This document shows positions 1 through 55,806 of a DNA stretch of 55,806 bases, in pieces (the first letter of the stretch is position 1; the number at the start of each line of letters is the position of its first letter). Origin of the DNA: a virus (Duplodnaviria > Caudoviricetes). Both the position numbers and the translations under genes were made by a program. The notes beneath the pieces were generated by a model. That model made no database searches. It worked only from the letters and a program-made list of their open reading frames with translations, and had not been told where the DNA came from. The stretch lies in the IMG/VR virus record IMGVR_UViG_3300018890_000004, positions 1 through 55,806 of that record; one strand, given 5' to 3'.

Positions 1-127
1 GAACGATGGCAGGATACTGTTATCAGGCTGATAGAAGAACACGATTCATTAATTAGAAGAATAAAGCGAGGTATAGGTGTATAAGATACACAAAAGCGCT
101 GACGGTTCGGAAATGCTTATCGCGCAA
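1..127. repeat. 127-bp terminal direct repeat (copy 1), assembler circularisation overlap
   Basis: Bases 1-127 are identical to 55680-55806. The length matches a k=127 overlap and reading frames run through the junction. Confidence 0.95.
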
Positions 128-478
128 ATGACCAACGAGCATTTGTTAAATATGATAAGGTTGATAACTGACAAGATTTCTAACGTTAGGATGATTCTAG
201 AAGGTGGCAACCCTGCAACGTCTAGAACAGATTCCATAATGATATCTACTATCAATCCACAGTTTAGCTTTAAGCATCTGTCAGAAAAAGCTGAGCAAAT
301 ACTTATTCATCAACACAAACGGCTTCAAGATTATGTAATTGAGGCAGCGCTTAGAGGGTTGGAAATATCCCCTATGCTTCAAAGCGCTTACGGTCGCTCT
401 GAGAGAATACCTGACTATAGCGCTTTTACCCTAGAAGCGGGGGATGATGATTACAGTGAAACACTTTACCAATTTTAA
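77..478 (+). CDS. hypothetical phage protein
   Basis: 133-aa ORF with GAGG SD before a GTG start, in an operon with the 55533-55763 gene across the junction. Confidence 0.75.
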   Translation: MYKIHKSADGSEMLIAQMTNEHLLNMIRLITDKISNVRMILEGGNPATSRTDSIMISTINPQFSFKHLSEKAEQILIHQHKRLQDYVIEAALRGLEISPMLQSAYGRSERIPDYSAFTLEAGDDDYSETLYQF

Positions 479-485
479 GGAACTT

Positions 486-731
486 ATGATAGACCAAAAC
501 GCGGTAAGAAACGCAGTTACTACAAACGATGAAATATGGCTAAGACTTGCAAGCTCGGGCGAGGTTCTGGTAGATGACATTCATGTTGTCATAAGTGACC
601 TTCTATCTGCTCTAGACAATGATAGAGACGACGTTGGACGCGATACGCTAGTAGAAGCTATAGGCTCGCTGGTAAAAGCTTCAAGAAAATATCACACAAG
701 CATACTAAGAAGAGAGGAACAAAATGATTAG
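486..731 (+). CDS. hypothetical protein
   Basis: AAGGA SD before ATG 486. Overlaps the next start. Confidence 0.7.
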   Translation: MIDQNAVRNAVTTNDEIWLRLASSGEVLVDDIHVVISDLLSALDNDRDDVGRDTLVEAIGSLVKASRKYHTSILRREEQND

Positions 732-1014
732 ATATACAGTAGCTACTAGAGATAAACTGCAAAAGCTAGATATTGAAGTAGAAATATACTACAGCCTGAT
801 TAACAATAACTGGGTGCTGGATAAAAACTACGCTACCAGTTTTACCAATCGTGATGAGGCGTTAGGGCTTAAAAAGCTACTAAACAGAGACGGATTGCAT
901 ATTGTGTCGGTTGATGATTACGGTGTAAACAATGACCCTGACTTACTAGAGAATGAAATTCCATACTTCCCACCTGGAATGAAAGGTATTGATGAAAAAT
1001 TCATGAGAGAATAA
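724..1014 (+). CDS. hypothetical protein
   Basis: GAGGA SD, coupled to the upstream ORF, followed by a terminator. Confidence 0.75.
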   Translation: MIRYTVATRDKLQKLDIEVEIYYSLINNNWVLDKNYATSFTNRDEALGLKKLLNRDGLHIVSVDDYGVNNDPDLLENEIPYFPPGMKGIDEKFMRE

Positions 1015-1035
1015 AGCTGCTTTACTAACCACCCA

Positions 1036-1068
1036 CCCCCGCTTCTACAAAAGGCGGGAATTTTTTTA
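1036..1068 (+). terminator. intrinsic terminator built on a CCCCCGCTT motif
   Basis: CCCGCTT-ctaca-AAGGCGGG hairpin followed by a T7 run. Confidence 0.65.
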
Positions 1069-1077
1069 TCTGGACTC

Positions 1078-1106
1078 TTGACAATCGTCTAGATGATTGT
1101 TAGTAT
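1078..1106 (+). promoter_or_regulatory. sigma70-type promoter with 18-bp palindromic operator in the spacer (type copy)
   Basis: TTGACA-17-TAGTAT containing CAATCGTCTAGATGATTG. Related copies start at 1977, 2641, 2931, 3264, 4275, 5417, 8218, 14846, 16405, 19347, 19869, 55481 (+) and lie at 44920-44948, 46075-46103 (-). Confidence 0.9.
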
Positions 1107-1130
1107 AGAGAAAGTTAAGAGGAAAGAACG

Positions 1131-1460
1131 ATGAACTTCAAACAGCTAAAAGATTCAACCCGCTTAGAGACAGGCAATTTGACAAACGAGCAAATCAAAC
1201 ACTACTTTACAAAAATTACATTTTTCTTTGATGATGCTCATAAGGTAAAATTAGATTTAAGAAAAATTGCTCACTGGGAAATTGTTAAGCGTTATGCGCT
1301 AAGATTGAAAACCCTTTTCCAACAAGATACCATGCCAAAAGTTGCCCCAATTGGTTACGCTGCCAAAACCAAAGAGTACTACAAGCATACAACAACCCCT
1401 ACAGGACGCGGTGTAGCTGCGCGTGTTGCCGAAGAATTTACAAGGATGGGAGTAAAATAA
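1131..1460 (+). CDS. hypothetical early protein
   Basis: Directly downstream of promoter 1078, GAGGA SD. Confidence 0.8.
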   Translation: MNFKQLKDSTRLETGNLTNEQIKHYFTKITFFFDDAHKVKLDLRKIAHWEIVKRYALRLKTLFQQDTMPKVAPIGYAAKTKEYYKHTTTPTGRGVAARVAEEFTRMGVK

Positions 1461-2002
1461 TGGGTGAGTTCTACTTTGTTGATGGACACGTTGAAGTTTG
1501 GACAAATCAAGGTAATATCTTCCTAGTTTCGCGGGAAGATGTTGATTTAGTTGCTAATCAGCTATGGTATAAAACTAAAAACGGATATATGGTAAGAACT
1601 GTTAAAGCGGGGGGATGTAAGAAAAAAATGATATATCTTCACAAAGTTATTGCCGAGCGTGTTTATGGTAATATTCCCCCCGCTTATCAAGTAGATCACA
1701 TTGATGGGGATAAGCTCGATAATAGACGGCAAAATTTAAGGTTAGCTACGGTTAGCGAAAATGGTTTTAATAGAGGTGCAAACAAAAATAATACATCTGG
1801 GTATAAGGGTGTGACATGGCATAAGGTTGCAGAAAAATGGAGTTCTAAAATAGAGATAAATTTTGTAACTAAAAATTTAGGGTTGTTTGACGACCCCATT
1901 GTTGCAGCCCAAGTCTACGATGTGGCTGCCAAAATGTATCATGGAAAATTTGCCCGATTAAATTTTTCAAATCCTCTTGACAAACGTCTAGATGATTGTT
2001 AG
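1460..2002 (+). CDS. HNH endonuclease with C-terminal AP2 domain
   Basis: HNH motif VDHIDGDKLDNRRQNLR followed by the AP2 signature SGYKGVTW...KW...LGLF...AAQVYD.AA...HG.FA.LNF. Confidence 0.92.
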   Translation: MGEFYFVDGHVEVWTNQGNIFLVSREDVDLVANQLWYKTKNGYMVRTVKAGGCKKKMIYLHKVIAERVYGNIPPAYQVDHIDGDKLDNRRQNLRLATVSENGFNRGANKNNTSGYKGVTWHKVAEKWSSKIEINFVTKNLGLFDDPIVAAQVYDVAAKMYHGKFARLNFSNPLDKRLDDC

Positions 2003-2038
2003 TATATAAATATAGAACACAAACGGAGCCGAAAAACG

Positions 2039-2332
2039 ATGAAAAGCTTAACACCAGCCGAAAAATTCAACTTCTCTACACCATCTGTAATTGCTGCACT
2101 AGACACCGCAAAGCCAGTCCTCTGGAGAAAAGCATCACCTAGAACAAAATACAATCTGGACTCCACAAAAGTTGTTGACATAGTTCGTAGCCATGAGTTA
2201 AACCTTATTCTTGATATGCCAGAATGGGAAATAGAAGAAAATGAAGAAGGATTCATTGAAACTGACGCTGTATGCTCAGTAGAAGGCTACCAAGCATACG
2301 TTGAACAGTGTGTAATTAACTACTATTCATAA
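2039..2332 (+). CDS. hypothetical early protein
   Basis: Downstream of promoter 1977, GGAG SD. Confidence 0.75.
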   Translation: MKSLTPAEKFNFSTPSVIAALDTAKPVLWRKASPRTKYNLDSTKVVDIVRSHELNLILDMPEWEIEENEEGFIETDAVCSVEGYQAYVEQCVINYYS

Positions 2333-2376
2333 AAGCGGGGGGTTAACCCCCATACAAAAAATTTACGGAGAAAATC

Positions 2377-2553
2377 ATGGGCAAATTACCATCAAAATCA
2401 TACGCTTCACTACCTAACTTCTACGCTCTGGGTACTGGTATAAGAAACATACTTTTTGTTCTAGGTGTTATTTTGGTACTCAGTGGCATAGTTAGCACAG
2501 CTAGCAAACAAGAAACGAACTGTCAACCCCCTGTAACATATAAAAAGCTTTAA
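2377..2553 (+). CDS. small membrane protein (58 aa, not in ORF track)
   Basis: GGAG SD. Translation MGKLPSK...NILFVLGVILVLSGIVS...KKL has one hydrophobic helix and is followed by a terminator. Confidence 0.6.
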   Translation: MGKLPSKSYASLPNFYALGTGIRNILFVLGVILVLSGIVSTASKQETNCQPPVTYKKL

Positions 2554-2630
2554 ATTTTCTGAATCAAGAACAATTTGGAATCCCCCCGCTTTTATTGAAA
2601 AGTTGGGGGATTTTTTTATGGATATTTTCG

Positions 2631-2645
2631 GTAAAGCTGCTTGAC
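2631..2645. promoter_or_regulatory. 15-bp palindromic site GT(A/C)AAGCWGCTT(T/G)AC (type copy, overlapping a -35 box)
   Basis: GTAAAGCTGCTTGAC here. About 30 near-identical copies genome-wide (see findings). Confidence 0.85.
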
Positions 2646-2701
2646 AATCGTCTAGATGATTGTTAGTATAGTTATAGAAAGTAAGAAAAGGACAAAAACA
2701 A

Positions 2702-2893
2702 ATGACACGCCAAAACAAGACCAGCAAAAACAACCCACACAACCTTACAGGATTTATCCACATCACAGATGCAGCTACTGGAGAACACCTAGAAACCCGT
2801 TATTTTAACCCAGAAGACCCCAATTCCCGCGCTAAGAAGGTATCCACCAAAAAGAAGCCAGCTAAACGTGTAGCCACCATAACAGCAATGTAA
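2702..2893 (+). CDS. small basic hypothetical protein
   Basis: Downstream of promoter 2641, AAGGA SD. Confidence 0.75.
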   Translation: MTRQNKTSKNNPHNLTGFIHITDAATGEHLETRYFNPEDPNSRAKKVSTKKKPAKRVATITAM

Positions 2894-2978
2894 AAAAGAG
2901 GCTTGGCTGAAAACTTTTCAGTCAAGCTGCTTGACAAAGATCTAGACAATCATCTATACTAAAGAAAGTTAAGGAGAA

Positions 2979-3200
2979 ATGAAAATGCAAGTTAAAGAAG
3001 CAGCGCAAGAAAAAGCACAGAGATTGGCAGCAATACTTAAAGAAGCCCAACGGCTGATAGACGTAGTTAATGATGAATTATTGGCTGATTTGACCATCAC
3101 GGCGACAAATTACCAAGTTATAACATATACTCGTTTCTGTATGGATGAGGACAATTTAAAGGCTGCTGCTGAAACTCTGGAAGCATTTGCCCTAGAGTAG
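2979..3200 (+). CDS. hypothetical early protein
   Basis: Downstream of promoter 2931, AAGGAG SD. Confidence 0.75.
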   Translation: MKMQVKEAAQEKAQRLAAILKEAQRLIDVVNDELLADLTITATNYQVITYTRFCMDEDNLKAAAETLEAFALE

Positions 3201-3323
3201 AAGCGGGGGTGGGAAGCTGGTCAAGCAGCTTGACCCACCCGAAAAAAAACTTTTAAAAACATCTTGACAATCATCTAGACGTTTGTTATCTTAAATATAG
3301 AACACACCAAGGAACCAAAACAC

Positions 3324-4232
3324 ATGACACGCTACACAACCGACGAACTGCTACGCTTCACCAAGACTAAGGTAAAAGAAATTGCAAAAGAGCTACAAAT
3401 CCCCCGTCGTACCGTAATGTCTTTTAACGACCTTGTAGACGCTATTGTATACGCAACTACACCAGTAGAAGAGTTGATTGATGAAGCCAAGCAAAACCAA
3501 GAAGAAGGCACATACGACCACTTATACATCGGTCGTGAATCCACCCCCGCTTCTGAACCTCTTACAGACCTACGTGAAACATCTGTAGATCCCGATGACC
3601 GCTACAGCCAATTCTCAGTAATTGACCACAGCAACGCTACAACCCTCTGGGATGGAGACAACTATCAGCCTTCTTGTGAGATTCCTGAAGACATGGACTA
3701 CGCTACTACGGTTTTTGTTGGTAATGTCTTTCAGCCGTCTTGTAATGTACTTCTTGGTTGGCTTGGTCGTTCCTCCGATATCAACACGGAGGCTAGCGAC
3801 TACGAAAATATGCAGCTAGCCACAGCCGAGAATTACAACTTTTCACGCAAAGTACCTGAGCCTGTAAAAAAGGTTTCTAGTGAGTCTGTGAGAACTGTTG
3901 CAACGTACAACGGAATCAAATACACAGTTAACTCAGATGAGGACGATATTAAACCAGAATACCGCGTTGTGACGTGTCAAACCGCCAAGGGGGTTAAGTT
4001 TACAATTAGCTTAATTGACCTTGACCTAGCTATGAACAAGTGGTATAGATGTAATCTCGGTTTCATCTCTACTAACGTCAGAAAAAAAGTAGTCTGCCTG
4101 CACAATCTAATTAATGAGCGTATGTGGGGAGAAAAGCCAAGAGGATGGTTAGTTGACCACATAGACGGCAACCGTCTAAACAACACACGGCAAAACTTAC
4201 GACTGGTTCAAGTCCATCCAGAACTTAGATAG
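3324..4232 (+). CDS. protein with N-terminal Rho-N/HeH-like helical domain and C-terminal HNH domain
   Basis: N-term ELLRFTKTKVKEIAKELQIP...DLVDAI. C-term LVDHIDGNRLNNTRQNLR. Confidence 0.8.
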   Translation: MTRYTTDELLRFTKTKVKEIAKELQIPRRTVMSFNDLVDAIVYATTPVEELIDEAKQNQEEGTYDHLYIGRESTPASEPLTDLRETSVDPDDRYSQFSVIDHSNATTLWDGDNYQPSCEIPEDMDYATTVFVGNVFQPSCNVLLGWLGRSSDINTEASDYENMQLATAENYNFSRKVPEPVKKVSSESVRTVATYNGIKYTVNSDEDDIKPEYRVVTCQTAKGVKFTISLIDLDLAMNKWYRCNLGFISTNVRKKVVCLHNLINERMWGEKPRGWLVDHIDGNRLNNTRQNLRLVQVHPELR

Positions 4233-4384
4233 AATCGGGGGGTGAAATTCCCCCAAAGATTTTCTAAAAAGACCTTGACAATCATCTAGACGTTTGTTAG
4301 TATTTAATAAGTGAGGGGTAAACGCTTCACAGCCCCCGAGAACGACCGCTACAGAACACGATTAAAACCAAAGGAATCAAAATC

Positions 4385-5053
4385 ATGACATTTTCTAATC
4401 TTTTCTCTAACCTGTTCCAAGCTAAAGACGCTTTCATTTCTAACTCTCATGATAAAATTGCTCATTTAGAGCAAATGATTGCAGACTTGAGAGACAGTAT
4501 CACCAAGACTGAAATTGAAAAAGCTAACCTAGGACAATCTCAACAGGCTGCTATCTCTGCATTGGAGCAGGCACGTTTGGCAATGGCAACGCTGGCGCAG
4601 TTTGGAGGAGAGGGTATTGCAGAGTTCAAAGCTGAGATGACAGCAGTGTTAGAGGCAGACTACACCGAAGTTGAAACAGTAGAACCAATCGCTTATCTTT
4701 CCGCTTCTGTAGAGCCGCAAGAAGTGCCAGTAAACGAGGATGAACCAACACCACCCCCCGCTTCTGATGACACCTTAAACGTCATTCTAGAGGCAGTACA
4801 AGAGCAACCACAAGTAGAAGAGACATCAACACCAATTGTAGAAACAGAGGAGGTGATTGCTGAAAAGCAGCAAGAAGAAGAAGCAAAACCAACGATTGAC
4901 CAAATCAACAAGATGCCTAGAATTGAAGTTATAGATTGGTTAGACAAATTAGGGGTTGAATATGATAAAAAGTCACTGATTAAAGATTTGAGAGCCAAGC
5001 TGACGGTGAGATTGACCTTTATCAACATAGAGCAACGAGAAGGCAAAGAGTAA
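4385..5053 (+). CDS. acidic coiled-coil protein with C-terminal HeH/LEM-like domain
   Basis: Own promoter (4275) and AAGGA SD. C-term INKMPRIEVIDWLDKLGVEYDKKSLIKDLRAKL. Confidence 0.75.
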   Translation: MTFSNLFSNLFQAKDAFISNSHDKIAHLEQMIADLRDSITKTEIEKANLGQSQQAAISALEQARLAMATLAQFGGEGIAEFKAEMTAVLEADYTEVETVEPIAYLSASVEPQEVPVNEDEPTPPPASDDTLNVILEAVQEQPQVEETSTPIVETEEVIAEKQQEEEAKPTIDQINKMPRIEVIDWLDKLGVEYDKKSLIKDLRAKLTVRLTFINIEQREGKE

Positions 5054-5468
5054 CCACAAGCGGGGGGCTACGGCTCCCCCTTTTTTGTGTCTAGCTGCTT
5101 TACTATCTAAGTAGTTACGTGTTTATATTTATACGTGTATCATACATAAAAATTTATCTAGATAATTATACTGTTGCACAACTAGATAAACAGCTAGATA
5201 GTAGTAAACGACACACACACCTTTTATGGGTGATTTACCAAGTCAGTACACACACAGCCATGTTTACCATAGCCACTATCAAAAAACTCTCATTTGTGCC
5301 ACCTACCGATGACGGCGACGATGATGACGGTGACGATGATTTAGATGATGAGTAGGTAGTTTCTAAGTTATCTAGTCAAAAAAACCCCTTACCAATAAAG
5401 TAGGGGGTTTTTTGTATTGACGTTTGACTAGATGATTGATAGTATAAGTAAAACTACAAATAAAAAAT

Positions 5469-5636
5469 ATGACTTACGACCAAGTATTAAAACAAGCAAC
5501 TGATGCAGGATTCACGTCTATAAAGACCATGGCGGGGGGTCGTTACGTTCTTATGCTAAATGATACCCCTAAGAAGTTAGGAAGCCTTAAAAGCCTTTCT
5601 AGCCATATCACAAAATACCCTAGAATAAAAGTGTAA
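5469..5636 (+). CDS. small hypothetical protein (55 aa, not in ORF track)
   Basis: MTYDQVLKQATDAGF...KYPRIKV lies between operator-promoter 5417 and terminator 5673-5714. Confidence 0.6.
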   Translation: MTYDQVLKQATDAGFTSIKTMAGGRYVLMLNDTPKKLGSLKSLSSHITKYPRIKV

Positions 5637-5672
5637 GTTTTCTTGTAATCCTTCACGTTTTTCTTCCCGTTC

Positions 5673-5714
5673 AAAAGCCCCCTCATCAGCGCTGTCTGTG
5701 AGGGGGCTTTTTTT
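5673..5714. terminator. bidirectional intrinsic terminator
   Basis: AAAAGCCCCCTCA...TGAGGGGGCTTTTTT. Confidence 0.8.
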
Positions 5715-5821
5715 GGTCTTTTCACCTACTAATACCTAAAGCTTGGTTTCGTTCGCCCTAGGGGCAAATCCGACCGTGTTCAGGTCACGTTTCGGCAAGT
5801 CCATACAAACCACTTTATCAC

Positions 5822-6283
5822 AGAAGCGGGGGGTGGGGTGGTGTAACACGATTCTCAATAAGACAATATTGTAACACACGATAGAATAAGCATTTCCAAG
5901 TTTTTCCAGAGTTTTCCAAGTTTTTCCAAATCTTACTATTGAGAAAACCCATATACAGCAATGCTTTTGAGTGTAATTTCCACGTTTCCAAGTTTTCCAC
6001 CTATTCCATATATATTTTTATTTTATATATTCAATACACACGTACACTGATTTACCACTTTTTACACATAAAAACATACTATTCACGCGCAATGGAAGGA
6101 TTTTTTCTTGGAAACGTGGAAATCCTTACCCAGCAAGGGTTATAAGTTGGAAAAGTCTGGAAATACCTGGAATTTTTCTGGAAAACTTGGAAATGCTTAT
6201 CCAGTAAGGCTTCTGAACAGGTAGTGTTTTTGTACTAGTTATAAGCTGTTATTATAGGTTGTGACCACCCACCCCCCGCTTTT
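5822..6283 (+). repeat. iteron cassette copy A (putative replication origin)
   Basis: AAGCGGGGG, then phased TTCCA iterons, an AT-rich core, phased TGGAA iterons and CCCCCGCTT. Homologous to 28095-28564 and 51025-51514. Confidence 0.85.
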
Positions 6284-6430
6284 ATGTCAGACAAAAACTC
6301 GCCAAAAGAGCCTTTGATAGTTACCATACCAACGACCCCACCAAGACCGAGAGAACCCGCTACCCAATCCGGACAGTCGGCAACAGGTGAACCAGTGGAA
6401 AACACAACCAGCCGTCCCTGATTTAGATCA

Positions 6431-6480
6431 CAAAAAGAAAAGCCCCCGATTGAGAGAGTACATCGGGGGCTTTCGTGTTT
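6431..6480. terminator. strong hairpin terminator (best U-tract on minus strand)
   Basis: AAAGCCCCCGAT-loop-ATCGGGGGCTTT. Confidence 0.8.
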
Positions 6481-6489
6481 AACCTTTCT

Positions 6490-6772
6490 ATCAAAGAGTC
6501 TACCACCCCCGCCACGATGAGCCATAGCCCGGGTAAACTTTGGAGGACATACAAAGACTCATTGGAGGGTAACAACTCTCACACGGCTGTTTTTCGCGGA
6601 GGTCACCAACTCCGGAGTTTTTCCCGGCTGCGGGGGATGGGGAAACCCATAGAGCCGTTCCGGCGAACCCCGATTTTATGAGACTCGGAACTTTTAGATA
6701 AACTAGACCACACGCCATATATAGGCAGAGTTCGCCCAGAGGTTTGAACACGTTCATTTTTATTTTATTTTT
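6490..6772. ncRNA. candidate structured non-coding RNA, family not recognised
   Basis: GC-rich island with many nested stems (ATGGG-GAAA-CCCAT, CGGAG/CTCCG, ACGGCT/AGCCGT, GAGGGT/ACTCTC, CTTTG/CAAAG, GAGTCT/AGACTC) and no convincing ORF. Confidence 0.5.
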
Positions 6773-7151
6773 CAAGAGTTTTGTAAGCAGATTTTCGGTA
6801 TACTCCCGTTTCTATTAACCTAGACACAATATTTATGATGTTATGCTCATAATTATTATAAGCATTTTTACTTATATAAGCTGTGGCTATTGTATGGTAG
6901 TAATTCCAGCGAAAGTTTATATCAATCTGCAAACAAGTTTTTAAATTATTTACGTTATTATGAAGAGAGTTACATCAATTTGCAAAGTTTTAGGAGATAC
7001 ATAGCACAAGAGTTAAACTCTGTCAAGTAGTTTGTTTATATCAACTTGACATAATTCTTCTAAATTTGGGTGCTTGCTCATAAACTCTAAAATTGGTCGA
7101 AAATGCGTAGAGATACGTAGAAACTCTGTATAAAATTTGAGATGTACTGAC

Positions 7152-7664
7152 ATGACTAAAACAACCGTTAAGACCATTTATGAAGCAGCTATGGTCTTTA
7201 ATCGCAACCAGTTAGAAGCTAAATTAGGTAAAAAAATTCGTGCTGAACAATGGCGCATACTTCAGGAAATTTGCGAAGAACGTGGTTTGGTTTCAGCAAA
7301 CGGGGTTATTGACAATCAAACTCTTGAAACTTTAGCCACAATTAAAAAGAATTGCGGCAAGTTTACATCTAACAGGGTTGTGTTTAACACCTATTTTGAT
7401 ATCCTTAGCCAGTTGAAAACAAAGGCTACTCTTTACGGGTTTGATATCAAAAATGAGTTGAAAATAACTTGCAAAAAACATAACGGTTTTGAGCCTTCAG
7501 ACTCTACTATTTACGGATGGTTCAACCGTTCAGGGCTTTCTTTCAAAAGTCATAGTCAATACAAACTTGAAGAGGTTACACGCGTCTATATCAAGTGTCT
7601 TTTCGCTAAGCAACCCAAGCGTAAAAGCCCTAACGTTGATAAAGCTGCTTTACTCATCAAATAA
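7152..7664 (+). CDS. hypothetical basic protein, possible HTH DNA-binding
   Basis: Lys/Arg-rich ORF with an HTH-like PSDSTIYGWF segment. Confidence 0.7.
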   Translation: MTKTTVKTIYEAAMVFNRNQLEAKLGKKIRAEQWRILQEICEERGLVSANGVIDNQTLETLATIKKNCGKFTSNRVVFNTYFDILSQLKTKATLYGFDIKNELKITCKKHNGFEPSDSTIYGWFNRSGLSFKSHSQYKLEEVTRVYIKCLFAKQPKRKSPNVDKAALLIK

Positions 7665-7733
7665 AAAATCCCCCGCTTTAATAATCTAAAGCGGGGGCGA
7701 CTAATCCATTTTTCAATCCAAGGTAATTATATC

Positions 7734-8141
7734 ATGTTTAAATGGCTTACAGGTTTGTTTAAGAGGGTTTTATCATTTTTTAAGAAAAAGAAGAAAAGCC
7801 CTAGAAAATACCCTAAATCTTCTACTAAAATTCTTACGGGTTATGTGTATTTTTTTTATAGTAGAAAATTTTCAAGAGTTAAAATAGGATGTTCAAAAGA
7901 CCCTGAAAAGCGTTATAAGGGGATTAAAAGGCATATCACAGATTTACAGGTTTTAGGATTTGTGAAGGGTAGTTTTGAATTAGAGAGTTATTACCTGGAA
8001 CTCTTTAATGAGTTTAGATATCCCATGCCAAAAAAATACAAAACTAAAGGCATAGGTTATACAGAATGGTTTAAGGTTAATAAGGTGTTAATTGAACATC
8101 TAGAACAATCTGTTTTAAAAAAAACCTTAAATATTCGTTAA
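7734..8141 (+). CDS. GIY-YIG-like nuclease (T5orf172/MUG113 type)
   Basis: GYVYF...VKIGCSKDPEKR...E..........F...TEWF motifs. Confidence 0.85.
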   Translation: MFKWLTGLFKRVLSFFKKKKKSPRKYPKSSTKILTGYVYFFYSRKFSRVKIGCSKDPEKRYKGIKRHITDLQVLGFVKGSFELESYYLELFNEFRYPMPKKYKTKGIGYTEWFKVNKVLIEHLEQSVLKKTLNIR

Positions 8142-8274
8142 GCTGCTTGACCGTCCACCCCCCGCTTCTATTGTGGGGTTTCATACTTAGATTATTCTAA
8201 ACCTTGCAAATTAAGTATTGACAAACGTCTAGATGATTGTTAGTATATAGAAAGTTAAGAACAAGGAAACGACC

Positions 8275-8925
8275 ATGCAACCACAAAAAGACCAGTACTT
8301 ACAGCGTTATCTTAAAGAGGTTGATGTAAACAGAGAATTGCAAAAAAAGATTAACGATTTAGAAAGACAAATTGATTCATTTGAGTGTGATTATGGAACC
8401 TCTAATGATAGGATTGATGTTTTGGAGAAGTCGTGTGATGAACTGCGTAAAAAGCTCGATGAGGCTCTAACTTTGCTTGAAGTGCGAAAAAGGATTATTG
8501 ACTATGAAAAAGTTAAAAATCAGTCGTTAACTACCGCGCTAGAGAACGAAAAAGAGCATAACAAGAAGCTTTGTGAGGAAAACATAAGGCTGGCTAACAT
8601 TAACAGTGGTTTTGTTTCTTCCTCTTCACAGGATGATTATGAACAGTTGGACACCTTCCAATTGATTGATAAAATCTCAGTTTTGGAGGAGCAATTAGAA
8701 GTCGTTACACTACGCAGTAACACATACAAAACGCAAAGAGACACGTTTAAGAGAGTGTGTGATGATTACCGTAAGAAATTAGAAGCATATCAAGATATAA
8801 TTACTAAGTCTCTTAACAGTGAAAGTCATAATTTAAGAGAGGAAGTAGAAGACTTGAAGATTGAGAATGCATACTTAAAAATGCTCCTCAAAAATGCCGG
8901 ATACACACCTGAGCAGTTGGGCTAG
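8275..8925 (+). CDS. coiled-coil protein
   Basis: Heptad-rich sequence, own operator-promoter (8218) and AAGGA SD. Confidence 0.8.
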   Translation: MQPQKDQYLQRYLKEVDVNRELQKKINDLERQIDSFECDYGTSNDRIDVLEKSCDELRKKLDEALTLLEVRKRIIDYEKVKNQSLTTALENEKEHNKKLCEENIRLANINSGFVSSSSQDDYEQLDTFQLIDKISVLEEQLEVVTLRSNTYKTQRDTFKRVCDDYRKKLEAYQDIITKSLNSESHNLREEVEDLKIENAYLKMLLKNAGYTPEQLG

Positions 8926-8930
8926 AAATC

Positions 8931-9392
8931 ATGAAAATATATCTGACAAACCCTTACACAAACGAAACAGACACGCTGACTAATTGGGCAATTGTTCTTA
9001 AAACGCCTAGAATCAGTATGTATGCTCGCTGGAGACGTAACCCTAACAGTCATGCTTATGTACTTTTTGGAAGTAATTATAGAGTGATTGCTAAGCTACT
9101 TTATGGCGACGATGCCGCAAAAGTAAAATTGTTAATACAGCCTAAACCGTTTGTTAACCATGAGTTTGTTTTTCGCCCAGACACTGTTATCAACGGCTCT
9201 ACAGTTTCACACGCTGCTTACCTTCCAAATGACCTAGAAACGCCAGTAGTTGATAATATAGTAGAATGGGGTGAAGGCTACGCTTGGAACTGCTACAGTG
9301 GTTTTGAGGGGTCAACTAAAAGCGAAGTAGCAAACAGGGTTTACCATCTGTTGCACGTTGAAAAAAATTATGATGCTTTGACACAAGAATAA
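8931..9392 (+). CDS. hypothetical protein
   Basis: 153-aa ORF coupled to the upstream gene. Confidence 0.75.
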   Translation: MKIYLTNPYTNETDTLTNWAIVLKTPRISMYARWRRNPNSHAYVLFGSNYRVIAKLLYGDDAAKVKLLIQPKPFVNHEFVFRPDTVINGSTVSHAAYLPNDLETPVVDNIVEWGEGYAWNCYSGFEGSTKSEVANRVYHLLHVEKNYDALTQE

Positions 9393-9523
9393 AAAATCCC
9401 CCGCTTCTTACTCAAAAGCGGGGGGCTGACTAACACTTGTTCTTTGAAGATTCAAACTCTAGCATAACACATTTAACCTTGTGATGTCACTATCACAGGG
9501 TTTTTGTTTTGTCAAGAGTAGAA

Positions 9524-9745
9524 CTACTCTATATTGTTTTCCTTGTAATATTCGTTCATTTTTTCGTTCCACTGCTGTGGAGACCACCCAAAATTAGCCT
9601 CCAATCGTTGGGCTATGATTTGGGCTGCAAACGTGGCTGCTGGCAACCCATGGTTAGTTGCCCATATTCCCAAAAGGTGATACTCAAACGGTGTGAGTGT
9701 TATTTCAAACTGGTATCTCTTAGGCTGCTTGCTTGGCGATGACAT
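9524..9745 (-). CDS. small DNA-binding protein, ribbon-helix-helix-like
   Basis: Strand-helix-helix pattern YQFEITLTPFEYHLLGIWATNHGLPAATFAAQII, GAGGA SD, divergent from the 9927 operon. Confidence 0.6.
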   Translation of the reverse strand: MSSPSKQPKRYQFEITLTPFEYHLLGIWATNHGLPAATFAAQIIAQRLEANFGWSPQQWNEKMNEYYKENNIE

Positions 9746-9926
9746 ATAGATAATCCTCTAGACGTTTTGCGAGTTTATGCGAGTTTTTCTATGGTAAAAA
9801 ACTCTCGACCCCCTTGTAAACGGGTTTCAAAGGGGTTATATTAAAAGAGTAGCAAGCGAGTTAAGAAACTCGCAGCCACATAAAGGAATTCTAACACAAA
9901 CCACCAATACATAAGGAATAGCTATC

Positions 9927-10610
9927 ATGTCAGATTTAGATAGAGTAGTCAAAAACCTTTATGACAGATTATACAAAAAAGGTTTCAACGTTCCCAAGAA
10001 CACAATCAAAGCTGCTGTTTTAGAAGTTTCAGCAGAAGGCACCCTGACCGATGAGCAAAAAAGCCAGATTGTAGAAAAGTTTATGGCTGTTACAGAAGCG
10101 GGGGTACAGGATGACAGTCAAGCTGCTTTACCATCTGATGAAGAAGTACTGAACGCTTATCACAATCAACCCCCTGTTGAGTCTTCGGCTATAACTCCCA
10201 CAACTCCCCCCGCTTCTACTCCTGGAGCATTGACCACATCACAAGCTAGAGAGATTGTTTTTGACCGTTGTGAGTCTATGGGTATTGAGCTTAAAACATC
10301 TGAAATCAAAGCAATTGTACAAGAGATTCAAGCCCAACATCTTGATGCACAGGCTGCTGTTAACTACACCATAACGGTTATCAAGCAGTTCATCAATGCT
10401 CAAGAGCGCCAATATACCTCTAATTTAACAGAGGGGATGCAGGAACTAGTACAGCACGTAAACACATCATTTAGAAATCGTGAAGCTGTAACTGTTAGTG
10501 CCTTTGAAAAGGTAAAGGGGGAATTGACAGAGGCAGCCTCTGCTTACAAAAGTTCTACAGTCAACTATACAGCAGACCTTCAGGAGTATTTCTCGGATAA
10601 AATCGCTTAG
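9927..10610 (+). CDS. hypothetical helical protein
   Basis: 227 aa, AAGGA SD, first gene of the membrane/ATPase cluster. Confidence 0.8.
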   Translation: MSDLDRVVKNLYDRLYKKGFNVPKNTIKAAVLEVSAEGTLTDEQKSQIVEKFMAVTEAGVQDDSQAALPSDEEVLNAYHNQPPVESSAITPTTPPASTPGALTTSQAREIVFDRCESMGIELKTSEIKAIVQEIQAQHLDAQAAVNYTITVIKQFINAQERQYTSNLTEGMQELVQHVNTSFRNREAVTVSAFEKVKGELTEAASAYKSSTVNYTADLQEYFSDKIA

Positions 10611-10690
10611 TCAAAAGCAAATTTTGGACTACTGCATCTACTTTTCAATAGGTTTACCCGTCGTTTTCTTATTCTCAATCATGCTTATTT

Positions 10691-11053
10691 ATGGAACGGA
10701 TACCGCAAAAAATAGGGGAGAACCTACAACCCCTACAGGATTTGAAGAATCTATCACCGACTACAAAATTCAAAATATCCAGCAACGGCGATATTGAAGT
10801 AGAAGGAAAGATGGACGAAGAAGCAAAAGAGATAATTACAACAGCGCTACAGCAAGCAGAATTTTACAGGCAAAAAGCTGCACAACTTGAACAAGAAAAA
10901 ATAAAAAAGTCTTCTGAAGTTGACGCTGTTGTCGTTGTTTTTATCTCTTCATTGCTGGCTGTTACTATGTTGCTTTCTTACATGGTAGTGTCAGCAGTAT
11001 CATCAAAGTTCACTAAACAATCATCTATCACGGTAATTATTAAAGGAGTCTAA
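10691..11053 (+). CDS. membrane protein (C-terminal TM helix)
   Basis: Hydrophobic AVVVVFISSLLAVTMLLSYMVV. Confidence 0.7.
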   Translation: MERIPQKIGENLQPLQDLKNLSPTTKFKISSNGDIEVEGKMDEEAKEIITTALQQAEFYRQKAAQLEQEKIKKSSEVDAVVVVFISSLLAVTMLLSYMVVSAVSSKFTKQSSITVIIKGV

Positions 11054-11055
11054 TC

Positions 11056-11502
11056 ATGTTCAATAATCAACAGTCAACGGGTTCTGGTTCTGGAAGCGGG
11101 GGAAGCATCATCAAGTCTGGTTACAATATTGGCGGTTCTCTGTCTGGTATGGGAGGGCTTAGAGACGGGTTTAAGGAAGCTCTGACACTTCAAGCTAGCG
11201 ATGCAAATATGGAGACAGTCGGCAAGTTTGCTGAAATTGAAGGCAAGTATAGAGGTTTTAACGCCATGCTTAGACGTGCCTCTAAGATGAAGCTGGCAGC
11301 AGGTAGGGCAATTAGTCAAACTTACGGTACTTATTTGGGTCATGCTAACCAAGCAGCTCAGCAAGAGCTTAACTGGCAAAAAACAACTGCTACCAACCTT
11401 GAGCGTATGAGTGAAACTATGGTTGATTTACACTCTACTGAAAAATCACACAGTGGTTTTGCTCTTTACTGCGACCAAGCCGACAAGCTAATCCAATATT
11501 GA
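11056..11502 (+). CDS. hypothetical protein, Gly/Ser-rich N-terminus
   Basis: AAGGAG SD, 148 aa. Confidence 0.75.
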   Translation: MFNNQQSTGSGSGSGGSIIKSGYNIGGSLSGMGGLRDGFKEALTLQASDANMETVGKFAEIEGKYRGFNAMLRRASKMKLAAGRAISQTYGTYLGHANQAAQQELNWQKTTATNLERMSETMVDLHSTEKSHSGFALYCDQADKLIQY

Positions 11503-11566
11503 GAACGAAACGGGCATCTACGCCCGTAGTAGTCTAAAAGGCTACCTGACGAGTTCTAGAGGTTAA

Positions 11567-11818
11567 ATGAGCGCTAAATCTTTCACAATAGGCAACTACA
11601 CCATAACCTATGCTGCCATTAGTCACATAGTTTGGGGGTATGATGAGCATCGTAATTTAGAGGTGCAATTTGTGATGATTCCAGGTTCCATTATCCGGCT
11701 TACATTTGGCTCTGTAACCTCTGGATTAGAAAGAATGATAGAAGTACTGGTGAGGAACAGTTTACTACCCTCATCTGGTCTTCCCGACGCTGTAGATGAG
11801 TTTCTAAATAGGATTTAA
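11567..11818 (+). CDS. hypothetical protein
   Basis: GAGG SD, 83 aa. Confidence 0.7.
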   Translation: MSAKSFTIGNYTITYAAISHIVWGYDEHRNLEVQFVMIPGSIIRLTFGSVTSGLERMIEVLVRNSLLPSSGLPDAVDEFLNRI

Positions 11819-11822
11819 ACCA

Positions 11823-12176
11823 ATGACTTATCCAAAAATTACCCGTATCACTTGCGAAGAGTATCAAGAACGTATTGTAGAGTTATCCAAAAGCTACAAC
11901 ATACCCTTAAGCAATCGTCTAAGCGTTTATCAGTGTGGACTTGCTGAGGAAGCGGGGGAAGTAGCCGGACTACTAAAACGTTTTTATCGCGGTGACACCG
12001 ACCATAGCACGTTTGCCCCCCGCTTAACAAAAGAGATAGGCGATATGTTCGCTTATGCTGTTTTGTTAGCACGCGTTTTTAACATAGATTTTGAGGATAT
12101 TTTGTTAGAAAATCTTGAAAAAATTGAAAAGCGTTTAGAAGAAGGTAAACAATTAGGTGAGGGTAGCGACCGATGA
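11823..12176 (+). CDS. mazG: MazG-like nucleotide pyrophosphohydrolase
   Basis: GLAEEAGEV...KEIGD motif and a C-terminal G.GSDR tail. Confidence 0.88.
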   Translation: MTYPKITRITCEEYQERIVELSKSYNIPLSNRLSVYQCGLAEEAGEVAGLLKRFYRGDTDHSTFAPRLTKEIGDMFAYAVLLARVFNIDFEDILLENLEKIEKRLEEGKQLGEGSDR

Positions 12177-12523
12177 GTGTTGACAATCGTGCTGTACTAT
12201 TTCTTGGATATCAACAGTTTGAGGTGCTAAGTACAAATCCATTGATGGATGGTGATGAGGTTGAGAAATATTTGCAAGATTTAAATTGTGATAGAGGCTA
12301 CTATGAGCATGGCTCTATACTTTATAGACCGATTGTATGGTATTGGTCATCTTCACATGAAGAATTTCTAATAGGTGTTTTACTTGGCGAATCTGGCTCT
12401 TATAAGTCAGTACAGCTTTGTATGGACGATTTAATGATAAACGTTCCCGTACACCGTGAGCGTTTGAGGGATATTTTCAATCATCGAGAACCCAAGCTTT
12501 ATCTATTTAATCAACAAGATTGA
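12173..12523 (+). CDS. hypothetical protein
   Basis: ATGA overlap with mazG. Confidence 0.7.
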   Translation: MSVDNRAVLFLGYQQFEVLSTNPLMDGDEVEKYLQDLNCDRGYYEHGSILYRPIVWYWSSSHEEFLIGVLLGESGSYKSVQLCMDDLMINVPVHRERLRDIFNHREPKLYLFNQQD

Positions 12524-12606
12524 GTAAAGCTGCTTGACAAAACACAATCGTCTAGATAATCTTATAGATAGCTAGACGATTTTACATAAATATAGAGGAA
12601 AAAATC

Positions 12607-12924
12607 ATGGACGAACAACAAGCCCCACAAAAAGTAAACCACATCTTTTGGATAAGCATTCGCTGGTCAACTTATACAGCCATTTCAACAATAATTTGCT
12701 TAGCCTGCATATTACCTGTTACTCGTTGGGCTGCTGGCTTGGTGCTTCTCTGTTACACAGGTTATGCAGTATCAGAGGTGTTTAAAGATTACGCACGGAT
12801 ACAACAAGAGCGCCAGCTACAAGGCAAGACAGCTTTTAACTTTGCCGTCATTAACAATGGTCTAGAGTTTGTCTATTTGGTTATGGCTGTTTTAATCGGT
12901 CTTCTCTGCGGTCTTGGATTGTAA
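12607..12924 (+). CDS. membrane protein (about 3 TM helices)
   Basis: Three hydrophobic segments, GAGGA SD. Confidence 0.8.
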   Translation: MDEQQAPQKVNHIFWISIRWSTYTAISTIICLACILPVTRWAAGLVLLCYTGYAVSEVFKDYARIQQERQLQGKTAFNFAVINNGLEFVYLVMAVLIGLLCGLGL

Positions 12925-12951
12925 TAATTACTTAAATTTTAGAGGTGTGAA

Positions 12952-14685
12952 ATGTTAAAGAAACTTACAGGATTATCAGGTAAACCTTTCCTTGGCGATG
13001 AAATTGACCAACTGGCGGTAGAAGTTATTCAAAAGCGGTTTATACAAGCAGCTTTGATGATATCTGCTGCTGCATTTCCTATCACTGCGGCATTTGTTCC
13101 AAACCAGCCACAGCCTTGGAAACTAGGTCAACTGGGTTTAGGTTCTTTGTTGGGTCTTGCCTCTGCTTACGTGTCTAAACAGCGTGAAGAAGGAGAAATA
13201 AGATATGAAAGCAATTTGAAGCTTAACCGTTCGGTCTATAAGCATGAAGTTACAAACAGGTACGCAAAGGAGCAAATGATAGGAGATGTAGCGCGTGATG
13301 CCTCTGTAAAACGCGCACTGGTTCAAAGTGTAGACGCTATAACTTTACACGGAGTATTTGCATATGCAGAAAGATTTGGGTTGCCACAAGGATTGTTTAG
13401 CGACCTTGTACCAGCACAGCCCCCCGCTTCTGAAGATGAGGTAAAAACAGCCAGAGAGTTAAAAAATATAGGTATCGCTTCGCCAAATCAAGATTTAATT
13501 GATACTCACATAGATAAAACTGCTGCTGCTGTTATTCGGTCAATGGCTGCTAAATATCCTGATTATGTCAGAATAGATGGTCGTTGGGTGCTTGAGCTTA
13601 TCGAGTCATCAACAGAGCATAAAATGGGTAAGCGAGCTAATCACCACTTTTTGATAACTGCTGAAACCCAAGCAGGCAAGTCAACGCTAGCTGGCGTTTT
13701 GGCTCGTGGCATAGCTCAACGTAGCCAAGCTCCTGCTGTTGTTGCTGGTCATGATGCTAAAAAAATTCCAGGGATGAAAGATATTACAAAATGGTTGTGT
13801 CAATTTACGGAGGGATATAAAATTGACGGTTATGTTAACTCTCAAAAATGGGCTACTTTCCTTAGCGGACTTATGGATGAGCAATTTGAATTAGGTTCAG
13901 AAGCGGGGGTGACTATGGAGGGGGTGAGAGAGTTGGTAATTATACAGGATGAACTTAATACCATTTTTGGAGGTGGTAAAGGTTTACCCGGAAAAATAGA
14001 ACAAAAAACAGCAGAAATGTTACAGGGTATTTGGCTGTACTTGGTAACAAACTATGCAGGGTTAAAAACTCACGGGATTTTTATGGGGCAGTCACCATTG
14101 TCGGGTGACACAGGGTTTAGCAGACCGTCTTTGAAAAATCTATGTTTTATTGCCATGGGTCAAAATTCATCATACATATTGGATAACCCTAAAAACTTCT
14201 TGAGCCATACAAATGATGAGGTTTTAAAAGTCTTATCCACAGCTTGTGAAATGTTTGAGAAAGAGGAGCTTAGGTACGCTTTGGTACGCCCTACACGTGG
14301 TAACGCCTATGTGGCTATAATCCCCGAATTTGACACTGAAGGCATCTTAAACGGCAACCTAGACAGCCTAGATGTTGATTCTGAAGAAGTGGTAGATGAT
14401 GATGAACCTGAAACCGTAGCACCTCAAAAAGCGCCAGTGGCAAAAGTGGAAACACAATCACCAAAAGTTACTGCGCCATGGGAAACCACACCACCCCCCG
14501 CTTCTGAGTCTTCAGATGTTAACTTGATATTTGCCAAAATGAAATCCTGGATTGAAGAGTGTTACCTGCAATACGGTAGATATCCAAGACCGGAGCATAT
14601 CAAGCAAGTTTGGGAGGCAGAAACAAAAACGATACTTTCTGAAACAACTTTACAGTATTTACTTGAAAAGTTGAATTTAAGATGA
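12952..14685 (+). CDS. membrane-anchored P-loop ATPase (FtsK/HerA/VirD4-like)
   Basis: Two N-terminal TM segments, Walker A AETQAGKST, Walker B LVIIQDE, IFMGQS motif, Pro/acidic linker and small C-terminal helical domain. Confidence 0.75.
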   Translation: MLKKLTGLSGKPFLGDEIDQLAVEVIQKRFIQAALMISAAAFPITAAFVPNQPQPWKLGQLGLGSLLGLASAYVSKQREEGEIRYESNLKLNRSVYKHEVTNRYAKEQMIGDVARDASVKRALVQSVDAITLHGVFAYAERFGLPQGLFSDLVPAQPPASEDEVKTARELKNIGIASPNQDLIDTHIDKTAAAVIRSMAAKYPDYVRIDGRWVLELIESSTEHKMGKRANHHFLITAETQAGKSTLAGVLARGIAQRSQAPAVVAGHDAKKIPGMKDITKWLCQFTEGYKIDGYVNSQKWATFLSGLMDEQFELGSEAGVTMEGVRELVIIQDELNTIFGGGKGLPGKIEQKTAEMLQGIWLYLVTNYAGLKTHGIFMGQSPLSGDTGFSRPSLKNLCFIAMGQNSSYILDNPKNFLSHTNDEVLKVLSTACEMFEKEELRYALVRPTRGNAYVAIIPEFDTEGILNGNLDSLDVDSEEVVDDDEPETVAPQKAPVAKVETQSPKVTAPWETTPPPASESSDVNLIFAKMKSWIEECYLQYGRYPRPEHIKQVWEAETKTILSETTLQYLLEKLNLR

Positions 14686-14932
14686 TAGTATAGAGAAACA
14701 TATAGGTTCCTTACGGACGTGTTCTATATATACCCTCATGTGACTGGTACGCATGGGGGGTTTTTTTATGGGTGCTTGTTATGGGTTTCTCTATGGTAAA
14801 AGCTAAAAATGCTAGATAATCTTATAGATAATTGACTAGATTGTATTGACGAATGACTAGATGATTGTTACTATTTAAATATGCCAAACGAAAGGCAGTC
14901 AAAACTAAAAATCAAAACCGAGAATCTAAATC

Positions 14933-16333
14933 ATGGCTAACAAGTACGCTCTATCCTCACTTTTCCAATCTATCGCTTCTTCTGATTTTCCATACGACCA
15001 CCCAGAAAACGCTTATCAATCTGGAAACGCTACAAAAGTATTTATTGACGGTTCTGTAGTTGACCCTGAAGAACAGTATATTTTTGATATCTTTCTACAC
15101 TCTCTTGAGATTGACCCTGAAACGGTTGATAACTATGGTGTAGCTACTTATGAGAATGACGTTTTTACTGGTCACTGTCCGGCGTTCTTTGGCATACGTG
15201 ACGGTCAAATGGGAATCGTTATAGGTTCAAGAAATGATAAGTTTGGAACCTCAGACACGTTTGTTCCCTGTACAGTAGAGCGTGAAGAGGTTAAGCGTGG
15301 AAAAGCTAAAACATGGGAATACGTCTACACTGTAAACGGTACACCTATCGTTTTAGAAGAGAAAACCGATAACAAGGGTGTAGGACAAGGTAAGTATTTT
15401 CTAACTGTACAACACGTTGCTGTTGATGAGGCTAATGATTATCGTGAAGAATATCACTTTTCTTTACCCTTTCTAATTGCTAAGCGTGAATTTCAAAAAG
15501 GCGAGGTTGAAAAACTCTTCTATACTGGAAAGTTTGAAGAGTGTGTACGCGAGTTTGGAACAGGCAGCAGCAAGATTTGGCTAGCTTCTAACAAAGCTTT
15601 TACTAACTTGTTTAGAGAGAAGTCTTTCCCCAAAGGTGGCGTGTTGTTGATTGCAACTCAAGGTGAATACAAAATCACCCTGGCTGGTAGTCACCCAAAC
15701 ATCACATCTGACATTCACCAAACAGACTGGCAGATTGTTGCATCTTCTCACCCTGAGTTGTTGGTGAGCTATCAAAATAAAGACAAGCAATGGGATATGT
15801 GTACACTGTCAGAAGCCACTAACATCCAGTTTTCGGCAGCACAAGTTAAGAACGAGGGGTACACTTGGTTAATCAAGCGTATCAGTGAAGCAAAAGGTAA
15901 GCTCAATCCTGATTTAAGCATTCCTGCTGGCTTGCCTGCAATTGAAACAGAATTGATTGACAGAAACTTGTATACTGGTTACGTGCTTATTCATATCGTC
16001 GAACCATCGAGCGTTAAGATTGAAAACAGCCCAGTAAACACAGTTACAGACATTCTTGACCGCGCTTTGGTGAAAGTTAAGCCTTATCCTCATTTGATGC
16101 CTTCTCTGCAAGAAAACGCTGAAAGCTTTCGTCAAGCAGCTTTACCAACAGGAGGTAGAGCGATTGCAAGAAAGCCTATCACAAGACAAGTTACACCAGC
16201 ATCCACCCCCGCTTATACAGCAGAACAGGAAGCAGAAGCATACGCTTCTATGTCAATGAATTCTGGCTACCCTGTAGCACCTTCTACAGTGCCTACCAAT
16301 GGTAAAATTGCTGACCCTTTAGGCGACTTCTAA
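14933..16333 (+). CDS. hypothetical protein, possibly ssDNA-binding
   Basis: 466 aa, beta-rich, with a flexible tail ending DPLGDF. Own operator-promoter, upstream of the helicase. Confidence 0.75.
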   Translation: MANKYALSSLFQSIASSDFPYDHPENAYQSGNATKVFIDGSVVDPEEQYIFDIFLHSLEIDPETVDNYGVATYENDVFTGHCPAFFGIRDGQMGIVIGSRNDKFGTSDTFVPCTVEREEVKRGKAKTWEYVYTVNGTPIVLEEKTDNKGVGQGKYFLTVQHVAVDEANDYREEYHFSLPFLIAKREFQKGEVEKLFYTGKFEECVREFGTGSSKIWLASNKAFTNLFREKSFPKGGVLLIATQGEYKITLAGSHPNITSDIHQTDWQIVASSHPELLVSYQNKDKQWDMCTLSEATNIQFSAAQVKNEGYTWLIKRISEAKGKLNPDLSIPAGLPAIETELIDRNLYTGYVLIHIVEPSSVKIENSPVNTVTDILDRALVKVKPYPHLMPSLQENAESFRQAALPTGGRAIARKPITRQVTPASTPAYTAEQEAEAYASMSMNSGYPVAPSTVPTNGKIADPLGDF

Positions 16334-16365
16334 ACTCTCTTTAACTTTCCTTAACTTATCAATCA

Positions 16366-16394
16366 CAGCCAGCCTAAAAACTGGCTGTTTTTTT
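16366..16394 (+). terminator. intrinsic terminator
   Basis: ACAGCCAG-loop-CTGGCTGT followed by a T-run. Confidence 0.8.
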
Positions 16395-16457
16395 GTATAG
16401 ATGCTTGACAATCGTATAGATGATTGTTAGTATAAAGAAAGTTAAGGAGATAAAAAA

Positions 16458-18383
16458 ATGTCAGCAGTAGAACAAGTTAAACAAGCTATTCTGTTTTTAG
16501 ATGGGTCATGCGATGGAGCGAAATCTTATGACACTATAGGTTTCAATGCAACAGATTCTACATTTGGAAAATCGCTTGCACGCCAGCTTTTATCAGGTTC
16601 AACTCTTAGCCCAAAACAATTGATAGTTGCTCACAAAATGCTTAAAAAGTATGCGCGTACGCAACTTGCAAGCGGGGGTAAAGTACTGCCAACAGAAGAT
16701 GATTTGAAGAAAGAGTTAGGGGTATCGCTGGCAGTTGCTGAAAAGAGCAATGACCGAAAAGTTGACATTGTAAAAGATGCCGTAGAAGTACGCTTTAACT
16801 ACAACCCTGAAGTTTTGCAGGCTGTCAAATCCATACAGCCAAAAGGACGTTATCAAGACAATAGCAAAGGTAAATACTGGGTTTTTAGAACGGACGACTT
16901 AAAGCAGATTGTTGACAAGTTGCTGCCATACGGGTTTGTATTTTCACAATCAGTTCTTGATTTTATCCAGGTTGAACAAGAAAGCGAAAGGCTAGACAAA
17001 GAGGAAATAGACCAGTGTCTACAATGGTCTACGGATTATTTAAAGCAACTAATAGATACTTGGAATTGGAAACCTTTTGCACATCAATTGGAGGCTGTAC
17101 AATTTTTCCTCACACGCCGCAACAAAAAATGCATTATTGCTGATGAGCAGGGTTTAGGCAAAACTCTCTCATCATTGATGGCTGTGAAGTCATACAAGGC
17201 ATGGTTAGAAGAACATGAAGGTTATGACTCAATACCCGTTTTTGTGGTGTGTCCTGTCTCATTAAAGCTCAATTGGGTTAAAGAGGCTGGCATGGTTAAC
17301 ATGGCTATTGAAGCTTTTAGCTACCAAAAGATGACACCCCCCGCTTCTACTCCATACATCGTTATTTTTGATGAGTCTCATGCTTTTCAAAATATCAAAA
17401 GTACACGCACTGAGAAAATGTTAGATTTGGCATCAAATGATAATTGTCTAGGCTTGATTCACTTGACAGGTACGCCGATGAAAAACGGGAGACCGTCTAA
17501 CCTTTTCCCCCTGCTTAAAGCTTGCAACCATCGTTTGAGCGTATCTCGTTCTGATTATGAAAAAAAATATTGTGGCGCTTATCTAAACGCCTTTGGAGGA
17601 TGGGATAATACAGGGGCTACAAATCTTGAAGAACTTAGAAAAAATATAACAGATGTGCTGATTAGACGCACAAAAGAGCAGTGTCTTGACCTTCCTAAAA
17701 AGCTGTATACGGGTGTTACTTGTGAATCTAACCCAGAAGCTGAAAGAGAATATAAAGACAGCTTAGAGACACTTAAAGAGGAATATCAAGAAAGAGTAGA
17801 AGCGGGGGAGGTATCCAGCACAGCACAGGCAATGGTTTTCTTAGGCTACTTGAGACGATTGTCAAGTGTTTACAAGTCCTACCACACAATAAACATGGTT
17901 CAAGACCTTCTAGAGCAGGGTCAACCTGTGGTAGTGTTTACCGAGTTTAAAGAGTCAGCCCATCGCATAGCAGAGGCTTTTGGTGTCCCCCCGCTTACAG
18001 GTGAAACCAAGATGGAAGACCGTCAGCGCATGGTAGATGATTTCCAATCAGGTGAAACATCGGTATTTGTAGGAACAATCAAAGCTGGGGGTGTGGGAAT
18101 CACTCTCACGAACGCTAGTTACTTGATAATGAATGATTATCCTTGGACGCCCGGTGATTACCACCAAGCCACCGACCGCATACATAGAATTGGTCAGACC
18201 AAAGTATGCAACATTTATAATGTGTATGGTAAGGATATCGATTACTTGATGGCTTCACTTATTGGCAAGAAAACAGCCAACATTGACAAGGTGTTACACA
18301 AAATCAAAATCAAAGAGTCTGACTTTGAAAAACCAGAATTTTATCAAAAATTGGTAAAACAATTGATGGCAACAGCTAAGTAA
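16458..18383 (+). CDS. SNF2-family (SF2) helicase
   Basis: IADEQGLGKT, DESH, LTGTP, GGVGITLT and QATDRIHRIGQ motifs. Confidence 0.95.
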   Translation: MSAVEQVKQAILFLDGSCDGAKSYDTIGFNATDSTFGKSLARQLLSGSTLSPKQLIVAHKMLKKYARTQLASGGKVLPTEDDLKKELGVSLAVAEKSNDRKVDIVKDAVEVRFNYNPEVLQAVKSIQPKGRYQDNSKGKYWVFRTDDLKQIVDKLLPYGFVFSQSVLDFIQVEQESERLDKEEIDQCLQWSTDYLKQLIDTWNWKPFAHQLEAVQFFLTRRNKKCIIADEQGLGKTLSSLMAVKSYKAWLEEHEGYDSIPVFVVCPVSLKLNWVKEAGMVNMAIEAFSYQKMTPPASTPYIVIFDESHAFQNIKSTRTEKMLDLASNDNCLGLIHLTGTPMKNGRPSNLFPLLKACNHRLSVSRSDYEKKYCGAYLNAFGGWDNTGATNLEELRKNITDVLIRRTKEQCLDLPKKLYTGVTCESNPEAEREYKDSLETLKEEYQERVEAGEVSSTAQAMVFLGYLRRLSSVYKSYHTINMVQDLLEQGQPVVVFTEFKESAHRIAEAFGVPPLTGETKMEDRQRMVDDFQSGETSVFVGTIKAGGVGITLTNASYLIMNDYPWTPGDYHQATDRIHRIGQTKVCNIYNVYGKDIDYLMASLIGKKTANIDKVLHKIKIKESDFEKPEFYQKLVKQLMATAK

Positions 18384-18438
18384 AGTTGACAAATTAACAT
18401 CTGACCCTCTAAACTAAAAGAAGTTTAGAGGGTTTTTT

Positions 18439-18609
18439 ATGAACGGTGTATCTTTCCATCGTGGTAGCGGCAAGTGGTCGGCTGACGTAAAAGCCAACAG
18501 AAAAACGTTACATTTGGGACTTTTTGACACAGCACTAGAAGCAGCCAAAGTATACAACGCCAAGGCTCAAGAAATGTTTGGAGATTTTGCTAAATTAAAT
18601 ATTGTCTAA
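18439..18609 (+). CDS. stand-alone AP2 DNA-binding domain protein (56 aa, not in ORF track)
   Basis: MNGVSFHRGSGKWSADVKANRKTLHLGLFDTALEAAKVYNAKAQEMFGDFAKLNIV, with GAGGG SD and TTGACA upstream. Confidence 0.8.
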   Translation: MNGVSFHRGSGKWSADVKANRKTLHLGLFDTALEAAKVYNAKAQEMFGDFAKLNIV

Positions 18610-18667
18610 CACCTTGACAATCAGATAGATGTTCCTCTAGACTATGAAAAGGTCTAGAGGTTTTTTT

Positions 18668-18922
18668 ATGATTTTTAATGGTTCAATTGTTCCGATTGAA
18701 GTGTACCAAGATGAGTTACACGCCGATAACCTGATAATTGCCATACCATCAAACAGTGTAATGCCAGAGCAGGGCGATTCTGTTTACCATGCTGGTCATA
18801 AATTCATCACTGTAGAAGCGGGGGTGAGGATATCGGGCAAAACGATGATACCCTATATCGTCGTAAAGTCTGCCAATGCCGATTCAGTAAAGCAGCTTTA
18901 TTCAAGAGTAGTTGGGGTATAG
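18668..18922 (+). CDS. hypothetical protein
   Basis: GAGG SD before ATG 18668. Confidence 0.65.
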   Translation: MIFNGSIVPIEVYQDELHADNLIIAIPSNSVMPEQGDSVYHAGHKFITVEAGVRISGKTMIPYIVVKSANADSVKQLYSRVVGV

Positions 18923-18928
18923 AACCAT

Positions 18929-19294
18929 ATGCCAACTAAAAAGGATTATTCTCGGAGATATCCGGCTAACTATGTAGAAATATGTAGTGATGCTCATCAA
19001 GACATTGGACAGCGTTGTGTCTTATGCTTAAAAAAGTCAAAGGTTATACATCATGCGGCATATGGCAATGATAAACCTGGTTATACTGTTTTTCCTGTTT
19101 GTGTGCGCTGTCACAATAGTATTTGCCATAGTCCTACTAATTGGATAAGACACAAGGAGGTTATGAAGTCGCACAACACCCCCGATTTTACAGAGTATCT
19201 TAGGATGCAGTACTTATACGTACAAACAGTTCACAACCCTATACATGGTAAGCTAAAATTTGTCAAGAAAAAACGACGAACAAAAGCCAAATAG
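18929..19294 (+). CDS. Zn-binding HNH-type endonuclease
   Basis: CVLC...IHH...PVCVRCH pattern. Confidence 0.7.
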   Translation: MPTKKDYSRRYPANYVEICSDAHQDIGQRCVLCLKKSKVIHHAAYGNDKPGYTVFPVCVRCHNSICHSPTNWIRHKEVMKSHNTPDFTEYLRMQYLYVQTVHNPIHGKLKFVKKKRRTKAK

Positions 19295-19399
19295 TTTAAG
19301 GTTCCCCCCCGCTTCTACAGTGAGGGGTTTTTTTTAATAAAGCTGCTTGACAAGTGTCTAGATGATTGTTAGTATATAAAAAGTTAAGAGGTATACGAG

Positions 19400-19864
19400 A
19401 TGAACGCTAAACAGACAGAAGAGTTATTGAAATTGATAAATACTGTATCAGTACACATCTTTGGTTATACAGCTTGCCAAAGTGGTAAAAAGTATGTGTT
19501 TAAAGACACTGATGGTGATTTAGTCCACATCACAAAGAAAAAGTACGCGTTTAGTTTGTCAGATATTGGCGCTTATACTGTCAACTACGCTAGAGAAGTA
19601 CTTAATGATTTCCCTGTTACCCATAAAGACTATACGTCAAATATGCCAAATATTGAAAAGTTAGAATCTGTTTTAGAAGGACGGCTTGAACTTTTAGAAA
19701 CTGTTACTGAAAAAAAAGCTGAAACAGTTGGCAACATTGAAAACTTTAAGCAGCAAGTATTTAAAAAATATCGTGTCACATCTCTTAATGATTTGAGAAA
19801 AGTTTGCACATCAGCTAAAAACCTTGATTTGAGATTCAAAGATAATTGGAAAAATCTGCTTTAA
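19400..19864 (+). CDS. hypothetical early protein
   Basis: Downstream of operator-promoter 19347, GAGG SD. Confidence 0.8.
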   Translation: MNAKQTEELLKLINTVSVHIFGYTACQSGKKYVFKDTDGDLVHITKKKYAFSLSDIGAYTVNYAREVLNDFPVTHKDYTSNMPNIEKLESVLEGRLELLETVTEKKAETVGNIENFKQQVFKKYRVTSLNDLRKVCTSAKNLDLRFKDNWKNLL

Positions 19865-19922
19865 CACCTTGACAAATATCTAGACGTTCATCTATAATAA
19901 AAGGAGTTAAGGAGAATGAAAA

Positions 19923-21896
19923 ATGTTACAAGGTGTAAGAGATTTGGCGGTATGGTCAAAAGTAAAGAATACTAAAGGTGTTCATGTTGACCGTATAGAC
20001 ATCGATGAAGATTTGTTAAATATTTATGATTTTGACCTTGAGCCTATACCCCATTGGGAGCCGTCTGTAAAGCTTCCCCTGTACGATGAAGTCTCAAAGG
20101 TCTTTTTTGATATTGAAACACATAGTGATGATGCAGATGACCCTAAATCATCTTTGAAGCCTGAAAAATCCCGTATAACCCTTATAGGGTTAATGAATGA
20201 AAGAGGACGCACCCATATCATCAACTGTGAAGACATGGGGGAACGTCAGGGAATATTGGAGTTTTTCAACATCATTGCTAAGAAAAAACCTACATTTTTA
20301 ACAGGTTTTAACATCTTTAAATTTGACTTACCTTTTATCATTAAACGCTGTGAAATTTTGGGTATCAGTCACCCATTTACAGTGTCTGAAAAGGAAACAG
20401 TAATTGAAAACGCCAAAGAGTTTGGAACGTCCGTAAGATACCAAAATATTTGGTTAGATTGGGCTAAGACTACCGCAATTGTTGACCTTTATCATCAAGC
20501 TTTATTGTGGGATAACGTACAAAGAAAGCTCACACGTTTTGGTTTAAAATACGTACCTCTGCAAATGAAATTGATTGAAGAGGTACCCAAAGAGCTATCA
20601 TACCCAGAGATAAGACAAGCTATTGCAGACTGGGAAGCGGGGGGACGTGATGAACTTATCAAGTACCTAGAATCTGACCTTATACTCACTCAGAAATTAG
20701 GCAATTATCTGATTCCAGATATTTACTATCAAAAACAACTGTTACCACATTGGAATTATCAATCCCTAGGCACTGGCGGAATGGGTACCAAGTGGAATGA
20801 TATTCTGATGACTGCCTATCAAAGCCTAATACATCGCCAAGCACTACGAGTAAAACCTTCATCAGACACAACTACAGATTTTAAGGGTGGGTTGGTTGGT
20901 AGCCGTGCGGGGTTGTACCGTAACGTGTCTAAAATTGACGTGGCTAGCCTTTACCCGTCAATCATGTTACTCTACGGCATTCACAGTTACAAGGATGTTA
21001 AACGGCTAATTCTGGCTATCCTCAAGAACATTTACACCGAACGCTTGAGACTCAAAGCAATAGCTGAAACTAAAAAAGGCACTGAGGAAGGACGCATAGC
21101 CAAGCAAAGACAAGGTGCTTTAAAAATTCTCATTAACTCTGCTTATGGGTTTTTGGGAACAAAAAACAAAGAGTTCAATGATTATGTTGCGGCTGCACTG
21201 GTCACGGCGTACGGTCGAGCCATACTGAAACGAATGATTGAGCTTTGCATAGAAGCGGGGGGTGTCCATGCCAACTGGGACACAGACGGCTTGTATTATG
21301 CCACTAACGACCCTGATTTTAAGGAAAACGATAGAATATACAACTACATCCAAAAACACCTGCCAGAAGGCATAAACATAGAGCATGAGGTGCAAGCAGC
21401 AGGTTTTTACGTTCCCCCCGCTTCAGATAAGGATGCAGAAGATGGCGAGGGACTGCGGAAAAACTACATAATTGTGTTTCGCAATGGAGAGGTAAAAGCT
21501 AATGGCAAGTACAGAAAGCGTGATAAGTGCGGGTTGGAAAAAGATTTTATACCCAACGTGGTTAAGGCATACATAGAAAAGCCTGAAAATGCTAAAAAGT
21601 ACTATCAGCAAGTACTTACTCAACTAATGACACGCTCATATGATACCGAAAAGCTGAGCATAACACGCAAAATTAAAGTAGGGGAGAAAAGACTGGTAGA
21701 ACTGGGTATCGGGCAAGAACAGGATGTAGTGACATACTACAAAGCCCCCGACAAACCGATAATAGGTAAGCGGGGGCAAGTACTCAAAAAAGTTGAGGTT
21801 ATGCACTCAACAAGCACGGCTGATATTGACTGGCTGTATTACATAAACATGGTTCAGGAAATGTGGGCAGAATTCGAGTCAATGCCTAAATATTAA
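19923..21896 (+). CDS. polB: family B DNA polymerase with 3'-5' exonuclease
   Basis: Exo FDIET and FDLPF. Pol DVASLYPS, KILINSAYG and DTDG. Confidence 0.95.
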   Translation: MLQGVRDLAVWSKVKNTKGVHVDRIDIDEDLLNIYDFDLEPIPHWEPSVKLPLYDEVSKVFFDIETHSDDADDPKSSLKPEKSRITLIGLMNERGRTHIINCEDMGERQGILEFFNIIAKKKPTFLTGFNIFKFDLPFIIKRCEILGISHPFTVSEKETVIENAKEFGTSVRYQNIWLDWAKTTAIVDLYHQALLWDNVQRKLTRFGLKYVPLQMKLIEEVPKELSYPEIRQAIADWEAGGRDELIKYLESDLILTQKLGNYLIPDIYYQKQLLPHWNYQSLGTGGMGTKWNDILMTAYQSLIHRQALRVKPSSDTTTDFKGGLVGSRAGLYRNVSKIDVASLYPSIMLLYGIHSYKDVKRLILAILKNIYTERLRLKAIAETKKGTEEGRIAKQRQGALKILINSAYGFLGTKNKEFNDYVAAALVTAYGRAILKRMIELCIEAGGVHANWDTDGLYYATNDPDFKENDRIYNYIQKHLPEGINIEHEVQAAGFYVPPASDKDAEDGEGLRKNYIIVFRNGEVKANGKYRKRDKCGLEKDFIPNVVKAYIEKPENAKKYYQQVLTQLMTRSYDTEKLSITRKIKVGEKRLVELGIGQEQDVVTYYKAPDKPIIGKRGQVLKKVEVMHSTSTADIDWLYYINMVQEMWAEFESMPKY

Positions 21897-22139
21897 TCAC
21901 ATTTGACGATTCCAGTGTTCTGGAAATTCCCCATCATCCCCCGCTTCTACAGTCGGGGGTTTTTCATTTATGTGTAAACCGATGTTGAAAACGTATTTTG
22001 TAGATGCTAACCATGCTGATTTAATAGTGTCGGGCAGTTCCTCCCACTGTGGCATAGTGAGACCCTGATAATTTTTAAAATCTGTCACCAGACCGTATTG
22101 AATGTATGCAGATTTAGCCAAATCATCAAAATTAATCAT
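21897..22139 (-). CDS. hypothetical phage protein
   Basis: MPQWEELPDTIKSAW motif typical of small phage proteins, coupled to the upstream gene. Confidence 0.7.
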   Translation of the reverse strand: MINFDDLAKSAYIQYGLVTDFKNYQGLTMPQWEELPDTIKSAWLASTKYVFNIGLHINEKPPTVEAGDDGEFPEHWNRQM

Positions 22140-22438
22140 AGCAAGCCTTCCTCATACAACTGCCACTGCAAACGATACCCTTCTAGCTGCCAAAGCTGGC
22201 GTTCTGCGTCCTGTCTAGCCACTTTACGACCTATTTCTAGGTTAAAGTTATCAGGGTCAATTACAGCCCCTCTACCAGCTATTGTGAACCCGTTTTCTAA
22301 TTGATAAGAAACTATCAACTCTTTGTTCCAGAAAATATGCTCCTCTATGTCTGCATTGTCTAGCAGTTGTTTGATTTGGTCGTAGGGTACGCGCTTATCG
22401 TTGTGGTGTTTTTCGATAAGTTCCTGTAACTCATCCAT
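22136..22438 (-). CDS. Gp49/Gp66-family phage protein
   Basis: LENGFTIAG.GA.IDP.NFN.EIG..VA...A...LWQLEGY.L motif. Confidence 0.85.
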   Translation of the reverse strand: MDELQELIEKHHNDKRVPYDQIKQLLDNADIEEHIFWNKELIVSYQLENGFTIAGRGAVIDPDNFNLEIGRKVARQDAERQLWQLEGYRLQWQLYEEGLL

Positions 22439-22452
22439 ATACTTTTTTTAGA

Positions 22453-22959
22453 CTACATATCTAGACTTGTTAATACTCTATCATGTCCTGCATACCTGCC
22501 ACCTTGATAAGTTTTGGTAGGTACGTCTGTATTGAAAATAACTAACTGACCGACTCTCATTCCTGGATAGATTGGCAATGCATGCACGGTCGAGTAGTTT
22601 TTCAATTCGAGTGTAAGTATCCCGTGAAAACCATTGTCCACCCAGCCAGCCATAGCATGACTAAGACCCTCACGAGCGCGGGAACTTTTAAGTTTTATTT
22701 CACAAGTTATGTGAGGTGGAAGATTAAAAGATTCAAGTGTAGAAACCAATAAAAATTCATTGGGTCTAAGCATATACGGGTTTAATCTTGATAACTTATC
22801 AAAACCCGGATATAGTTCAAAACCTCTGACTGTTTCTACTTGTGCATCATAGCCAATTCTAAAATCTAAGCTTGAAGGGTTTAACATCTCCTCATCCCAA
22901 GGAGACACAAAACCATGTTTACATAAATTTCTTATTTGCCAGTCACATAAAAGTGTCAA
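22453..22959 (-). CDS. dcd: dCTP deaminase
   Basis: NPSSLD, KSSRAREG, AGWVDNGFHGILTLE, GMRVGQL, GRY motifs. Confidence 0.92.
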   Translation of the reverse strand: MTLLCDWQIRNLCKHGFVSPWDEEMLNPSSLDFRIGYDAQVETVRGFELYPGFDKLSRLNPYMLRPNEFLLVSTLESFNLPPHITCEIKLKSSRAREGLSHAMAGWVDNGFHGILTLELKNYSTVHALPIYPGMRVGQLVIFNTDVPTKTYQGGRYAGHDRVLTSLDM

Positions 22960-22963
22960 TTGC

Positions 22964-23332
22964 CTAACTCCTAATATTTATAACCCTTTCTATAACTGCA
23001 TTGTTCAAAACGTTTTTGAGGTTGTATATCCAAGGCTCAATAAATACGCTTTGCTCGTGTGAATTCATGATATAACGGTCAACATACCAAAGCGCTTTTT
23101 TCAAGTCTTCTGTAGTATCTGTAAACCACAGGAAAGTTTTTTTCTTTCCCAATCTCCACAGGTATTTGAAACAGCTACCTAAAGAAAAATCAAAACCTAA
23201 TTCTTCAATAACTTCTATACATTCAAAATCAAAAGTTTCTTTATGGGGGTATTCTGCCTGTGATAACAAGTGTTTTCCCAAGTCAGAACACCCCTGATAA
23301 TGGTCTGGATGATGAACCTTTTCAGAAAACAT
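22964..23332 (-). CDS. DUF3310 (SaV-like) protein
   Basis: VHHPDHY...ECIEVI...LG..FKYLWRLGKK...EDLKKALWY. Confidence 0.9.
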   Translation of the reverse strand: MFSEKVHHPDHYQGCSDLGKHLLSQAEYPHKETFDFECIEVIEELGFDFSLGSCFKYLWRLGKKKTFLWFTDTTEDLKKALWYVDRYIMNSHEQSVFIEPWIYNLKNVLNNAVIERVINIRS

Positions 23333-23347
23333 AGTAAAGCACCTTTA

Positions 23348-23881
23348 CTAAGTGGTAGGGGGGTCAATAATGGTTTTTACGTTGTCAAAAATATTAACAC
23401 CGCCAACAGAAAATACATAATTTCTAGGGTCAAATATCAATGAGAATGTACCTAGTGTAACTTCCACATAGTAGCACATCATTGTTACTTCGGACTCTAG
23501 ACCTTCATCCGACAACTCACCAAAAGGAAAAGAGGATACAAACCCTCTAACCCTAACTACATAGGGAATTACGTTGCCAGCATCATCTTCTATACACGAG
23601 GTAGCAGTCAACATCAAAGTACTAGCCATACCACGCGCTAGAGCCTCTAGGAACTCCCTAAAAACACTCTTGACGGTAAAGCTAGCTTCTACCTCATTAA
23701 ATTGTCTAGGACGGGGAACAACGCCCAATTCACCAGCCCTTTTGGTAGTATCAAAATCTCGTTCAAGAGTTGGCAATGTAAGACCAGTGATGACACCTTT
23801 TAGATTTGCTGTTATGTCTGTAGTCCCATCAAAAAATACTGTAGCGTTCCAGTGATTAACGTCATAGAGTGACTGTGGCAT
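23348..23881 (-). CDS. major tail tube protein (P2 FII-like)
   Basis: 177 aa. Pattern LTLPTL...RAG..G, YVEVTL.....IFDPRNYVFSVGGVN matches P2-type tube proteins. Confidence 0.75.
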   Translation of the reverse strand: MPQSLYDVNHWNATVFFDGTTDITANLKGVITGLTLPTLERDFDTTKRAGELGVVPRPRQFNEVEASFTVKSVFREFLEALARGMASTLMLTATSCIEDDAGNVIPYVVRVRGFVSSFPFGELSDEGLESEVTMMCYYVEVTLGTFSLIFDPRNYVFSVGGVNIFDNVKTIIDPPTT

Positions 23882-24320
23882 CTGCTAAAACCTCACATTT
23901 ATGTGCTTGCTCGTAATCAAAATACCAAGGTATTGAAAAAGTTAATATAGCTCTCCACTTACCAGAATCGGGGGTGAAACATTCAAAAGAATTTATTTTG
24001 AGAAGACCACAACCAGGTAATTTTTTGTTATGCAGCCTGAATATCAAACGGCTAACAAGAGTATAAAGATTGGCTTTTTCTTCGGTTATGTAACCACAAC
24101 CACCCCCCGCTTCCTCTGAAACTGTGCGACGTTCGGCAGCTACTGAAATTTTTACTACTGTGTTCAAGTGGTCTTTTTGAGCTTCACCTGAAACAATAGC
24201 AAATGAAATATCAGTCTGTTCAAAAACACCTGAAACGTTCGGAATATTTGGTAAATCTATTACGTTGAAATCTGATAGCAGAGATAGCAAATTTTTGTTA
24301 ATTTCAGGTAACTCTATCAT
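23862..24320 (-). CDS. putative tail completion/terminator protein
   Basis: Size, position between virion morphogenesis and tube genes, and the LHNKKLPGC motif. Confidence 0.55.
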   Translation of the reverse strand: MIELPEINKNLLSLLSDFNVIDLPNIPNVSGVFEQTDISFAIVSGEAQKDHLNTVVKISVAAERRTVSEEAGGGCGYITEEKANLYTLVSRLIFRLHNKKLPGCGLLKINSFECFTPDSGKWRAILTFSIPWYFDYEQAHKCEVLADATVTL

Positions 24321-24760
24321 TTTTTCTTACGCTGATTAATCTTACCTTTTACCCTTCTTATTTGGGCTATAACAAGCTCATTTGCCTTTTTACGTCTCTC
24401 ACTATTAAAACCTACAACTACACGCGCTGCCATGCGACTAGTGCCGAAATGGTGCCATTTATATTTGGGGTCTCTGATACCAAATCTAAAATTTTTATCA
24501 GTTGCAGTATAGTAAAGCGTGTTATACATCGTGAAAGTCTCACGCAACTTAAACGATGTTTTTTTCTGTGCAAGTGTAGCAGGTTTCAAAGGTTCCCATG
24601 GTTTACCATCTGGGTCTATTTCTCGCTTAAACTGGTCTTGAGTTTCTCGTTCCATATACACCCCGAAATCCCTAAAAGCGGGGGCAAGATTTGAAGTAGT
24701 TTGTTTTAACTGCTTCATAAAATCTTTGAAGTTTTTAGCATCTAGGGAAATTTCAAACAT
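24317..24760 (-). CDS. phage virion morphogenesis protein (P2 S / Mu G-like)
   Basis: F..E.DPDG.PW.PL..ATL..K, Y..WHHFGT..MAAR..VG. Confidence 0.88.
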   Translation of the reverse strand: MFEISLDAKNFKDFMKQLKQTTSNLAPAFRDFGVYMERETQDQFKREIDPDGKPWEPLKPATLAQKKTSFKLRETFTMYNTLYYTATDKNFRFGIRDPKYKWHHFGTSRMAARVVVGFNSERRKKANELVIAQIRRVKGKINQRKKK

Positions 24761-25091
24761 TAGGAAACTCTGAAACAGCTACGTATGAAAAAGAAACCTT
24801 ATCACCTAATAAATCCGTCAAACCTGCTATCCGGGATTGTATAACAGGTTCAACGGTTAACACTAGCCTTACACCATTTACCACACCACGGAAAATCGTA
24901 CCAGGAACACACCAATCAGGAACTTTTTCAGGGTCAATCATCCGACCAGAACACGAGCCTTTACTATCATTTCGTAGCAAGTCTGCAATATATCGACCCT
25001 GTGTGTTTCTTAATGTACAGATGATTCTTTTTTGTCCATCCGTTGTTGTTAACTCGGATTTAAGAAATAAATCATCACTGTAAACAGTCAT
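24753..25091 (-). CDS. putative head-tail joining protein
   Basis: Position in the neck region and size. Confidence 0.5.
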   Translation of the reverse strand: MTVYSDDLFLKSELTTTDGQKRIICTLRNTQGRYIADLLRNDSKGSCSGRMIDPEKVPDWCVPGTIFRGVVNGVRLVLTVEPVIQSRIAGLTDLLGDKVSFSYVAVSEFPNV

Positions 25092-25360
25092 TTTTTAAAC
25101 AATGATGTTTTCTTTTCTTCTTTTGGAGGTTCTTCTTCAGGGGGCTTTTCTTGTTGCGGTTCCGTGTAACCTTCAACAATAATAATTTTCATTTCTACAC
25201 AACTTTTAAATTCTTCGTTGTTATCCTGAAGAAATTTAACGATTTTATCAGTAACAACCTTAGAAACACCACTTTCAAGAAGTAGAGAACCTTCTGGAGT
25301 GCCAAGCCCTAAAGCGGGGGTAGCATATGGTGAGCGGGGAACGTATGTTAATTTTGCCAT
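25088..25360 (-). CDS. hypothetical protein downstream of capsid
   Basis: 90 aa, operon context. Confidence 0.7.
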   Translation of the reverse strand: MAKLTYVPRSPYATPALGLGTPEGSLLLESGVSKVVTDKIVKFLQDNNEEFKSCVEMKIIIVEGYTEPQQEKPPEEEPPKEEKKTSLFKK

Positions 25361-25381
25361 TTTTTTAGTAAAGGTGCTTTA

Positions 25382-26413
25382 CTATGTGGTAGCGTTGCTG
25401 TAGTCGAAATACATCATCTTCTCATCCTCAAAGTTGAGAACGCCGGACGTTGAACCTATCATTATTACTTCCCATTCCAATGTAGAACGCTGGAACGGTT
25501 GGAAAGGACGACGGGCGTAGAAATGACGCTCAGGGTTGTATGTTGTGGCTTTGAAGACTATACGGTCTTGGCTGGCTGGGTAATAACCTGTGGCTGACTC
25601 GTTCCAAATATGCTTTGAAAGCTCATCACCTGCCAACTCATTACGAACCTGAATTGAAGAGACACCAAGCCCCAATTCTTCAGACTGTAACATTTGCTTG
25701 ACAGTCATTCCACCAACTGTCTGACCGTTAGAAGTCTTGTAAATTTCCACCAACCGTCTACCCAGCTTTGGAGCTATCATCATCTGAACTTGTCCGGGAT
25801 TTGACAGCCTAGCGCGAGCAATAAACGCGTATATCAAATCAGTCATATTTTCATACAACTCATCTGTTGTCAGCGTGTATGCTCCCCCCGCTTTAACGTA
25901 TGGGCGGAAAGCTACATCAGAAACGCTTATACCTATCTGGTCTAAAACACCTCGGATACCCACTTTAGGATAGCCGTAAAGGGCTGTGTAATGTTCCCTA
26001 CGATTAAAGTAGTCGGCAGCTATATCCTGCTTAGCTGTGACGATGTTGAGGGTAGGCATTGCACTGTTGGAAGCTTGCGCTGTACGCATCTTCTCAAGCT
26101 GCAAAACGTTCCAGTTTGCACCTTGTACAAACATTGCACAGGGTACAGTCTTTTTACCAATGGCAAGTTCTACTGTAGGGATATCATCACCGTTGCCATC
26201 ATAAAGTGCCGCCATTTGTCCGGCGTCACTCTTGAAATATGCGTCTAGAAAATCCAAACCTAAAGGTAAATCACCTACGGCACGATGAAAGTTTTGCTGC
26301 GGGTTTAGACCCCATAAATCATCATAATTAGTTTCGTAAAGTCGAGGAAGAGTTTTAGTTAACTGCTCATTTAAAAAATGACCAATTATTTTGGTGTTGG
26401 CTGGAAAAACCAT
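25382..26413 (-). CDS. major capsid protein (DUF2184-like)
   Basis: 343 aa. FLNEQL...LYE..Y, DDIPTV and ALYG....GI.G.L motifs, in context after DUF2213 and a decoration gene. Confidence 0.82.
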   Translation of the reverse strand: MVFPANTKIIGHFLNEQLTKTLPRLYETNYDDLWGLNPQQNFHRAVGDLPLGLDFLDAYFKSDAGQMAALYDGNGDDIPTVELAIGKKTVPCAMFVQGANWNVLQLEKMRTAQASNSAMPTLNIVTAKQDIAADYFNRREHYTALYGYPKVGIRGVLDQIGISVSDVAFRPYVKAGGAYTLTTDELYENMTDLIYAFIARARLSNPGQVQMMIAPKLGRRLVEIYKTSNGQTVGGMTVKQMLQSEELGLGVSSIQVRNELAGDELSKHIWNESATGYYPASQDRIVFKATTYNPERHFYARRPFQPFQRSTLEWEVIMIGSTSGVLNFEDEKMMYFDYSNATT

Positions 26414-26422
26414 GATTTTCTA

Positions 26423-26953
26423 CTAAATAATATCAGGGAGGGACACACGAACTAAACCGGGGGATGTAACGCGCTCTAAAAACTTCGCACCTGGTACAGG
26501 GTCAAGACCAGCACCGGGGGCATTTGACAACGCACCTAGCCGAGTAAAAGCGCCGTCAGCAGCATAACGATTGTGTACGGGGTCGCCAATTTCTGCTGGT
26601 CTTTCTGCATACATGACCATGTCACCCTCTTCTAGAAGGCTCACAATAGTACCTTGTGGGTAACTAAATACTTTCTGGGTTGCGTCCCAATTCAACACAC
26701 GTTGAAAGTTCAAAAGGGAAGCGCCAAATATTTTGGCACCAGCTACAGTTGGCTTTGAAACTGTCTCAAAACCCAACGTAGTATTGCTGGTCATTGTGAC
26801 AAAAACACCACATTCTAAAGGCTCACCCGCCAAAGGTTCAAATGCGCAAAATCTGTACTGGCGCATCATCAAACTAATTATCATACCCTGGAATCTTTCA
26901 GGGTAAAGCGGGGGGGTATTTACTGAATAAATAGGTTGTAAATTAAGAGCCAT
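26423..26953 (-). CDS. capsid decoration/cement protein
   Basis: Y..G..VSLL.EG.M.M...A..GDPV pattern, located between DUF2213 and the capsid gene. Confidence 0.7.
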   Translation of the reverse strand: MALNLQPIYSVNTPPLYPERFQGMIISLMMRQYRFCAFEPLAGEPLECGVFVTMTSNTTLGFETVSKPTVAGAKIFGASLLNFQRVLNWDATQKVFSYPQGTIVSLLEEGDMVMYAERPAEIGDPVHNRYAADGAFTRLGALSNAPGAGLDPVPGAKFLERVTSPGLVRVSLPDII

Positions 26954-26955
26954 AA

Positions 26956-27969
26956 TTAAACCTTGCCAGTTTCCATAAGCTTGATATATTTGTCACGAAC
27001 ACTATCAACCTGAGAGTCAAAATTCATAACTCGTGACGATGGTGTTGACCGTTGATAAGTCGTGTCTGGTAAAGCGGCTTGACCGTCTACCTGTAGCTTG
27101 CTTTCATCGGATACAAAATTAAGCCAAAAACCCTTTAGAACTGCATCATCGTTGAGAGCTTTTATAGTTTTTTCCGGATAGTAACAACTCAAAATTAAAC
27201 GTTTGATGCTTGTAGAATCCAAGCTGTAGTCAATGGCTTTTTTATGTTCTTCTAAAACTGGTTTCCAAGTTGATAGCAACTCTACCCGTTCTTCAATATC
27301 TAAATTCATTTTCTCTTGGGTTTCTTTGTTTCCGTCAGTGTTATTACCAGCTTCATTACTGCCAGTAGTAAGGGTTTGAATATTCTTATCAATTTGTGAG
27401 TCAGTGGAGGGTTTTTCACCATTTGTGACATTTTCAGCGTCGTTTTGCGCTTTTTCTTCAAAAATTAAAATTTTTGACTCTTCACCAGCCCTAGGGGTGT
27501 ATTGTTCACCCAGTCCTGTGAAATGGTTGTATACGCGATTTTTCTGTATCAGAACGCCGTCATTATTAGGTTCTTTATCGGCAGTATATCCGGCAGAAAT
27601 ATACTTGATTTTCCCCGATACAATACCCTCTACCATTTCGGCATCATGAACAATAGCAGAAAGTACCAAAGCACCAGTTGCTTCGTCTTTTGAATACTCT
27701 TGTAAAACTACACCTTTTGAAAAATTGCTGTAGTTTTTGCTGTTAATAGGTCTGGGTGGATGTTCCGGATAGGTAAGGTGTTTACCCATCGCAGTTTTAA
27801 TACTTGCCTCATCAAAAAGAGAATCTTCTTGAATAATCTCTTTTCTTTTTCCCCCATCGTAGACAAGAGTTTTATTAGGAACACCGCCAACAATCCATAA
27901 ATTGGCGTACCCTTCCGGCGTTATTTCGTAGTTTTTTATCCTGAAACTATCAGTATTGAATTCAACCAT
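26956..27969 (-). CDS. DUF2213 head maturation protease/scaffold
   Basis: ITPEGY, LF..ASI, T..EHP, ISAGY, Q.N..YNH and RAG motifs. Confidence 0.85.
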   Translation of the reverse strand: MVEFNTDSFRIKNYEITPEGYANLWIVGGVPNKTLVYDGGKRKEIIQEDSLFDEASIKTAMGKHLTYPEHPPRPINSKNYSNFSKGVVLQEYSKDEATGALVLSAIVHDAEMVEGIVSGKIKYISAGYTADKEPNNDGVLIQKNRVYNHFTGLGEQYTPRAGEESKILIFEEKAQNDAENVTNGEKPSTDSQIDKNIQTLTTGSNEAGNNTDGNKETQEKMNLDIEERVELLSTWKPVLEEHKKAIDYSLDSTSIKRLILSCYYPEKTIKALNDDAVLKGFWLNFVSDESKLQVDGQAALPDTTYQRSTPSSRVMNFDSQVDSVRDKYIKLMETGKV

Positions 27970-28094
27970 AAGAAAGTTATTATAAACCTTTCGTTGATTG
28001 AATTGTAGAGAAAAATCATGTCAATTAGCAATACAATCATCAAAACTAATCAATTAATTATCAATTCATTAATTATGAGTAAAGGTGCTTTACT

Positions 28095-28564
28095 AAAGCG
28101 GGGGGTGGTGTTTGCTTGACATATATAAGAAAAACTTATAACTAGTACAAATGTACACCAACTTTGAAACCTATACCCTGTAAGCATTTCCAAGTTTTCC
28201 AGAAAAATTCCAGGTTTTTCCAAGAATTTCCAACTTATAACCTTTACTGGGTAAGGATTTCCAGATTTCCAAGAAAAAATCCTTCCATTGCGCGTGAAGA
28301 CTATGTTTTTATGTATAAAAAATTTTTAAAATCGTCAAATACGTAAAAAAATATATATAAGGTATAGGTGGAAAACTTGGAAATCTGGAATTACACTCAA
28401 AAGCATTGTTGTGTATGGGTTTTCTCAACAAGCATTCTTGGAAAAGTTTGGAAAAACTTGGAAAAACCTGGAAATAATTTGGAAAAGCGCTGAAAGCCTT
28501 ATGGCTGCGTTTGTAGTATGTTTTTTCTTGTTGAGAATGTGTTACACCCGCCACCCCCGCTTCT
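28095..28564 (-). repeat. iteron cassette copy B (inverted relative to A and C)
   Basis: Reverse complement of copy A, e.g. TTTCCAAGAAAAAATCCTTCCATTGCGCGTGAA versus A TTCACGCGCAATGGAAGGATTTTTTCTTGGAAA. Confidence 0.85.
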
Positions 28565-28746
28565 ACCCTCGGTCATTCTCAACAGTGCAGCTGGTTATTG
28601 ACAATGAAAAAACCCCCTACCAGTGGCGGGGGCTTAGGCATCACTGCCCAGTATCTAAGGTGCATCGTCATCTAGTATAAAGTAAAACCCCCTATCTGTG
28701 AAATAGGGGGTGAAGGCTCATCATAATCACATAAATATTGTAACTA

Positions 28747-29253
28747 TTACGTTAAAATTACACTTGCATTTGGGTTTAAGTATTGATGAAATTCTACCAG
28801 TTTTGATTTGACTCTATCCCCAAAGTCGTACTGGTCTGACCAACGTCCTGTGAGCCTGTCTATGGTCGTTGCTATGCCTCTTGATACGAATCCATATCTA
28901 GGGTCAACAATGGGGTCTGCTGGCGTTCCTGTACGTACTCCATAAGCAAATAGATGTTGGATGAGCGCTCGCGTTCCTGTGAGCCAATCTGCAAAAGTGT
29001 GAAGGGTGGAACCTCCACCTATATCCCCGATGCCGCCTGGATTTTTTTTAGTAAACATATCCTCGTTTGTAAAGTTGAGGCTTTCGACCATGCATACACA
29101 CATGGCTATGTCAGCGCGTATGCTGTTGGCTGGTTTATTTCCTTCACTTAGCAGCATTGCTCCTAAATCAATTCCAACATCCAGATATTTACCTTGATAG
29201 TTTGGATTGTAGATTTTGATGAAGTCGTTCATCTGAGTAGAAGTTATCGGCAT
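28747..29253 (-). CDS. glucosaminidase-like peptidoglycan hydrolase (probably virion-associated)
   Basis: MVES..F...NPGGIG, F.DW..G.RALIQHL.AY, IVDPRY.FV.RG.A, L.GRW. Resembles cyanobacterial glucosaminidase domains and follows gpD. Confidence 0.75.
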   Translation of the reverse strand: MPITSTQMNDFIKIYNPNYQGKYLDVGIDLGAMLLSEGNKPANSIRADIAMCVCMVESLNFTNEDMFTKKNPGGIGDIGGGSTLHTFADWLTGTRALIQHLFAYGVRTGTPADPIVDPRYGFVSRGIATTIDRLTGRWSDQYDFGDRVKSKLVEFHQYLNPNASVILT

Positions 29254-29254
29254 T

Positions 29255-30412
29255 CTAGACAGTTCCTGCAATGGTCTGCGTGATGTTTACAGTTTGGGGT
29301 GGGTTATTGGTGCGTCCCAAATATCCGACTTCAAAAGTAGCAGAGGTCGAATTGATGATATTTGGGGGGAATCCTGAAATTTCAGTTATCCATCCTCGAC
29401 CATCCACCCTATGATTCACTCTAGTGCAGCGATAATAGCCCTCAGAGGCACCATAAGACGCATCAAGCAGAAACATATCACCCGCTAAATAGTCGTGCCT
29501 TCCTAGGGCTTGTAGCCGCATTTCAAAACCTGCATAAAAATCTTGGTACATTTCCCCTGTTGCTCGTTCGGTCGCCGTGTTGATGTTGAAATATGCGTCA
29601 TCAGTTTCTAACTTTTTGGTTTTGTTATTCAACTGACCAGCCATAGCAGGAGTAAGCACAAATTCAGAAATTACTTTGTTTGTTCTATCTGATACATATC
29701 TAGCGCGATACTCTTTATTAAGTGCGTTGTATGTCTGCCTAAAATTTAGGTCAATTATGCGTTCGACGGGTGGCGGTGTGAACTTTACACCCCCCGCATA
29801 TTGAGTATTAACCCTAGTTATGGTAAGCGCTTTACCCGAAACATTGCCAAAATAGCCGTAATTTTTGCAGACATATTTCAACATATCTGCGTATGAGTCA
29901 AATGCAATTACAGAGTCTAGCGTAGTTGCAGTTAAGTAATTTCTCGTAGTCCCCATGTATATAAGAGAACTAGTTATATTTTCTGTTAGGGTTAGACCGA
30001 ACAAATCCCTAAACTCTGTAAGGGCTGCGCGTACAGTTTTATTAGTATAAATTACCTGACGTGACCCATAATTGTAACCTAGCGTTGGGTCTGCCTCAAG
30101 AGCGGATACCATAAAAGTCTGGTTTCCCCCCGCTTCTGAAACGTCCGTAATGTAATCTACGTAGAAGATATTTGATATCAGTTTAAGAGTAGGTGTAGTT
30201 GACCACCAAAGCTCTAGTTTTAACTGGTCTTTGTATTGCCACTTTAAAGAGCGTTTGTATTTAGCATGAAAGACCAATTCAAGCTTAGAAACTGATAAAT
30301 TAGTATCAAACACATCCTCTAAATTTATGCGTATCAAATAGGGGGCTACTGTTGCCGATACGTCAAAACCGTTAATTAGTAGCCTGTATTGTGGCTGATA
30401 AATCGGGGGCAT
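29255..30412 (-). CDS. baseplate hub / late control D-like tail protein
   Basis: P.Y.L.ING.DVS..V.PYL..I...D start and G.Y....V.H.....GW.TEI end. Confidence 0.8.
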   Translation of the reverse strand: MPPIYQPQYRLLINGFDVSATVAPYLIRINLEDVFDTNLSVSKLELVFHAKYKRSLKWQYKDQLKLELWWSTTPTLKLISNIFYVDYITDVSEAGGNQTFMVSALEADPTLGYNYGSRQVIYTNKTVRAALTEFRDLFGLTLTENITSSLIYMGTTRNYLTATTLDSVIAFDSYADMLKYVCKNYGYFGNVSGKALTITRVNTQYAGGVKFTPPPVERIIDLNFRQTYNALNKEYRARYVSDRTNKVISEFVLTPAMAGQLNNKTKKLETDDAYFNINTATERATGEMYQDFYAGFEMRLQALGRHDYLAGDMFLLDASYGASEGYYRCTRVNHRVDGRGWITEISGFPPNIINSTSATFEVGYLGRTNNPPQTVNITQTIAGTV

Positions 30413-30424
30413 AGTAAAGCACCT

Positions 30425-30802
30425 TTATCCAAAATTCTGATTGTTCATCAGTTCTATTTTCATATCGAATCTCAGAACATCACCAATATCATCCAGTTCA
30501 CTAGATGTTATGTCTAACGATGTTAGGTAATAGTTGCCCCATACACGATTTAAAAAAGTAAAAGGTTCCAGTGCTTTTTCTGCCAGTTTGTTAGTCCAAA
30601 GCGTAAACTTTTGGGATGCGTTGTCTCTAATTGTCGTGTTTACAGTAAACCCAATTGCTGATAAATTACCAGGTTGAGTGATTTCTGAAAGTGCTACGGT
30701 TTCAATAGTATTTATTCTGAAATCGCGCTTAAAACCAAAAGATACTATCTCAGAACTGTGTAAAGTAAGTGTGCCATATGTAAGCCTAATTCCTGATGGC
30801 AA
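30425..30802 (-). CDS. P2 gpU-like tail protein
   Basis: R.WGNYYLTSLDI....D..G......MKIEL, between tape measure and gpD. Confidence 0.7.
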   Translation of the reverse strand: MPSGIRLTYGTLTLHSSEIVSFGFKRDFRINTIETVALSEITQPGNLSAIGFTVNTTIRDNASQKFTLWTNKLAEKALEPFTFLNRVWGNYYLTSLDITSSELDDIGDVLRFDMKIELMNNQNFG

Positions 30803-30810
30803 AGTACCCC

Positions 30811-33036
30811 CTAGTATGAGTTTCTGTTAATGCGTTGTGATGCTTGGCTGATAAGGTCGAGAAGTTGACGTTCGCGCTGTCTAAGAGCTTTTACAATAGC
30901 ATCGGCATCTGATGCACTGCCTGTTACATTAAAAGTGATTGTTACTGCTCCACCACCTCCAGAAGCGGGGGTACCTGTTGCGAATGACGGACGTATCCCA
31001 CCCCCGCTTACAGGTTGCAAATATCCCCCCAAATATGAGCCTATACCAGACGCTTGTATACCTTGCATCAGAGTACGACCAAAAGCAATTCCAGAGGCTG
31101 TTAACTGGCTAAGCGCACCCTTTTGCGCGTCGCTATGTGGTAGGTATTGCCCAATCTGGGATGTCATGTTGCTTACTGCTGAGGTTGCGTTTGCAATGTT
31201 GCTTTTAACACCATTGGCAAAACCTGATACAAACGATGCGCCAGAGTTGTAAGCGTTAGAGGCTATTGTAGACACGCTTGTTGATAGCCACGCCATAAAC
31301 TCAGATACAACAGCTTTTGCTTGGCTTATAGCTGACGCTGCGTTAGTTTTCAGATTGTTTAGCATTCGACCGTATGCCGCATCCATATTTCTAAGTGATG
31401 TCTGCGCTGAAGCATCCCAAGCGTTTAGTGACGTGCGCATATTTTGAAGCGCTGTAAAATAGCTACGGTCTAAGTTTGTCAACGCCACTTTTGCAGATGC
31501 ATCAAACTTGTTTAAACTTGTTCCCCATGATGTAAACAAATCAGCAAAAAACGCTTTTAACGGTTTCCAATTAAGTACCACAGCAGCCGCCAAGGCTGAA
31601 AAGACAGTAACTGCAACTATCACAGGACTTATAGCAGCAGCAGCCGTTATAAAAGCTCCAAATGCTGCTGTGGCAGCAGTACCAATTGCTGGAAGTATAA
31701 ATGATGATAATGATAGCATTCCAGGTATAAAACCAGCAGTTAAGAAGGTAGTAAATCCTCCTATAGCTACCGAAGCAGCCCCTATAGATGTTACCAAACC
31801 TGCAATGCCTGATACTACCATTCCTATAGGAGCAATAACGGCAGTTATTCCCAAAAGCGTGGCAATTACTGATGCTAATCCTGGATTTTTTTGTATCAAT
31901 ACAGCGACGTTTTGAATCAACGGCAGCGCTGCTTGATTTAGTTGTAGAAGCGGGGGCAAGACTGCCAGACCTAAAGCTTTTCCTAACTCAAACATCTGGT
32001 TTTTGAACGTGTTCATTTGACCTTCTAAAGACGATTTAGAAAGCTGGTCAAACTCTCGGTTAACTTTGGCTAGGTTGCCTGCCGTGTCTCCTGCTGCCTT
32101 GAGGTTTTTTGCTAGGTTGTCAGTTTGGTTAACCAGCAGCATTGCCTCATCAACCCATTCACGCCCAAATATACGCCCTAAAATTTCACGTTGAGAAACT
32201 GTGTCTAGCTGCTTTACTCTATCGATGAATTTTATCATTGTACCGTTAGCATCTTTGTCAAATGCTACGGATAAATCCTTAACACTAAATCCCAATTTTT
32301 CAATAGCTGTTTGTGATTTTTCAGTAAGGTTTGTACCAGCCCCCAACGCACCTATAAACATTGACATAAATCTTGCGGCTGATTCAGGCTGTTTACCAGC
32401 AGAAACCAGCGTAGCACCCCATGCAGCCACCTCTTGGGCAGATAATTTCGAGTTTTTACCAATTGCCGCCATGCGGTTAGTAAAGTTCAATATCTGCACT
32501 GAAGTTGCTGCTGTTGTGTCGTCTAATTTGTTGACAGCAGCCCCAAAGACACCGACATCTTTGGAAGTGAACCCGAAGACAGTTCCAATCTTTGCTACGT
32601 TGGTAGCCATTTCTTCAACGTTTTTAAGCTGGTCAGTTGCCACCCCCATTTTGACCAGTGATTCTGTATAAGCCAATACATCATTTTTAGCTATACCCAG
32701 CTTTCCTACGCTGGTTGCAAGCCTCAAAATCTCTGCTGAAGACTGCTGATAATTAAGCTTTTTCGCCAGCCCCTCAGCTTCTACACCAAAATCTTTAAGC
32801 TCTTTACCAGTGATGTCAAGACCCCGCGCTGTGGTGTCCAGTGATTTTTGCCACTCTGCTGCAAACTTTCCCGATGCTGCCAGCGCACCCCCTGCCGCAA
32901 TTGATAAAGGGGTGAAGCCTGACGTTATCTTGCTCACCCCTGATTCAAAGCCTCTAAGTTTTCCCACGGCTGAATCAATCCCTGTGGAAAATTGGTCATT
33001 CAGCCGCAATAAAATGTCAATTACAGAATCAGCCAT
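30811..33036 (-). CDS. tail tape measure protein
   Basis: 741 aa, Ala/Gly-rich. TP901-type core (N.L.D..AAT...I..F..R), YLPHSDA..G.LS motif. Confidence 0.92.
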   Translation of the reverse strand: MADSVIDILLRLNDQFSTGIDSAVGKLRGFESGVSKITSGFTPLSIAAGGALAASGKFAAEWQKSLDTTARGLDITGKELKDFGVEAEGLAKKLNYQQSSAEILRLATSVGKLGIAKNDVLAYTESLVKMGVATDQLKNVEEMATNVAKIGTVFGFTSKDVGVFGAAVNKLDDTTAATSVQILNFTNRMAAIGKNSKLSAQEVAAWGATLVSAGKQPESAARFMSMFIGALGAGTNLTEKSQTAIEKLGFSVKDLSVAFDKDANGTMIKFIDRVKQLDTVSQREILGRIFGREWVDEAMLLVNQTDNLAKNLKAAGDTAGNLAKVNREFDQLSKSSLEGQMNTFKNQMFELGKALGLAVLPPLLQLNQAALPLIQNVAVLIQKNPGLASVIATLLGITAVIAPIGMVVSGIAGLVTSIGAASVAIGGFTTFLTAGFIPGMLSLSSFILPAIGTAATAAFGAFITAAAAISPVIVAVTVFSALAAAVVLNWKPLKAFFADLFTSWGTSLNKFDASAKVALTNLDRSYFTALQNMRTSLNAWDASAQTSLRNMDAAYGRMLNNLKTNAASAISQAKAVVSEFMAWLSTSVSTIASNAYNSGASFVSGFANGVKSNIANATSAVSNMTSQIGQYLPHSDAQKGALSQLTASGIAFGRTLMQGIQASGIGSYLGGYLQPVSGGGIRPSFATGTPASGGGGAVTITFNVTGSASDADAIVKALRQRERQLLDLISQASQRINRNSY

Positions 33037-33101
33037 TATCCCCCCGCTTCTGATTTTCTTTTACTAGTTTTATGGCTTCATCAAACCAAACTAACCATGT
33101 T

Positions 33102-33635
33102 TCAGCGTGTAGTTTCTTGGGGGCTTTGAGTCCAAACGTCATCAATATCAAACTCGTTTTGAGTGTTGGAAAGCCCTTCAAGAAAAAAGTTGATTTTGTT
33201 CACCAAGTAGCTAGCAATGTAGTATGGTTTGGCTTCCAATTCTTCAAGGCTGACATCATAAAACTTAGTTATGCAGTACTTCAAAAGCGCTACGGTGTCC
33301 CCCCGCTTCTGTTGTTGGTAAGCTTGCATTTCAGTTACAAAATCTCTGGATAATTTCTTCTTAGGAATTACATAATCTTTAACTCTAATTTCAATGTTAT
33401 TTTCTTGGATGTAAGCGGGGGTTTCACTTGCAAAAACTCTAGAAGTTAATGTTAAATATGCTCTGTCTGTTAGTTGGCTGATTTTGGTCACATCTAGTGA
33501 TTGATTGTCAATATATACAAACTCTTCTAAAGCCCAGTTGTTAGCCTCTTTTGTGGATATCATGGCTCTTACCATGTATTCAAATAAATGTTTTCCTGTG
33601 CGCTCTTTGATAACTACTCTGCTCACTACGGTCAA
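33102..33635 (-). CDS. tail assembly chaperone (with probable frameshifted extension to 33029)
   Basis: Immediately upstream of tape measure, AAGGAG SD. Slippery CTTTTTTC opens an alternative frame. Confidence 0.65.
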   Translation of the reverse strand: MTVVSRVVIKERTGKHLFEYMVRAMISTKEANNWALEEFVYIDNQSLDVTKISQLTDRAYLTLTSRVFASETPAYIQENNIEIRVKDYVIPKKKLSRDFVTEMQAYQQQKRGDTVALLKYCITKFYDVSLEELEAKPYYIASYLVNKINFFLEGLSNTQNEFDIDDVWTQSPQETTR

Positions 33636-33756
33636 GCTCCTTTACTAAAATTAAAAAATTGACTGTTGATTGTCTATTTTTGATAGATATCTAGATAATT
33701 GTCAGCAGACAATTTATGATTGAAACATAAATATAATACAACATAATATCAATCAT

Positions 33757-34320
33757 ATGTTAACGGAAGAGCAACAGCGCTTTTTATTGAGGTACATAAA
33801 TAATAAAGGTGACTTCTATAAAACTGTTGATTCTATGGGTTTAGATTTGGCTCATGTGGTCAACTGGCAGCAAGTTAATGCTGAATTTGAAGCAGCTTTT
33901 AGAAGTACTAAAAAAGATGTTATAGACCATTTAAAACAAGAAAATTATATGTGTGCGTTGCTCAAAGTAAACAACGCGCTTATCAACGGAATATCTCAGC
34001 ATACTGTGCAGCAAAAACATAAAATTGGCGGTGATGGAGAAAGTGAGTTTGAAGTCACCAGAACCACCAAAGAGTTAGGTGTACCGTCTTGGGCTATTCG
34101 TGAAGCACTTCAAGAAAATAGTATTGTTAAGGCTGTTCAGGTGTTAGCTAATGAAGGGGTATTGCCAGCCCCAATTGCTCGTAGAATCCTGCAATCAGCT
34201 AACAAGATATCTCATGAAGTCATGCAGTCATTTGACATATCTCCTGATAGCGATTTTATTAACGATAAGAAGGCTATAGCGTTAATTAAGGCTGCTGTTT
34301 TAGGGGCTAATGAAGAATGA
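33757..34320 (+). CDS. terS: terminase small subunit
   Basis: N-terminal HTH-like LTEEQQRFL...V..W......F..AF. ATGA overlap with the large subunit. Confidence 0.75.
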   Translation: MLTEEQQRFLLRYINNKGDFYKTVDSMGLDLAHVVNWQQVNAEFEAAFRSTKKDVIDHLKQENYMCALLKVNNALINGISQHTVQQKHKIGGDGESEFEVTRTTKELGVPSWAIREALQENSIVKAVQVLANEGVLPAPIARRILQSANKISHEVMQSFDISPDSDFINDKKAIALIKAAVLGANEE

Positions 34321-35723
34321 GTTTAAAAGCACTTAGAACAAGCTGCGAAGAGGTTGTAAACGCGCATTTACAATCTAAATCTGAAGTGAATATTGATACG
34401 GTTAATGAAAATTTTTGGCAAGGTATGCCGATATTTTGTCCGTATCAAACAAACCTTGTATCTGACGAATCTCCTGTTGGGGTTGTTGAGAAAGGGCGGC
34501 AAATTGGAGCATCATATACATATGCGTTTAGGGCTGCTTTCAGAGCCACTGCAAATATACGTGATTCAATCGTAACCAGTTATAACAAAGTAGCCGTCAA
34601 GCAGTTTATAAAAGACGCTGCGACATGGTCACGCATACTTAACAATATTTTTGAAATTATTTCTTATCAGGAAATTGTAAATGAACGCGACCTTAACATA
34701 TTTGAAATACGCTTTCTAAACGGTCGAACTATCACGGGTTTGGCTGGCGATGCTGTTAACTTGCGTTCGTATTCTGGGCGTGATATTTACGTTGATGAGG
34801 CGGCATATCGTGAGGAAAGCCTAGAGGATATTTTAGCTGCGGGTTTGGCTGCCATCATTCATGGCGGCACCATTAGAATTTTATCCACCCATGCAGGCAT
34901 AGACAGCGATTTCAACCAGCTTATTTTAAAGATTAAAGCGGGGGAACTGCCTTATACACATCATAAGGTCACTTTTCGTGATGCGGTCGCCCAAGGGCTG
35001 TTTAAACGTATATGTGCAAAGAAGAAAGAAATATGGACACCTGAAAAAGAGCAAGTCTGGATTGATGAAATTTACAAACTTTATGGTATCCGTGCATCTG
35101 AAGAGTTGGACGCTGAACCGTCAGATTATGGCGAAATAGGCAAAATATTTAATAATTTCAAATATGCCCGTGTAAGTGACTACAATCCATGGGAGGTTGT
35201 TAGGTTTCGATATCACGACCTTGCAGCATCAGACGATAAAGAAGAGTTAGATACATCTGCTTGCTATTCTGCATCTGTTAGGGTTGCTTATATTGTACCT
35301 ACTGGTAAGATGATTATTGATGACTGGAGTGCTGAGAAATTAGCACCTCTAGAAGGGGATAAAATGATTGTTGATTTAGCCCTATCTGATGGAGCAAACG
35401 CTATACAAATAATTGAGGAGGAACCTGGAAGCACAGGTATTAAATATGTGGCAATCATGCAAGAAAGGTTGATACGTGACGGTATTTTTCAAGTGTTCGG
35501 ATATAAGCCCCAATTGCAAAAAGTAAAACGCGCAATTCCAGCAGGTAACGCCATTGCATCGGGTGAAATGTTAATTGATGAAAACTTGAAAAATTCTAAA
35601 GAATTCACTAATTATCTTAAAAAGTTTAGCAATAAGAAAAAGCCTCTTATCACAGATTTGGGCGATTGTGTAAGCGGTTGCTATGACTATATTAAAAACG
35701 AATATAACTGGATGTTAGGATAA
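34317..35723 (+). CDS. terL: terminase large subunit
   Basis: PYQ, EKGRQIGAS (Walker A), IYVDEAA (Walker B), ILST, nuclease DLAAS...EEEPGS.G...DLGD. Confidence 0.93.
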   Translation: MSLKALRTSCEEVVNAHLQSKSEVNIDTVNENFWQGMPIFCPYQTNLVSDESPVGVVEKGRQIGASYTYAFRAAFRATANIRDSIVTSYNKVAVKQFIKDAATWSRILNNIFEIISYQEIVNERDLNIFEIRFLNGRTITGLAGDAVNLRSYSGRDIYVDEAAYREESLEDILAAGLAAIIHGGTIRILSTHAGIDSDFNQLILKIKAGELPYTHHKVTFRDAVAQGLFKRICAKKKEIWTPEKEQVWIDEIYKLYGIRASEELDAEPSDYGEIGKIFNNFKYARVSDYNPWEVVRFRYHDLAASDDKEELDTSACYSASVRVAYIVPTGKMIIDDWSAEKLAPLEGDKMIVDLALSDGANAIQIIEEEPGSTGIKYVAIMQERLIRDGIFQVFGYKPQLQKVKRAIPAGNAIASGEMLIDENLKNSKEFTNYLKKFSNKKKPLITDLGDCVSGCYDYIKNEYNWMLG

Positions 35724-35735
35724 AGCTGCTTTACT

Positions 35736-36071
35736 ATGGCACCGATTCAACTAGATTTAATTAATGAAGCTTGCATAAATATTGGCGAAACATACAGCAT
35801 GGGTGTACAGCTTTACAACGCTGACGACTTGACAAATTATACGGGTTTTTGTCAGGTTAAACAGTCCCCCGCTTCTACTGATGTTGTGCTTACCCCAACA
35901 ATAGTAGTGTTATCAAAAGATACTTTTAGCATCAACGTTGGGTTTGATGATTATCCCCCCGCGCTGGTACCTGGTAGCTATCAATATGATGTTCTGTTTA
36001 CATCAACCCTAAAAAGATTCTATGCAATTTGTGGAAAGGTGCAAATTCTCAAACGGATAACATCTATATGA
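35736..36071 (+). CDS. putative virion structural protein (Ig-like)
   Basis: DLTNYT..CQV...G.YQYDV......GKV.I...IT pattern common in tail/baseplate proteins. Confidence 0.6.
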   Translation: MAPIQLDLINEACINIGETYSMGVQLYNADDLTNYTGFCQVKQSPASTDVVLTPTIVVLSKDTFSINVGFDDYPPALVPGSYQYDVLFTSTLKRFYAICGKVQILKRITSI

Positions 36072-36535
36072 TGGATGCAGAGTTAATTAACATAAAGCTC
36101 AATGGTAAACTACTCACAAAAAACAGTAAAGCAGCTTTATTAAGAGAGGAAAAGTCAGCAGAGCTTTTAAAAATTCTGGTTATTGATGGAAGCGGGGGCG
36201 ATACTAAGCCAACAGTTTTAAACTGGATTACCTTGTCTTTATCATCAGTTTTGATATCAAATGTAGGATACGTTTTAAAGAACGATTTAGAGCGAATTAT
36301 CATCACACTGCCACTGGGAAAACAGGGTGATAGGTTATTGATTTATAACAAGGCTATAGGCGGTTTTAGGCTTGAGCAACGTGCAAACCAGCAGATAAGA
36401 TTAGGTAATAAATTAACAACTATAGGTGTACAAGGTGCTGTTATTTCTTATGAATCTGGCGATTTTTTAGAGTTCACATATCTAGATGGTATGTGGGTTT
36501 GTATGGATATGTTCGGTAATTTAGAGGTGTTATAA
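36068..36535 (+). CDS. putative tail fiber-associated protein
   Basis: ITLP....GD......GGFRL.Q...QQI..G motif, paralogous to the C-terminus of the next gene. Confidence 0.6.
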   Translation: MMDAELINIKLNGKLLTKNSKAALLREEKSAELLKILVIDGSGGDTKPTVLNWITLSLSSVLISNVGYVLKNDLERIIITLPLGKQGDRLLIYNKAIGGFRLEQRANQQIRLGNKLTTIGVQGAVISYESGDFLEFTYLDGMWVCMDMFGNLEVL

Positions 36536-37626
36536 TGCCCTTTCAAAATAGTTTCAATAATGTTATTACTACTGGTTTAAAAGTTTTTTTAGGTGGCGAC
36601 GCTGTAGGCGATATTTACTACAGAGATGCGTCTGGTAATTTTGTCAGATTACCCTTGGGTACACCTGGACAGGCTTTGATAGCTGGTGCATCAATTCCCG
36701 TATATGGAAATCCTATACCAGGGGGTAATGCGGGGGGAGATTTTACAGGGACATATCCTAACCCAACAATTGCTGCAAATGCCGTTACATTTCCCAAAAT
36801 ACAAAACATCAACTCAGGTTTAATACTGGGTCGTTCTGCGGCTGGAGCAGGCAACATAGAGGCTCTATCGGCTGCACAGATAAGAACAATTCTAGCGTTA
36901 GGTACTGCTGCACTAGTCAGCACTGGAAACGGTGTAGGTAACGTTCCTCTGATAGAAGCGGGGGGGACTTTGAACCCTGCTATCATGCCCCCTATAACGT
37001 TAACCAGTATTCAAATAGTGGCTAACGCTGCTGCAAGGCTGGCACTAACGAACGTTCAACCGGGGGACAGTGCCAAGCAGACAGACAACGGTATTACTTA
37101 CTTACTGGCAGCCACCCCCGCTTCTACTGACGCTAACTGGGTACCCATCGGTGATACAACCATTGATGCAGGTGATATTGTATCTGGTATTATTTCACCC
37201 GTTCGTCTAGGTAGTGGCACGCCGTCGTCAGCCAACTATTTAAGAGGTGATGGAACTTGGCAACCTACCCCTGCATCGGGTGCTATGCCGTGGATAGAAG
37301 TTACAGGCACAGCATCAGCAATGACAGCAGGTAGCGGTTACATAACTAACAATACATCTCTAGTCACTCTCACACTTCCAACGGCTGCCGCTCAAGGTAG
37401 CTTATTAAGGGTTGTAGGGCTTGGTACAGGAGGATGGAGAATCGCTCAAAATACTGGGCAACAAATACACTATTTAGGACAATCTACAACAGTAGGTGAG
37501 ACAGGACGAATTGACGCAGAATTAACACAAACTAGTAGCTCTAAAGCCTGTATGACAATGGTTTGCGTTGTTCCTAATACTACATGGGTAGTTAACGCTT
37601 CTGTAGGTACTGTAAACATAGTGTAA
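36535..37626 (+). CDS. tail fiber protein
   Basis: Gly/Ala/Thr-rich, GGDFTGTYPNPTI and RLGSGT....YLRGDGTW fiber motifs. Confidence 0.8.
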   Translation: MPFQNSFNNVITTGLKVFLGGDAVGDIYYRDASGNFVRLPLGTPGQALIAGASIPVYGNPIPGGNAGGDFTGTYPNPTIAANAVTFPKIQNINSGLILGRSAAGAGNIEALSAAQIRTILALGTAALVSTGNGVGNVPLIEAGGTLNPAIMPPITLTSIQIVANAAARLALTNVQPGDSAKQTDNGITYLLAATPASTDANWVPIGDTTIDAGDIVSGIISPVRLGSGTPSSANYLRGDGTWQPTPASGAMPWIEVTGTASAMTAGSGYITNNTSLVTLTLPTAAAQGSLLRVVGLGTGGWRIAQNTGQQIHYLGQSTTVGETGRIDAELTQTSSSKACMTMVCVVPNTTWVVNASVGTVNIV

Positions 37627-37628
37627 TT

Positions 37629-38315
37629 ATGCCATTACAACAGCCTGACGGATTTAGACCGGATGGGAATTTAAAAGCAGTTAGTGATAATAGATACATA
37701 TCATACGGCACAACAGAACCCATAATAAAAAGTGCTGGAGATTTATGGTTTGAGGCAGGGGCTGTATTTCCTCAACCTTGGGAATGGAACGCAGCAGAGC
37801 AAACATGGCTAAGTAGTCCTTTCGTCCTTGATTGGGGTTATACATCCTTTACACTCAACTCTCAAACATCAGAATCATGGACAAATAGAACGGCACCTTT
37901 TTATGGTGTCACCGCCAACAGAATACGCCTAGATGCAGTCTTTGGAACTATTTTCAACGTTGGTACGGCTGCACACACGTTAAGTACAGCATCGACATCA
38001 CTTTTTGCAGATATAACTCTAGATAGGTTTTTAGGTAGCGCCACAATGACGCGTACTGTTGTTGTTACACCTGATACTCAGGGTATGGCTGCTGCCACAT
38101 ATTCAACACAAGCATCACCTGAAAGTAATAGTAGTGTTCCTAACGCTGCATCTCTAAAAAGAATCACAATGACAAATTTAAATCTTTGGCTACCGGGTAA
38201 TACATGGTTTCAGAGAATGATTGTACGCCGTAGGGGAAGTAGTACAGTAACTTCAGGTGTCAGTATTGCCGTGGCTCTAATACAAATACTTAGATTTTCT
38301 AGAGGTGTAGCGTGA
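37629..38315 (+). CDS. putative tail fiber/receptor-binding protein
   Basis: GT.EP....AGDLWF...W.WN....WLS motif, follows the fiber gene. Confidence 0.6.
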   Translation: MPLQQPDGFRPDGNLKAVSDNRYISYGTTEPIIKSAGDLWFEAGAVFPQPWEWNAAEQTWLSSPFVLDWGYTSFTLNSQTSESWTNRTAPFYGVTANRIRLDAVFGTIFNVGTAAHTLSTASTSLFADITLDRFLGSATMTRTVVVTPDTQGMAAATYSTQASPESNSSVPNAASLKRITMTNLNLWLPGNTWFQRMIVRRRGSSTVTSGVSIAVALIQILRFSRGVA

Positions 38316-38668
38316 TTAACATTGATTATGATACGGCTGCCGCTTTAGTAAAGCAGCTTTATCCGACTGCAAAAGACCCAATGCTAAATATTGAATTAGA
38401 GTTGACAAGGGGGCAAAGAAATTATCGCCCCTACATTGTAGCTGCAAAATTTATGTTAACTGAGTACAGGCGAATTGTAAAGGCTGAGGAGGTGACTTTT
38501 GAATATGACTTAGTAAGCACAATTAGAGGACTTTTGAACAGACAAAAAGAGTTGGATGAACAGGACACTATACCAGAGTCTCAGACCGTAGATGCGGCAC
38601 TTTTAGAACTATGTCAAGTGTGCGGTTCAGACAGCAGTGTTGTACCTTTGGGAGTTATTTTAATATGA
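38312..38668 (+). CDS. putative head-tail adaptor
   Basis: Helical 118-aa protein (YRPYIVAAK...I.KAEEV.F) next to the portal. Confidence 0.5.
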   Translation: MINIDYDTAAALVKQLYPTAKDPMLNIELELTRGQRNYRPYIVAAKFMLTEYRRIVKAEEVTFEYDLVSTIRGLLNRQKELDEQDTIPESQTVDAALLELCQVCGSDSSVVPLGVILI

Positions 38669-40128
38669 CCGATATTCCCCCCGCTTCTAATGATTTTTCT
38701 GGTGATTTTAATCTAGATTCATCAGGTCTGATGCGCATTTTGTCACTGTTTAGAGACAAAAATCAAAATGCAGATATATCAGGTGATGCGAGATTTCACA
38801 GGCTCAATGATATTGAACTTGAGAATTTATTTAGAACTTCAAATTTAATAAAAAAAATTATTAGAAAATATCCTGAAGAGTCTAAATCTGTAGGATATCA
38901 AATTGTAAACGGCGATGGAAAAGTAATAGAAGAAAATAACGAAATTATCCTAGAAGCTGTTAAAGAAGCCTCTATCTTTTCAAGGCTATATGGTAAATGT
39001 TATTTGAAATTGCTATTCAATGACAACGAAATAAGACCTCTAAAGCGGGGGTCTGATGTTATAGGTTTTGAAATACATTTCAACATAGTAAAAGAAGGTG
39101 ATTTTTACATAATTGATGATGAGCCTGTTCACCATGAGAGGGTTATAACTTTCATAGGTATAAGGTCTTATGCAAAAATGGCAAAACCTGATGATGATGA
39201 TTATGCTGACTCTGCTATACAGGGAATGTATAATTCATTTCAGGATTTTATGGACAATAACGCCTCTGCTAAGCACTTGCTGCAAAACCTAAGTTATCTA
39301 TCAATTGGAATTGATAACCTAGGGTCAATGACCATGAGCAATGAAGGACAAGAAAAGGTGTTTGGCAGGTTGACAGCGCTTAACCTAAACCGAAATATCA
39401 CGCGCACAGTAGCCTATGATAAGCGCACAGAGGAGTTAAATTTCATATCACAGACTATATCAGGTGTAAAAGAAATTATCGATGAAATGAAACAGATTTT
39501 CGTAGCAGAATCTGAGTATCCTGCTGAGGAGATATTTGAAGAGTCACCAACACAAAAGTTAGGAAGTGGTATACAAAATCAGTTAGTCTCTCGTTATTTA
39601 TGGGCTAGACGTGTTCGTAATTGGGTTATTAACAATTGGTTAGAGTACTATAAAACAATTTTTGAAAGAATCCGAAACATGGAAGGGTTAAAGATAGAAA
39701 TCCCCTTCATAGTTGACCTTACAGACGATGAAAAAGCAGAGATACAAAACAAAGGAGCAACAAGAACCAAGACACTAATAGAAGCGGGGGTGATAACACC
39801 TGAAGAGGCTAGAACAGGGTACAAAGATGATAAATTCACCCTGAACATAGAACTTGATGAAGCAGCTTTTGCAGAAATGAAAAAGCAAAAATTAGAGGAG
39901 AGTCAAGCTGCTTTACAAAAACCATCCCCCGCTTTAACTGAGGATGCAGACATCATACCAGATGATAAGTTTTGGGATTCTCTAGCCACAGTTACTTTCA
40001 ATGATTTGGATGATATCGCATATGAAATATCACCAGAAAATCAAGATATTGGTGGATTTTTAACACTGGAGCAATTTACAGGGGCTAAAAGATTTTTAAC
40101 TCTAGAGGAATTTATAAACGAATTATGA
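38665..40128 (+). CDS. portal protein (DUF1073-like)
   Basis: L..L.....L..KII...PEE, RLYG, VH.ERVI.F.G, EKAEI and GVITPEEAR motifs. Confidence 0.85.
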   Translation: MTDIPPASNDFSGDFNLDSSGLMRILSLFRDKNQNADISGDARFHRLNDIELENLFRTSNLIKKIIRKYPEESKSVGYQIVNGDGKVIEENNEIILEAVKEASIFSRLYGKCYLKLLFNDNEIRPLKRGSDVIGFEIHFNIVKEGDFYIIDDEPVHHERVITFIGIRSYAKMAKPDDDDYADSAIQGMYNSFQDFMDNNASAKHLLQNLSYLSIGIDNLGSMTMSNEGQEKVFGRLTALNLNRNITRTVAYDKRTEELNFISQTISGVKEIIDEMKQIFVAESEYPAEEIFEESPTQKLGSGIQNQLVSRYLWARRVRNWVINNWLEYYKTIFERIRNMEGLKIEIPFIVDLTDDEKAEIQNKGATRTKTLIEAGVITPEEARTGYKDDKFTLNIELDEAAFAEMKKQKLEESQAALQKPSPALTEDADIIPDDKFWDSLATVTFNDLDDIAYEISPENQDIGGFLTLEQFTGAKRFLTLEEFINEL

Positions 40129-41348
40129 TAAATTTTAACCCAAATTTACCAGTATATGAAATATTTACTACTGGCGGTAGCATATTTGCAGTCAATTTTA
40201 AATCTGAAATTGAAGCAGAAGAAAACTATCTTTTAGAGCATCCTATCGATGGCTATTTAGGTATAGGGGAAGTAACACCAATAGATTTGAATGATGACGG
40301 TGAGGATTGCAACCTAGACGGGGGTTGCCCAGCCGATAGAATTATCAGAGGTGCCAAGGGTCGTTTTGCTGGTTGTCGTCCTGCTGGCGGTGGCGGTGGC
40401 GGGGGTGGTGCGGCAGCATCAGAAGCTGAAGTGCCAAAAACAATAAACTCTAAAACCAACCTTGCACAATTGCGAGCGATAGCCCAAAAGGAAGGTGTAG
40501 AAGTCCCTACAAAGGGTGCAAACAAGCGTCAGACGTGGATTGATGCTATTGAGAAAAAGGCAGGGGATAAATACAAAGGTAAGACGGGTAGACCGAGTAG
40601 TAAAAGCGGGGGTGAACCTGTTAAGAAAACACAGACAGCAGCCCCCGCTTCTACTGGTCGCCCAGCTTTCAAAAGTAGTGATAACATTGACAAAATTGAT
40701 AAAGATTTGGTCTCATGGCGTAAAGATTATAAAGACATAAATAATATTCTCAAAAAGAACAGGCTAGAAAGAAACATTTCTATTAATGAAGCTTTGCTCA
40801 AGTCTCCAAACAAAGATGTTGTAGAAAGAGCGCAAAAAGCTATTGATGATGATAAGTTTACACTTTCGCAAATAACACCAAAAATACCGAAGGATAGCCC
40901 ATATTTAAATGTAGATAATCCTGATAGATTAAGTGGTAATTACTTAATAGGTGGCTTAGTTGCAGATTCTAAAGGTTCTGAAAAAATAGCCGTCTATGAT
41001 GGCAAAGGCAACGTACAAGCAGCAGCAGCCTATCAAAAAATAGACCAGGAATACATAGATAACTTTGGAGGGAAAGACCCTCATATTTATGTTGATTACC
41101 TTGCCACGGCACCCTGGAACATAGCAAAAACTGATAAAACTGTAAGAGGTGCAGGTACTGAGGCAATCATAAGCGCGGTAGAACTAAGTAAGAAAGAGGG
41201 TTTTGATGGTCGTGTTAGACTTTCACCTACTGACGATGCTAAGCCATTCTACGACAAGTTAGGATTTAAACTTGATAAAGATTCGGGTTACGACTACGAA
41301 TTATCTCCGCAAGATGCTAAAATACTGTTATCCAAAGTAGGTAGATAA
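40125..41348 (+). CDS. multidomain head-module protein with C-terminal GNAT acetyltransferase
   Basis: IYVDYLATAPWN...RGAGT...L.P...A.PFY.KLGF GNAT motifs. Also RGAKGRF, a Gly linker and a Rho-N-like domain. Confidence 0.8.
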   Translation: MINFNPNLPVYEIFTTGGSIFAVNFKSEIEAEENYLLEHPIDGYLGIGEVTPIDLNDDGEDCNLDGGCPADRIIRGAKGRFAGCRPAGGGGGGGGAAASEAEVPKTINSKTNLAQLRAIAQKEGVEVPTKGANKRQTWIDAIEKKAGDKYKGKTGRPSSKSGGEPVKKTQTAAPASTGRPAFKSSDNIDKIDKDLVSWRKDYKDINNILKKNRLERNISINEALLKSPNKDVVERAQKAIDDDKFTLSQITPKIPKDSPYLNVDNPDRLSGNYLIGGLVADSKGSEKIAVYDGKGNVQAAAAYQKIDQEYIDNFGGKDPHIYVDYLATAPWNIAKTDKTVRGAGTEAIISAVELSKKEGFDGRVRLSPTDDAKPFYDKLGFKLDKDSGYDYELSPQDAKILLSKVGR

Positions 41349-41349
41349 C

Positions 41350-41488
41350 CATGGTTGACCAAAATTTTTTAGATGAACTGTATCAATTAGAAGAGGAATG
41401 CACGCCGCTAGTCAGTAAAGATGTAAAGAAAAAACCCCCAAAAAATGATAAAGGTGATAAAATAGAAAAACCAAAAACTCAGGGTTAA
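41350..41488 (+). CDS. small charged peptide (45 aa, ATG at about 41351, not in ORF track)
   Basis: MVDQNFLDELYQLEEEC...KTQG fills the gap between GNAT and the next gene. Confidence 0.5.
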
Positions 41489-41492
41489 TGCC

Positions 41493-41723
41493 ATGTTTGA
41501 TGATTTTGCGGAATCGATGATCGAGTACATTAAAGCGGGGGATGCTTACGACTACGAAACATTTGTAACAAATTGTATGGGATTGGGCGACTCTGAAAAA
41601 GAAATGGCAGCCGCGATACTTCGCTATATGTCACCTATCACAGACGACCCCAACATAAAAATGAGATTCAAAATTTGTGTATCTGAATTGCAAAAGGTTG
41701 ATGCATACATCACTTACAGTTAG
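41493..41723 (+). CDS. hypothetical protein
   Basis: 76 aa, operon context. Confidence 0.65.
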   Translation: MFDDFAESMIEYIKAGDAYDYETFVTNCMGLGDSEKEMAAAILRYMSPITDDPNIKMRFKICVSELQKVDAYITYS

Positions 41724-42411
41724 TAAAGCACCTTTACTAAAATTTAATTGGGACGCTTTACCAAGTGAAATCTATTATGATTACAAGGTAAAGCGTTTTC
41801 GTTTTTCTGGAGGTTCCCCCGCTTCCCCGCAACGAGGAACCTTTATCAGTAGAGCCGATGCAATAGAACTACAGCGTAATTATTTAAGCCGTATCACGCG
41901 TGAATTTGTATCCTTGGCACCTCGTATAATTTCAGGTGAAATAGGAGTCTACAAAGAAGCAGGAGAACTTTTAAAAAAAATTCACTTGAGCAACACAATT
42001 ATAGAAGCGGGGGGCATAGACCGATTAACACAATCTCAGTTAGGCACTATAGGAAACATCTTAAAAAAACAATACTACGCGGGTAAAGATGATGAAACTG
42101 GCAAATCATACGGTCTAAAACACCTTTTTAAAGAGGTGGCAGCCACCCCCGATTATAGTAAATCAATGTTGACAAATAGGCTCACCATGTATGCAGAATC
42201 GGGCAAAATTTCAGGTTCAACTGTTAAGCAGTCTATAGAATTGCTCAATGGAAAAACCGAAATGAAACGCATACTTGGCGCTACTGATGCTCATTGTGAA
42301 GATTGTTTAAGATACGCGTCAGCAAGTTATCAACCAATAGGGGTTTTACCACTTCCTAAAACTGCGTGTAGGTGTCGCACAAGGTGCTTGTGTACTGTTG
42401 TATACCGCTAA
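41701..42411 (+). CDS. minor head protein (MuF-like)
   Basis: C-terminal HCEDC...LP.P...C.C...C.C motif and G.FISR N-terminal motif. Confidence 0.7.
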   Translation: MHTSLTVSKAPLLKFNWDALPSEIYYDYKVKRFRFSGGSPASPQRGTFISRADAIELQRNYLSRITREFVSLAPRIISGEIGVYKEAGELLKKIHLSNTIIEAGGIDRLTQSQLGTIGNILKKQYYAGKDDETGKSYGLKHLFKEVAATPDYSKSMLTNRLTMYAESGKISGSTVKQSIELLNGKTEMKRILGATDAHCEDCLRYASASYQPIGVLPLPKTACRCRTRCLCTVVYR

Positions 42412-42483
42412 TCTATCCAATTGCATATACAAACATCTAGAGGAATATGTTAAAATGTAAATACTCCTCTAGATATATTAATA

Positions 42484-42753
42484 ATGACACACCCCACAAA
42501 AGGTCAAAAAACAACTAGGGAAAAAGTAAATACTTCAAAGTCGAGAAAAGATAGAATTCTTGACTACATTAACAAGAATCACAACAAAAAGTTTTCAATT
42601 GTTGACATTTTTAACCAGTTCAGTTTTAACACTGATACGGGAACAATTCGAGGAATTTTAGAAGAATTGTACAAAGAACAGCTAATAGAATCAGAAATTG
42701 ATACCAGCCCTAAAGGTGGTAACACATTGTACTTTTCTAAAAATGCGTTGTAA
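42484..42753 (+). CDS. winged-helix DNA-binding protein
   Basis: RILDYI...S..DI......GTIRGILEEL....LIE......GG...YF. Confidence 0.65.
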   Translation: MTHPTKGQKTTREKVNTSKSRKDRILDYINKNHNKKFSIVDIFNQFSFNTDTGTIRGILEELYKEQLIESEIDTSPKGGNTLYFSKNAL

Positions 42754-42783
42754 TGGCTGATAGTCTAGAAGCGGGGGGCTGAT

Positions 42784-43617
42784 ATGTGGACAGAAGAAGA
42801 ATTAGACTTTGAAATAACTAAAGAAAAAGTTGCAGAGATGCAGCTACATCTGATAAAGCAACTGTATCCAGATGGTTTTTTTGACCGTATCAGCAATTTT
42901 GATTACGGGTTTCATGTAACTGTGGTAGCTGCTACGCCGTTACCCCAGCATCTGGTTTATTTGGGTATGCATCAATGTTACTCTACAGAGGCTGTTGCAT
43001 GGTCTTCTAAGCTCACAGAATCCGAATGTGGACAAATTGACGTTAAGAGACTTTTAGAGGGTGGCAAGGGTCACTATAGCCCCTATGAACACGCATCAAT
43101 TACTTTTGTGATTGAAGGTGTCAATCATGGCACCCTTCAGCAGTTGCTTAGGTCACGTATCGGCGTTAGTCCATCTGTACAGTCGTTTAGGTATACGTCA
43201 AACCATATTCTAGAAGCTGCCAGTGGAGAACGAGATATTGAAAAAGTTGTTTACATCCGTCCACCTGGCACATATCACGATAGGGAATCGGGAATTTACT
43301 CCTACGATCCATCAACAAGAGCAGAAGATTTGAGCCTGTGTAGCTTCCTAGTAAAGCACGTGGCAAAGCGTCTTAAAAACGGAATGCCCCCTGAGCAAGC
43401 CAGAGGACAGCTACCATTTGATTATCGGCAAAACGCCATAATTACCTATAACGCACGCTCTCTTATGGGATTTTTCGACCGTAGAAGCAAGCGTGATGCA
43501 CAAAATGAAATACAAATCTTAACTAAGTTGTTGATGGAAAAATTTATCTGTTGGGTACCGGAAACAGCAGAATACTACATGAAAAATAGGGCAGGTAAGG
43601 CTTTACTTTCTCCGTAG
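42784..43617 (+). CDS. thyX: FAD-dependent thymidylate synthase
   Basis: GHYSPYEH, Q..RSR..SPSVQSFRY, EQARG.LP, N.RSL..F...R....AQ.EI. Confidence 0.92.
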   Translation: MWTEEELDFEITKEKVAEMQLHLIKQLYPDGFFDRISNFDYGFHVTVVAATPLPQHLVYLGMHQCYSTEAVAWSSKLTESECGQIDVKRLLEGGKGHYSPYEHASITFVIEGVNHGTLQQLLRSRIGVSPSVQSFRYTSNHILEAASGERDIEKVVYIRPPGTYHDRESGIYSYDPSTRAEDLSLCSFLVKHVAKRLKNGMPPEQARGQLPFDYRQNAIITYNARSLMGFFDRRSKRDAQNEIQILTKLLMEKFICWVPETAEYYMKNRAGKALLSP

Positions 43618-43677
43618 AAAATGTTAGAATCATGTCAACCGCAACGGCAAACGCCGAAGCAAGCACCCTGATAGCTG

Positions 43678-43715
43678 AAAACCCCCTTATCTCTGAGTAG
43701 GATAAGGGGGTTTTT
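43678..43715. terminator. bidirectional terminator between convergent operons
   Basis: AAAACCCCTTATC-loop-GATAAGGGGGTTTTT. Confidence 0.85.
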
Positions 43716-43716
43716 C

Positions 43717-43950
43717 TCATTCAATCAGTTTTATCGGGTTCAGTGGCAACTTTGTAAACTGGTTGCCTATGTGGTAATCGGGGGGTTCCATCACCTTTCT
43801 CACAACCTCCAATTGCACCCCCGCTTCTATTATTGCCTGAGCGTGTTCTGGAATATCTGCCAAGTCTCCATTATCTGCTGCATAGCCAATTAGCTCAATC
43901 AGTCCTTTAATCTGGCTTAAATCCAATTGTACAGGGTGTAATCTTCTCAT
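43717..43950 (-). CDS. hypothetical protein
   Basis: ATGA overlap with the upstream gene. Confidence 0.7.
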   Translation of the reverse strand: MRRLHPVQLDLSQIKGLIELIGYAADNGDLADIPEHAQAIIEAGVQLEVVRKVMEPPDYHIGNQFTKLPLNPIKLIE

Positions 43951-44198
43951 GCTTCACTCCAAGTAACAACACCTTCTAATTTATATCTGCCTATGGGTGG
44001 CGGGGGCAATACGACGGGAGTCCAATACAGCACCTCATCAAAATTTAAAAACTGGTCAGTATATCCGTAGTTTAGAACCCTTTCACGCGTAGTTGTTCCC
44101 AAATGAACACCCAACGAACGGTCAATGTAGAAAATCAAATCACCCACATCGGGTTTTATTTCGCTCATCAGATGCCACACGCCATTAACGTTATCCAT
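43947..44198 (-). CDS. DUF551-like protein
   Basis: W...SE.KP...V.YW.P..LP.PP pattern. Confidence 0.6.
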   Translation of the reverse strand: MDNVNGVWHLMSEIKPDVGDLIFYIDRSLGVHLGTTTRERVLNYGYTDQFLNFDEVLYWTPVVLPPPPIGRYKLEGVVTWSEA

Positions 44199-44419
44199 TA
44201 TGCCCACCCTTCTATAGGTAATTCTGGAATGATTATCGGACACCAAAAAACAACAATTTCAGCGTTAATTAGCTTTTTTGATATAACCAGTTGAAAAAAC
44301 AATTGGTTATTAGTTTGCACAGCACACGCAATATGGATGTGTTTACCTTTGATAGCTATAAAAACCATGTCACCGTTGTTAGGTGTATCTGGAAAAAGCT
44401 TAATCCATTCTTGTTTCAT
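44198..44419 (-). CDS. DUF551-like protein
   Basis: EWIK...TP..GD.V...VVFWCP..IPELP, AAGGAG SD. Confidence 0.6.
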   Translation of the reverse strand: MKQEWIKLFPDTPNNGDMVFIAIKGKHIHIACAVQTNNQLFFQLVISKKLINAEIVVFWCPIIIPELPIEGWA

Positions 44420-44455
44420 AATCTCCTTGTAAGACCCCCTGAAGGGGTCTATATT

Positions 44456-44881
44456 TTACTTCTTGGTTGGACGTTTTCTAGTTGCTCTAGGTTTTGCTGC
44501 TGGTTTTTCAGTTTCTGTTGCAGTAGAAGCGGGGGGCGGTGTTGGCTCCTCTTTCACCTTGGTTTCAATGTTGATTTCTTGGTATCCGCCAGGGACAAAA
44601 GACCGTCTACCAGTCTTCTTAAAAAGTTGGTCAACTACATCGGCAATAAATTCCTGCTTTTCAATAATGAGTGTTAATAATTCCAAGTTTAAAAATAACT
44701 GTTCCTGGTTTTCCATGAAACAATCAGCACCCCTGTATGGTTCAAAAACATCATAAATCAATTCCTCTTTTATAAACGCCCTTGCATATTGAAAAACTTT
44801 ATCACTGATGAGGCTCTCCAAACCCATTTCAGAACAAATGTAACCGTTCTCTGTTTTATCAATTCGAGCTATTTTCGACAT
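44456..44881 (-). CDS. hypothetical protein
   Basis: Downstream of the minus-strand operator-promoter 44920-44948. Confidence 0.75.
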   Translation of the reverse strand: MSKIARIDKTENGYICSEMGLESLISDKVFQYARAFIKEELIYDVFEPYRGADCFMENQEQLFLNLELLTLIIEKQEFIADVVDQLFKKTGRRSFVPGGYQEINIETKVKEEPTPPPASTATETEKPAAKPRATRKRPTKK

Positions 44882-44950
44882 TTGAGTAAAGCACCTTTAC
44901 TACTTGGTTTACTTAATTAATACTAACGAACATCTAGACGATTGTCAAGG

Positions 44951-45358
44951 CTAATCTGAATATTTATTGATGATATATATCAACTCCTGTTTTGACTCTG
45001 TAAAGTAAAGTATTATAGCAGATTCCTCGCTCTTGACACCAAAAGTGTAGAACCTTTTTAACACTTTCCAGTTATCATCCTTTAGATATTTATGTTTGAC
45101 TAGACCATCCTCTACACCCCCTTGAAGGTTGCTTAAATCGGGGGGATGACCGGGAACAGGTTTGATATTAAATTGGAAGACCATAGAGTGAAATTCGGGG
45201 GGTATGGTCAAACCTGTAGTTGTGATGTACTGGTTAAATTGCTCTTGCCATTTCCTATAGTTTCCTATCGAGTGTGTCATATTTCCGTATTTCCCAAGCT
45301 GACCGCGTGGTTTGGGATGTGCTTTCATAGGTAGGAAAATTTTTCTTATAGTCATCAA
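44951..45358 (-). CDS. rusA: RusA-like Holliday junction resolvase
   Basis: P.PR at the N-terminus and PDLSNL.GGVEDGL......DDN catalytic motif. Confidence 0.8.
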   Translation of the reverse strand: MMTIRKIFLPMKAHPKPRGQLGKYGNMTHSIGNYRKWQEQFNQYITTTGLTIPPEFHSMVFQFNIKPVPGHPPDLSNLQGGVEDGLVKHKYLKDDNWKVLKRFYTFGVKSEESAIILYFTESKQELIYIINKYSD

Positions 45359-45560
45359 ACGTAAGCCCCCTTTGCTCTAAATACTTAATCAAAGCTAGTA
45401 AATCAGTCAGCTTAGTAGATGAGAAATTTGAAGATTCCCATCTACTAATTGAACCCAGTGATACACCAATTGCTTGAGCTACTTCACTCTGTGTTATGCC
45501 TGCTAGAGTGCGCTTTCTGACAATATCTTGAACTAGCCTAACTATGCTCTCTGATTGCAT
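45255..45560 (-). CDS. XRE-family HTH transcriptional regulator
   Basis: R.LAGITQSEVAQAIGVSLGSISRWES. Confidence 0.85.
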   Translation of the reverse strand: MQSESIVRLVQDIVRKRTLAGITQSEVAQAIGVSLGSISRWESSNFSSTKLTDLLALIKYLEQRGLTFDDYKKNFPTYESTSQTTRSAWEIRKYDTLDRKL

Positions 45561-46048
45561 AAGTAATCAATTACTTTTTGTAGAAGGAAGTGAGGAACAA
45601 ACCCCCCGCTTTTGTATCTCTCAGCAGCTTTTTTAACAGCCAACTCTTCATAGTATTTATTTTCATCCATAGTATAAGTAATTATAACATCGTCTATACA
45701 TTCATCACTTTTTTTTCTTTCAGGTTTATTTTGATAGCTGTGTATAAACTGTGTTATACGCTTACCCCATAAATGATAGTCGGAGTCATTTTTGTGAAAT
45801 TGAGCTTCTAACTGTTCCAAATCAAAGCTATCTTGACCAATGTCCAAAGGCTCAGATTTAGAAGGATGCTTGTCACCTGGGTAAGGAATCCATCCTTTCT
45901 TAATTAACCTGACACCATACAAATAAGATGTTAAATCGGGGGTGGGTGATGTTGGATATTCCCCCGCGTATTCAATCCACTTTTCCCCGTTATGTTTCCA
46001 AAGTTTGCAGGTATCTGAGTCTTCCGTTTTTCTTTTCTTAGCTGCCAT
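45542..46048 (-). CDS. hypothetical protein
   Basis: First gene after minus-strand operator-promoter 46075-46103. Confidence 0.7.
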   Translation of the reverse strand: MAAKKRKTEDSDTCKLWKHNGEKWIEYAGEYPTSPTPDLTSYLYGVRLIKKGWIPYPGDKHPSKSEPLDIGQDSFDLEQLEAQFHKNDSDYHLWGKRITQFIHSYQNKPERKKSDECIDDVIITYTMDENKYYEELAVKKAAERYKSGGFVPHFLLQKVIDYLCNQRA

Positions 46049-46173
46049 ATATAATCCCGTCGCGTTCTTTATCCATACTAACAATCATCTAGATGTTTGT
46101 CAAGCAGCTTTACCAAAAAAAATGCACCTTTGTTAGAGGTGCATGAGGGGAGGACATATTGTGGATGGAAAAT

Positions 46174-47649
46174 TTACCTAGCTGTAATCAGATGGTCGTC
46201 AGTCTCAATAACAGTAGGCTCTGAGGCTGACGGTGTTGCAGGTGGCTCTATAACTGGGATTTCTTCTTCGCTTGCAGTTGCTTCAGGTGCCACAGTGGTT
46301 GCACTTTTGGCATCAGTTACAACAGGTGGTAAAAACTTTTGAGTAGTTGCAGCAAACTTATGAAGCGTTTTGTGGTATTTGTCGTAATTGTCACCGCCAG
46401 CCTCTTTAATATCATCGGCAATTTTAGCGATGTCACTCATAGCAATGGTGACTAGCTCATTAATACCAGCAAACAGTGTGAGAACAGTATCAGCAGCTAA
46501 AACGTTTGTATGCTGCTTAACTAGCTCTAAACTGCTTTCTAAATGCTCCCTAACGTTTTTGACATTTTCAAGTTTTGCCACATCAGAAGGTATGCTGTAA
46601 ACCCGTGAAATAACTTGCTCAGCATCTTGCACATAACGCTCTTTAGTAACAGTAGGCTTGGGAGAAGCGCCACCTGTAGAACCCGGGGCGGGGGGAGTTG
46701 AACCTTCCGGAGAAGTAGAACCAGTACTACCCCCCGCTTTAGCTGCATCATCCTTGGCTTTTGCTTCCTCAGTCAAATCATTAAAATAGTCAATAATAGC
46801 ACTTTTGTAAATGCTGAAGTCTTCAAAAATTTCTACTTTGCCTTCTTTATGCTTTAGAGCGTTTGTTTGAGCCTTTATCCACAATGTGTCTAAATACTTA
46901 TCAATTGATTGATGCAGTTGTTGCTTATCTAAGCCAGGCTCAAACCCTGTTACTTTTTGTATTAGCGTTGCGGCTGCGTCAACACTGATTTTTTCATTTC
47001 TGATATATTCATGAAGCGTTGGGCTTCCATTTTCAATTACCGTGTTATATTGGCTGAGGTTTTGCTTTGTGCGCTTGAACATCAAACAAAGCTTACGAGT
47101 TGCTTCACCTCTAGCTTTCTTTTCATTCATGCCAGATGCAACAAATTCATTTTGAAATTGTATCTTAAGATTATAGGCTAAATTAGCTATATCATAAGGA
47201 TTATGTTTTTTTGTAAAGTCATTGGTTGATACCTGAAAATCAATAGCATCTTCAAGTGTCAACGGTTCTGTAAAGAGCTTATAGGGAACAAGCTTAAAAT
47301 TGTCATCTTTAAGCTCTAAAGTAACTTTGCTGTCTTTTTTCTCTTCACCACCCTCTACTTCTTGTTTTCTTTCAACCCATAACTCAAAAAGCGCTCTAGT
47401 GCGGGTGTTTCCTGAAACAATATATTTTATACCAGTTTCAGGGTCTTGCTCAACTGCAAAAGCCTCTTTTACTTCAATATCATGGTTAGTGTTAACCAGC
47501 GCCACACGCTTTTCAGCAACTGAATCGGTATCTGTAGTTTGACGAATATAAAACTCTGGGCGACAAAAAGCCCAAGTCTTATCTTCAAAAAATGCTTTAT
47601 GTAAATCACCCACTGAAATGTAAAACGTTTCTTCTGATAGTGTAGCCAT
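46174..47649 (-). CDS. ParB-like protein (ParB/Srx N-domain plus HTH)
   Basis: YIVSGNTRTRAL resembles the GxxRxxA patch. Followed by HTH-like KLCLMFKRTKQNLSQY and L..YI...KISVDAA. Confidence 0.65.
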   Translation of the reverse strand: MATLSEETFYISVGDLHKAFFEDKTWAFCRPEFYIRQTTDTDSVAEKRVALVNTNHDIEVKEAFAVEQDPETGIKYIVSGNTRTRALFELWVERKQEVEGGEEKKDSKVTLELKDDNFKLVPYKLFTEPLTLEDAIDFQVSTNDFTKKHNPYDIANLAYNLKIQFQNEFVASGMNEKKARGEATRKLCLMFKRTKQNLSQYNTVIENGSPTLHEYIRNEKISVDAAATLIQKVTGFEPGLDKQQLHQSIDKYLDTLWIKAQTNALKHKEGKVEIFEDFSIYKSAIIDYFNDLTEEAKAKDDAAKAGGSTGSTSPEGSTPPAPGSTGGASPKPTVTKERYVQDAEQVISRVYSIPSDVAKLENVKNVREHLESSLELVKQHTNVLAADTVLTLFAGINELVTIAMSDIAKIADDIKEAGGDNYDKYHKTLHKFAATTQKFLPPVVTDAKSATTVAPEATASEEEIPVIEPPATPSASEPTVIETDDHLITAR

Positions 47650-47873
47650 GGTTTTTCTTTCTCGTTCGTGTTTTTTCTGACTCTTAAATACTAACAGTGA
47701 TTACATAAAAAAAGCAATAGTTTATCCATAAATATTTATCTGTATAATCATCTATACGATAAGTAATACATATGCTATTTTTCATAATAATCAAGCAGCT
47801 TTACCAAAAATGTGTTAATAAAAAACCCCCGACTGTAGAAGCGGGGGGTAGTTTATGACCATTCGTATACATT

Positions 47874-48401
47874 CTAGTATGGCGGCTCTCCCATCATGTT
47901 GCTTTTGTCGTAGTGGCATACAAAGTAATCCCATGAGCCGTCTGAGGCTAAACCACAGCCTACACGGTTTGCTTTCAGCATTTGGGTGAAGTGTGCTACA
48001 AGTTCCCATCGTTGTGAGCCATCTTTGACTACATCAGGGAAAATTCCATACCGATAAAATTTAATTTCAGCGCCCCAAGAGTTGACCATATAAGCAAGGT
48101 CATAGCGTCCGGCTGTGCCTTGCCATAAGTTCTCACCTGGTCTACTGTGAATCAGTTTATGATGTACTGATGCCAGTTGTTTAGCCCAAGCATCGGCAGA
48201 AAGTGCTAGATTTTCATCCCATGCAATAGCCCCTAATCCCTGAGCATATCTATACTCGTTGTGAACGCTTAAAACAGTATTGATATCCACGGTCGCCCCC
48301 TCTCTAAATTCGTACCTATAAAACATTAATAGAGCTACCAATATTGCAGATATAGCAACATTGATAAGAATTATTCGCCTAGCGGTTAGCTTCATTGTCA
48401 A
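47874..48401 (-). CDS. CAP (SCP/PR-1) domain protein with N-terminal TM
   Basis: HN.YR...G...I.WD..LA..A..WA, GENL, W..E, HFTQM, VGCG, VCHY signatures. Confidence 0.9.
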   Translation of the reverse strand: MTMKLTARRIILINVAISAILVALLMFYRYEFREGATVDINTVLSVHNEYRYAQGLGAIAWDENLALSADAWAKQLASVHHKLIHSRPGENLWQGTAGRYDLAYMVNSWGAEIKFYRYGIFPDVVKDGSQRWELVAHFTQMLKANRVGCGLASDGSWDYFVCHYDKSNMMGEPPY

Positions 48402-48535
48402 GCAGCTTTACCAAAAATGACTATTGACAAATACTAGATTATGTGTTATAGGCTACCTCTCACTCATAAGGTAGAGGGTGATACACCAGAATCTAGATGA
48501 TAGTATATTCAGACGTTATTGTGATTAGCAGGATA

Positions 48536-49042
48536 ATGGCAAGGAAAGCAGTAGGAACCCCAACACTTTTCTTTAATATGCCCGTTGACCAGCAGGGAGG
48601 GCAAATAATCGCAGGCTTAAACAAGGGTAGGCTGAGCCTCTTTGATGACTTGGGTATGATTGGACGTTGGGTCTTCACATCATCCTTTGATGGGCGACAG
48701 AAGGTTAATGATTGGGAATTGGTGGGCGGCTTGCTACCTCCCACATCTGCAATGCCTGGTCAATTGTGGTATGAAGTCGGCACAAACCTTATCAAACAAC
48801 CTGGTCAACCAGTTGATGAAGGTTTCATAATCTATTACAAAGGGGAAATTGAATTTAAAACTGCAAAAGGTTCCAGCCGTTCACAGCTGATGATTCACAA
48901 AGATAGCAACTACAAAACGGCTCCAGGGTCTTATGGATGCCTTGTAGGGCTGGAAGAAGAATATGTGGATATGCGCGACACTTTTATCCAGGCTTGTGGA
49001 CATTTGAAACGCGTACGCATGGGTGGTGTATACAGTTTTTAA
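48536..49042 (+). CDS. putative L,D-transpeptidase-fold peptidoglycan enzyme (endolysin candidate)
   Basis: RSQLMIHKD.......GSYGCL matches the HxnSxGC catalytic motif. Confidence 0.6.
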   Translation: MARKAVGTPTLFFNMPVDQQGGQIIAGLNKGRLSLFDDLGMIGRWVFTSSFDGRQKVNDWELVGGLLPPTSAMPGQLWYEVGTNLIKQPGQPVDEGFIIYYKGEIEFKTAKGSSRSQLMIHKDSNYKTAPGSYGCLVGLEEEYVDMRDTFIQACGHLKRVRMGGVYSF

Positions 49043-49782
49043 TAAAAGTGAAATATGTAAGGATTCCGAAAACTGTAAGAATCCCCAAATTTGTCTGTCA
49101 CCCCTCTTAAAGCAGCTTCTATAGAGGGGTTGTCTTTTCCATCAGTAGAGTTGTAAAAAGCTACCGTATACCCGACAATATATCGAGGTTTACCCTGTTC
49201 AAAAGCAGAGTACAACGGACAAGCAGCAGCATGATTAAAATCAAACTTGGCAACGCCACGCCTAAAATAAACCAGCAACTCTGGTGTAATTTTATTGGAT
49301 AGACAACCACGCTCCGTCATAGTTTTGACCAGTGGCTCTAAAATTGTGTCTAAACCCTGTTCAAACGGTCTCAATGAGTCTAACTTATCCAAAGGCAATG
49401 ACCATGACCAGATGAGCGTTCCAGCGTTCTTATATTGAGGGTTTAATATCATGTTGCCAGTACTTCTATCATAAATAATTACGACAAAAGAAGACTTTAC
49501 ATCAACATATTCATCACGCAGACTTGCCAGGTTACGCCAATTTTTAACAGCCTGTTCCACATATTCAATATGAGTAAGCGGTTGCTGGCGAGTGATAAGC
49601 CTAACATTATATTGCTCACCCAATGTAGTATTTATCAAAACATAATAGGAAAGACCGCCAAAGGTCAAAACTACCAGCGTTACCAACAATAATTTTGCAA
49701 CCCACACTGAAAACTTGTCACCACGGGCGGGTAATAAATCCTTAATTAAGTCAAAAAGAGTTTGGATAAAACCTAGAAACAT
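49039..49782 (-). CDS. membrane protein with GAF-like soluble domain (holin candidate)
   Basis: One N-terminal TM, then AAACPLY...IVGYTVAFY GAF-like strands. Architecture resembles T4 holin T. Confidence 0.5.
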   Translation of the reverse strand: MFLGFIQTLFDLIKDLLPARGDKFSVWVAKLLLVTLVVLTFGGLSYYVLINTTLGEQYNVRLITRQQPLTHIEYVEQAVKNWRNLASLRDEYVDVKSSFVVIIYDRSTGNMILNPQYKNAGTLIWSWSLPLDKLDSLRPFEQGLDTILEPLVKTMTERGCLSNKITPELLVYFRRGVAKFDFNHAAACPLYSAFEQGKPRYIVGYTVAFYNSTDGKDNPSIEAALRGVTDKFGDSYSFRNPYIFHFY

Positions 49783-49852
49783 ACGCCAAACCTTTAATTA
49801 ATAAAACCCCCACAGAAGCGGGGGGTGGCTGGGAGTTATTACAAATGCGAGG

Positions 49853-50341
49853 TTATTTAATATCTATCTTAAACGTTCCCGGTAACGCATCGCCAGTGGC
49901 AGGGGCAACATCAATTGTATCGGGGGTTGTAGGGATGGGCAAAGGTGAAGGCAAAGGGGAATCAGAAGGCAAAGGTTGCTCAGGTGTCGGGATAGATGGA
50001 GCCAAACCAAGGATTGCAGTTTTAACAGATGTTAAAGTTTGCTTCTGAGTTTGGAGCATTTGAAGGGCTGACTGTATTTCTTGCTCATCGACATCACCGT
50101 CAAGCGCAGCCTGCAAAACATCTTTAATTTGAACGCTTGCACGGTCAACGGTATCAAGCACGTCAGCAGATGCTAAAACGTTAGCCTGGATACCTTGCAT
50201 GACATCTTGGAAATTTGCCATTGTTGCCACCTGTAAAATTTCAATCTTGGTGATTATTTTTGTAGTGTCGGCTGATATTTTGCGTAACAAACGTATAGCC
50301 TCAACTATGTCAAATACACCCTTAAACATATTCTGAATCAT
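49853..50341 (-). CDS. hypothetical helical protein with Pro-rich tail
   Basis: 162-aa ORF. The start may be internal (MANFQD). Confidence 0.65.
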   Translation of the reverse strand: MIQNMFKGVFDIVEAIRLLRKISADTTKIITKIEILQVATMANFQDVMQGIQANVLASADVLDTVDRASVQIKDVLQAALDGDVDEQEIQSALQMLQTQKQTLTSVKTAILGLAPSIPTPEQPLPSDSPLPSPLPIPTTPDTIDVAPATGDALPGTFKIDIK

Positions 50342-51024
50342 GACAATAATAAAAACAATAATTACATTTTAACAGTACTCAAAAATAACCAATTTTCTAA
50401 TAATTGACTATTTTTGAGTAAAGCAGCTTTATTCAGATTTAACCAGCCTTATCAAGATTATATGTTAACAATTTTCTAACGTAAGAACGCGATATATGTT
50501 CTATCTCTGCAATCTGTTTCTGAGTCATTTTTTCCTCATAGTACATATGTTTTATTCTCCTCACACGGTCAGCTTGCAACATTTTGTCCATAAAATACCT
50601 CCAAATACTGTTGACAAATTAAACTTATTGTGCATAGGGAAACACCATGTTAGTAGCCTTCACCATAGTACTACTTAGTATAAATACTTTCACAATTTAA
50701 TTTATTTTTTTGCATAGTAAAAAGCTTGACAAAATGCACGTGTTATAATATATGAAACCTCTTATGATGGGTGCATATATCAGAAACACTTATATTCCTT
50801 AACTAGGCGTGCAATTACCAAATACATAGGCATAACTTACAAAACCCATGTTTCTAGAGCATGGGTTTTTTTTGGCTTTTAAGGGGGTTCACCCTGCTAA
50901 ACGATGATTGACCCATAAACATAAAAAACCCCTGCTTAAGACGGCTTAGGCGGGGGCTGCTTGTCACTATGGATTGTTGACCGCCAACTGCTTGTGAGAA
51001 TAGCGATAGGCAGAATTATGACAC

Positions 51025-51514
51025 AAAAGCGGGGGTTTGAGGCTGCTTGTAACACATTCTCAATAAGGTTTTACGTACTACATACGCAGCAGTAAGGGTT
51101 TCAGCCCATGCCAGAAACATTTCCAGGTTTTTCCAGGTTTTTCCAAACTTTTCCAAGTTTCACTATTGAGAAAACCCTTATAAAGCGGGGGGTGTGGGTG
51201 TAATTTCCACAGTTCCAAGTTTGAAAGCGAAATCTTATATAGATATTTTTATGAATTTGATACACGTAGATTCCAAAACTAAAAATTCTATACATCAAAT
51301 CATAGTCTTCACGCGCATAGGTTACTAAAAATTCTTGGAAATCTGGAAAAGCCTTGCTGGTAAGGGTTATAAGTTGGAAATGCTTGGAAAAACCTGGAAT
51401 TTTCCTGGAAAACTTGGAAATGCTTGCTGTGTAAGGGTTTCAAAGAGGGTGTACGTTTGTACTAAAAATAAGTCAAACTTATCGTTTATGACCACCCCCA
51501 CACCCCCCGCTTCT
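51025..51514 (+). repeat. iteron cassette copy C
   Basis: Same architecture and shared blocks as copy A (TGTAACAC.ATTCTCAATAAG, ACTATTGAGAAAACCC, TTCACGCGCA, AAGGGTTATAAGTTGGAAA, CTGGAAAACTTGGAAATGCTT). Confidence 0.85.
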
Positions 51515-51704
51515 ACTATTGATAAGCCTTTGTTATTGAGTGACAGAAATCATTGACACGTTTGATATTATGTGATACTAAAACAAAGCACAAAAAAAGC
51601 CCCCATGCAGGAGGCAGATAGCTATCATGGATTATCATATCAGTGAACCGTGAAGCAGGTTAATCACCCTGCTTTTTTTCTTGACAATTTACTATACGTG
51701 TGAT

Positions 51705-51989
51705 ATGAAAACTAAAAATGTTCAAATGTCTCTCGTATTAACTAGAGCGTACAAAGTAGTATTGAATGAAATATATTTTGTAGTATGTACTATGAGCTTG
51801 AGTGCAAATAACTCTGTTGTCTACATTCAGGTTAATACTGACTGGTTGCCAGATGATAAATTTGCCGATTATAGCTACTTATTGACCGCAAAAGACAATC
51901 ATCTGCCTAGGCTGTTTATCAATGGCGCAAACAACACACCTCTAATAATGCCGTTTGATTTGGTCAAAGGACAGATATACCCCCAATAA
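51705..51989 (+). CDS. hypothetical protein
   Basis: ORF followed by a hairpin. Start uncertain. Confidence 0.5.
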   Translation: MKTKNVQMSLVLTRAYKVVLNEIYFVVCTMSLSANNSVVYIQVNTDWLPDDKFADYSYLLTAKDNHLPRLFINGANNTPLIMPFDLVKGQIYPQ

Positions 51990-52031
51990 AAAACCCCCCA
52001 TGAGGGAGGCTGATTGTGTAAAGGTGCTTGA

Positions 52032-52133
52032 CTAATTGGCGTAGTAAATAAATACCAGTTTTATCATTTCGCTTAGAGTTAAGTAAACTAAAGTGCCGAC
52101 GATTAGCAGTGAAATTTTGAAATAAGCGTCCAT
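52032..52133 (-). CDS. small hydrophobic peptide (33 aa, not in ORF track)
   Basis: GAGG SD. MDAYFKISLLIVGTLVYLTLSEMIKLVFIYYAN. Confidence 0.5.
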   Translation of the reverse strand: MDAYFKISLLIVGTLVYLTLSEMIKLVFIYYAN

Positions 52134-52187
52134 AATTAACCTCAGTGTGTAAGTTATCGTTTATCTAGGTTTCCCCCCGCTTCTGGC

Positions 52188-54713
52188 TTAAAAATCAGCC
52201 TCTTCTGCCACTTCATCACAAGGTAGCTTGATGATGATTCCTTTAAACCCGCGTACAAATTTACCGTCTACTTTTACTTTGCTATCCTTGCCTTTCTCTG
52301 GCATCAGTGACCATGAAATATTGTTGTCTGGTATCTCTGCTTTTTCTCTCAGGAATTGCGGTATTTTTGCGATTTTGCCTTTAATAGTTTCGTTTTGGGT
52401 AGATTCACCAATCTCTGTTTCTAACCATGTTTGGTAGGCGGTCTGCAACTCGTGGTTTGTTACTGTGTTATCTGGGTTGTCGGTGAATTGCAGACATTCA
52501 TTGATAAACATCAACACCTTATCATTTTGTACCAATGACTCTTGAAGTACCGTACGTGCTTCATCTGATTTTGCATAGGTTATGAAGTCCTGTACAGCGC
52601 GTTCGGCATCTTGCATAATAGCCCAATTGAAAATATCTTGGTAAATTTCAGGCTTGCCAAACTCTTCATCAACATCTACCAAGTCGGGGTTATACATTTC
52701 CTTTGTATGCTTTAACAGCACGACGCGACGGCGTATACCCCCATCATCAGAGTTAGGTATATAAAAATGGTCTTGAGTCGCTGTAGTGATACCTGCATAA
52801 AATTTGGCGTTGTAGGACGGTAGTCCTTTTTGTTCAATTTCTATGGTGATGTTTGCGTTGCCCGTCAGTTGCTTGAGCAGTTCCCAGCCTTTAAGGTCTG
52901 TCCTAAACTCATCGATAAACAGTGAAAATAGATTGTCTAGCGATTGATTAGCAAACCTATTTCCAGTGTCTGTCAACGTGTTGCCTCTTGCCGTGTAACC
53001 GAGCGTTCCCAAGCAGTTCTGTATGATTTGTCCTACAACTGTTTTCCCTGTGTTCGGCGTGCCATACACGCACAACATACGCTTTGTTTTGGTAGCTATG
53101 CCTAGACAGTTTACAATTATCCATGACGTGATGGCTTGACGCTGTATATCACTATATTTAATTTCTGTCAACCAATAGTTAAGATATTTAACACCGAGAG
53201 ACTCTTCAGTAACAGCGCGGTAGCTGATTTTACTACGCATAGTATTATAATTTGAGGGGTTGAAATTAGCTACAAATTCCTTTGTCTTGTAGTTAAAATC
53301 CCCGTTAGCCATGGGAATAATATCAGTGTTTCGCATTTCGTCAAAATCGCGCTTATCCTCCACTGAATCATAGCCGTCATAATACTTAATCAGTGAGCAT
53401 ACATAGGCGGCTATTTTTGGCGATGACAGTTCCCCCGCTTCTACCCCGTAATGGTTCTTAAGTGCGTATTTAACACAATCCCTATATACGTTAATTTCAG
53501 AGGGCTTTACGCGCCACACACCCGTTAGAAAATCGTAATAAATGTATCCATCCCTAGCACCCTTTTTAATTATTTTCACATAACTGCTAAGAATAGTCTC
53601 AACCTGCATAGTGAGGCTATCCGTTTTTTCTTTCTTTTTGGCTGCGCGTCGTTCTGCTATTTCAGCGCGTGCGCGGTCAAAATCAAAGCAATCAATTTTA
53701 AACCAACGGGCGATGTCGTCACACACTAGTTGAAAAGTTTCATAGTTACGGTCGTCATTCCATTCTATGCTTCCCCAATTCTTAGCGTGCAGCAAATTGC
53801 CGTAGTGATGCCAATATTTGATGATAGTTCCAGAGATGCCTCCCACTTGGTTAGTAAAGCGGGGGGGATAGTCAGCGTCAGCCCAGTATACGAAAAAGCC
53901 TGAGCCGTAATCTTTTTCTTTGTCTTCTGGACGGTGACCTCCCCACTTGTGAAAATTCTTTTTGTCTTTCGGTTGTTCTTCAAAATTATGGGGATGCAAC
54001 GCATAAAGGGTGTCAACCTCATAACTGTCACAGAGCTTAAGCCATATTTCCTTGTTTATCCACTTCAGCACCTGTGCTGTTATTCCTTCCCCCGCTTCGG
54101 CTGGTAAAGCTGCTTGATTATCTGGCTGTTTATCTTGTCCGTCATATGTTTTTATATCTATACCGTCTAAAGACACCTGCAAGAAAATATCAGGGTCTAG
54201 AGTAGCATTTTCATCTAGTATTGTTACAGAGTTGGCATCATATGCGCCAAAATAAATAGAGCCTGAATGATAGCGTGGGTCAGCATCTTTGTAATATAGA
54301 TTGATAATGACTTTCGCTATGTGTTGGTATTCTTCGGCACTTATGACCTTAGCGAGTTTGAAAACTAGCCTGTGTTTCTCGTTTACACCTGGTTGGTAAG
54401 ATGGGGTGTAGTACCACATACAGGCTTGGCTTGACCATGCCCCCGCCAATGTTTTAGATACTGGCGTGTCGTCGAAGTCTATAAACAGCCATTGAATACC
54501 AGTTACACCCTCTTCATCGGCTCGCCCGACTTTAATTCCTGGTTGAACTGTGTAACCATCTGCTATAATAGTGGCTAAGGCTTGTACATCAACCTTTAAG
54601 GTTTTCCAATATTCAACATTTAACTGCTCATTTGCGGTTTTTTTCAAAAGTTTTTTTGTAATATCGGGGGTGTTTCGGCAAGTATGGTTAACTTGTATAT
54701 CTACTAAACTCAT
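52188..54713 (-). CDS. primase-helicase (AEP/prim-pol-like N-terminus, D5/P4-type SF3 helicase)
   Basis: N-term FIDFD, YYTPS, KHRLVF. C-term Walker A GTPNTGKT, FIDE, LKQLTG, EQKG, GIRRR. Confidence 0.88.
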   Translation of the reverse strand: MSLVDIQVNHTCRNTPDITKKLLKKTANEQLNVEYWKTLKVDVQALATIIADGYTVQPGIKVGRADEEGVTGIQWLFIDFDDTPVSKTLAGAWSSQACMWYYTPSYQPGVNEKHRLVFKLAKVISAEEYQHIAKVIINLYYKDADPRYHSGSIYFGAYDANSVTILDENATLDPDIFLQVSLDGIDIKTYDGQDKQPDNQAALPAEAGEGITAQVLKWINKEIWLKLCDSYEVDTLYALHPHNFEEQPKDKKNFHKWGGHRPEDKEKDYGSGFFVYWADADYPPRFTNQVGGISGTIIKYWHHYGNLLHAKNWGSIEWNDDRNYETFQLVCDDIARWFKIDCFDFDRARAEIAERRAAKKKEKTDSLTMQVETILSSYVKIIKKGARDGYIYYDFLTGVWRVKPSEINVYRDCVKYALKNHYGVEAGELSSPKIAAYVCSLIKYYDGYDSVEDKRDFDEMRNTDIIPMANGDFNYKTKEFVANFNPSNYNTMRSKISYRAVTEESLGVKYLNYWLTEIKYSDIQRQAITSWIIVNCLGIATKTKRMLCVYGTPNTGKTVVGQIIQNCLGTLGYTARGNTLTDTGNRFANQSLDNLFSLFIDEFRTDLKGWELLKQLTGNANITIEIEQKGLPSYNAKFYAGITTATQDHFYIPNSDDGGIRRRVVLLKHTKEMYNPDLVDVDEEFGKPEIYQDIFNWAIMQDAERAVQDFITYAKSDEARTVLQESLVQNDKVLMFINECLQFTDNPDNTVTNHELQTAYQTWLETEIGESTQNETIKGKIAKIPQFLREKAEIPDNNISWSLMPEKGKDSKVKVDGKFVRGFKGIIIKLPCDEVAEEADF

Positions 54714-54843
54714 GACGGTCTCCTTAACTGAATCAAGAACTTTTAAACGCTAGTTGACGCTAGCGTTTTTTTTTGCTATCTTTAGTATATGCGATTGACT
54801 AGATGATTGTCTATAGCTAAGAAAAACAAAGAGAGGTTATGTA

Positions 54844-54990
54844 ATGCCAGTTACAAAGAGAAAGGTGGTAACATTACAGATAGTAATGACTGAACGGGAA
54901 GTTCAATTGTTAACATTGCTTGTAGAAACGCTGGGTGTATCATATAGTGCTATCATTGTTGAATGTGCCAAGCGTGCTATAGAAGACTAA
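54844..54990 (+). CDS. ribbon-helix-helix-like protein (48 aa, not in ORF track)
   Basis: MPVTKRKVVTLQIVMTEREVQLLTLLVETLGVSYSAIIVECAKRAIED, GAGG SD. Confidence 0.6.
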   Translation: MPVTKRKVVTLQIVMTEREVQLLTLLVETLGVSYSAIIVECAKRAIED

Positions 54991-55113
54991 ACACGCATAA
55001 GTGAAAACCGTTAAAAAGCTTATGGGGTAAGCTTTTTAAACAAGTCTGAACCAGTAAAGAAAATCATCAGTGTTCCCAGAGAACCGAAAACATACTTAAA
55101 CTATTGAGAGGTT

Positions 55114-55272
55114 ATGACCATGGCTGAGGGAGTTGTTAAAATGGCTAAAATAAACAAAGAAACTAAAGACAAACTTAAACAAAAGGCTGACGAACGGGGA
55201 TTGACCATGACTGAACTGGTAAAGGAACAGTTACGTCTGTTGTTAAAAGAGAATCAGTTGCCGACTATTTAG
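55114..55272 (+). CDS. ribbon-helix-helix-like protein (52 aa, not in ORF track)
   Basis: ...KMAKINKETKDKLKQKADERGLTMTELVKEQLRLLL, GAGG SD. Confidence 0.7.
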   Translation: MTMAEGVVKMAKINKETKDKLKQKADERGLTMTELVKEQLRLLLKENQLPTI

Positions 55273-55532
55273 GATTATCGTACTATATAGACGATTGTCT
55301 GTATATAACCGTATTTTCACTTACATTAACCATCACTTGCCCCCGCTTCTATTACTAGATAGCGGGTTTTTTTTATTTGTATAAAAATAAAAATTCAAAG
55401 ATGGTATATACCACATTATAACACACTTGTCAAGAGGATATTTACTGCTTTTTAAAAAAAAACTTTTTTGGTAAAGCTGCTTGACAAACGTCTAGACGTT
55501 CGTTAGTATATAGAAAGTTGAGAGACCAGAGG

Positions 55533-55763
55533 ATGACTACCAAAAAGACATCAGCAGCTAAAAAGCAAACAGTTGCAAAAACTACCAAGTCTAGGCAAAC
55601 TAGACAAACTCGCACCCTGACTTTAGACAAAGTACCGCTAGACGTTAGGGAGATAATCAAAAACAACAGAAGATTAGAGGAACGATGGCAGGATACTGTT
55701 ATCAGGCTGATAGAAGAACACGATTCATTAATTAGAAGAATAAAGCGAGGTATAGGTGTATAA
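55533..55763 (+). CDS. basic hypothetical early protein
   Basis: Downstream of operator-promoter 55481, GAGGA SD. Confidence 0.75.
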   Translation: MTTKKTSAAKKQTVAKTTKSRQTRQTRTLTLDKVPLDVREIIKNNRRLEERWQDTVIRLIEEHDSLIRRIKRGIGV

Positions 55764-55806
55764 GATACACAAAAGCGCTGACGGTTCGGAAATGCTTATC
55801 GCGCAA
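55680..55806. repeat. 127-bp terminal direct repeat (copy 2)
   Basis: Identical to 1-127. Confidence 0.95.

What the first reader, a model, noticed from the sequence alone, without database searches (positions are those of the whole stretch)
433..55350. About 80 copies of the non-palindromic motif AAGCGGGGG saturate both strands, mostly inside genes
Seen: by eye I count about 80 exact AAGCGGGGG/CCCCCGCTT sites, extended consensus (GT)AGAAGCGGGGG(G). Examples lie near 433, 1036, 1604, 3544, 10093, 13420, 17797, 21250, 25311, 30961, 35866, 40642, 44524, 49813, 53432 and 55340. A dozen or more variants such as AATCGGGGG also occur. At an estimated 38% GC about 0.1 copy is expected. Orientations are about equal and interleaved, roughly one per 1.4 kb per strand. 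The motif is read in several frames (PPAS, EAGG, KAGG, KRG, PPL, GSG) in unrelated proteins including polymerase, capsid and portal, so selection is on DNA, not protein. Inference: a dedicated genome-wide cis signal. Per-strand spacing fits Okazaki-fragment priming sites for the phage primase (pyrimidine-rich template, purine-rich primer). Alternatives are binding sites for the AP2 proteins or the FtsK-like ATPase, or an uptake/recombination signal.
Basis: partly seen in the sequence, partly recalled or inferred. Interest (0 to 1): 0.92.

Follow-up and report, generated by a model that had tools for sequence, protein, structure and literature searches.

The report
Phage-private DNA word, evenly spaced
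This soil-crust cyanophage writes one exact nine-letter DNA word about every 1.4 kb along each strand, as do well-known Anabaena and Nostoc phages with their own versions of the word, and it most likely marks where the phage's own replication machinery starts new DNA.

Summary
AAGCGGGGG occurs 80 times, 40 per strand, against 0.22 in shuffles. The excess survives codon-preserving shuffles. Spacing on each strand is more even than random.

The word is not private to this record. Syntenic uncultured relatives carry sister words such as GAGGCGGGG. The isolated cyanophages N-1, A-1(L), Elbi, YongM and Dfl-JY23 carry 87-99 copies of TGA(T/C)TCCGGGG with the same statistics.

- The host plasmid pCC7120alpha has 5 copies in 408 kb but 253 HIP1 sites.
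- Sites are conserved far above their flanks.
- At orthologous sites N-1 and A-1(L), which share a host, differ by one concerted letter.

Convergent pairs of the word bracket origin-like iteron and AT-rich cassettes here and in A-1(L). Nearby sites point towards those cassettes.

My best reading, at about 0.45, is a start or loading signal for the phage's primase-helicase. This is unproven. A 2016 paper noted part of the N-1 pattern as possible promoters or stoperators. Unchecked AI notes from this scan report similar words in at least 23 other genomes.

The parts
435..55348 (.). Lattice of 80 exact AAGCGGGGG sites (extended form T-A-R-AAGCGGGGG-K), 40 per strand

+ strand starts: 435, 1605, 2333, 3201, 5058, 5824, 7689, 9416, 10096, 11094, 11950, 13901, 16670, 17800, 18816, 20635, 21253, 21768, 24676, 25312, 26906, 28096, 30963, 31948, 33413, 34936, 36190, 36956, 39043, 39782, 40604, 41533, 42005, 42769, 44527, 47839, 49816, 51027, 51183, 53857.

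- strand starts: 1036, 1677, 2583, 3544, 4755, 6273, 7670, 8159, 9398, 10207, 12017, 13421, 14495, 16206, 17338, 17988, 19306, 21415, 21938, 24104, 25885, 28554, 30127, 31001, 33041, 33300, 35866, 37115, 38678, 39926, 40642, 41816, 43818, 45603, 46731, 51504, 52174, 53432, 54089, 55340.

The nine AATCGGGGG variants include sites in each of the three largest + strand gaps.
5824..6281 (.). Origin-like cassette A. Word plus GT-rich flank on +, then TTTCCAAG-type iterons, an AT-rich core, inverted iterons, and the word plus flank on -
   Evidence: Sequence read. Sites at 5824(+) and 6273(-). That it is an origin is inference.
51183..51512 (.). Origin-like cassette C, with the same architecture as A. 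A further word at 51027(+) and direct iterons lie just upstream
   Evidence: Sequence read. The longest same-strand runs of the genome (++++ then ---) meet here.
7670..7697 (-). Inverted pair of the word forming a 12-pair hairpin followed by a T run on the - strand (terminator-like)
9398..9424 (-). Second inverted pair of the word, an 11-pair hairpin plus T run on the - strand
52188..54713 (-). Primase-helicase, 841 aa, the candidate reader. N-terminal FIDFDD and KHR motifs look like an archaeo-eukaryotic primase; a P4/D5-type SF3 helicase follows
   Evidence: Pfam DUF5906 3.2e-10 and Parvo_NS1 4.8e-5. NCBIfam TIGR01613, 75 bits, below its 108.7 cut-off. PHROG 36509 'DNA primase' 1.5e-58. The motifs were read by eye. 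Homologues in N1 (27% identity), A-1(L), Elbi, YongM and Dfl-JY23 and, distantly, in G014.
19923..21896 (+). Family B DNA polymerase, part of the replication module shared by all word-bearing phages
   Evidence: 43-45% identity to the N1, A-1(L) and Elbi polymerases, 50% to G011 and 34% to G014.
46174..47649 (-). ParB-like protein (N-terminal 230 aa conserved), shared with the A-1(L) group and G014
   Evidence: Its A-1(L) homologue A1L_85 is annotated ParB family. No Pfam hit here.
14933..16333 (+). Protein of unknown function (PHROG 36548), shared with G011, G014 and the A-1(L) group
44951..45358 (-). RusA-like resolvase, shared with the A-1(L) group and G014
   Evidence: Pfam RusA E 0.0018, below cut-off. 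45-48% identity to N1, A-1(L) and Elbi, 35% to G014.
12952..14685 (+). Membrane-anchored FtsK/HerA-like ATPase with a conserved 60-aa C-terminal helical domain, the rival candidate reader
   Evidence: Weak Pfam DUF87. Sequence. The C-terminal domain is conserved in N1, A-1(L), Elbi, YongM and Dfl-JY23. The motor part is 41% identical to phage CL131, which lacks such a word.
1460..2002 (+).
   Evidence: Pfam HNH_3 1.9e-17; AP2 0.0029, below cut-off. No homologue in the other word-bearing genomes by phmmer.

Best explanation
AAGCGGGGG is this phage's own dialect of a replication signal read by a phage-encoded protein, most likely the primase-helicase. Its fuller form is about T-A-R-AAGCGGGGG-K.

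Proposed mechanism:
- The C-rich complement on the template strand tells the enzyme where to load or start.
- The new primer or DNA piece then begins with the G-rich word.
- One site about every 1.4 kb on each strand supplies start points for discontinuous synthesis whichever way a fork travels.
- Convergent pairs at the edges of the iteron and AT-rich cassettes start the two leading strands across the origin.

Shown:
- The word is real and is selected on DNA.
- It is evenly spaced per strand.
- It is conserved at individual sites in related phages.
- It changes in concert between lineages.
- It is not enriched in a host replicon.
- It is placed in a polar way around origin-like cassettes.

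Inferred:
- The cassettes are origins.
- The act performed at a site is priming or loading.
For: 1. Selection on DNA. There are 80 sites against 0.22 in shuffles. About 2 of the 62 in-gene sites survive synonymous shuffles.

2. Coverage of each strand.
- CV is 0.55 and 0.56, with p <= 1e-4.
- The same holds in N1 (0.43 and 0.65), A-1(L) (0.46 and 0.65) and Elbi (0.63 and 0.47), all with p <= 0.0012.
- Spacing per strand is 1.3-1.6 kb in six genomes (site counts). Bacterial Okazaki fragments are 1-2 kb (established knowledge, recalled).

- pCC7120alpha has 5 CCGGARTCA in 408,101 bp, against 89-99 in 65-69 kb phages. It carries 253 HIP1 sites, about the phages' own HIP1 density.
- One dialect, TGACTCCGGGG, occurs in phages of Nostoc PCC 7120, Nostoc FACHB-596 and Dolichospermum.
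- N-1 and A-1 share a host (abstract, PMC4916379) yet differ by one letter.

4. Site-level constraint and co-evolution.
- Word columns of A-1(L) are 93.8, 95.3 and 94.7% identical to Elbi, YongM and Dfl-JY23. The 30-nt flanks are 76.4, 80.3 and 78.2% identical.
- Of 34 A-1(L) sites aligned to N1, 18 read exactly TGATTCCGGGG, at least 3 more contain TGATTCCGG, and 1 is unchanged.
- Window against G011: sites 37115 and 39926 align exactly to AGGCGGGGG.

5. Link to replication.
- Convergent pairs bracket iteron and AT-rich cassettes at window 5824-6281 and 51183-51512 and at A-1(L) 53288-53775.
- In the window, 16 of 22 sites within about 3.6-4.4 kb of the two cassettes point towards them. This is my hand count; one-sided binomial 0.026.
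- 31 of 40 sites within 4 kb of the densest CGTTAC/GTAACG cluster in A-1(L), Elbi, YongM and Dfl-JY23 do the same.
- In that orientation the C-rich strand is the lagging-strand template.

6. A homologous primase-helicase is present in every complete word-bearing genome examined: window, N1, A-1(L), Elbi, YongM, Dfl-JY23 and, distantly, G014. It was not found in CL131, which lacks such a word.
Against: - No primase described so far, to my knowledge (recalled), needs more than about 3-5 template letters. Nine invariant letters would be unprecedented.
- No call shows priming, binding or an RNA-DNA junction.
- PolB, the ParB-like protein, the RusA-like protein and the PHROG 36548 protein co-occur with the word just as well as the primase does. 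Co-occurrence therefore does not single out the primase.
- The polarity near the cassettes fits equally well a signal read on the leading strand, as Chi and KOPS are.
- The four A-1-like genomes are related, so 31/40 is not four independent tests. The iteron criterion was derived from A-1(L) itself. N1 has no such cluster and no polar run.
- In the window, cassette A alone gives only 7/12.
- In the isolates 35-49% of sites are intergenic, many as inverted pairs 14-18 nt apart. A priming model does not require this.
- G014, whose primase is only distantly related, has a sparser word (31 copies) with no even spacing.
- The ORF sets are crude greedy calls.
Confidence: 0.45

Rival explanations
1. 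The word is a loading or guidance word for the phage's membrane-anchored FtsK-like DNA pump. It would be read by the pump's small C-terminal helical domain, as KOPS, SRS and Streptomyces TraB sites are read. The pump would then handle only phage DNA.
For: - The window, N1, A-1(L), Elbi, YongM and Dfl-JY23 all encode such an ATPase. Its C-terminal 60 aa are its best conserved part between the window and the A-1 group.
- A-1(L)'s copy is annotated DNA translocase FtsK.
- Known FtsK-family words are non-palindromic G-rich 8-mers (recalled).
- CL131 shares the motor but not the C-terminal match, and has no such word.
Against: - tblastn with the window, N1 and A-1(L) ORFs found no FtsK-like homologue in G014, which carries a word.
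- Known KOPS-type words are strongly skewed along a replichore. Here the strands are balanced and alternate.
- Even spacing per strand and the brackets around origin-like cassettes are not predicted.
- Elbi's C-terminal domain looks closer to N1's than to A-1(L)'s by eye, although Elbi shares A-1(L)'s dialect.
- Neither Pfam nor the solved-structure sequence search recognised a gamma-like domain.
Confidence: 0.1
2. The word is a Chi-like signal. It would tame a helicase-nuclease, the host's or the phage's own, so that broken or permuted phage DNA is protected and recombined within about 1.4 kb of any end, while host DNA lacking the word is degraded.
For: - Balanced, evenly spaced sites in both directions suit genomes with circularly permuted ends. 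A-1 and N-1 are reported so (passage of PMC4916379).
- Chi-rich phages exist (abstract of PMC12315714; passages of PMC3784561).
- The word contains AGCGG and often GAAGCGG, the Chi words of Bacillus and Staphylococcus (recalled).
- A 3' flank enriched in G is present.
- The polarity near origin-like cassettes is the one Chi shows if the C-rich strand is the one read.
Against: - The host plasmid is not enriched.
- Two dialects coexist on one host.
- recBCD is poorly conserved in large-genome cyanobacteria, and Anabaena sp. 90 lacks it (passages of PMC5101192).
- Excess over expectation is in the hundreds, against about 2.3 for Chi in E. coli (passage of PMC3784561).
- Nine to eleven fixed letters exceed any known Chi (recalled).
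- No phage nuclease-helicase was identified.
Confidence: 0.12
3. The word is a binding site for another phage DNA-binding protein, such as the ParB-like protein, the PHROG 36548 protein or an AP2 protein. That protein would organise, mark or silence the phage chromosome, with stoperator-like or nucleoid-like binding.
For: - The ParB-like and PHROG 36548 proteins co-occur with the word in all complete genomes.
- Chenard et al. suggested stoperators for the asymmetric N-1 and A-1 motifs (passage of PMC4916379).
- 35-49% of sites in the isolates are intergenic.
Against: - Orientation is independent of gene direction: 33 sense and 29 antisense here, near 1:1 in five isolates. Stoperators are not like this (recalled).
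- A repressor model does not predict even spacing on each strand separately.
- ParB-type dimers bind palindromes (recalled). These genomes have separate palindromic words: AAGCAGCTT occurs 25 times here and AGAGTSACTCT about 35 times in A-1(L).
Confidence: 0.13
4. The words are sites of programmed single-strand nicks made by a phage HNH nickase, as in T5 or phiKMV-like phages.
For: - HNH genes are present (A1L_66 and A1L_73).
- Nick motifs of other phages are asymmetric words. The phiKMV nick consensus, as I recall it, contains ACTCCGG.
Against: - Opposite-strand sites 14-19 nt apart are common. Nicking both would break the duplex.
- The HNH-AP2 protein is not conserved among the word-bearing phages.
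- No raw reads were available to look for ends.
Confidence: 0.07
5. The word is imposed by the host, as an uptake sequence or a repair-driven repeat like HIP1, or it is a functionless mutational drive.
For: - The statistics mirror DUS and USS: balance, even spacing, inverted pairs as terminators, dialects (recalled features).
- HIP1 is carried by related phages at host-like density.
Against: - The host plasmid has 5 copies in 408 kb.
- The same dialect occurs on three host species, and two dialects occur on one host.
- This window has 0 HIP1.
- A drive alone would not space sites evenly.
- The host of this particular phage is unknown and no cyanobacterial chromosome could be scanned. The exclusion therefore rests on the A-1 group.
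Confidence: 0.05

Closest known systems
DNA uptake sequences (DUS of Neisseriaceae, USS of Pasteurellaceae)
   Same: They are 9-12 fixed letters and non-palindromic. Numbers are equal on both strands at about one per kb, and spacing is more even than random. Copies inside genes sit in a few favoured frames. Inverted pairs double as terminators. Lineage 'dialects' differ by one or two letters. These features are recalled.
   Different: Those words saturate bacterial chromosomes and are read by the cell's uptake machinery. Here the word saturates lytic-type phage genomes, is at chance level in a host replicon and follows phage lineage rather than host. Nothing suggests uptake.
Template recognition sites of primases (T7 gp4 5'-GTC, pRN1 ORF904 GTG) and priming signals read by dedicated primases (RSF1010 ssiA/ssiB with RepB', P4 alpha at its ori iterons)
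   Same: They are cis words that fix where a phage or plasmid primase starts. They are needed on both strands and lie at origins. The window's candidate reader combines an archaeo-eukaryotic-type primase with a P4/D5-type helicase. The named systems are recalled, not tested.
   Different: Known recognition is about 3 letters, or a few structured sites per replicon. Here there are 9-11 fixed letters at 80-99 sites. Priming at the word is not shown.
Chi sites and Chi-rich phages (Bobay et al. 2013, PMC3784561; Zheng et al. 2025, PMC12315714)
   Same: An asymmetric word is enriched in phage genomes and acts in either direction on linear DNA.
   Different: Chi is the host's word and is enriched in the host about 2.3-fold, at 0.2 per kb in Rec- phages (passage). 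Here density is 1.4 per kb, enrichment is in the hundreds, the word is not in the host plasmid, and dialects follow the phage.
KOPS, SRS and TraB recognition words of FtsK-family translocases
   Same: They are G-rich non-palindromic 8-mers read by a small C-terminal domain. The phage encodes an FtsK-like ATPase.
   Different: Those words are skewed along replichores or clustered in one locus (recalled). Here they are balanced and alternating. The ATPase does not track the word across genomes.
Asymmetric repeat motifs of cyanophages N-1 and A-1 (Chenard et al. 2016, PMC4916379)
   Same: The passage reports 21 motifs in N-1 with a highly conserved 11-bp region. They are asymmetric and not co-directional with genes. 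That fits TGATTCCGGGG.
   Different: Only motifs within 150 bp upstream of genes were kept, and they were read as promoters or stoperators. I count 92 sites genome-wide, about half inside ORFs. The A-1 motif described, two conserved parts 1 bp apart, fits the palindrome AGAGT-S-ACTCT rather than the word. The figure with the logos is not held, so both identifications are my inference.
HIP1 (GCGATCGC) of cyanobacteria
   Same: It is a hyper-abundant short word found in cyanobacterial replicons and in their phages.
   Different: HIP1 is palindromic and shared by host and phage at equal density. This window has none.

Membership tests
Host-imposed genome-wide word (uptake sequence or HIP-like repeat) | Comparable enrichment in host replicons | tested here: not met
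   For the A-1 group, pCC7120alpha has 5 CCGGARTCA in 408,101 bp against 253 HIP1 sites. This could not be tested for the window's own word, because its host is unknown and no cyanobacterial chromosome could be reached.
Host-imposed genome-wide word (uptake sequence or HIP-like repeat) | The word follows the host species, not the phage lineage | tested here: not met
   The same dialect occurs in phages of three hosts. Two dialects occur in phages of one host.
Primase start or loading signal | Sites available at Okazaki-scale intervals on each strand | tested here: met
   Spacing is 1.3-1.6 kb per strand in six genomes, and is under-dispersed in the four tested (window, N1, A-1(L), Elbi).
Primase start or loading signal | Sites at origin edges and polar orientation next to origins | tested here: inconclusive
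   Convergent brackets are seen. The counts are 16/22 and 31/40. The origins are inferred, and N1 shows no such pattern.
Primase start or loading signal | Primers or nascent 5' ends begin at the word, and the primase prefers its own word | not testable with these tools
   Only assembled contigs of the source runs are held, with no raw reads and no RNA run.
Chi | Read by the host RecBCD or AddAB and enriched in the host genome | tested here: not met
   Passages of PMC5101192 say recBCD is patchy in large-genome cyanobacteria.
KOPS/SRS-type translocase word | Strand skew that switches once at origin and terminus | tested here: not met
   Strands are 40/40 and alternate along the whole genome. 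The same holds in N1, A-1(L) and Elbi. Polarity is seen only within a few kb of the cassettes.
KOPS/SRS-type translocase word | Co-occurrence with the translocase | tested here: not met
   G014 has a word but no detected FtsK-like gene. CL131 has the motor but no word.
Stoperators (cluster A mycobacteriophages) | One orientation relative to the direction of transcription | tested here: not met
   33 sense and 29 antisense here. In the isolates the counts are 21/26, 27/27, 31/29, 30/34 and 25/26.
Programmed nick sites | Strand interruptions at the word in virion DNA | not testable with these tools
   No raw reads were available. Close opposite-strand pairs argue against it.

The most novel reading that the evidence does not exclude
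These cyanophages use a private, sequence-coded replication system. An archaeo-eukaryotic-type primase-helicase would start or load only at a 10-11-letter word, so the genome carries hard-wired start points on both strands. Word and enzyme then drift together into dialects (GAAGCGGGGG, GAGGCGGGG, TGATTCCGGGG, TGACTCCGGGG). Dialects would keep co-infecting relatives, and host DNA, from being replicated by the wrong machinery.
Probability: 0.35. Interest if true: 0.85.

Novelty: new variant of a known kind. Interest (0 to 1): 0.8.

Why it matters
If the reading is right, lagging-strand start sites in these phages are written into the genome as an exact word. They would not be chosen almost at random, as in the textbook systems. 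The word and its reader also evolve together like a lock and key.

That would be the most specific priming code known. It would also be a new kind of self-recognition between a virus and its own DNA.

Even without the mechanism, the comparative result stands. The same signature occurs in A-1(L), N-1, Elbi, YongM and Dfl-JY23, which grow on genetically tractable Anabaena and Nostoc strains. The question can therefore be put to the bench at once.

The word also constrains protein sequences. Here 24 of 29 E/K-A-G-x tetrapeptides exist as carriers of it. It gives a simple marker for sorting uncultured relatives into lineages.

Tried and rejected
Searches for other carriers of the window's word
- Megablast of 9 kb against GenBank phages found no match.
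- A PolB peptide scan of IMG/VR found no relative.
Of these, 108 hold 1 copy and 6 hold 2. Ten whole records of 50-57 kb among them hold 1-3 copies.
- A scan for inverted pairs of the word gave 76 loci: 55 with 2 copies, 20 with 3 and 1 with 4. None is enriched.
- The word is absent from N1, Elbi, A-1(L), Mae-JY02 and Pan4 (0 of 5).

Host search
- The one genome-contig scan (TerL profile) returned 19 loci, all Proteobacteria MAGs and no cyanobacterium. I therefore had no handle from which to scan cyanobacterial chromosomes.
- A host plasmid stood in for the A-1 group only.

Source runs
- There were 3 runs of one biocrust study, all kept as contigs. No RNA holder was listed.
- The laid contigs gave no usable test of nicks, ends or site conservation.
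- A 4.7-kb contig of run X3 matched two 24-26-nt stretches. I could not follow it up.

Ideas dropped
- GCACAGGCA in G014 is part of a 120-bp tandem array, not a dispersed word.
- GAACTGTCACA in L126 forms paired palindromic elements.
- I considered that the word shares a half-site with the palindromic operators. N1 has no such palindrome.
- 'G014 lacks the primase' was corrected by pairwise BLASTP.

Annotation attempts that gave nothing
- Protein atlas for ORF 14933 (best score 0.75).
- PDB sequence searches for the ATPase and the primase.
- Pfam and PHROGs on G014 ORFs.
- I ran no structure prediction. I judged it could not decide between the candidate readers.

Literature
- Full-text searches for the word, its complement and the A-1 and N-1 words found only primers and unrelated sequences.
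- Searches on cyanophage plus iterated, non-palindromic, stoperator or PHIRE terms found only PMC4916379 as bearing on it.
- Supplements were closed. The figures of PMC4916379 are not held, so its motif logos were not seen.

Full report
**What the window is**

The window is a whole IMG/VR virus record of 55,806 bases with direct terminal repeats. It was assembled from a biocrust metagenome.

It encodes:
- a tailed-phage structural module (portal, terminase, tape measure);
- a family B polymerase, an SNF2 helicase and an 841-aa primase-helicase;
- a membrane-anchored FtsK/HerA-like ATPase;
- MazG, ThyX and a RusA-like protein;
- two HNH endonucleases, one with a weak AP2 match.

The primase's best matches among GenBank phages are Nostoc phage N1, Anabaena phages A-1(L) and Elbi, and Microcystis and Pseudanabaena phages. 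One terminase homologue is named after a Richelia MAG. I therefore treat it as a cyanophage. The host itself is unknown.

**The observation**

AAGCGGGGG occurs exactly 80 times, 40 per strand. Dinucleotide shuffles give 0.22.

- The word is unusually sharp. AAGCGGG occurs 81 times and 80 of those are the full word. Only 18 one-mismatch variants exist, half of them AATCGGGGG.
- Flanks add T-A-R on the 5' side and G or T on the 3' side.
- By a crude ORF set, 62 sites lie in ORFs (33 sense, 29 antisense) and 18 between them.
- Synonymous-codon shuffles keep about 2 of the 62 in-gene sites. Codon-order shuffles keep about 0.2.
- 24 of 29 E/K-A-G-x tetrapeptides in the ORF set are carriers of the word. 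The proteins have bent to the DNA, not the reverse.
- Spacing on each strand is under-dispersed, with CV 0.55 and 0.56 against 0.96 for random placement (p <= 1e-4).
- The strands alternate more than chance.
- The AATCGGGGG variants include sites in each of the three largest + strand gaps. This hints that the variant is tolerated.

**It is a family trait with dialects**

A terminase profile brought in uncultured relatives.

- G011 is collinear with window 14.9-42.8 kb at 37-69% protein identity. It has 25 copies of GAGGCGGGG in 25.4 kb, on both strands.
- G015 has AAGCGGGGG and GATGCGGGGG.
- G012 has CCGGAATCGA, 15-17 copies in about 20 kb.
- G014 has CAGGAATCA, 31 copies in 65.8 kb, but without even spacing.

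The isolated cyanophages with a related replication module show the same signature more clearly.

| Phage | Word | Copies |
|---|---|---|
| N1 | TGATTCCGG(GG) | 92 (47/45) |
| A-1(L) | TGACTCCGG(GG) | 89 |
| Elbi | TGACTCCGG(GG) | 99 |
| YongM | TGACTCCGG(GG) | 98 |
| Dfl-JY23 | TGACTCCGG(GG) | 87 |

In N1, A-1(L) and Elbi the per-strand CV is 0.43-0.65 and alternation is strong, for example 69 runs against 46.9 +/- 4.7 in N1.

Phages that share only part of the module have no such word: CL131, Mae-JY02 and Pan4.

- The 408-kb plasmid alpha of Nostoc PCC 7120, host of A-1(L) and Elbi, has 5 matches to CCGGARTCA, near chance by my arithmetic. It has 253 HIP1 sites, the same HIP1 density as the phages.
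- One dialect serves phages of three host species.
- N-1 and A-1 infect one strain (abstract of PMC4916379) yet differ at one letter.
- Site-by-site comparison shows constraint. Word columns are 94-95% identical between A-1(L) and Elbi, YongM or Dfl-JY23, whereas the 30-nt flanks are 76-80% identical.
- It also shows a concerted change. Of 34 A-1(L) sites alignable to N1, 18 read exactly TGATTCCGGGG and 1 kept the A-1(L) form.
- Between the window and G011, most sites have turned over. Eight of the 29 aligned sites have a G011 site within 12 nt, and two align exactly as AAGCGGGGG against AGGCGGGGG.

**What it does**

Two cassettes in the window, at 5824-6281 and 51183-51512, have direct and inverted TTTCCARG iterons around an AT-rich core. 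Each is bracketed by a convergent pair of the word with a G/T-rich extension.

A-1(L) has the same design at 53288-53775, with GTTAC-type iterons.

The longest same-strand runs of the window (++++ then ---) meet at cassette C.

Within a few kb of the two cassettes, 16 of 22 sites point inward (hand count). Around the densest iteron cluster of A-1(L), Elbi, YongM and Dfl-JY23, 31 of 40 do so. Those genomes are related, the criterion came from A-1(L), and N1 shows no such cluster.

In that orientation the C-rich complement lies on the lagging-strand template. A primer copied from it would begin with the G-rich word.

A homologous primase-helicase is present in every complete word-bearing genome, G014 included though distantly. 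Its N terminus carries FIDFDD and KHR, read by eye as archaeo-eukaryotic primase motifs.

PolB, the ParB-like protein, the RusA-like protein and the PHROG 36548 protein co-occur just as well. The FtsK-like ATPase does not.

I therefore favour a replication start or loading signal at about 0.45. The rivals are listed separately.

**What is against it**

- Nothing here shows priming.
- A nine-to-eleven-letter primase code has no precedent I know of.
- The near-origin polarity would also fit a leading-strand signal such as Chi or KOPS.
- Many sites in the isolates are intergenic inverted pairs.

**What is known**

- Chenard et al. 2016 reported 21 asymmetric motifs with an 11-bp conserved core in N-1 and 43 two-part motifs in A-1. 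They limited these to gene-upstream regions and read them as promoters or stoperators (passages). I could not see the logos.
- My full-text searches found no other description.
- Notes of this scan, AI-written and unchecked, describe similar evenly spaced words in at least 23 other genomes. Several of them also guess primase sites.
- Two notes on this genome pointed me to the cassettes.

Noticed in passing
window, whole: GATC is almost absent: 6 sites where base composition predicts about 200 (my arithmetic from the counts). HIP1 and CGATCG are absent altogether. Relative G012 has 0 GATC in 20 kb, while G011, G014 and the A-1 group have normal numbers. This looks like avoidance of a GATC-directed restriction system in some hosts.
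   Followed up: partly
window, dispersed (for example around 50410-50430): A second repeated word is palindromic, about TAAAGCAGCTTTA. AAGCAGCTT occurs 25 times. It is shared with G011. The analogous palindromes are TAAAGAGTCTTTA in G014 (64 copies) and TTAGAGT-S-ACTCTAA in A-1(L) and Elbi (about 35 copies). N1 has none.
   Followed up: partly
window 12952-14685: The FtsK/HerA-like ATPase appears to have two N-terminal hydrophobic helices. Its C-terminal 60-aa helical domain is conserved in N1, A-1(L), Elbi, YongM and Dfl-JY23. Its role in phages of filamentous cyanobacteria is unexplained.
   Followed up: partly
G014 (record of L126), about 3.3-6.5 kb: There is a tandem array of a 120-bp unit with at least 25 copies, carrying GCACAGGCA and CTGCTCAGAAG.
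   Followed up: no
L138 (IMG/VR contig of 101 kb) and phage CL131: Both have very high HIP1 density: 56 CGCGATCGC in 20.7 kb of L138 and 209 GCGATCGC in the 112.8 kb of CL131.
   Followed up: no
window 5893-6256: Contigs of the source run and of a second run show an alternative, diverged version of the core of cassette A and several assembly-graph joints there. This could be strain variation or cross-assembly between the homologous cassettes.
   Followed up: no
window 7670-7697 and 9398-9424: Both word hairpins carry their T run on the - strand although the neighbouring ORFs are on the + strand. They would stop antisense transcription rather than sense transcription.
   Followed up: no
window, neighbouring sites: Convergent neighbours (+ then -) are closer than divergent ones: median 321 against 570 nt here (p about 0.02). 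The same direction holds in N1, A-1(L), YongM and Dfl-JY23 but not in Elbi. This is unexplained.
   Followed up: partly

Follow-up and report, generated by a model that had tools for sequence, protein, structure and literature searches.

Three homologous inverted-array cassettes in an uncultured cyanophage genome, candidate replication origins or initiator-loading sites

Which function do three copies of a long non-coding repeat cassette serve within a single phage genome of 56 kb? The genome is that of an uncultured, siphovirus-like cyanophage of biocrust metagenome origin, encoding a tape measure and no sheath, and the window analysed here is the entire stretch of 55,806 nucleotides, a circular assembly of 55,679 bp with a terminal overlap of 127 bp. 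A first-pass annotation had read the cassettes as origins, built of short repeats around an AT-rich core and bracketed by a convergent pair of a 9-mer. We provide an analysis of their anatomy, conservation and surroundings, compare them with the repeats of related phages and weigh replication against other possible roles.

Anatomy and conservation of the cassettes

All three cassettes are non-coding, comprise about 470 bp and contain the following elements:

5822-6283, + strand: cassette A (9-mer, outer TTCCA array, inner array, AT-rich core, inverted TGGAA arrays, 9-mer)
28095-28564, - strand: cassette B, inverted relative to A and C
51025-51514, + strand: cassette C, 0.67 kb past the 3' end of the primase-helicase gene
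5824-5832 (+) and 6273-6281 (-): AAGCGGGGG 9-mer pair of A
28096-28104 (+) and 28554-28562 (-): AAGCGGGGG pair of B
51027-51035 (+) and 51504-51512 (-): AAGCGGGGG pair of C
51183-51191: extra internal 9-mer in C
5893-5928, + strand: outer left array of A, 4 TTTCCA units, 10-bp period
28439-28484, - strand: its counterpart in B, 5 units
51120-51155: its counterpart in C, 4 units
5978-6008, + strand: inner left array of A, 4 TTCCA units, 8-9 bp apart
28369-28390: its counterpart in B
51205-51217: its counterpart in C
6009-6092: AT-rich core of A (72% AT over 6000-6095)
6082-6091: invariant block TTCACGCGCA, end of the A core
About 28288-28368: core of B
About 51218-51335: core of C
6093-6192, + strand: right arm of A, inner TGGAA units at 6093, 6109 and 6117
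6138-6153: invariant block GGTTATAAGTTGGAAA, right arm of A
6148-6192: right outer array of A, 5 TGGAA units
6229-6245 (+) and 28135-28151 (-): block TTTGTACTAGTTATAAG in A and B
51456-51472: variant of TTTGTACTAGTTATAAG in C

The three copies proved to be homologous and to share one layout of inverted arrays around a core at 72-76% identity, as first annotated. Self-BLAST of the window aligns A with B at 76.1% identity over 489 columns (inverted), A with C at 71.8% over 408 columns (direct) and B with C at 75.8% over 447 columns (inverted); in a three-way alignment the mean column identity is 80% and the limits of homology coincide with the 9-mers. The convergent bracket is also present, every cassette ending in an inward-pointing AAGCGGGGG. 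This 9-mer is part of a genome-wide, evenly spaced motif system with 80 occurrences in the window versus 0.22 expected, and the cassette termini, forming a 19-nt inverted repeat of 89% complementarity, consist of the same 9-mer plus its usual G-rich extension.

The arms contain 16 (A), 16 (B) and 14 (C) TTCCA/TGGAA pentamers of strict polarity, all units of the left arm being TTCCA and all units of the right arm TGGAA in each cassette. The repeat period of about 10 bp given in the first-pass annotation applies to the outer arrays (9-11 bp) but not to the inner arrays with their units 8-9 bp apart; the left inner array of C is degenerate. An AT-rich core exists in all three, its length of roughly 100 bp being corrected to about 85-120 bp at 71-74% AT. 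The least stable 60-bp window of the genome lies in the core of B, while the core of C ranks 10th and that of A falls outside the top 12, while the AT content of several other intergenic stretches equals that of the cores.

The arrays are exclusive to the cassettes. TTTCCA-N4-TTTCCA occurs 12 times in the window versus 0.02 expected, each time inside one of the three cassettes, clusters of at least four TTCCA/TGGAA units per 120 bp are found there and nowhere else in the genome, and the density of TGGAAA is 34-fold that of the remaining genome. Selection on all three copies, as suggested earlier, is borne out by the invariance of 70 of the 90 repeat-unit columns compared to 221 of the 398 other columns (Fisher p = 8e-5). 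In a population of natural variants (run X2), seven differences fall in B, none of them within a unit core, a count which on its own is not significant. Assembled contigs of the source runs break inside cassette B.

Genomic neighbourhood and candidate binding proteins

As the record is circular, the earlier spacings of about 22, 23 and 10 kb are refined to 22.3, 22.9 and 10.5 kb on the 55,679-bp circle. One cassette, B, does sit within the structural region, flanked by head genes (protease, major capsid) and by lysis/tail genes. The following features are located near the cassettes or encode possible binders:

52188-54713, - strand: primase-SF3 helicase of 841 aa, candidate initiator
50439-50591, - strand: sigma-70 region-4-type helix-turn-helix protein of 50 aa, 0.43 kb from C, alternative candidate binder
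46174-47649: ParB-like ORF, homologue of an A-1(L) protein annotated as ParB-family
51599-51615, - strand: terminator-like hairpin just outside C
50841-50869, + strand: counterpart hairpin
5062-5081, + strand: counterpart hairpin
6443-6458, - strand: counterpart hairpin
28687-28711, - strand: counterpart hairpin

The hairpins face each cassette from outside, so that incoming transcription would stop before the cassette. Neither the phage's own TTGACA-N17-TAGTAT promoters nor any of its 21 own AAGCTGCTTKAC sites nor a conserved sigma-70-type promoter is found inside the cassettes. The head operon has its own promoter-like sites outside B (28031-28002), and C shows terminators on both sides and no convincing downstream gene. 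The anatomy described above, with its selective conservation, is restricted to three transcriptionally insulated intergenic sites. The proposed check for GC-skew inflections came out negative, the skew simply following gene direction with no separate inflection at the cassettes.

The primase-helicase, the gene of which adjoins cassette C, joins a primase to an SF3 (P4/D5-type) helicase and has DUF5906 and Parvo_NS1-type SF3 NTPase domains, showing 27.5% identity to the primase of phage N-1 over residues 189-831. Database names of homologues of its helicase domain include 'phage/plasmid primase, P4 family'. A model of the C-terminal 152 aa (pLDDT 77) shows weak similarity to winged-helix DNA-binding domains and to the ASFV primase-helicase C-terminus, the best Foldseek match having E = 0.18 and none being at or below 0.001.

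Related repeats in N-1, A-1(L) and Elbi

The replication module, i.e. PolB, the primase-SF3 helicase and about nine other genes, is common to this phage and the Nostoc/Anabaena myophages N-1, A-1(L) and Elbi. Sequence comparison identified 11 ORFs in common with N-1 or A-1(L), including PolB (43-45% identity), primase, an FtsK/HerA-like protein, RusA and the ParB-like protein, and no detectable capsid in common. N-1, A-1(L) and Elbi each carry two inverted copies of a repeat of 617-724 bp, 98.3-99.7% identical, in which an AT-rich core lies between inverted short repeats. The units are phage-specific (AAGAC in N-1, TGTAAC in A-1(L) and Elbi), enriched 18-53-fold and clustered only in these inverted repeats, and in A-1(L) and Elbi two convergent copies of an 11-mer, hyper-abundant in the respective phage, additionally lie about 450-485 bp from each other. 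The anatomy of the cassettes recurs, with different repeat units, in relatives having replication genes in common. A 12-16-nt core of the TTTGTACTAGTTATAAG block is also present in the N-1 repeat at the equivalent outer position (in B the shared stretch is ACATTTGTACTAGTTA); as the sequence similarity between cassettes and N-1 consists of this one short block, homology would rest mainly on architecture.

The distance between the primase start and one of the repeat copies is 0.2-0.45 kb in N-1 and Elbi. A LuxR-type gene with two HTH motifs directly adjoins one copy in N-1 and A-1(L), and in all three phages outer repeat ends lie within about 40 bp of gene starts, e.g. that of thymidylate kinase. 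The primase-helicases of A-1(L) and Elbi, which have the identical unit TGTAAC, show 66% identity over their full length, and those of N-1 and A-1(L), with differing units, align only in the N-terminal 428 aa (42.5%). The helix-turn-helix protein adjacent to the repeat (57% versus 34-38%) and an AP2-like protein (78% versus 34%) follow the repeat type as well, while PolB and helicase are 78-91% identical in all pairs. Judged by these identities, repeat type co-varies with the primase-helicase and two small DNA-binding proteins and not with PolB; since the helix-turn-helix and AP2-like proteins co-vary as well as the primase does, a regulator-operator relationship fits this co-variation equally.

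According to the accessible text of Shi et al. (bioRxiv 10.64898/2026.02.14.705889), the repeats of nine A-1(L)/N-1-like phages flank a segment of about 30 kb present in both orientations in one stock, as found by PCR, Sanger sequencing and read mapping, and an invertible segment of about 30 kb is also contained in the Elbi announcement (PMC8297451). Within that portion of the preprint, the role of inversion boundary is the sole experimentally shown property of these repeats, and its main text has no occurrence of 'iteron'. Both accounts (PMC8297451; bioRxiv 10.64898/2026.02.14.705889), in their accessible parts, give the repeats only as inversion boundaries; the origin-like inner anatomy of the N-1, A-1(L) and Elbi repeats comes from the present analysis.

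In architecture the cassettes appear to match these inverted repeats bounding the invertible segment of Anabaena/Nostoc phages, their nearest relatives, a connection which the first-pass annotation did not make. Both are intergenic, of 0.46-0.72 kb and inversely oriented, with an AT-rich core flanked by inverted short repeats and, in A-1(L) and Elbi, two convergent copies of the motif abundant in that phage (450-485 bp apart there), and their carriers have PolB, primase and about nine other replication-module genes in common. In contrast, there are three copies here and two there, with 72-76% rather than 98-99.7% identity, spacings of 22, 23 and 10 kb rather than about 30 kb, TGGAA as the unit and a siphovirus-like virion rather than that of myophages; isomers have been demonstrated in A-1(L)-type phages, whereas the present cassettes are known from assembled sequence alone.

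Proposed role in replication and competing readings

Because of the anatomy, the selection, the recurrence in relatives and the primase-SF3 helicase encoded beside C, we tentatively regard replication origins or initiator-loading sites as the best single reading. From the original proposal the origin-like anatomy and the selection stand, and the anatomy recurs in replication-module relatives, while GC skew adds no separate signal and the core of A is not among the 12 least stable windows. The cassettes would be cis-acting protein-binding elements of the DNA-replication module, most likely bidirectional replication origins, or else auxiliary initiator-binding sites accompanying one or two active origins; three origins in 56 kb would be unusual. 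A phage-encoded sequence-specific protein may coat the helically phased TTCCA/TGGAA arrays of both arms. The prime candidate is the C-terminal part of the primase-SF3 helicase, with the small helix-turn-helix protein encoded near C and, from the shared module, the AP2-like and ParB-like proteins as alternatives. As the arms are inverted, two bound complexes would face each other across the AT-rich core, which could melt, resulting in two helicases being loaded head to head; binding, melting and initiation are what we infer from this layout. Since the cassettes resemble repeats bounding an invertible segment, the inverted pairs A/B and B/C could also support inversion; at 72-76% identity such events are expected to be much less frequent than in N-1, A-1(L) and Elbi.

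Alternatively, a phage helix-turn-helix regulator might use the arrays as operators or enhancer-like sites, switching flanking operons or setting transcription-unit boundaries with no role in replication. A and B each follow the terminator of one operon and precede the start of the next, co-directional one, which comprises replication genes in the case of A and head genes in that of B, the gene for the sigma-70 region-4-type protein is close to C (0.43 kb), the LuxR-type gene abutting the N-1/A-1(L) repeat co-varies with repeat type and the outer ends of the relatives' repeats abut gene starts. We nevertheless judge such a purely regulatory role unlikely, given the lack of a conserved sigma-70-type promoter or own AAGCTGCTTKAC site inside the cassettes, the promoter-like sites of the head operon outside B, the position of C between terminators with no convincing gene to serve and an element that travels with replication genes across different virion types; moreover, a one-directional promoter would not need symmetric inverted arrays around an AT-rich core. 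Still less probable is a primary function as recombination substrate, in which the short repeats bind a recombination or synapsis protein and the A/B and B/C pairs invert to give genome isomers, as in A-1(L)-type phages. The inverted orientation of B, homology stopping exactly at the 9-mers, the RusA and HNH genes encoded by the phage and the ~30-kb segment seen in both orientations in nine relatives, as far as the accessible preprint text goes, would fit. However, an identity of 72-76%, compared to 98.3-99.7% in the relatives, makes a poor substrate for homologous recombination and gives no sign of continuing homogenisation, exchange between the direct repeats A and C would delete 10 or 45 kb, the 40 ORFs scanned include no serine or tyrosine recombinase, and conservation is concentrated in the phased, putatively protein-binding units rather than being even.

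Readings as a MITE or as an RNA are disfavoured. Three intergenic copies with a 19-nt terminal inverted repeat (89% complementary) and foldback-like arms built of sub-repeats could recall a selfish non-autonomous element spread within the phage genome, which we deem very improbable: target-site duplications are absent at all three copies, the terminal repeat is merely the genome-wide 9-mer with its G-rich extension, the copies are old (72-76% identity) yet retain their units, and equivalent elements occupy conserved positions in distant relatives. The check for a host MITE was also negative, an invariant cassette 21-mer having no exact match in 185,579 species genomes, blastn with the cassettes finding nothing in phages or plasmids and IMG/VR and JGI metagenomes giving only chance coding matches. 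Plasmid centromeres also contain phased short repeats in blocks, e.g. R1 parC (two blocks) and pSM19035 (three heptad arrays). The two blocks of phased repeats here resemble these, and with the ParB-like ORF at 46174-47649 they might suggest centromere-like or genome-organising sites at which a ParB-like or ribbon-helix-helix-type protein binds the arrays and segregates or compacts a plasmid-like prophage or replicating DNA. Such sites seem highly doubtful, as the ORFs scanned revealed neither a partition NTPase nor an integrase, the ParB-like ORF matched no Pfam family, an AT-rich core and strict arm inversion are not features of the R1 parC and pSM19035 centromeres and the relatives are described as lytic.

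Origins or initiator-loading sites, the reading that we prefer, would have analogues in several systems. P4 alpha unites a primase and an SF3 helicase in one protein, the C-terminal part of which binds DNA, and P4 has short binding sites around an AT-rich region at one ori and one crr. The candidate initiator type, repeats surrounding an AT-rich region and multiple iteron loci in the genome are alike, whereas repeats and origin have no sequence similarity to those of P4, three equivalent symmetric cassettes replace one ori and one crr, and the presumed likeness to alpha comes with no significant structural match. Herpes simplex virus has three origins, oriL and two copies of oriS in inverted repeats, each an AT-rich-centred palindrome with inverted sites for a virus-encoded origin-binding helicase, in a genome that isomerises; three copies, AT-rich centre and inverted flanking sites are shared, but virus and proteins are unrelated and the analogy is one of layout only. 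Inverted polar sites facing an AT-rich unwinding element and head-to-head helicase loading, as proposed here, are likewise found at archaeal oriC, where the sites are ORB elements, and at SV40/papillomavirus origins, where they are pentanucleotides for SF3 helicases, although the proteins are not the same and our cassettes have far more sites per arm (7-8), helically phased. In the yeast 2-micron plasmid, two inverted repeats split the circle roughly in half, and inversion during replication can turn theta into double rolling-circle amplification. Inverted repeats dividing a circle are found here too, while the yeast plasmid has a dedicated Flp recombinase and a separate origin and the 40 phage ORFs scanned have no recombinase. 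In the accessible text of Shi et al. (bioRxiv 10.64898/2026.02.14.705889), the 2-micron plasmid is cited solely as an example of inversion.

Architecture and conservation of the three cassettes

We find the three homologous non-coding cassettes A (5822-6283, +), B (28095-28564, -) and C (51025-51514, +) where the first-pass annotation placed them and with the layout it described, i.e. an inward-pointing copy of the 9-mer AAGCGGGGG at each end and arrays of TTCCA/TGGAA pentamer units inverted around an AT-rich core. In an alignment of the three copies, homology spans the interval bounded by the two bracketing 9-mers, these included, and does not extend past them. The cassettes are 462-490 bp long, A/B and B/C being inverted relative to each other, with pairwise identities of 76.1% (A-B, inverted), 71.8% (A-C) and 75.8% (B-C, inverted). 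The window, an entire IMG/VR virus record, has identical first and last 127 bases, identifying it as a circular assembly of 55,679 bp, and on this circle the copies are spaced by 22.3, 22.9 and 10.5 kb.

Elements of the cassettes, ordered in cassette orientation
1: AAGCGGGGG with a G-rich extension
2: invariant block GTAACAC-ATTCTCAA
3: outer array of 4-5 TTTCCA units with 10-bp period
4: 45-bp spacer holding invariant TTGAGAAAACCC
5: inner array of 2-4 units, 8-9 bp apart
6: core of 85-120 bp, 71-74% AT, terminating in invariant TTCACGCGCA
7: 2-3 inverted units
8: spacer holding invariant GGTTATAAGTTGGAAA
9: outer array of 5 TGGAA units
10: block TTTGTACTAGTTATAAG
11: CCCCCGCTT

Each cassette contains 14-16 TTCCA/TGGAA units, arranged with a 9-11-bp period in the outer arrays, i.e. 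helically phased. A two-unit pattern has 12 occurrences in the window compared to 0.02 expected, all of them within the cassettes, and unit clusters are absent from the rest of the genome. The proposal that the iterons are conserved while the spacers have diverged is borne out by the alignment, in which invariance holds for 70 of 90 unit columns compared to 221 of the 398 remaining ones (p = 8e-5); the subset made up of units in A, B and C alike is necessarily invariant and was not counted as evidence. A variant population from a second run differs from B at seven positions, none of them in the unit cores, where ~1.2 would be expected, so that this difference is not significant.

Terminator-like hairpins lie outside each cassette and would halt incoming transcription:

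5062-5081 (+) and 6458-6443 (-), outside A
28711-28687 (-), outside B
50841-50869 (+) and 51615-51599 (-), outside C

Consensus scans revealed no conserved sigma-70 promoter inside the cassettes, which also contain none of the 21 AAGCTGCTTKAC sites. A promoter family composed of AAAGCTGCTTGACAA, 17 nt and TAGTAT is found at 2636, 2926, 12529, 19342, 46108 (-) and 55476, and a second repeated motif besides the 9-mer, AAGCTGCTT(G/T)AC, is present in 21 copies, at these six positions, at 48406 (-) and at 14 others, the strong, sigma-70-type TTGACA-17 nt-TAGTAT promoters being a subset of these 21. The promoter-like sites of the head operon lie between B and the first head gene. Between the promoter hexamers we observed a TCTAGA-centred palindrome, which looks like an operator, and the motif copies at 1016, 3229, 8142 and 39907 are followed by CCCCCGCTT 8-12 nt downstream.

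The two arms of the inner inverted repeat pair without a mismatch in A (17 nt; 5976-5992 / 6107-6123) and in B (28369-28390 / 28259-28287) and imperfectly in C; A and B differ at two positions per arm (CG/CG vs GA/TC), which is one compensatory double change keeping both perfect. The stretches without convincing genes around A (5355-7137, 1.8 kb) and C (50591-52188, 1.6 kb) are unusually long, and the short ORFs within them, e.g. 6284-6421 and 51681-51989, match no family and may be spurious.

An abundant 9-mer and the replication module shared with Nostoc/Anabaena phages

The bracketing 9-mer AAGCGGGGG is present in 80 copies in the window compared to 0.22 expected, 40 on each strand (sites e.g. 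435, 1036, 1605 ... 55340), within a wider consensus tAGAAGCGGGGGg. Within ORFs of at least 75 aa we find 57 of the 80 copies, 32 on the coding and 25 on the opposite strand. Their orientations alternate beyond chance (54 runs vs 41 expected, z = 2.9) and the spacing per strand is even (CV 0.55 and 0.56), none of 2000 simulations being equally regular. The 9-mers that bracket the cassettes therefore belong to a genome-wide system. The convergent bracket pair spans 458 bp in A, 467 bp in B and 486 bp in C, the latter with an additional 9-mer between its ends, and two further adjacent convergent pairs in the genome fall into the range of 440-500 bp.

The ORF-internal copies mostly share one reading frame. 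Divergent 9-mer pairs 9-10 nt apart at 7670-7697 and 9398-9424 are predicted to form hairpins right after genes, preceded by an A-run, and are terminator-like structures. Convergent pairs with exactly 29 nt between them occur at 30963/31001 in the tape-measure gene and at 40604/40642 in the gene 40125-41348. Full-text literature matched the 9-mer only in unrelated primer listings.

The gene map was obtained from PHROG and Pfam scans of 40 ORFs:

77-5355 (+), small early genes and an HNH endonuclease
7137-21896 (+), replication block with SNF2-type helicase and family-B DNA polymerase (PolB)
25382-26413 and 26956-27969 (-), head genes, i.e. major capsid and protease, respectively
28747-33036 (-), endolysin, tail protein and tape measure
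34317-40128 (+), terminase and portal
minus strand, block with RusA-like and ParB-like genes (ParB-like protein at 46174-47649)
52188-54713 (-), primase fused to an SF3 helicase, 841 aa, with DUF5906 and Parvo_NS1 NTPase domains

PolB shares 43-45% identity with its counterparts in the Nostoc/Anabaena myophages N-1, A-1(L), YongM and Elbi, and the primase, which has three homologues in the protein database, is 20-28% identical to the primases of N-1/A-1(L)/Elbi-type phages (27.5% to N-1). Comparison of the ORF sets by BLASTP identified 11 ORFs common to the window phage and N-1/A-1(L), all of them with roles in replication or recombination, and the capsid had no match among 50,697 phage records. 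The phage is therefore a siphovirus-like cyanophage with the replication module of the A-1/N-1 group. The only runs found to contain it are three DNA runs of a single biocrust metagenome study, available as assembled contigs, and no RNA run is listed.

N-1, A-1(L) and Elbi each carry exactly one large dispersed repeat:

N-1, 19656-20378 and 49999-49276, 98.3% identical
A-1(L), 20506-21222 and 53848-53133, 98.7% identical
Elbi, 21808-22424 and 52973-52357, 99.7% identical

These are the inverted repeats already in print as unexplained inversion boundaries. For Elbi, a 29,932-bp inversion between 504-bp inverted repeats was described (PMC8297451), and PCR, Sanger sequencing and read mapping showed that both segment orientations coexist in four phage stocks (Shi et al., bioRxiv 10.64898/2026.02.14.705889). 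As far as the accessible text of this preprint goes, the mechanism of inversion is left open, the repeats are said to share no substantial similarity, "iteron" is absent from the main text and "origin", among the matches listed, never refers to replication.

The cassettes resemble these repeats in being intergenic, 400-700 nt long, inverted and located in a phage of the same replication-gene lineage, whereas they are present in three copies of 72-76% identity, compared to two copies of 98.3-99.7% identity ~30 kb apart in the relatives. The interior of the N-1 repeat consists of three AAGAC units, a 71% AT core and five inverted GTCTT units; in the repeats of A-1(L) and Elbi, inverted TGTAAC/GTTACA units directly flank a core of 81% and 73% AT, respectively, with more arrays farther out. 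The short units of the relatives are 18-53x denser inside the large repeats than elsewhere and form clusters only there. A block of 12-16 nt (ACATTTGTACTAGTTA in B) is common to the cassettes and N-1 at the same outer position beside the outer array, a 16-mer match of this kind having a probability of ~2e-4, by hand estimate, to arise by chance between stretches this long.

Each relative has an abundant motif as well, i.e. TGATTCCGGGG in N-1 (78 copies) and TGACTCCGGGG in A-1(L) (74 copies) and Elbi (84 copies), and cross-counts between the phages are 0-2, although N-1, A-1(L) and Elbi infect the same host. These motifs are equally frequent per strand, alternate in orientation (z = 2.8-5.2; N-1 and A-1(L)) and have a per-strand CV of 0.42-0.70 in all three phages. 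Abundant motifs in A-1 and N-1 were noted earlier and, in the accessible part of that work, suggested to be promoters or stoperators (Chenard et al. 2016). In A-1(L), a convergent motif pair at 20583 (+) and 21057 (-) brackets the core over 485 bp. The core in Elbi is bracketed by a convergent pair ~450 bp apart, the left member being an N-1-type variant that has only two occurrences in Elbi and presumably sits once per repeat copy. The nearest convergent pair in N-1 is 1.3 kb apart, showing that bracketing by the abundant motif is not universal.

The outer end of one repeat copy lies ~40 bp or less from the thymidylate kinase start codon in N-1, A-1(L) and Elbi, and the other copy adjoins a LuxR-type helix-turn-helix (HTH) gene (N-1, A-1(L)) or an antirepressor gene (Elbi). 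Primase and repeat are separated by a transposase gene in A-1(L).

Co-variation and candidate binding proteins

Most proteins of N-1 and A-1(L) are 60-90% identical. Repeat unit and abundant motif are both common to A-1(L) and Elbi, and N-1 differs in both. The primase-helicase follows this split, with 66% identity over the full length vs 42.5% over the N-terminal 428 aa only, as do the two-HTH LuxR-type protein beside one repeat copy (57% vs 34-38%) and the AP2-like protein adjoining the primase (78% vs 34%). PolB and helicase, which are 78-91% identical in all pairs, do not follow it. On the basis of co-variation, we regard the primase-SF3 helicase, which is encoded beside C, the helix-turn-helix protein, and the AP2-like and ParB-like proteins of the relatives as candidates for the cognate initiator.

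The helix-turn-helix candidate of the window, a sigma-70 region-4-type protein of 50 aa (50439-50591, -), is encoded 0.43 kb from C; its similarity to the two-HTH protein of N-1 is faint and concerns the second HTH there (E = 0.003, single comparison), and it shows no similarity to the two-HTH protein of A-1(L). The last 152 residues of the primase were modelled from a four-sequence alignment (pLDDT 77) as a helical bundle with a β-hairpin region. Foldseek of this model returned nothing at E <= 0.001, an RFX winged helix (E = 0.18) ranking best together with the C-terminal part of the ASFV primase-helicase, and a PDB sequence search with the primase gave matches at P-loop level only. In comparison to the P4-type ori/crr system, the primase-SF3 helicase domains are present and the similarity of the C-terminus to a winged helix is not significant.

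Interpretation of the cassettes and the abundant motif

We tentatively favour, at somewhat less than even confidence, that the cassettes serve as replication origin or initiator-loading site. This is suggested by the element being non-coding and insulated from transcription, by polar candidate protein-binding units facing an AT-rich centre, by selection maintaining three old copies, by its occurrence only in phages that have one replication module in common, irrespective of virion type, and by the unit sequence changing along with the primase-helicase. Against an origin stands that the cores differ only modestly from other sequence in their stability: B contains the genome's least stable 60-bp window, C ranks 10th, A is outside the top 12, and other intergenic stretches are as unstable as the cassette cores. 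GC skew follows gene direction, which likewise speaks against it, and the sole demonstrated property of the related repeats is inversion. A dedicated recombination site would draw on the same data and be compatible with an origin, yet we judge it improbable, since A and C form a direct pair, exchange between which would be deleterious, and since the low identity of the copies (72-76%) indicates a lack of homogenisation and makes frequent homologous inversion unlikely here. A regulator-operator system, equally based on these data and compatible with an origin, is unlikely, if somewhat less so; a centromere is a weak reading that we consider hardly credible.

A mobile element, i.e. a MITE or foldback element, is highly improbable: terminal inverted repeats are present, but they are the genome-wide 9-mer, and no copy is flanked by a target-site duplication. 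The scenario of a many-copy host MITE with such duplications, which the first-pass annotation had named as the outcome that would overturn its proposal, also disagrees with the lack of the invariant 21-mer from genome contigs, a search covering exact matches only, which diverged copies could escape. In IMG/VR and JGI metagenomes the 21-mer matched only a LamG-like coding region. A three-unit pattern gave >113 low-complexity matches in IMG/VR, none with the 9-mer, a 16-mer scan 42 single matches at chance level, and the block shared with N-1 11 matches, all in coding regions. The extended 9-mer occurs in five contigs, which we rejected as relatives for having 1-2 copies each. The cassette had no blastn match in phages and plasmids, and protein-guided locus searches with the primase alone, primase alignments and a PolB alignment, the last in genome contigs, found nothing. 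A structured RNA finds no support either: Rfam returned nothing at gathering score and a tRNA scan nothing, the consensus fold is the long inverted repeat only, and the covariation term is unfavourable (+2.36 kcal/mol). As to coexisting orientations of the bounded segment, Logan contigs of the source run stop at 28210 and resume at 28269, inside B, and apparent joints are accounted for by the repeats themselves.

Extending the origin interpretation, cassettes and abundant motif may form one replication system in which the motif primes, the cassettes are origins and isomers follow, a model we put forward as speculative and rather doubtful. According to it, the phage-specific 9-11-mer (AAGCGGGGG; TGATTCCGGGG in N-1; TGACTCCGGGG in A-1(L) and Elbi) would be recognised sequence-specifically by the primase-helicase of the respective phage as a signal for priming, and this would explain the even per-strand spacing (~1.4-1.8 kb), the independence of gene direction and the co-variation of the phage-specific motif sequence with the primase. 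The two inward-pointing copies of a cassette would determine where a bidirectional origin receives its first two primers, each outward-moving 3'-5' helicase priming the displaced strand and the primer becoming the leading strand of the opposite fork. A convergent pair ~460-485 bp apart would be self-consistent with the geometry expected for a 3'-5' SF3 helicase-primase. With origins in inverted copies on a circle, theta replication could moreover turn into double rolling-circle replication in the manner of the 2-micron plasmid, which would explain the coexisting isomers of A-1(L)-type phages.

New is the presence of three diverged copies in a siphovirus-like relative, and their diverged state makes the functional parts visible, i.e. 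phased repeats, AT-rich core, conserved blocks and bracketing motif. It suggests that the repeats of the A-1(L)/N-1/Elbi-type phages act as a cis-element of the shared PolB/primase-helicase replication module. In the accessible text of the papers cited, and among the matches listed for cyanophage iterons, origins and inverted repeats, which contained nothing relevant, neither the shared origin-like anatomy nor the motif bracketing nor the co-variation with the primase-helicase is described. The origin interpretation would link the genome isomerism of A-1(L)-type phages to replication and offers a hypothesis that can be tested for the ~80 evenly spaced motifs specific to each phage; a tractable system for cheap tests is Anabaena PCC 7120 infected with A-1(L) or Elbi.

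Further observations concern host and accessory genes. The HIP1 palindrome GCGATCGC has no copy in the window compared to 42 in N-1, and a HIP1-containing 9-mer, AGCGATCGC, is present in 38 copies in A-1(L) and 45 in Elbi; the absence of HIP1 from the window suggests that the biocrust phage may infect a host other than a HIP1-rich cyanobacterium. Possible homing elements are the genes for a T5orf172 (GIY-YIG-like) protein and for two HNH-type endonucleases (7734-8141, 3324-4232 and 18929-19294, all +), of which the HNH gene at 18929-19294 (+) shares 42% identity with an HNH gene in A-1(L). The ORF 47874-48401 (-) encodes a domain of the CAP/cysteine-rich secretory protein family (Pfam E = 8.5e-20).

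Follow-up and report, generated by a model that had tools for sequence, protein, structure and literature searches.

A strand-regular, lineage-specific word in a soil-crust phage genome as a possible start signal for the phage's own primase

The closest described counterparts of the repeats reported here are the asymmetric motifs of cyanophages A-1 and N-1, which infect the same Nostoc strain. The available text of Chenard et al. 2016 gives 43 motifs for A-1, where the motif has two parts, and 21 for N-1, where a region of 11 bp is conserved; they are asymmetric and were not co-oriented with genes, and only copies at most 150 bp upstream of genes were kept (PMC4916379). Words read by primases form the second point of reference. 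Prim-pols of the AEP type read words in their template through a helix-bundle domain, as with the 8-mer and GTG of NrS-1 and the GTG of pRN1 ORF904, and the replicative primases treated in the available text of that source read 3-5 nt, the NrS-1 8-mer having proved dispensable (PMC8718748).

The window, by which we mean the whole stretch of 55,806 nucleotides analysed here, is a virus record whose direct terminal repeat measures 127 nt, and it carries 80 exact copies of AAGCGGGGG, 40 forward and 40 reverse. The mean over 100 dinucleotide shuffles was 0.22 (maximum 2), and the same pattern written backwards gave 0/0 matches in the window. The word has a sharp core, as AAGCGGG occurs 81 times against 80 for AAGCGGGGG; one-mismatch variants number only 18 (4.9 expected), nine of them being AATCGGGGG. 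Biased flanks extend it to a fuller form, (T/C)A(G/A)-AAGCGGGGG-(G), with T in 45 and C in 24 of the 80 copies at -3, A in 52 at -2, G in 49 and A in 22 at -1, and G in 40 at +9. On a greedy ORF set under translation table 11, 62 of the 80 copies are intragenic (33 sense, 29 antisense), mostly in the two least-cost frames, E/K-A-G (24 copies) and P-A-S (21 copies). Enrichment over shuffles, few one-mismatch variants and least-cost frames together point to selection on the exact word. Stop-codon recoding, an idea suggested by the TAG preceding the word, was rejected because ORFs that stay open under table 11 contain the word in every frame and on either strand.

Two of the three listed sequencing runs contain the stretch; all are labelled biocrust metagenome and come from a single study, and no RNA run is listed as containing it. 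One run (X2) holds a variant of it (0.34 of sampled words), and among the 40 of 102 differences listed, one inserts a G into the G-run at 2336. When 25 kb of the window were compared by megablast with 50,697 phage records, nothing matched.

Table 1. Positions of the word, the candidate origins and the genes discussed in the window.
Feature	Coordinates	Strand	Remarks
Dispersed AAGCGGGGG copies	1..55806	both	80 = 40 per strand
HNH_3 endonuclease, weak AP2-like C-terminal domain	1460..2002	+	HNH_3 1.9e-17; AP2 0.0029, below cut-off
Cassette 1	5824..6281		motifs 5824(+)/6273(-); inverted TTCCA/TGGAA iteron arrays, AT-rich centre
Inverted motif pair, terminator-like hairpin	7670..7697	-	12 pairs, then T-run
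Inverted motif pair, terminator-like hairpin	9398..9424	-	11 pairs, then T-run
Two genes common to the A-1/N-1 group: 577-aa weak HerA/FtsK-type ATPase (12952-14685) and 466-aa partner	12952..16333	+	candidate Chi-like reader
Family B DNA polymerase	19923..21896	+	43-45% identical to Nostoc/Anabaena/Dolichospermum phage polB
Cassette 2	28096..28562		motifs 28096(+)/28554(-); anatomy as in cassettes 1 and 3, orientation inverted
491-aa homologue of an A-1(L) gene called ParB family by depositors	46174..47649	-	without Pfam match
Cassette 3	51027..51512		motifs 51027(+), extra 51183(+)/51504(-); same anatomy
Motif copy, 6 nt downstream of primase stop codon	52174..52182	-	
Predicted D5-like primase-helicase, 841 aa	52188..54713	-	ATG-started ORF, Pfam, PHROG, fold
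Motif copy in primase gene, sense	53432..53440	-	encodes E-A-G at residue ~425; position variable among homologues
Motif copy in primase gene, antisense	53857..53865	+	over conserved P-P
Motif copy in primase gene, sense	54089..54097	-	disordered linker (residues ~205-208)

Each strand of the window carries the word at regular intervals, with a mean same-strand spacing of 1392 nt, medians of 1180 and 1250 nt and largest gaps of 3312 and 4773 nt. The coefficients of variation are 0.55 and 0.56, where random placement gives 0.97 (1% quantile 0.71), and only 2 of the 80 same-strand gaps in the window are shorter than 300 nt, where 15.1 would be expected. Opposite-strand copies approach one another to 18-19 nt (7670/7689 and 9398/9416), and 33 of the 80 sites have an opposite-strand neighbour at most 300 nt away. 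The combined coefficient of variation for all sites (0.69) equals the rotation mean (0.69). Strands alternate at 53 of 79 steps along the window, and a rotation control in which one strand's sites were shifted against the other's gave 56.6 on average, where 54 were observed (p 0.88). Coupling between the strands was therefore rejected, the alternation following in full from per-strand regularity. Same-strand repulsion combined with opposite-strand independence indicates a separate "ruler" of about 1.4 kb on each strand. The rule also holds in N-1 and A-1(L), where 0 of 84 and 0 of 81 same-strand gaps are shorter than 300 nt and the words (about 81-84 per genome) are mostly intragenic, strand-balanced and regular on each strand; in another relative (L208) a single strand carries all of the first six copies, a less even layout than the window's. 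With medians of 1.2-1.5 kb, the same-strand gaps fall among the lengths usual for Okazaki fragments in bacteria and phages. A per-strand spacing of about 1.4 kb with independent strands is compatible with priming sites for forks of either direction.

Each examined relative with the replication module carries a counterpart word of its own, which ends in a G-run or close to one. N-1 carries TGATTCCGGGG; A-1(L), Elbi, YongM and Dfl-JY23 carry TGACTCCGGGG, and this A-1-type word spans phages of three host genera (Nostoc, Anabaena and Dolichospermum). Three syntenic IMG/VR relatives with polB 50-51% identical carry TAGAGGCGGGG, and one provirus with polB 43% identical has a looser word around CCAGGG. 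Written on the G-rich strand, all five words start with a pyrimidine and then a purine, the layout of a "cryptic" template base beside a purine-initiated primer. In N-1 the phage's own word occurs about 84 times and the A-1-type word once; in A-1(L) the counts are 81 for its own word and 0 for the N-1 type. At orthologous sites the two words differ by one letter, and among the 25 of 81 A-1(L) sites alignable to N-1, 17 show the N-1 version, 1 is unchanged and 7 are without the word. Since N-1 and A-1 have a common host but different words, the reader of the word must be phage-encoded. GC-rich 10-mers in the Pseudanabaena phage Pan4 (64% G+C) are repeated to a modest extent and do not clearly belong with these words.

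By tblastn the window shares only about eleven genes with the A-1 group, the primase among them, and its tail and head genes are unrelated to that group. A search with a polB alignment found 5 loci, and one with a single polB sequence found no relatives. The primase was not found in the four records behind these loci with either the window or the A-1(L) query, a result made uninformative by their incompleteness (26-81% complete). The preliminary description had proposed that the phage supplies a family B DNA polymerase, an SF3 primase-helicase and an SSB candidate. The polymerase gene is present where Table 1 places it, and the SSB was not confirmed, none being found among 20 ORFs scanned against PHROGs.

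The primase-helicase of that description is upheld by AEP-type residues, family matches and fold. Along the 841-aa protein, an AEP-type primase (residues ~1-188) is joined by a disordered linker (190-208) to a middle region in which C228, H240 and H242 are conserved; the SF3 ATPase comes next, at about 506-700, and a helical/beta domain forms the C-terminus. Pfam matches include DUF5906 (3.2e-10, 41.1 bits, cut-off 27.6) and Parvo_NS1 (4.8e-5, 22.9 bits, cut-off 20), with SF3-type P-loop ATPase matches spanning 526-662, and the PHROG match is "DNA primase" (1.5e-58). Among 14 homologues D145 never varies, and D79, D81 and H114 are kept in at least 90%; we take D79/D81, H114 and D145 to be AEP motifs I-III (DxD, His and the third acidic residue). 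Structure prediction, proposed earlier as a check, returned primase-helicase folds: the AF2 model has a mean pLDDT of 82.9, and the top Foldseek matches are ASFV PrimPol 8iqi (E 8.5e-17), the SaPI5 primase-helicase 7ola (1.1e-16) and poxvirus D5/E5 (1e-14 to 1e-12), with TM-scores that are low (0.3-0.4) because the domain arrangement differs. A profile search of PDB sequences with the protein gave nothing significant (best E 0.055). We thus predict an AEP primase fused to an SF3 helicase, with putative priming activity. Two of the three word copies in its gene are placed in the disordered linker or a variable loop. In the nearest homologues (64% and 58% identical) E-A-G is not kept at two of the three window sites, and so their word or its positions may differ. 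Searches for close relatives through the primase, as a single sequence and as a 14-sequence alignment, in viral, metagenome and genome contigs yielded none that tblastn confirmed.

Three palindromic iteron cassettes of about 460-490 bp each have inward-facing AAGCGGGGG at both ends, and the geometry first described for them, with the word on the top strand at the left end and on the bottom strand at the right, is true of all three. In each, ~8 TTCCA words, some of them spaced by 10 nt, lie to the left of a core that is 72-82% A+T, and ~8 TGGAA words lie to its right. This is the anatomy of iteron origins, where repeat arrays at roughly helical spacing lie beside an AT-rich region. The cassettes are only 74-91% alike (66% by mean column identity), with iterons and end words conserved; the 141-nt core of cassette 2 is 91% complementary to cassette 1, and 0.7 kb separates cassette 3 from the primase gene's 3' end. 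GC skew in the window tracks gene orientation only. Judging by this anatomy, the three cassettes are likely origins. Lambda ori, P4 ori/crr and herpesvirus oriS/oriL similarly have arrays of short repeats flanking an AT-rich centre, in several copies per genome. The cassettes can also be likened to the 400-700-nt inverted repeats that, according to the available text of the Shi et al. 2026 preprint, flank an invertible segment in A-1(L)-type phages (10.64898/2026.02.14.705889), although the window has three copies that, at 74-91%, seem too diverged for easy homologous inversion. In N-1 a 561-nt inverted repeat, 99% complementary, bounds the replication module, with an adjoining 176 nt at 96%, and CTAGTACAAA is common to this repeat and the window cassettes.

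The best-supported reading of these features, which we put forward tentatively, is that the AAGCGGGGG copies are start sites of the phage's own primase. More fully, AAGCGGGGG would be a lineage-specific word read one strand at a time and selected at about one copy per 1.4 kb per strand, with a phage-encoded reader; the candidate we favour, without great confidence, is the AEP primase forming the N-terminal part of the 841-aa protein. The dispersed copies would then be lagging-strand primer start sites whichever direction the fork moves, and the inward-facing copies at cassette ends would prime the first strands at likely origins. We infer that one strand of the word serves as template, that the primer includes the word or borders on it, and that the cassettes fire as origins. 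The length of the word sets it apart, since primase sites in the available text on known enzymes span 3-5 nt, at most 8, against 9 invariant letters and 3-4 biased ones here (PMC8718748). A strict 9-12-nt lagging-strand primase site would be unprecedented among the known primases covered by that text (PMC8718748).

Co-variation of word and primase bears on this assignment. In a comparison of A-1(L) ORFs with those of N-1, Elbi, YongM and Dfl-JY23, no large protein stands out in N-1 alone as strongly as the primase, whose similarity to A-1(L) is 0.34 bits/aa in N-1 against 1.37-1.56 in the other phages, while PolB, helicase and TerL stay 78-92% identical. The N-1 primase is a chimera, with an N-terminal 430 aa that is 43% identical to A-1(L) and a C-terminal half that is 19-21% identical to A-1(L)/Elbi and 31% identical to that of the window. 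It is the N-terminal half that the word goes with in this comparison, effectively one informative swap in which neighbouring genes co-diverge: two primase-adjacent genes, the depositors' "AP2" protein (34% identity) and A1L_66, are also diverged in N-1, as are a LuxR-type regulator, two small transcription-factor-like ORFs and a ParB-like protein (46%). Because primase-adjacent and small DNA-binding genes diverge as well, co-variation does not single out the primase. Across the relatives the word does differ by lineage, and N-1 pairs a divergent primase with a changed word, as the proposed co-variation would predict, but this is a single swap with co-diverging neighbours.

The same per-strand coverage statistics would be predicted by a protective word resembling Chi, a reading that we regard as unlikely. 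A phage helicase, translocase or nuclease acting from DNA ends or breaks would be switched or stopped at the oriented word, so that phage DNA would be spared or sent to recombination and wordless host DNA degraded. Strand-balanced, even per-strand cover would suit a circularly permuted genome that has to be protected whichever end the enzyme starts from; the reader is necessarily phage-encoded; and the HerA-like gene, its partner and RusA all lie in a small module common to the A-1 group, with an SNF2 helicase as an alternative candidate reader. Among the part of the ORFs scanned, however, no RecB/AddAB-type nuclease was found, the weak HerA signal and the SNF2 helicase being the only leads to a cognate helicase-nuclease. 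The HerA signal is under the Pfam cut-off (17.2 vs 23.2 bits), and the 466-aa partner has no recognisable family; an Atlas search with the partner was uninformative (scores 0.75, TM <0.3), and a profile search of PDB sequences with the shared genes gave weak P-loop matches only. Nor are the HerA pair N-1-specific outliers: the N-1 proteins share 62% and 66% identity with A-1(L), and those of the other phages 67-88%. The enrichment of the 9-mer, ~360-fold over shuffles, goes far beyond that known for Chi. Chi is moreover specified by the host's RecBCD/AddAB and common to the host's replicons, whereas the N-1 and A-1 words differ.

Less probable again is a phage protein that binds duplex DNA (AP2-like, ParB-like or a stoperator-type repressor) and organises, silences or compacts the genome. 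Promoters or stoperators were proposed for the A-1/N-1 motifs in the available text of Chenard et al. 2016 (PMC4916379), and the primase-adjacent "AP2" gene of the A-1 group is among those that co-diverge in N-1. The window's HNH protein has a weak AP2 signal and is a candidate reader for models of binding or nicking. A cyanobacterial HNH-AP2 domain is reportedly able to bind G/C runs. Yet the stand-alone A-1 protein has no clear orthologue in the window, where a custom HMM of the A-1-group proteins matches the 1460-2002 product at a best E of 0.012, and Pfam finds neither AP2 nor HNH in the A-1(L) and N-1 proteins so annotated (E 0.01). Orientation is independent of transcription, with 33 sense and 29 antisense copies among the 62 intragenic ones, so that the single orientation that defines the stoperators of cluster A mycobacteriophages is absent. 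An orientation-blind duplex binder should also space all sites evenly, whereas here only same-strand sites repel and opposite-strand sites come as close as 18 nt.

We consider it very improbable that the word is the target of a nicking endonuclease or of DNA modification, with virion or replicating DNA nicked or base-modified at each copy. Nicking could come from several HNH or GIY-like endonuclease genes (1460-2002, 3324-4232 and 7734-8141) and an HNH-like ORF common to the A-1 group (18929-19294), and methyltransferases are annotated in relatives; but two nicks at opposite-strand copies 18-19 nt apart would make a double-strand break, 9-12 contiguous specified bases exceed usual methyltransferase sites, which are shorter, and neither activity explains the enrichment or the even per-strand spacing. 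Finally, a host-imposed word (an uptake sequence, a host Chi or a HIP-like mutational or repair bias) merely acquired by the phage would match the density, strand balance, even spacing and terminator-hairpin use of bacterial uptake sequences, but is largely refuted by the different words, with almost no cross-occurrence, of N-1 and A-1 in their common host, by the A-1 word's span over Nostoc, Anabaena and Dolichospermum phages, by the 0 occurrences in the window of the known cyanobacterial word HIP1, and by hairpin scans (word, 4-30 nt, reverse word) that returned 73 viral stretches and, from 185,579 species' genomes, at least 119 genomic ones, where among those fetched outside the window's loci none had more than 4 copies. 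The hairpin matches were rejected as a host lead, being ordinary terminator-like chance matches.

Returning to the primase reading, we hypothesize, as a broader and more speculative conjecture, a clade of replication modules (polB with a D5-like AEP primase-helicase, in Nostocales phages and this soil-crust phage) whose primase might start only at a 10-12-nt word. Such a word would provide a built-in Okazaki ruler, with one site per 1.2-1.9 kb per strand and inward sites at palindromic origins, and word and primase would co-evolve, a change in specificity leading to the concerted rewriting of ~80 sites, as in N-1 versus A-1. If true, these modules would provide the first known case of lagging-strand initiation sites hard-coded in a replicon. 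A word that is a primase start signal would mean that lagging-strand initiation can be written into a genome, and would offer a natural system for the joint change of template specificity and ~80 genomic sites, in which A-1(L) and N-1, whose words are one letter apart, can both be grown on Anabaena/Nostoc; the primase could also serve as a sequence-addressable priming enzyme. Whatever the reader, a phage-encoded protein imposes a strand-specific spacing rule on whole genomes across the clade, the word is a compact metagenome signature of the replication module, and the result re-interprets motifs unexplained since 2016.

By polB and primase, the motifs of Chenard et al., as given in the available text, belong to the same phage group as the window, and they are probably identical with the words described here (PMC4916379). 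New over that work are words that are mostly intragenic, strand-balanced, regular on each strand and lineage-specific, with a different sequence in a siphovirus-like relative. The primase sites of T7 gp4, NrS-1 and pRN1 ORF904 are likewise asymmetric words on a single-stranded template, associated with a domain beside the catalytic core and with a repeated lagging-strand need. They differ in being 3-5 nt or a dispensable 8-mer, whereas 9-12 nt are fixed in the window and the genome is apparently shaped around them; to our knowledge, known primase sites are neither conspicuously enriched nor evenly spaced. At the level of the whole protein, poxvirus D5/E5, ASFV C962R PrimPol and the SaPI5 primase-helicase match in fold, combining AEP and SF3 (E 8.5e-17 to 1e-12) at 11-18% identity, and we know of no long recognition word for these enzymes. 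Chi, FtsK KOPS/SpoIIIE SRS and uptake sequences are also short, asymmetric, genome-wide words read by a translocating machine, and uptake sequences likewise double as terminator hairpins. Those words are host-specified, however, and Chi and KOPS are polarised towards the terminus, with defined switch points in strand polarity for words of the KOPS/SRS type, whereas the word of the window is phage-lineage-specific and divided 40/40 between strands that are interleaved throughout.

The enriched 9-mer AAGCGGGGG, the main word of the window, is real and stronger than the preliminary description had known, occurring in 80 copies, 40 on each strand, as against 0.22 in shuffled sequences. The core is very sharp (AAGCGGG is present in 81 copies versus 80 for the full 9-mer), and only 18 one-mismatch variants exist, half of which are AATCGGGGG, which may be a tolerated second form. 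The flanks are biased toward (T/C)A(G/A) on the 5' side and G on the 3' side. Relative to a set of 88 greedy longest ORFs, as opposed to gene-finder calls, covering 90% of the sequence, 62 copies are intragenic (33 sense, 29 antisense) and 18 intergenic, and the preferred frames are those giving E/K-A-G, with 24 copies, and P-A-S/Y, with 21. This placement, together with the frames and the sense and antisense counts, therefore indicates that the word is under selection at the DNA level; it is located where the cost to the protein is lowest, and the direction of transcription is irrelevant.

Two opposite-strand pairs of the main word, 18-19 nt apart, constitute the two strongest terminator-like hairpins of the first 20 kb, and other such stems also use it, which looks like an economical double use where intergenic space is scarce in an AT-rich genome. 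Both hairpins carry their T-run on the minus-strand side, while the flanking long ORFs lie on the plus strand, which suggests antisense or bidirectional termination, or miscalled ORFs. Dispersed in the window is also a second enriched word, GT(A/C)AAGC(A/T)GCTT(T/G)AC, which is nearly palindromic (AAGCAGCTT and its complement total 25 copies); it often adjoins the -35 box of a repeated promoter family and is also present within ORFs. This family has at least ten near-identical members (TTGACA, 17 nt, TAGTAT) with an operator-like palindrome, ACAATCATCTAGATGATTGT, between the hexamers. The early region also holds three homing-endonuclease-like genes.

Coordinates of genes, repeated words and cassettes in the window
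Feature	Position	Strand	Remark
Family B polymerase	19923-21896		replication set; PHROG
SNF2-type helicase	16458-18383		replication set; PHROG
Primase	52188-54713	-	replication set
Cassette 1	5824-6281		
Cassette 2	28096-28562		inverted relative to cassettes 1 and 3
Cassette 3	51027-51512		
AATCGGGGG copies	4233, 6443, 19179, 23966, 30401, 42146, 43776, 45136, 45934		
Hairpins built from the main word	7670-7697, 9398-9424		
Other terminator-like stems using the main word	1038-1058, 5062-5079		
Second word	1014, 2634, 3223, 19340, 46102, 55474		examples
Repeated promoters	1061-1121, 1960-2020, 2624-2684, 4258-4318, 8201-8261, 16388-16448, 19330-19390, 55464-55524		others exist
Small HTH regulator gene	45255-45560	-	
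HNH_3 protein	1460-2002		sub-threshold AP2 signal
302-aa protein	3324-4232		HNH_3 domain at C-terminal end
T5orf172/MUG113 protein	7734-8141		

Successive copies of the main word switch strand more frequently than expected at random (53 of 79, p 0.003) because spacing within each strand is regular: rotating the sites of one strand against the other leaves alternation unchanged (mean 56.6 versus 54 observed, p 0.88), and the coefficients of variation of same-strand spacing are 0.55 and 0.56, where randomly placed sites give 0.97 (1% quantile 0.71). Same-strand spacing has a mean of 1392 nt and medians of 1180 and 1250 nt, with the largest gaps at 3312 and 4773 nt. Only two of 80 same-strand gaps are shorter than 300 nt, where 15.1 are expected, while an opposite-strand partner lies within 300 nt of 33 of the 80 copies and within 100 nt of 12. 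Avoidance on the same strand combined with frequent closeness across strands therefore implies an independent "ruler" for each strand, which suggests that the reader senses a single strand, or a single direction of travel, at any one time. Same-strand avoidance also holds for the words of two relatives, Nostoc phage N1 and A-1(L) (whole genomes), in which no same-strand gap of the phage's own word falls below 300 nt (0 of 84 and 0 of 81, respectively) and spacing coefficients of variation are 0.42-0.70.

We tentatively favor the main word as a site for the phage primase, at somewhat less than even probability. A phage-encoded Chi-like system, in which the word would serve as a self-marker, is expected to yield the same statistics, and we consider this reading unlikely, at about half the weight of a primase site. 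A site bound by a duplex-binding protein is less probable again, and a nicking or modification site is improbable. A word imposed by the host is essentially excluded, since phages A-1 and N-1 share the same Nostoc strain as host, according to the published account (PMC4916379), and yet their words differ with almost no cross-occurrence: the N1 genome contains about 84 copies of the N1 word and one of the A-1 type, whereas A-1(L) has 81 of its own and none of the N1 type. The reader of the word is thus encoded by the phage.

The window, 55,806 bases long with a G+C content of about 40%, looks like a complete virus record; it has a direct terminal repeat of 127 nt and, by PHROG matches, encodes a tape-measure protein, a large terminase and a portal. 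Its family B polymerase is 43-45% identical to those of the Nostoc, Anabaena and Dolichospermum phages YongM, A-1(L), A1, N1, Elbi and Dfl-JY23. By tblastn, only about eleven genes are common to the window and the A-1 group (A-1(L), N1, Elbi, YongM and Dfl-JY23), namely five ORFs surrounding a weak HerA-type ATPase, a small HNH-like ORF, polB, RusA, the primase and two further ORFs, one of which is the depositors' 'ParB family' gene. Three syntenic IMG/VR fragments, the TAGAGGCGGGG phages, are closer in polB (50-51% identity) and share 37-70% identity with the window in replication and structural genes alike. Only two public runs, X1 and X2, were found to contain window DNA, both labeled biocrust metagenome and belonging to one study. 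A variant in X2, the second sample, matched 0.34 of sampled words; in its small, low-depth contigs, compared over window positions 2001-22000, the G-run of the main-word copy at 2333-2341 gains one G, among the differences listed. The cyanobacterial HIP1 octamer GCGATCGC is absent from the window, as compared with 27-35 copies per 50 kb in N1, A-1(L) and Elbi and 3-4 per 14-20 kb in the syntenic relatives, so the host may not be a HIP1-rich cyanobacterium.

The comparison across related phages proposed in the preliminary description revealed a word that differs by lineage. Among 50-kb stretches of the A-1 group, the top word of N1 is TGATTCCGGGG(G), while TGACTCCGGGG(G), at 55-78 copies per 50 kb, is common to A-1(L), Elbi, YongM and Dfl-JY23; AAGCGGGGG has no copies in the stretches of N1, A-1(L) and Elbi. 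The word of the TAGAGGCGGGG phages, (T)AGAGGCGGGG(G), is one letter from that of the window and occurs 14-17 times per 14-20 kb, and a 76.5-kb provirus record (polB 43% identity) has a looser word around CCAGGG. A stretch of this provirus (G004:C1:20001-40000) also contains CCCTGATAGG / CAGGGATTGA five times, a pattern that resembles a CRISPR-type repeat and is reminiscent of the array described for N-1 (PMC4916379). The far ends of two syntenic relatives contain many copies of CCACCACC and CCACCTCC, as many as 22 in 11 kb; these probably reflect repetitive coding sequence, and no such repeats appear among the top k-mers of the window. A full-text literature search for the words gave no paper on phage genome motifs among the matches listed, and in a second search, on cyanophages, 'stoperator' occurred only in Chenard et al. 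among the papers listed. That paper (Chenard et al. 2016; PMC4916379) describes asymmetric motifs upstream of genes in A-1 and N-1 (43 and 21, respectively), read as promoters or stoperators; these may be part of the same phenomenon.

Within the A-1 group the sites are orthologous, with three positions in polB common to all members including N1. When the 81 A-1(L) sites were sought in N1, 33 had no alignment, 23 fell in aligned regions that left the site uncovered, and 25 were covered, of which 17 carry the N1 version, one is unchanged and seven lack the word; the whole set of sites has therefore been rewritten by one letter. Site positions are not conserved between the window and its relatives, and sites turn over at a maintained density. 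Among large A-1(L) proteins, the one that diverges most strongly and specifically in N1 is the primase, scoring 0.34 bits/aa against N1 and 1.37-1.56 against Elbi, YongM and Dfl-JY23, from each of which 50 kb was compared. The N1 primase (46094-48832 of its record) is chimeric: identity to the A-1(L) and Elbi proteins is 43% over the N-terminal 430 aa and only 19-21% in the C-terminal helicase half, which is 31% identical to the window protein. The word tracks the N-terminal half, through which, by way of a helix-bundle domain, AEP enzymes read the template (PMC8718748). The primase is the best candidate reader, with effectively one informative swap of word and primase. Two genes downstream of it co-diverge in N1 (34% and 44% identity, versus 59-78% and 67-70% in other A-1-group phages), as do a number of small regulators and, at 46% identity, the ParB-like gene. 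The AP2/HNH labels given by depositors to the primase neighbors were unconfirmed by Pfam, and the only AP2-type candidate in the window is the HNH_3 protein with a sub-threshold signal.

The window primase matches DUF5906, Parvo_NS1 and PHROG primase families; its best phage match is N1 (27% identity across 76% of the query), and a further sixteen homologs were found, all metagenomic. In an alignment with thirteen of these (36-64% identity), at least 90% of sequences keep D79, D81 and H114, and D145, C228, H240 and H242 are invariant; we take D79, D81, H114 and D145 to be AEP motif residues, and conserved residues may also form a zinc-binding element. In the closest homologs, residues encoded by the motif are not kept at two of the three main-word sites of the window gene. 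The AF2 model (mean pLDDT 82.9) shows a disordered linker at 190-208, and the best Foldseek matches are full-length AEP-SF3 enzymes (ASFV PrimPol, SaPI5 primase-helicase and poxvirus D5/E5); among PDB sequences, no significant match emerged from a profile search.

The integrated model of the preliminary description, joining a sequence-specific primase to several origins, is the best-supported reading, one that we infer from these comparisons; the SSB candidate it listed found no counterpart in PHROGs when 20 further ORFs of the window were scanned. All three cassettes, each a copy of an element some 460-490 bp long, do carry the main word on the top strand at the left end and on the bottom strand at the right, as had been described. 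Between the ends lie about eight TTCCA words, a center of 72-82% A+T, and about eight TGGAA words, with four TTCCA per cassette at 10-nt spacing. Even where they match best, the copies are no more than 74-91% alike, and the invariant columns include the iterons and end words. This anatomy, that of an iteron or palindromic origin, makes origin function plausible. GC skew tracks gene orientation only. In N1, a 561-nt inverted repeat, 99% complementary, bounds a 29-kb replication module; it shares CTAGTACAAA with the window cassettes and is rich in short repeated words of its own. It corresponds to the 400-700-nt inverted repeats that, according to a recent preprint on phages of the A-1(L) type, lie on either side of an invertible segment (Shi et al. 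2026, 10.64898/2026.02.14.705889).
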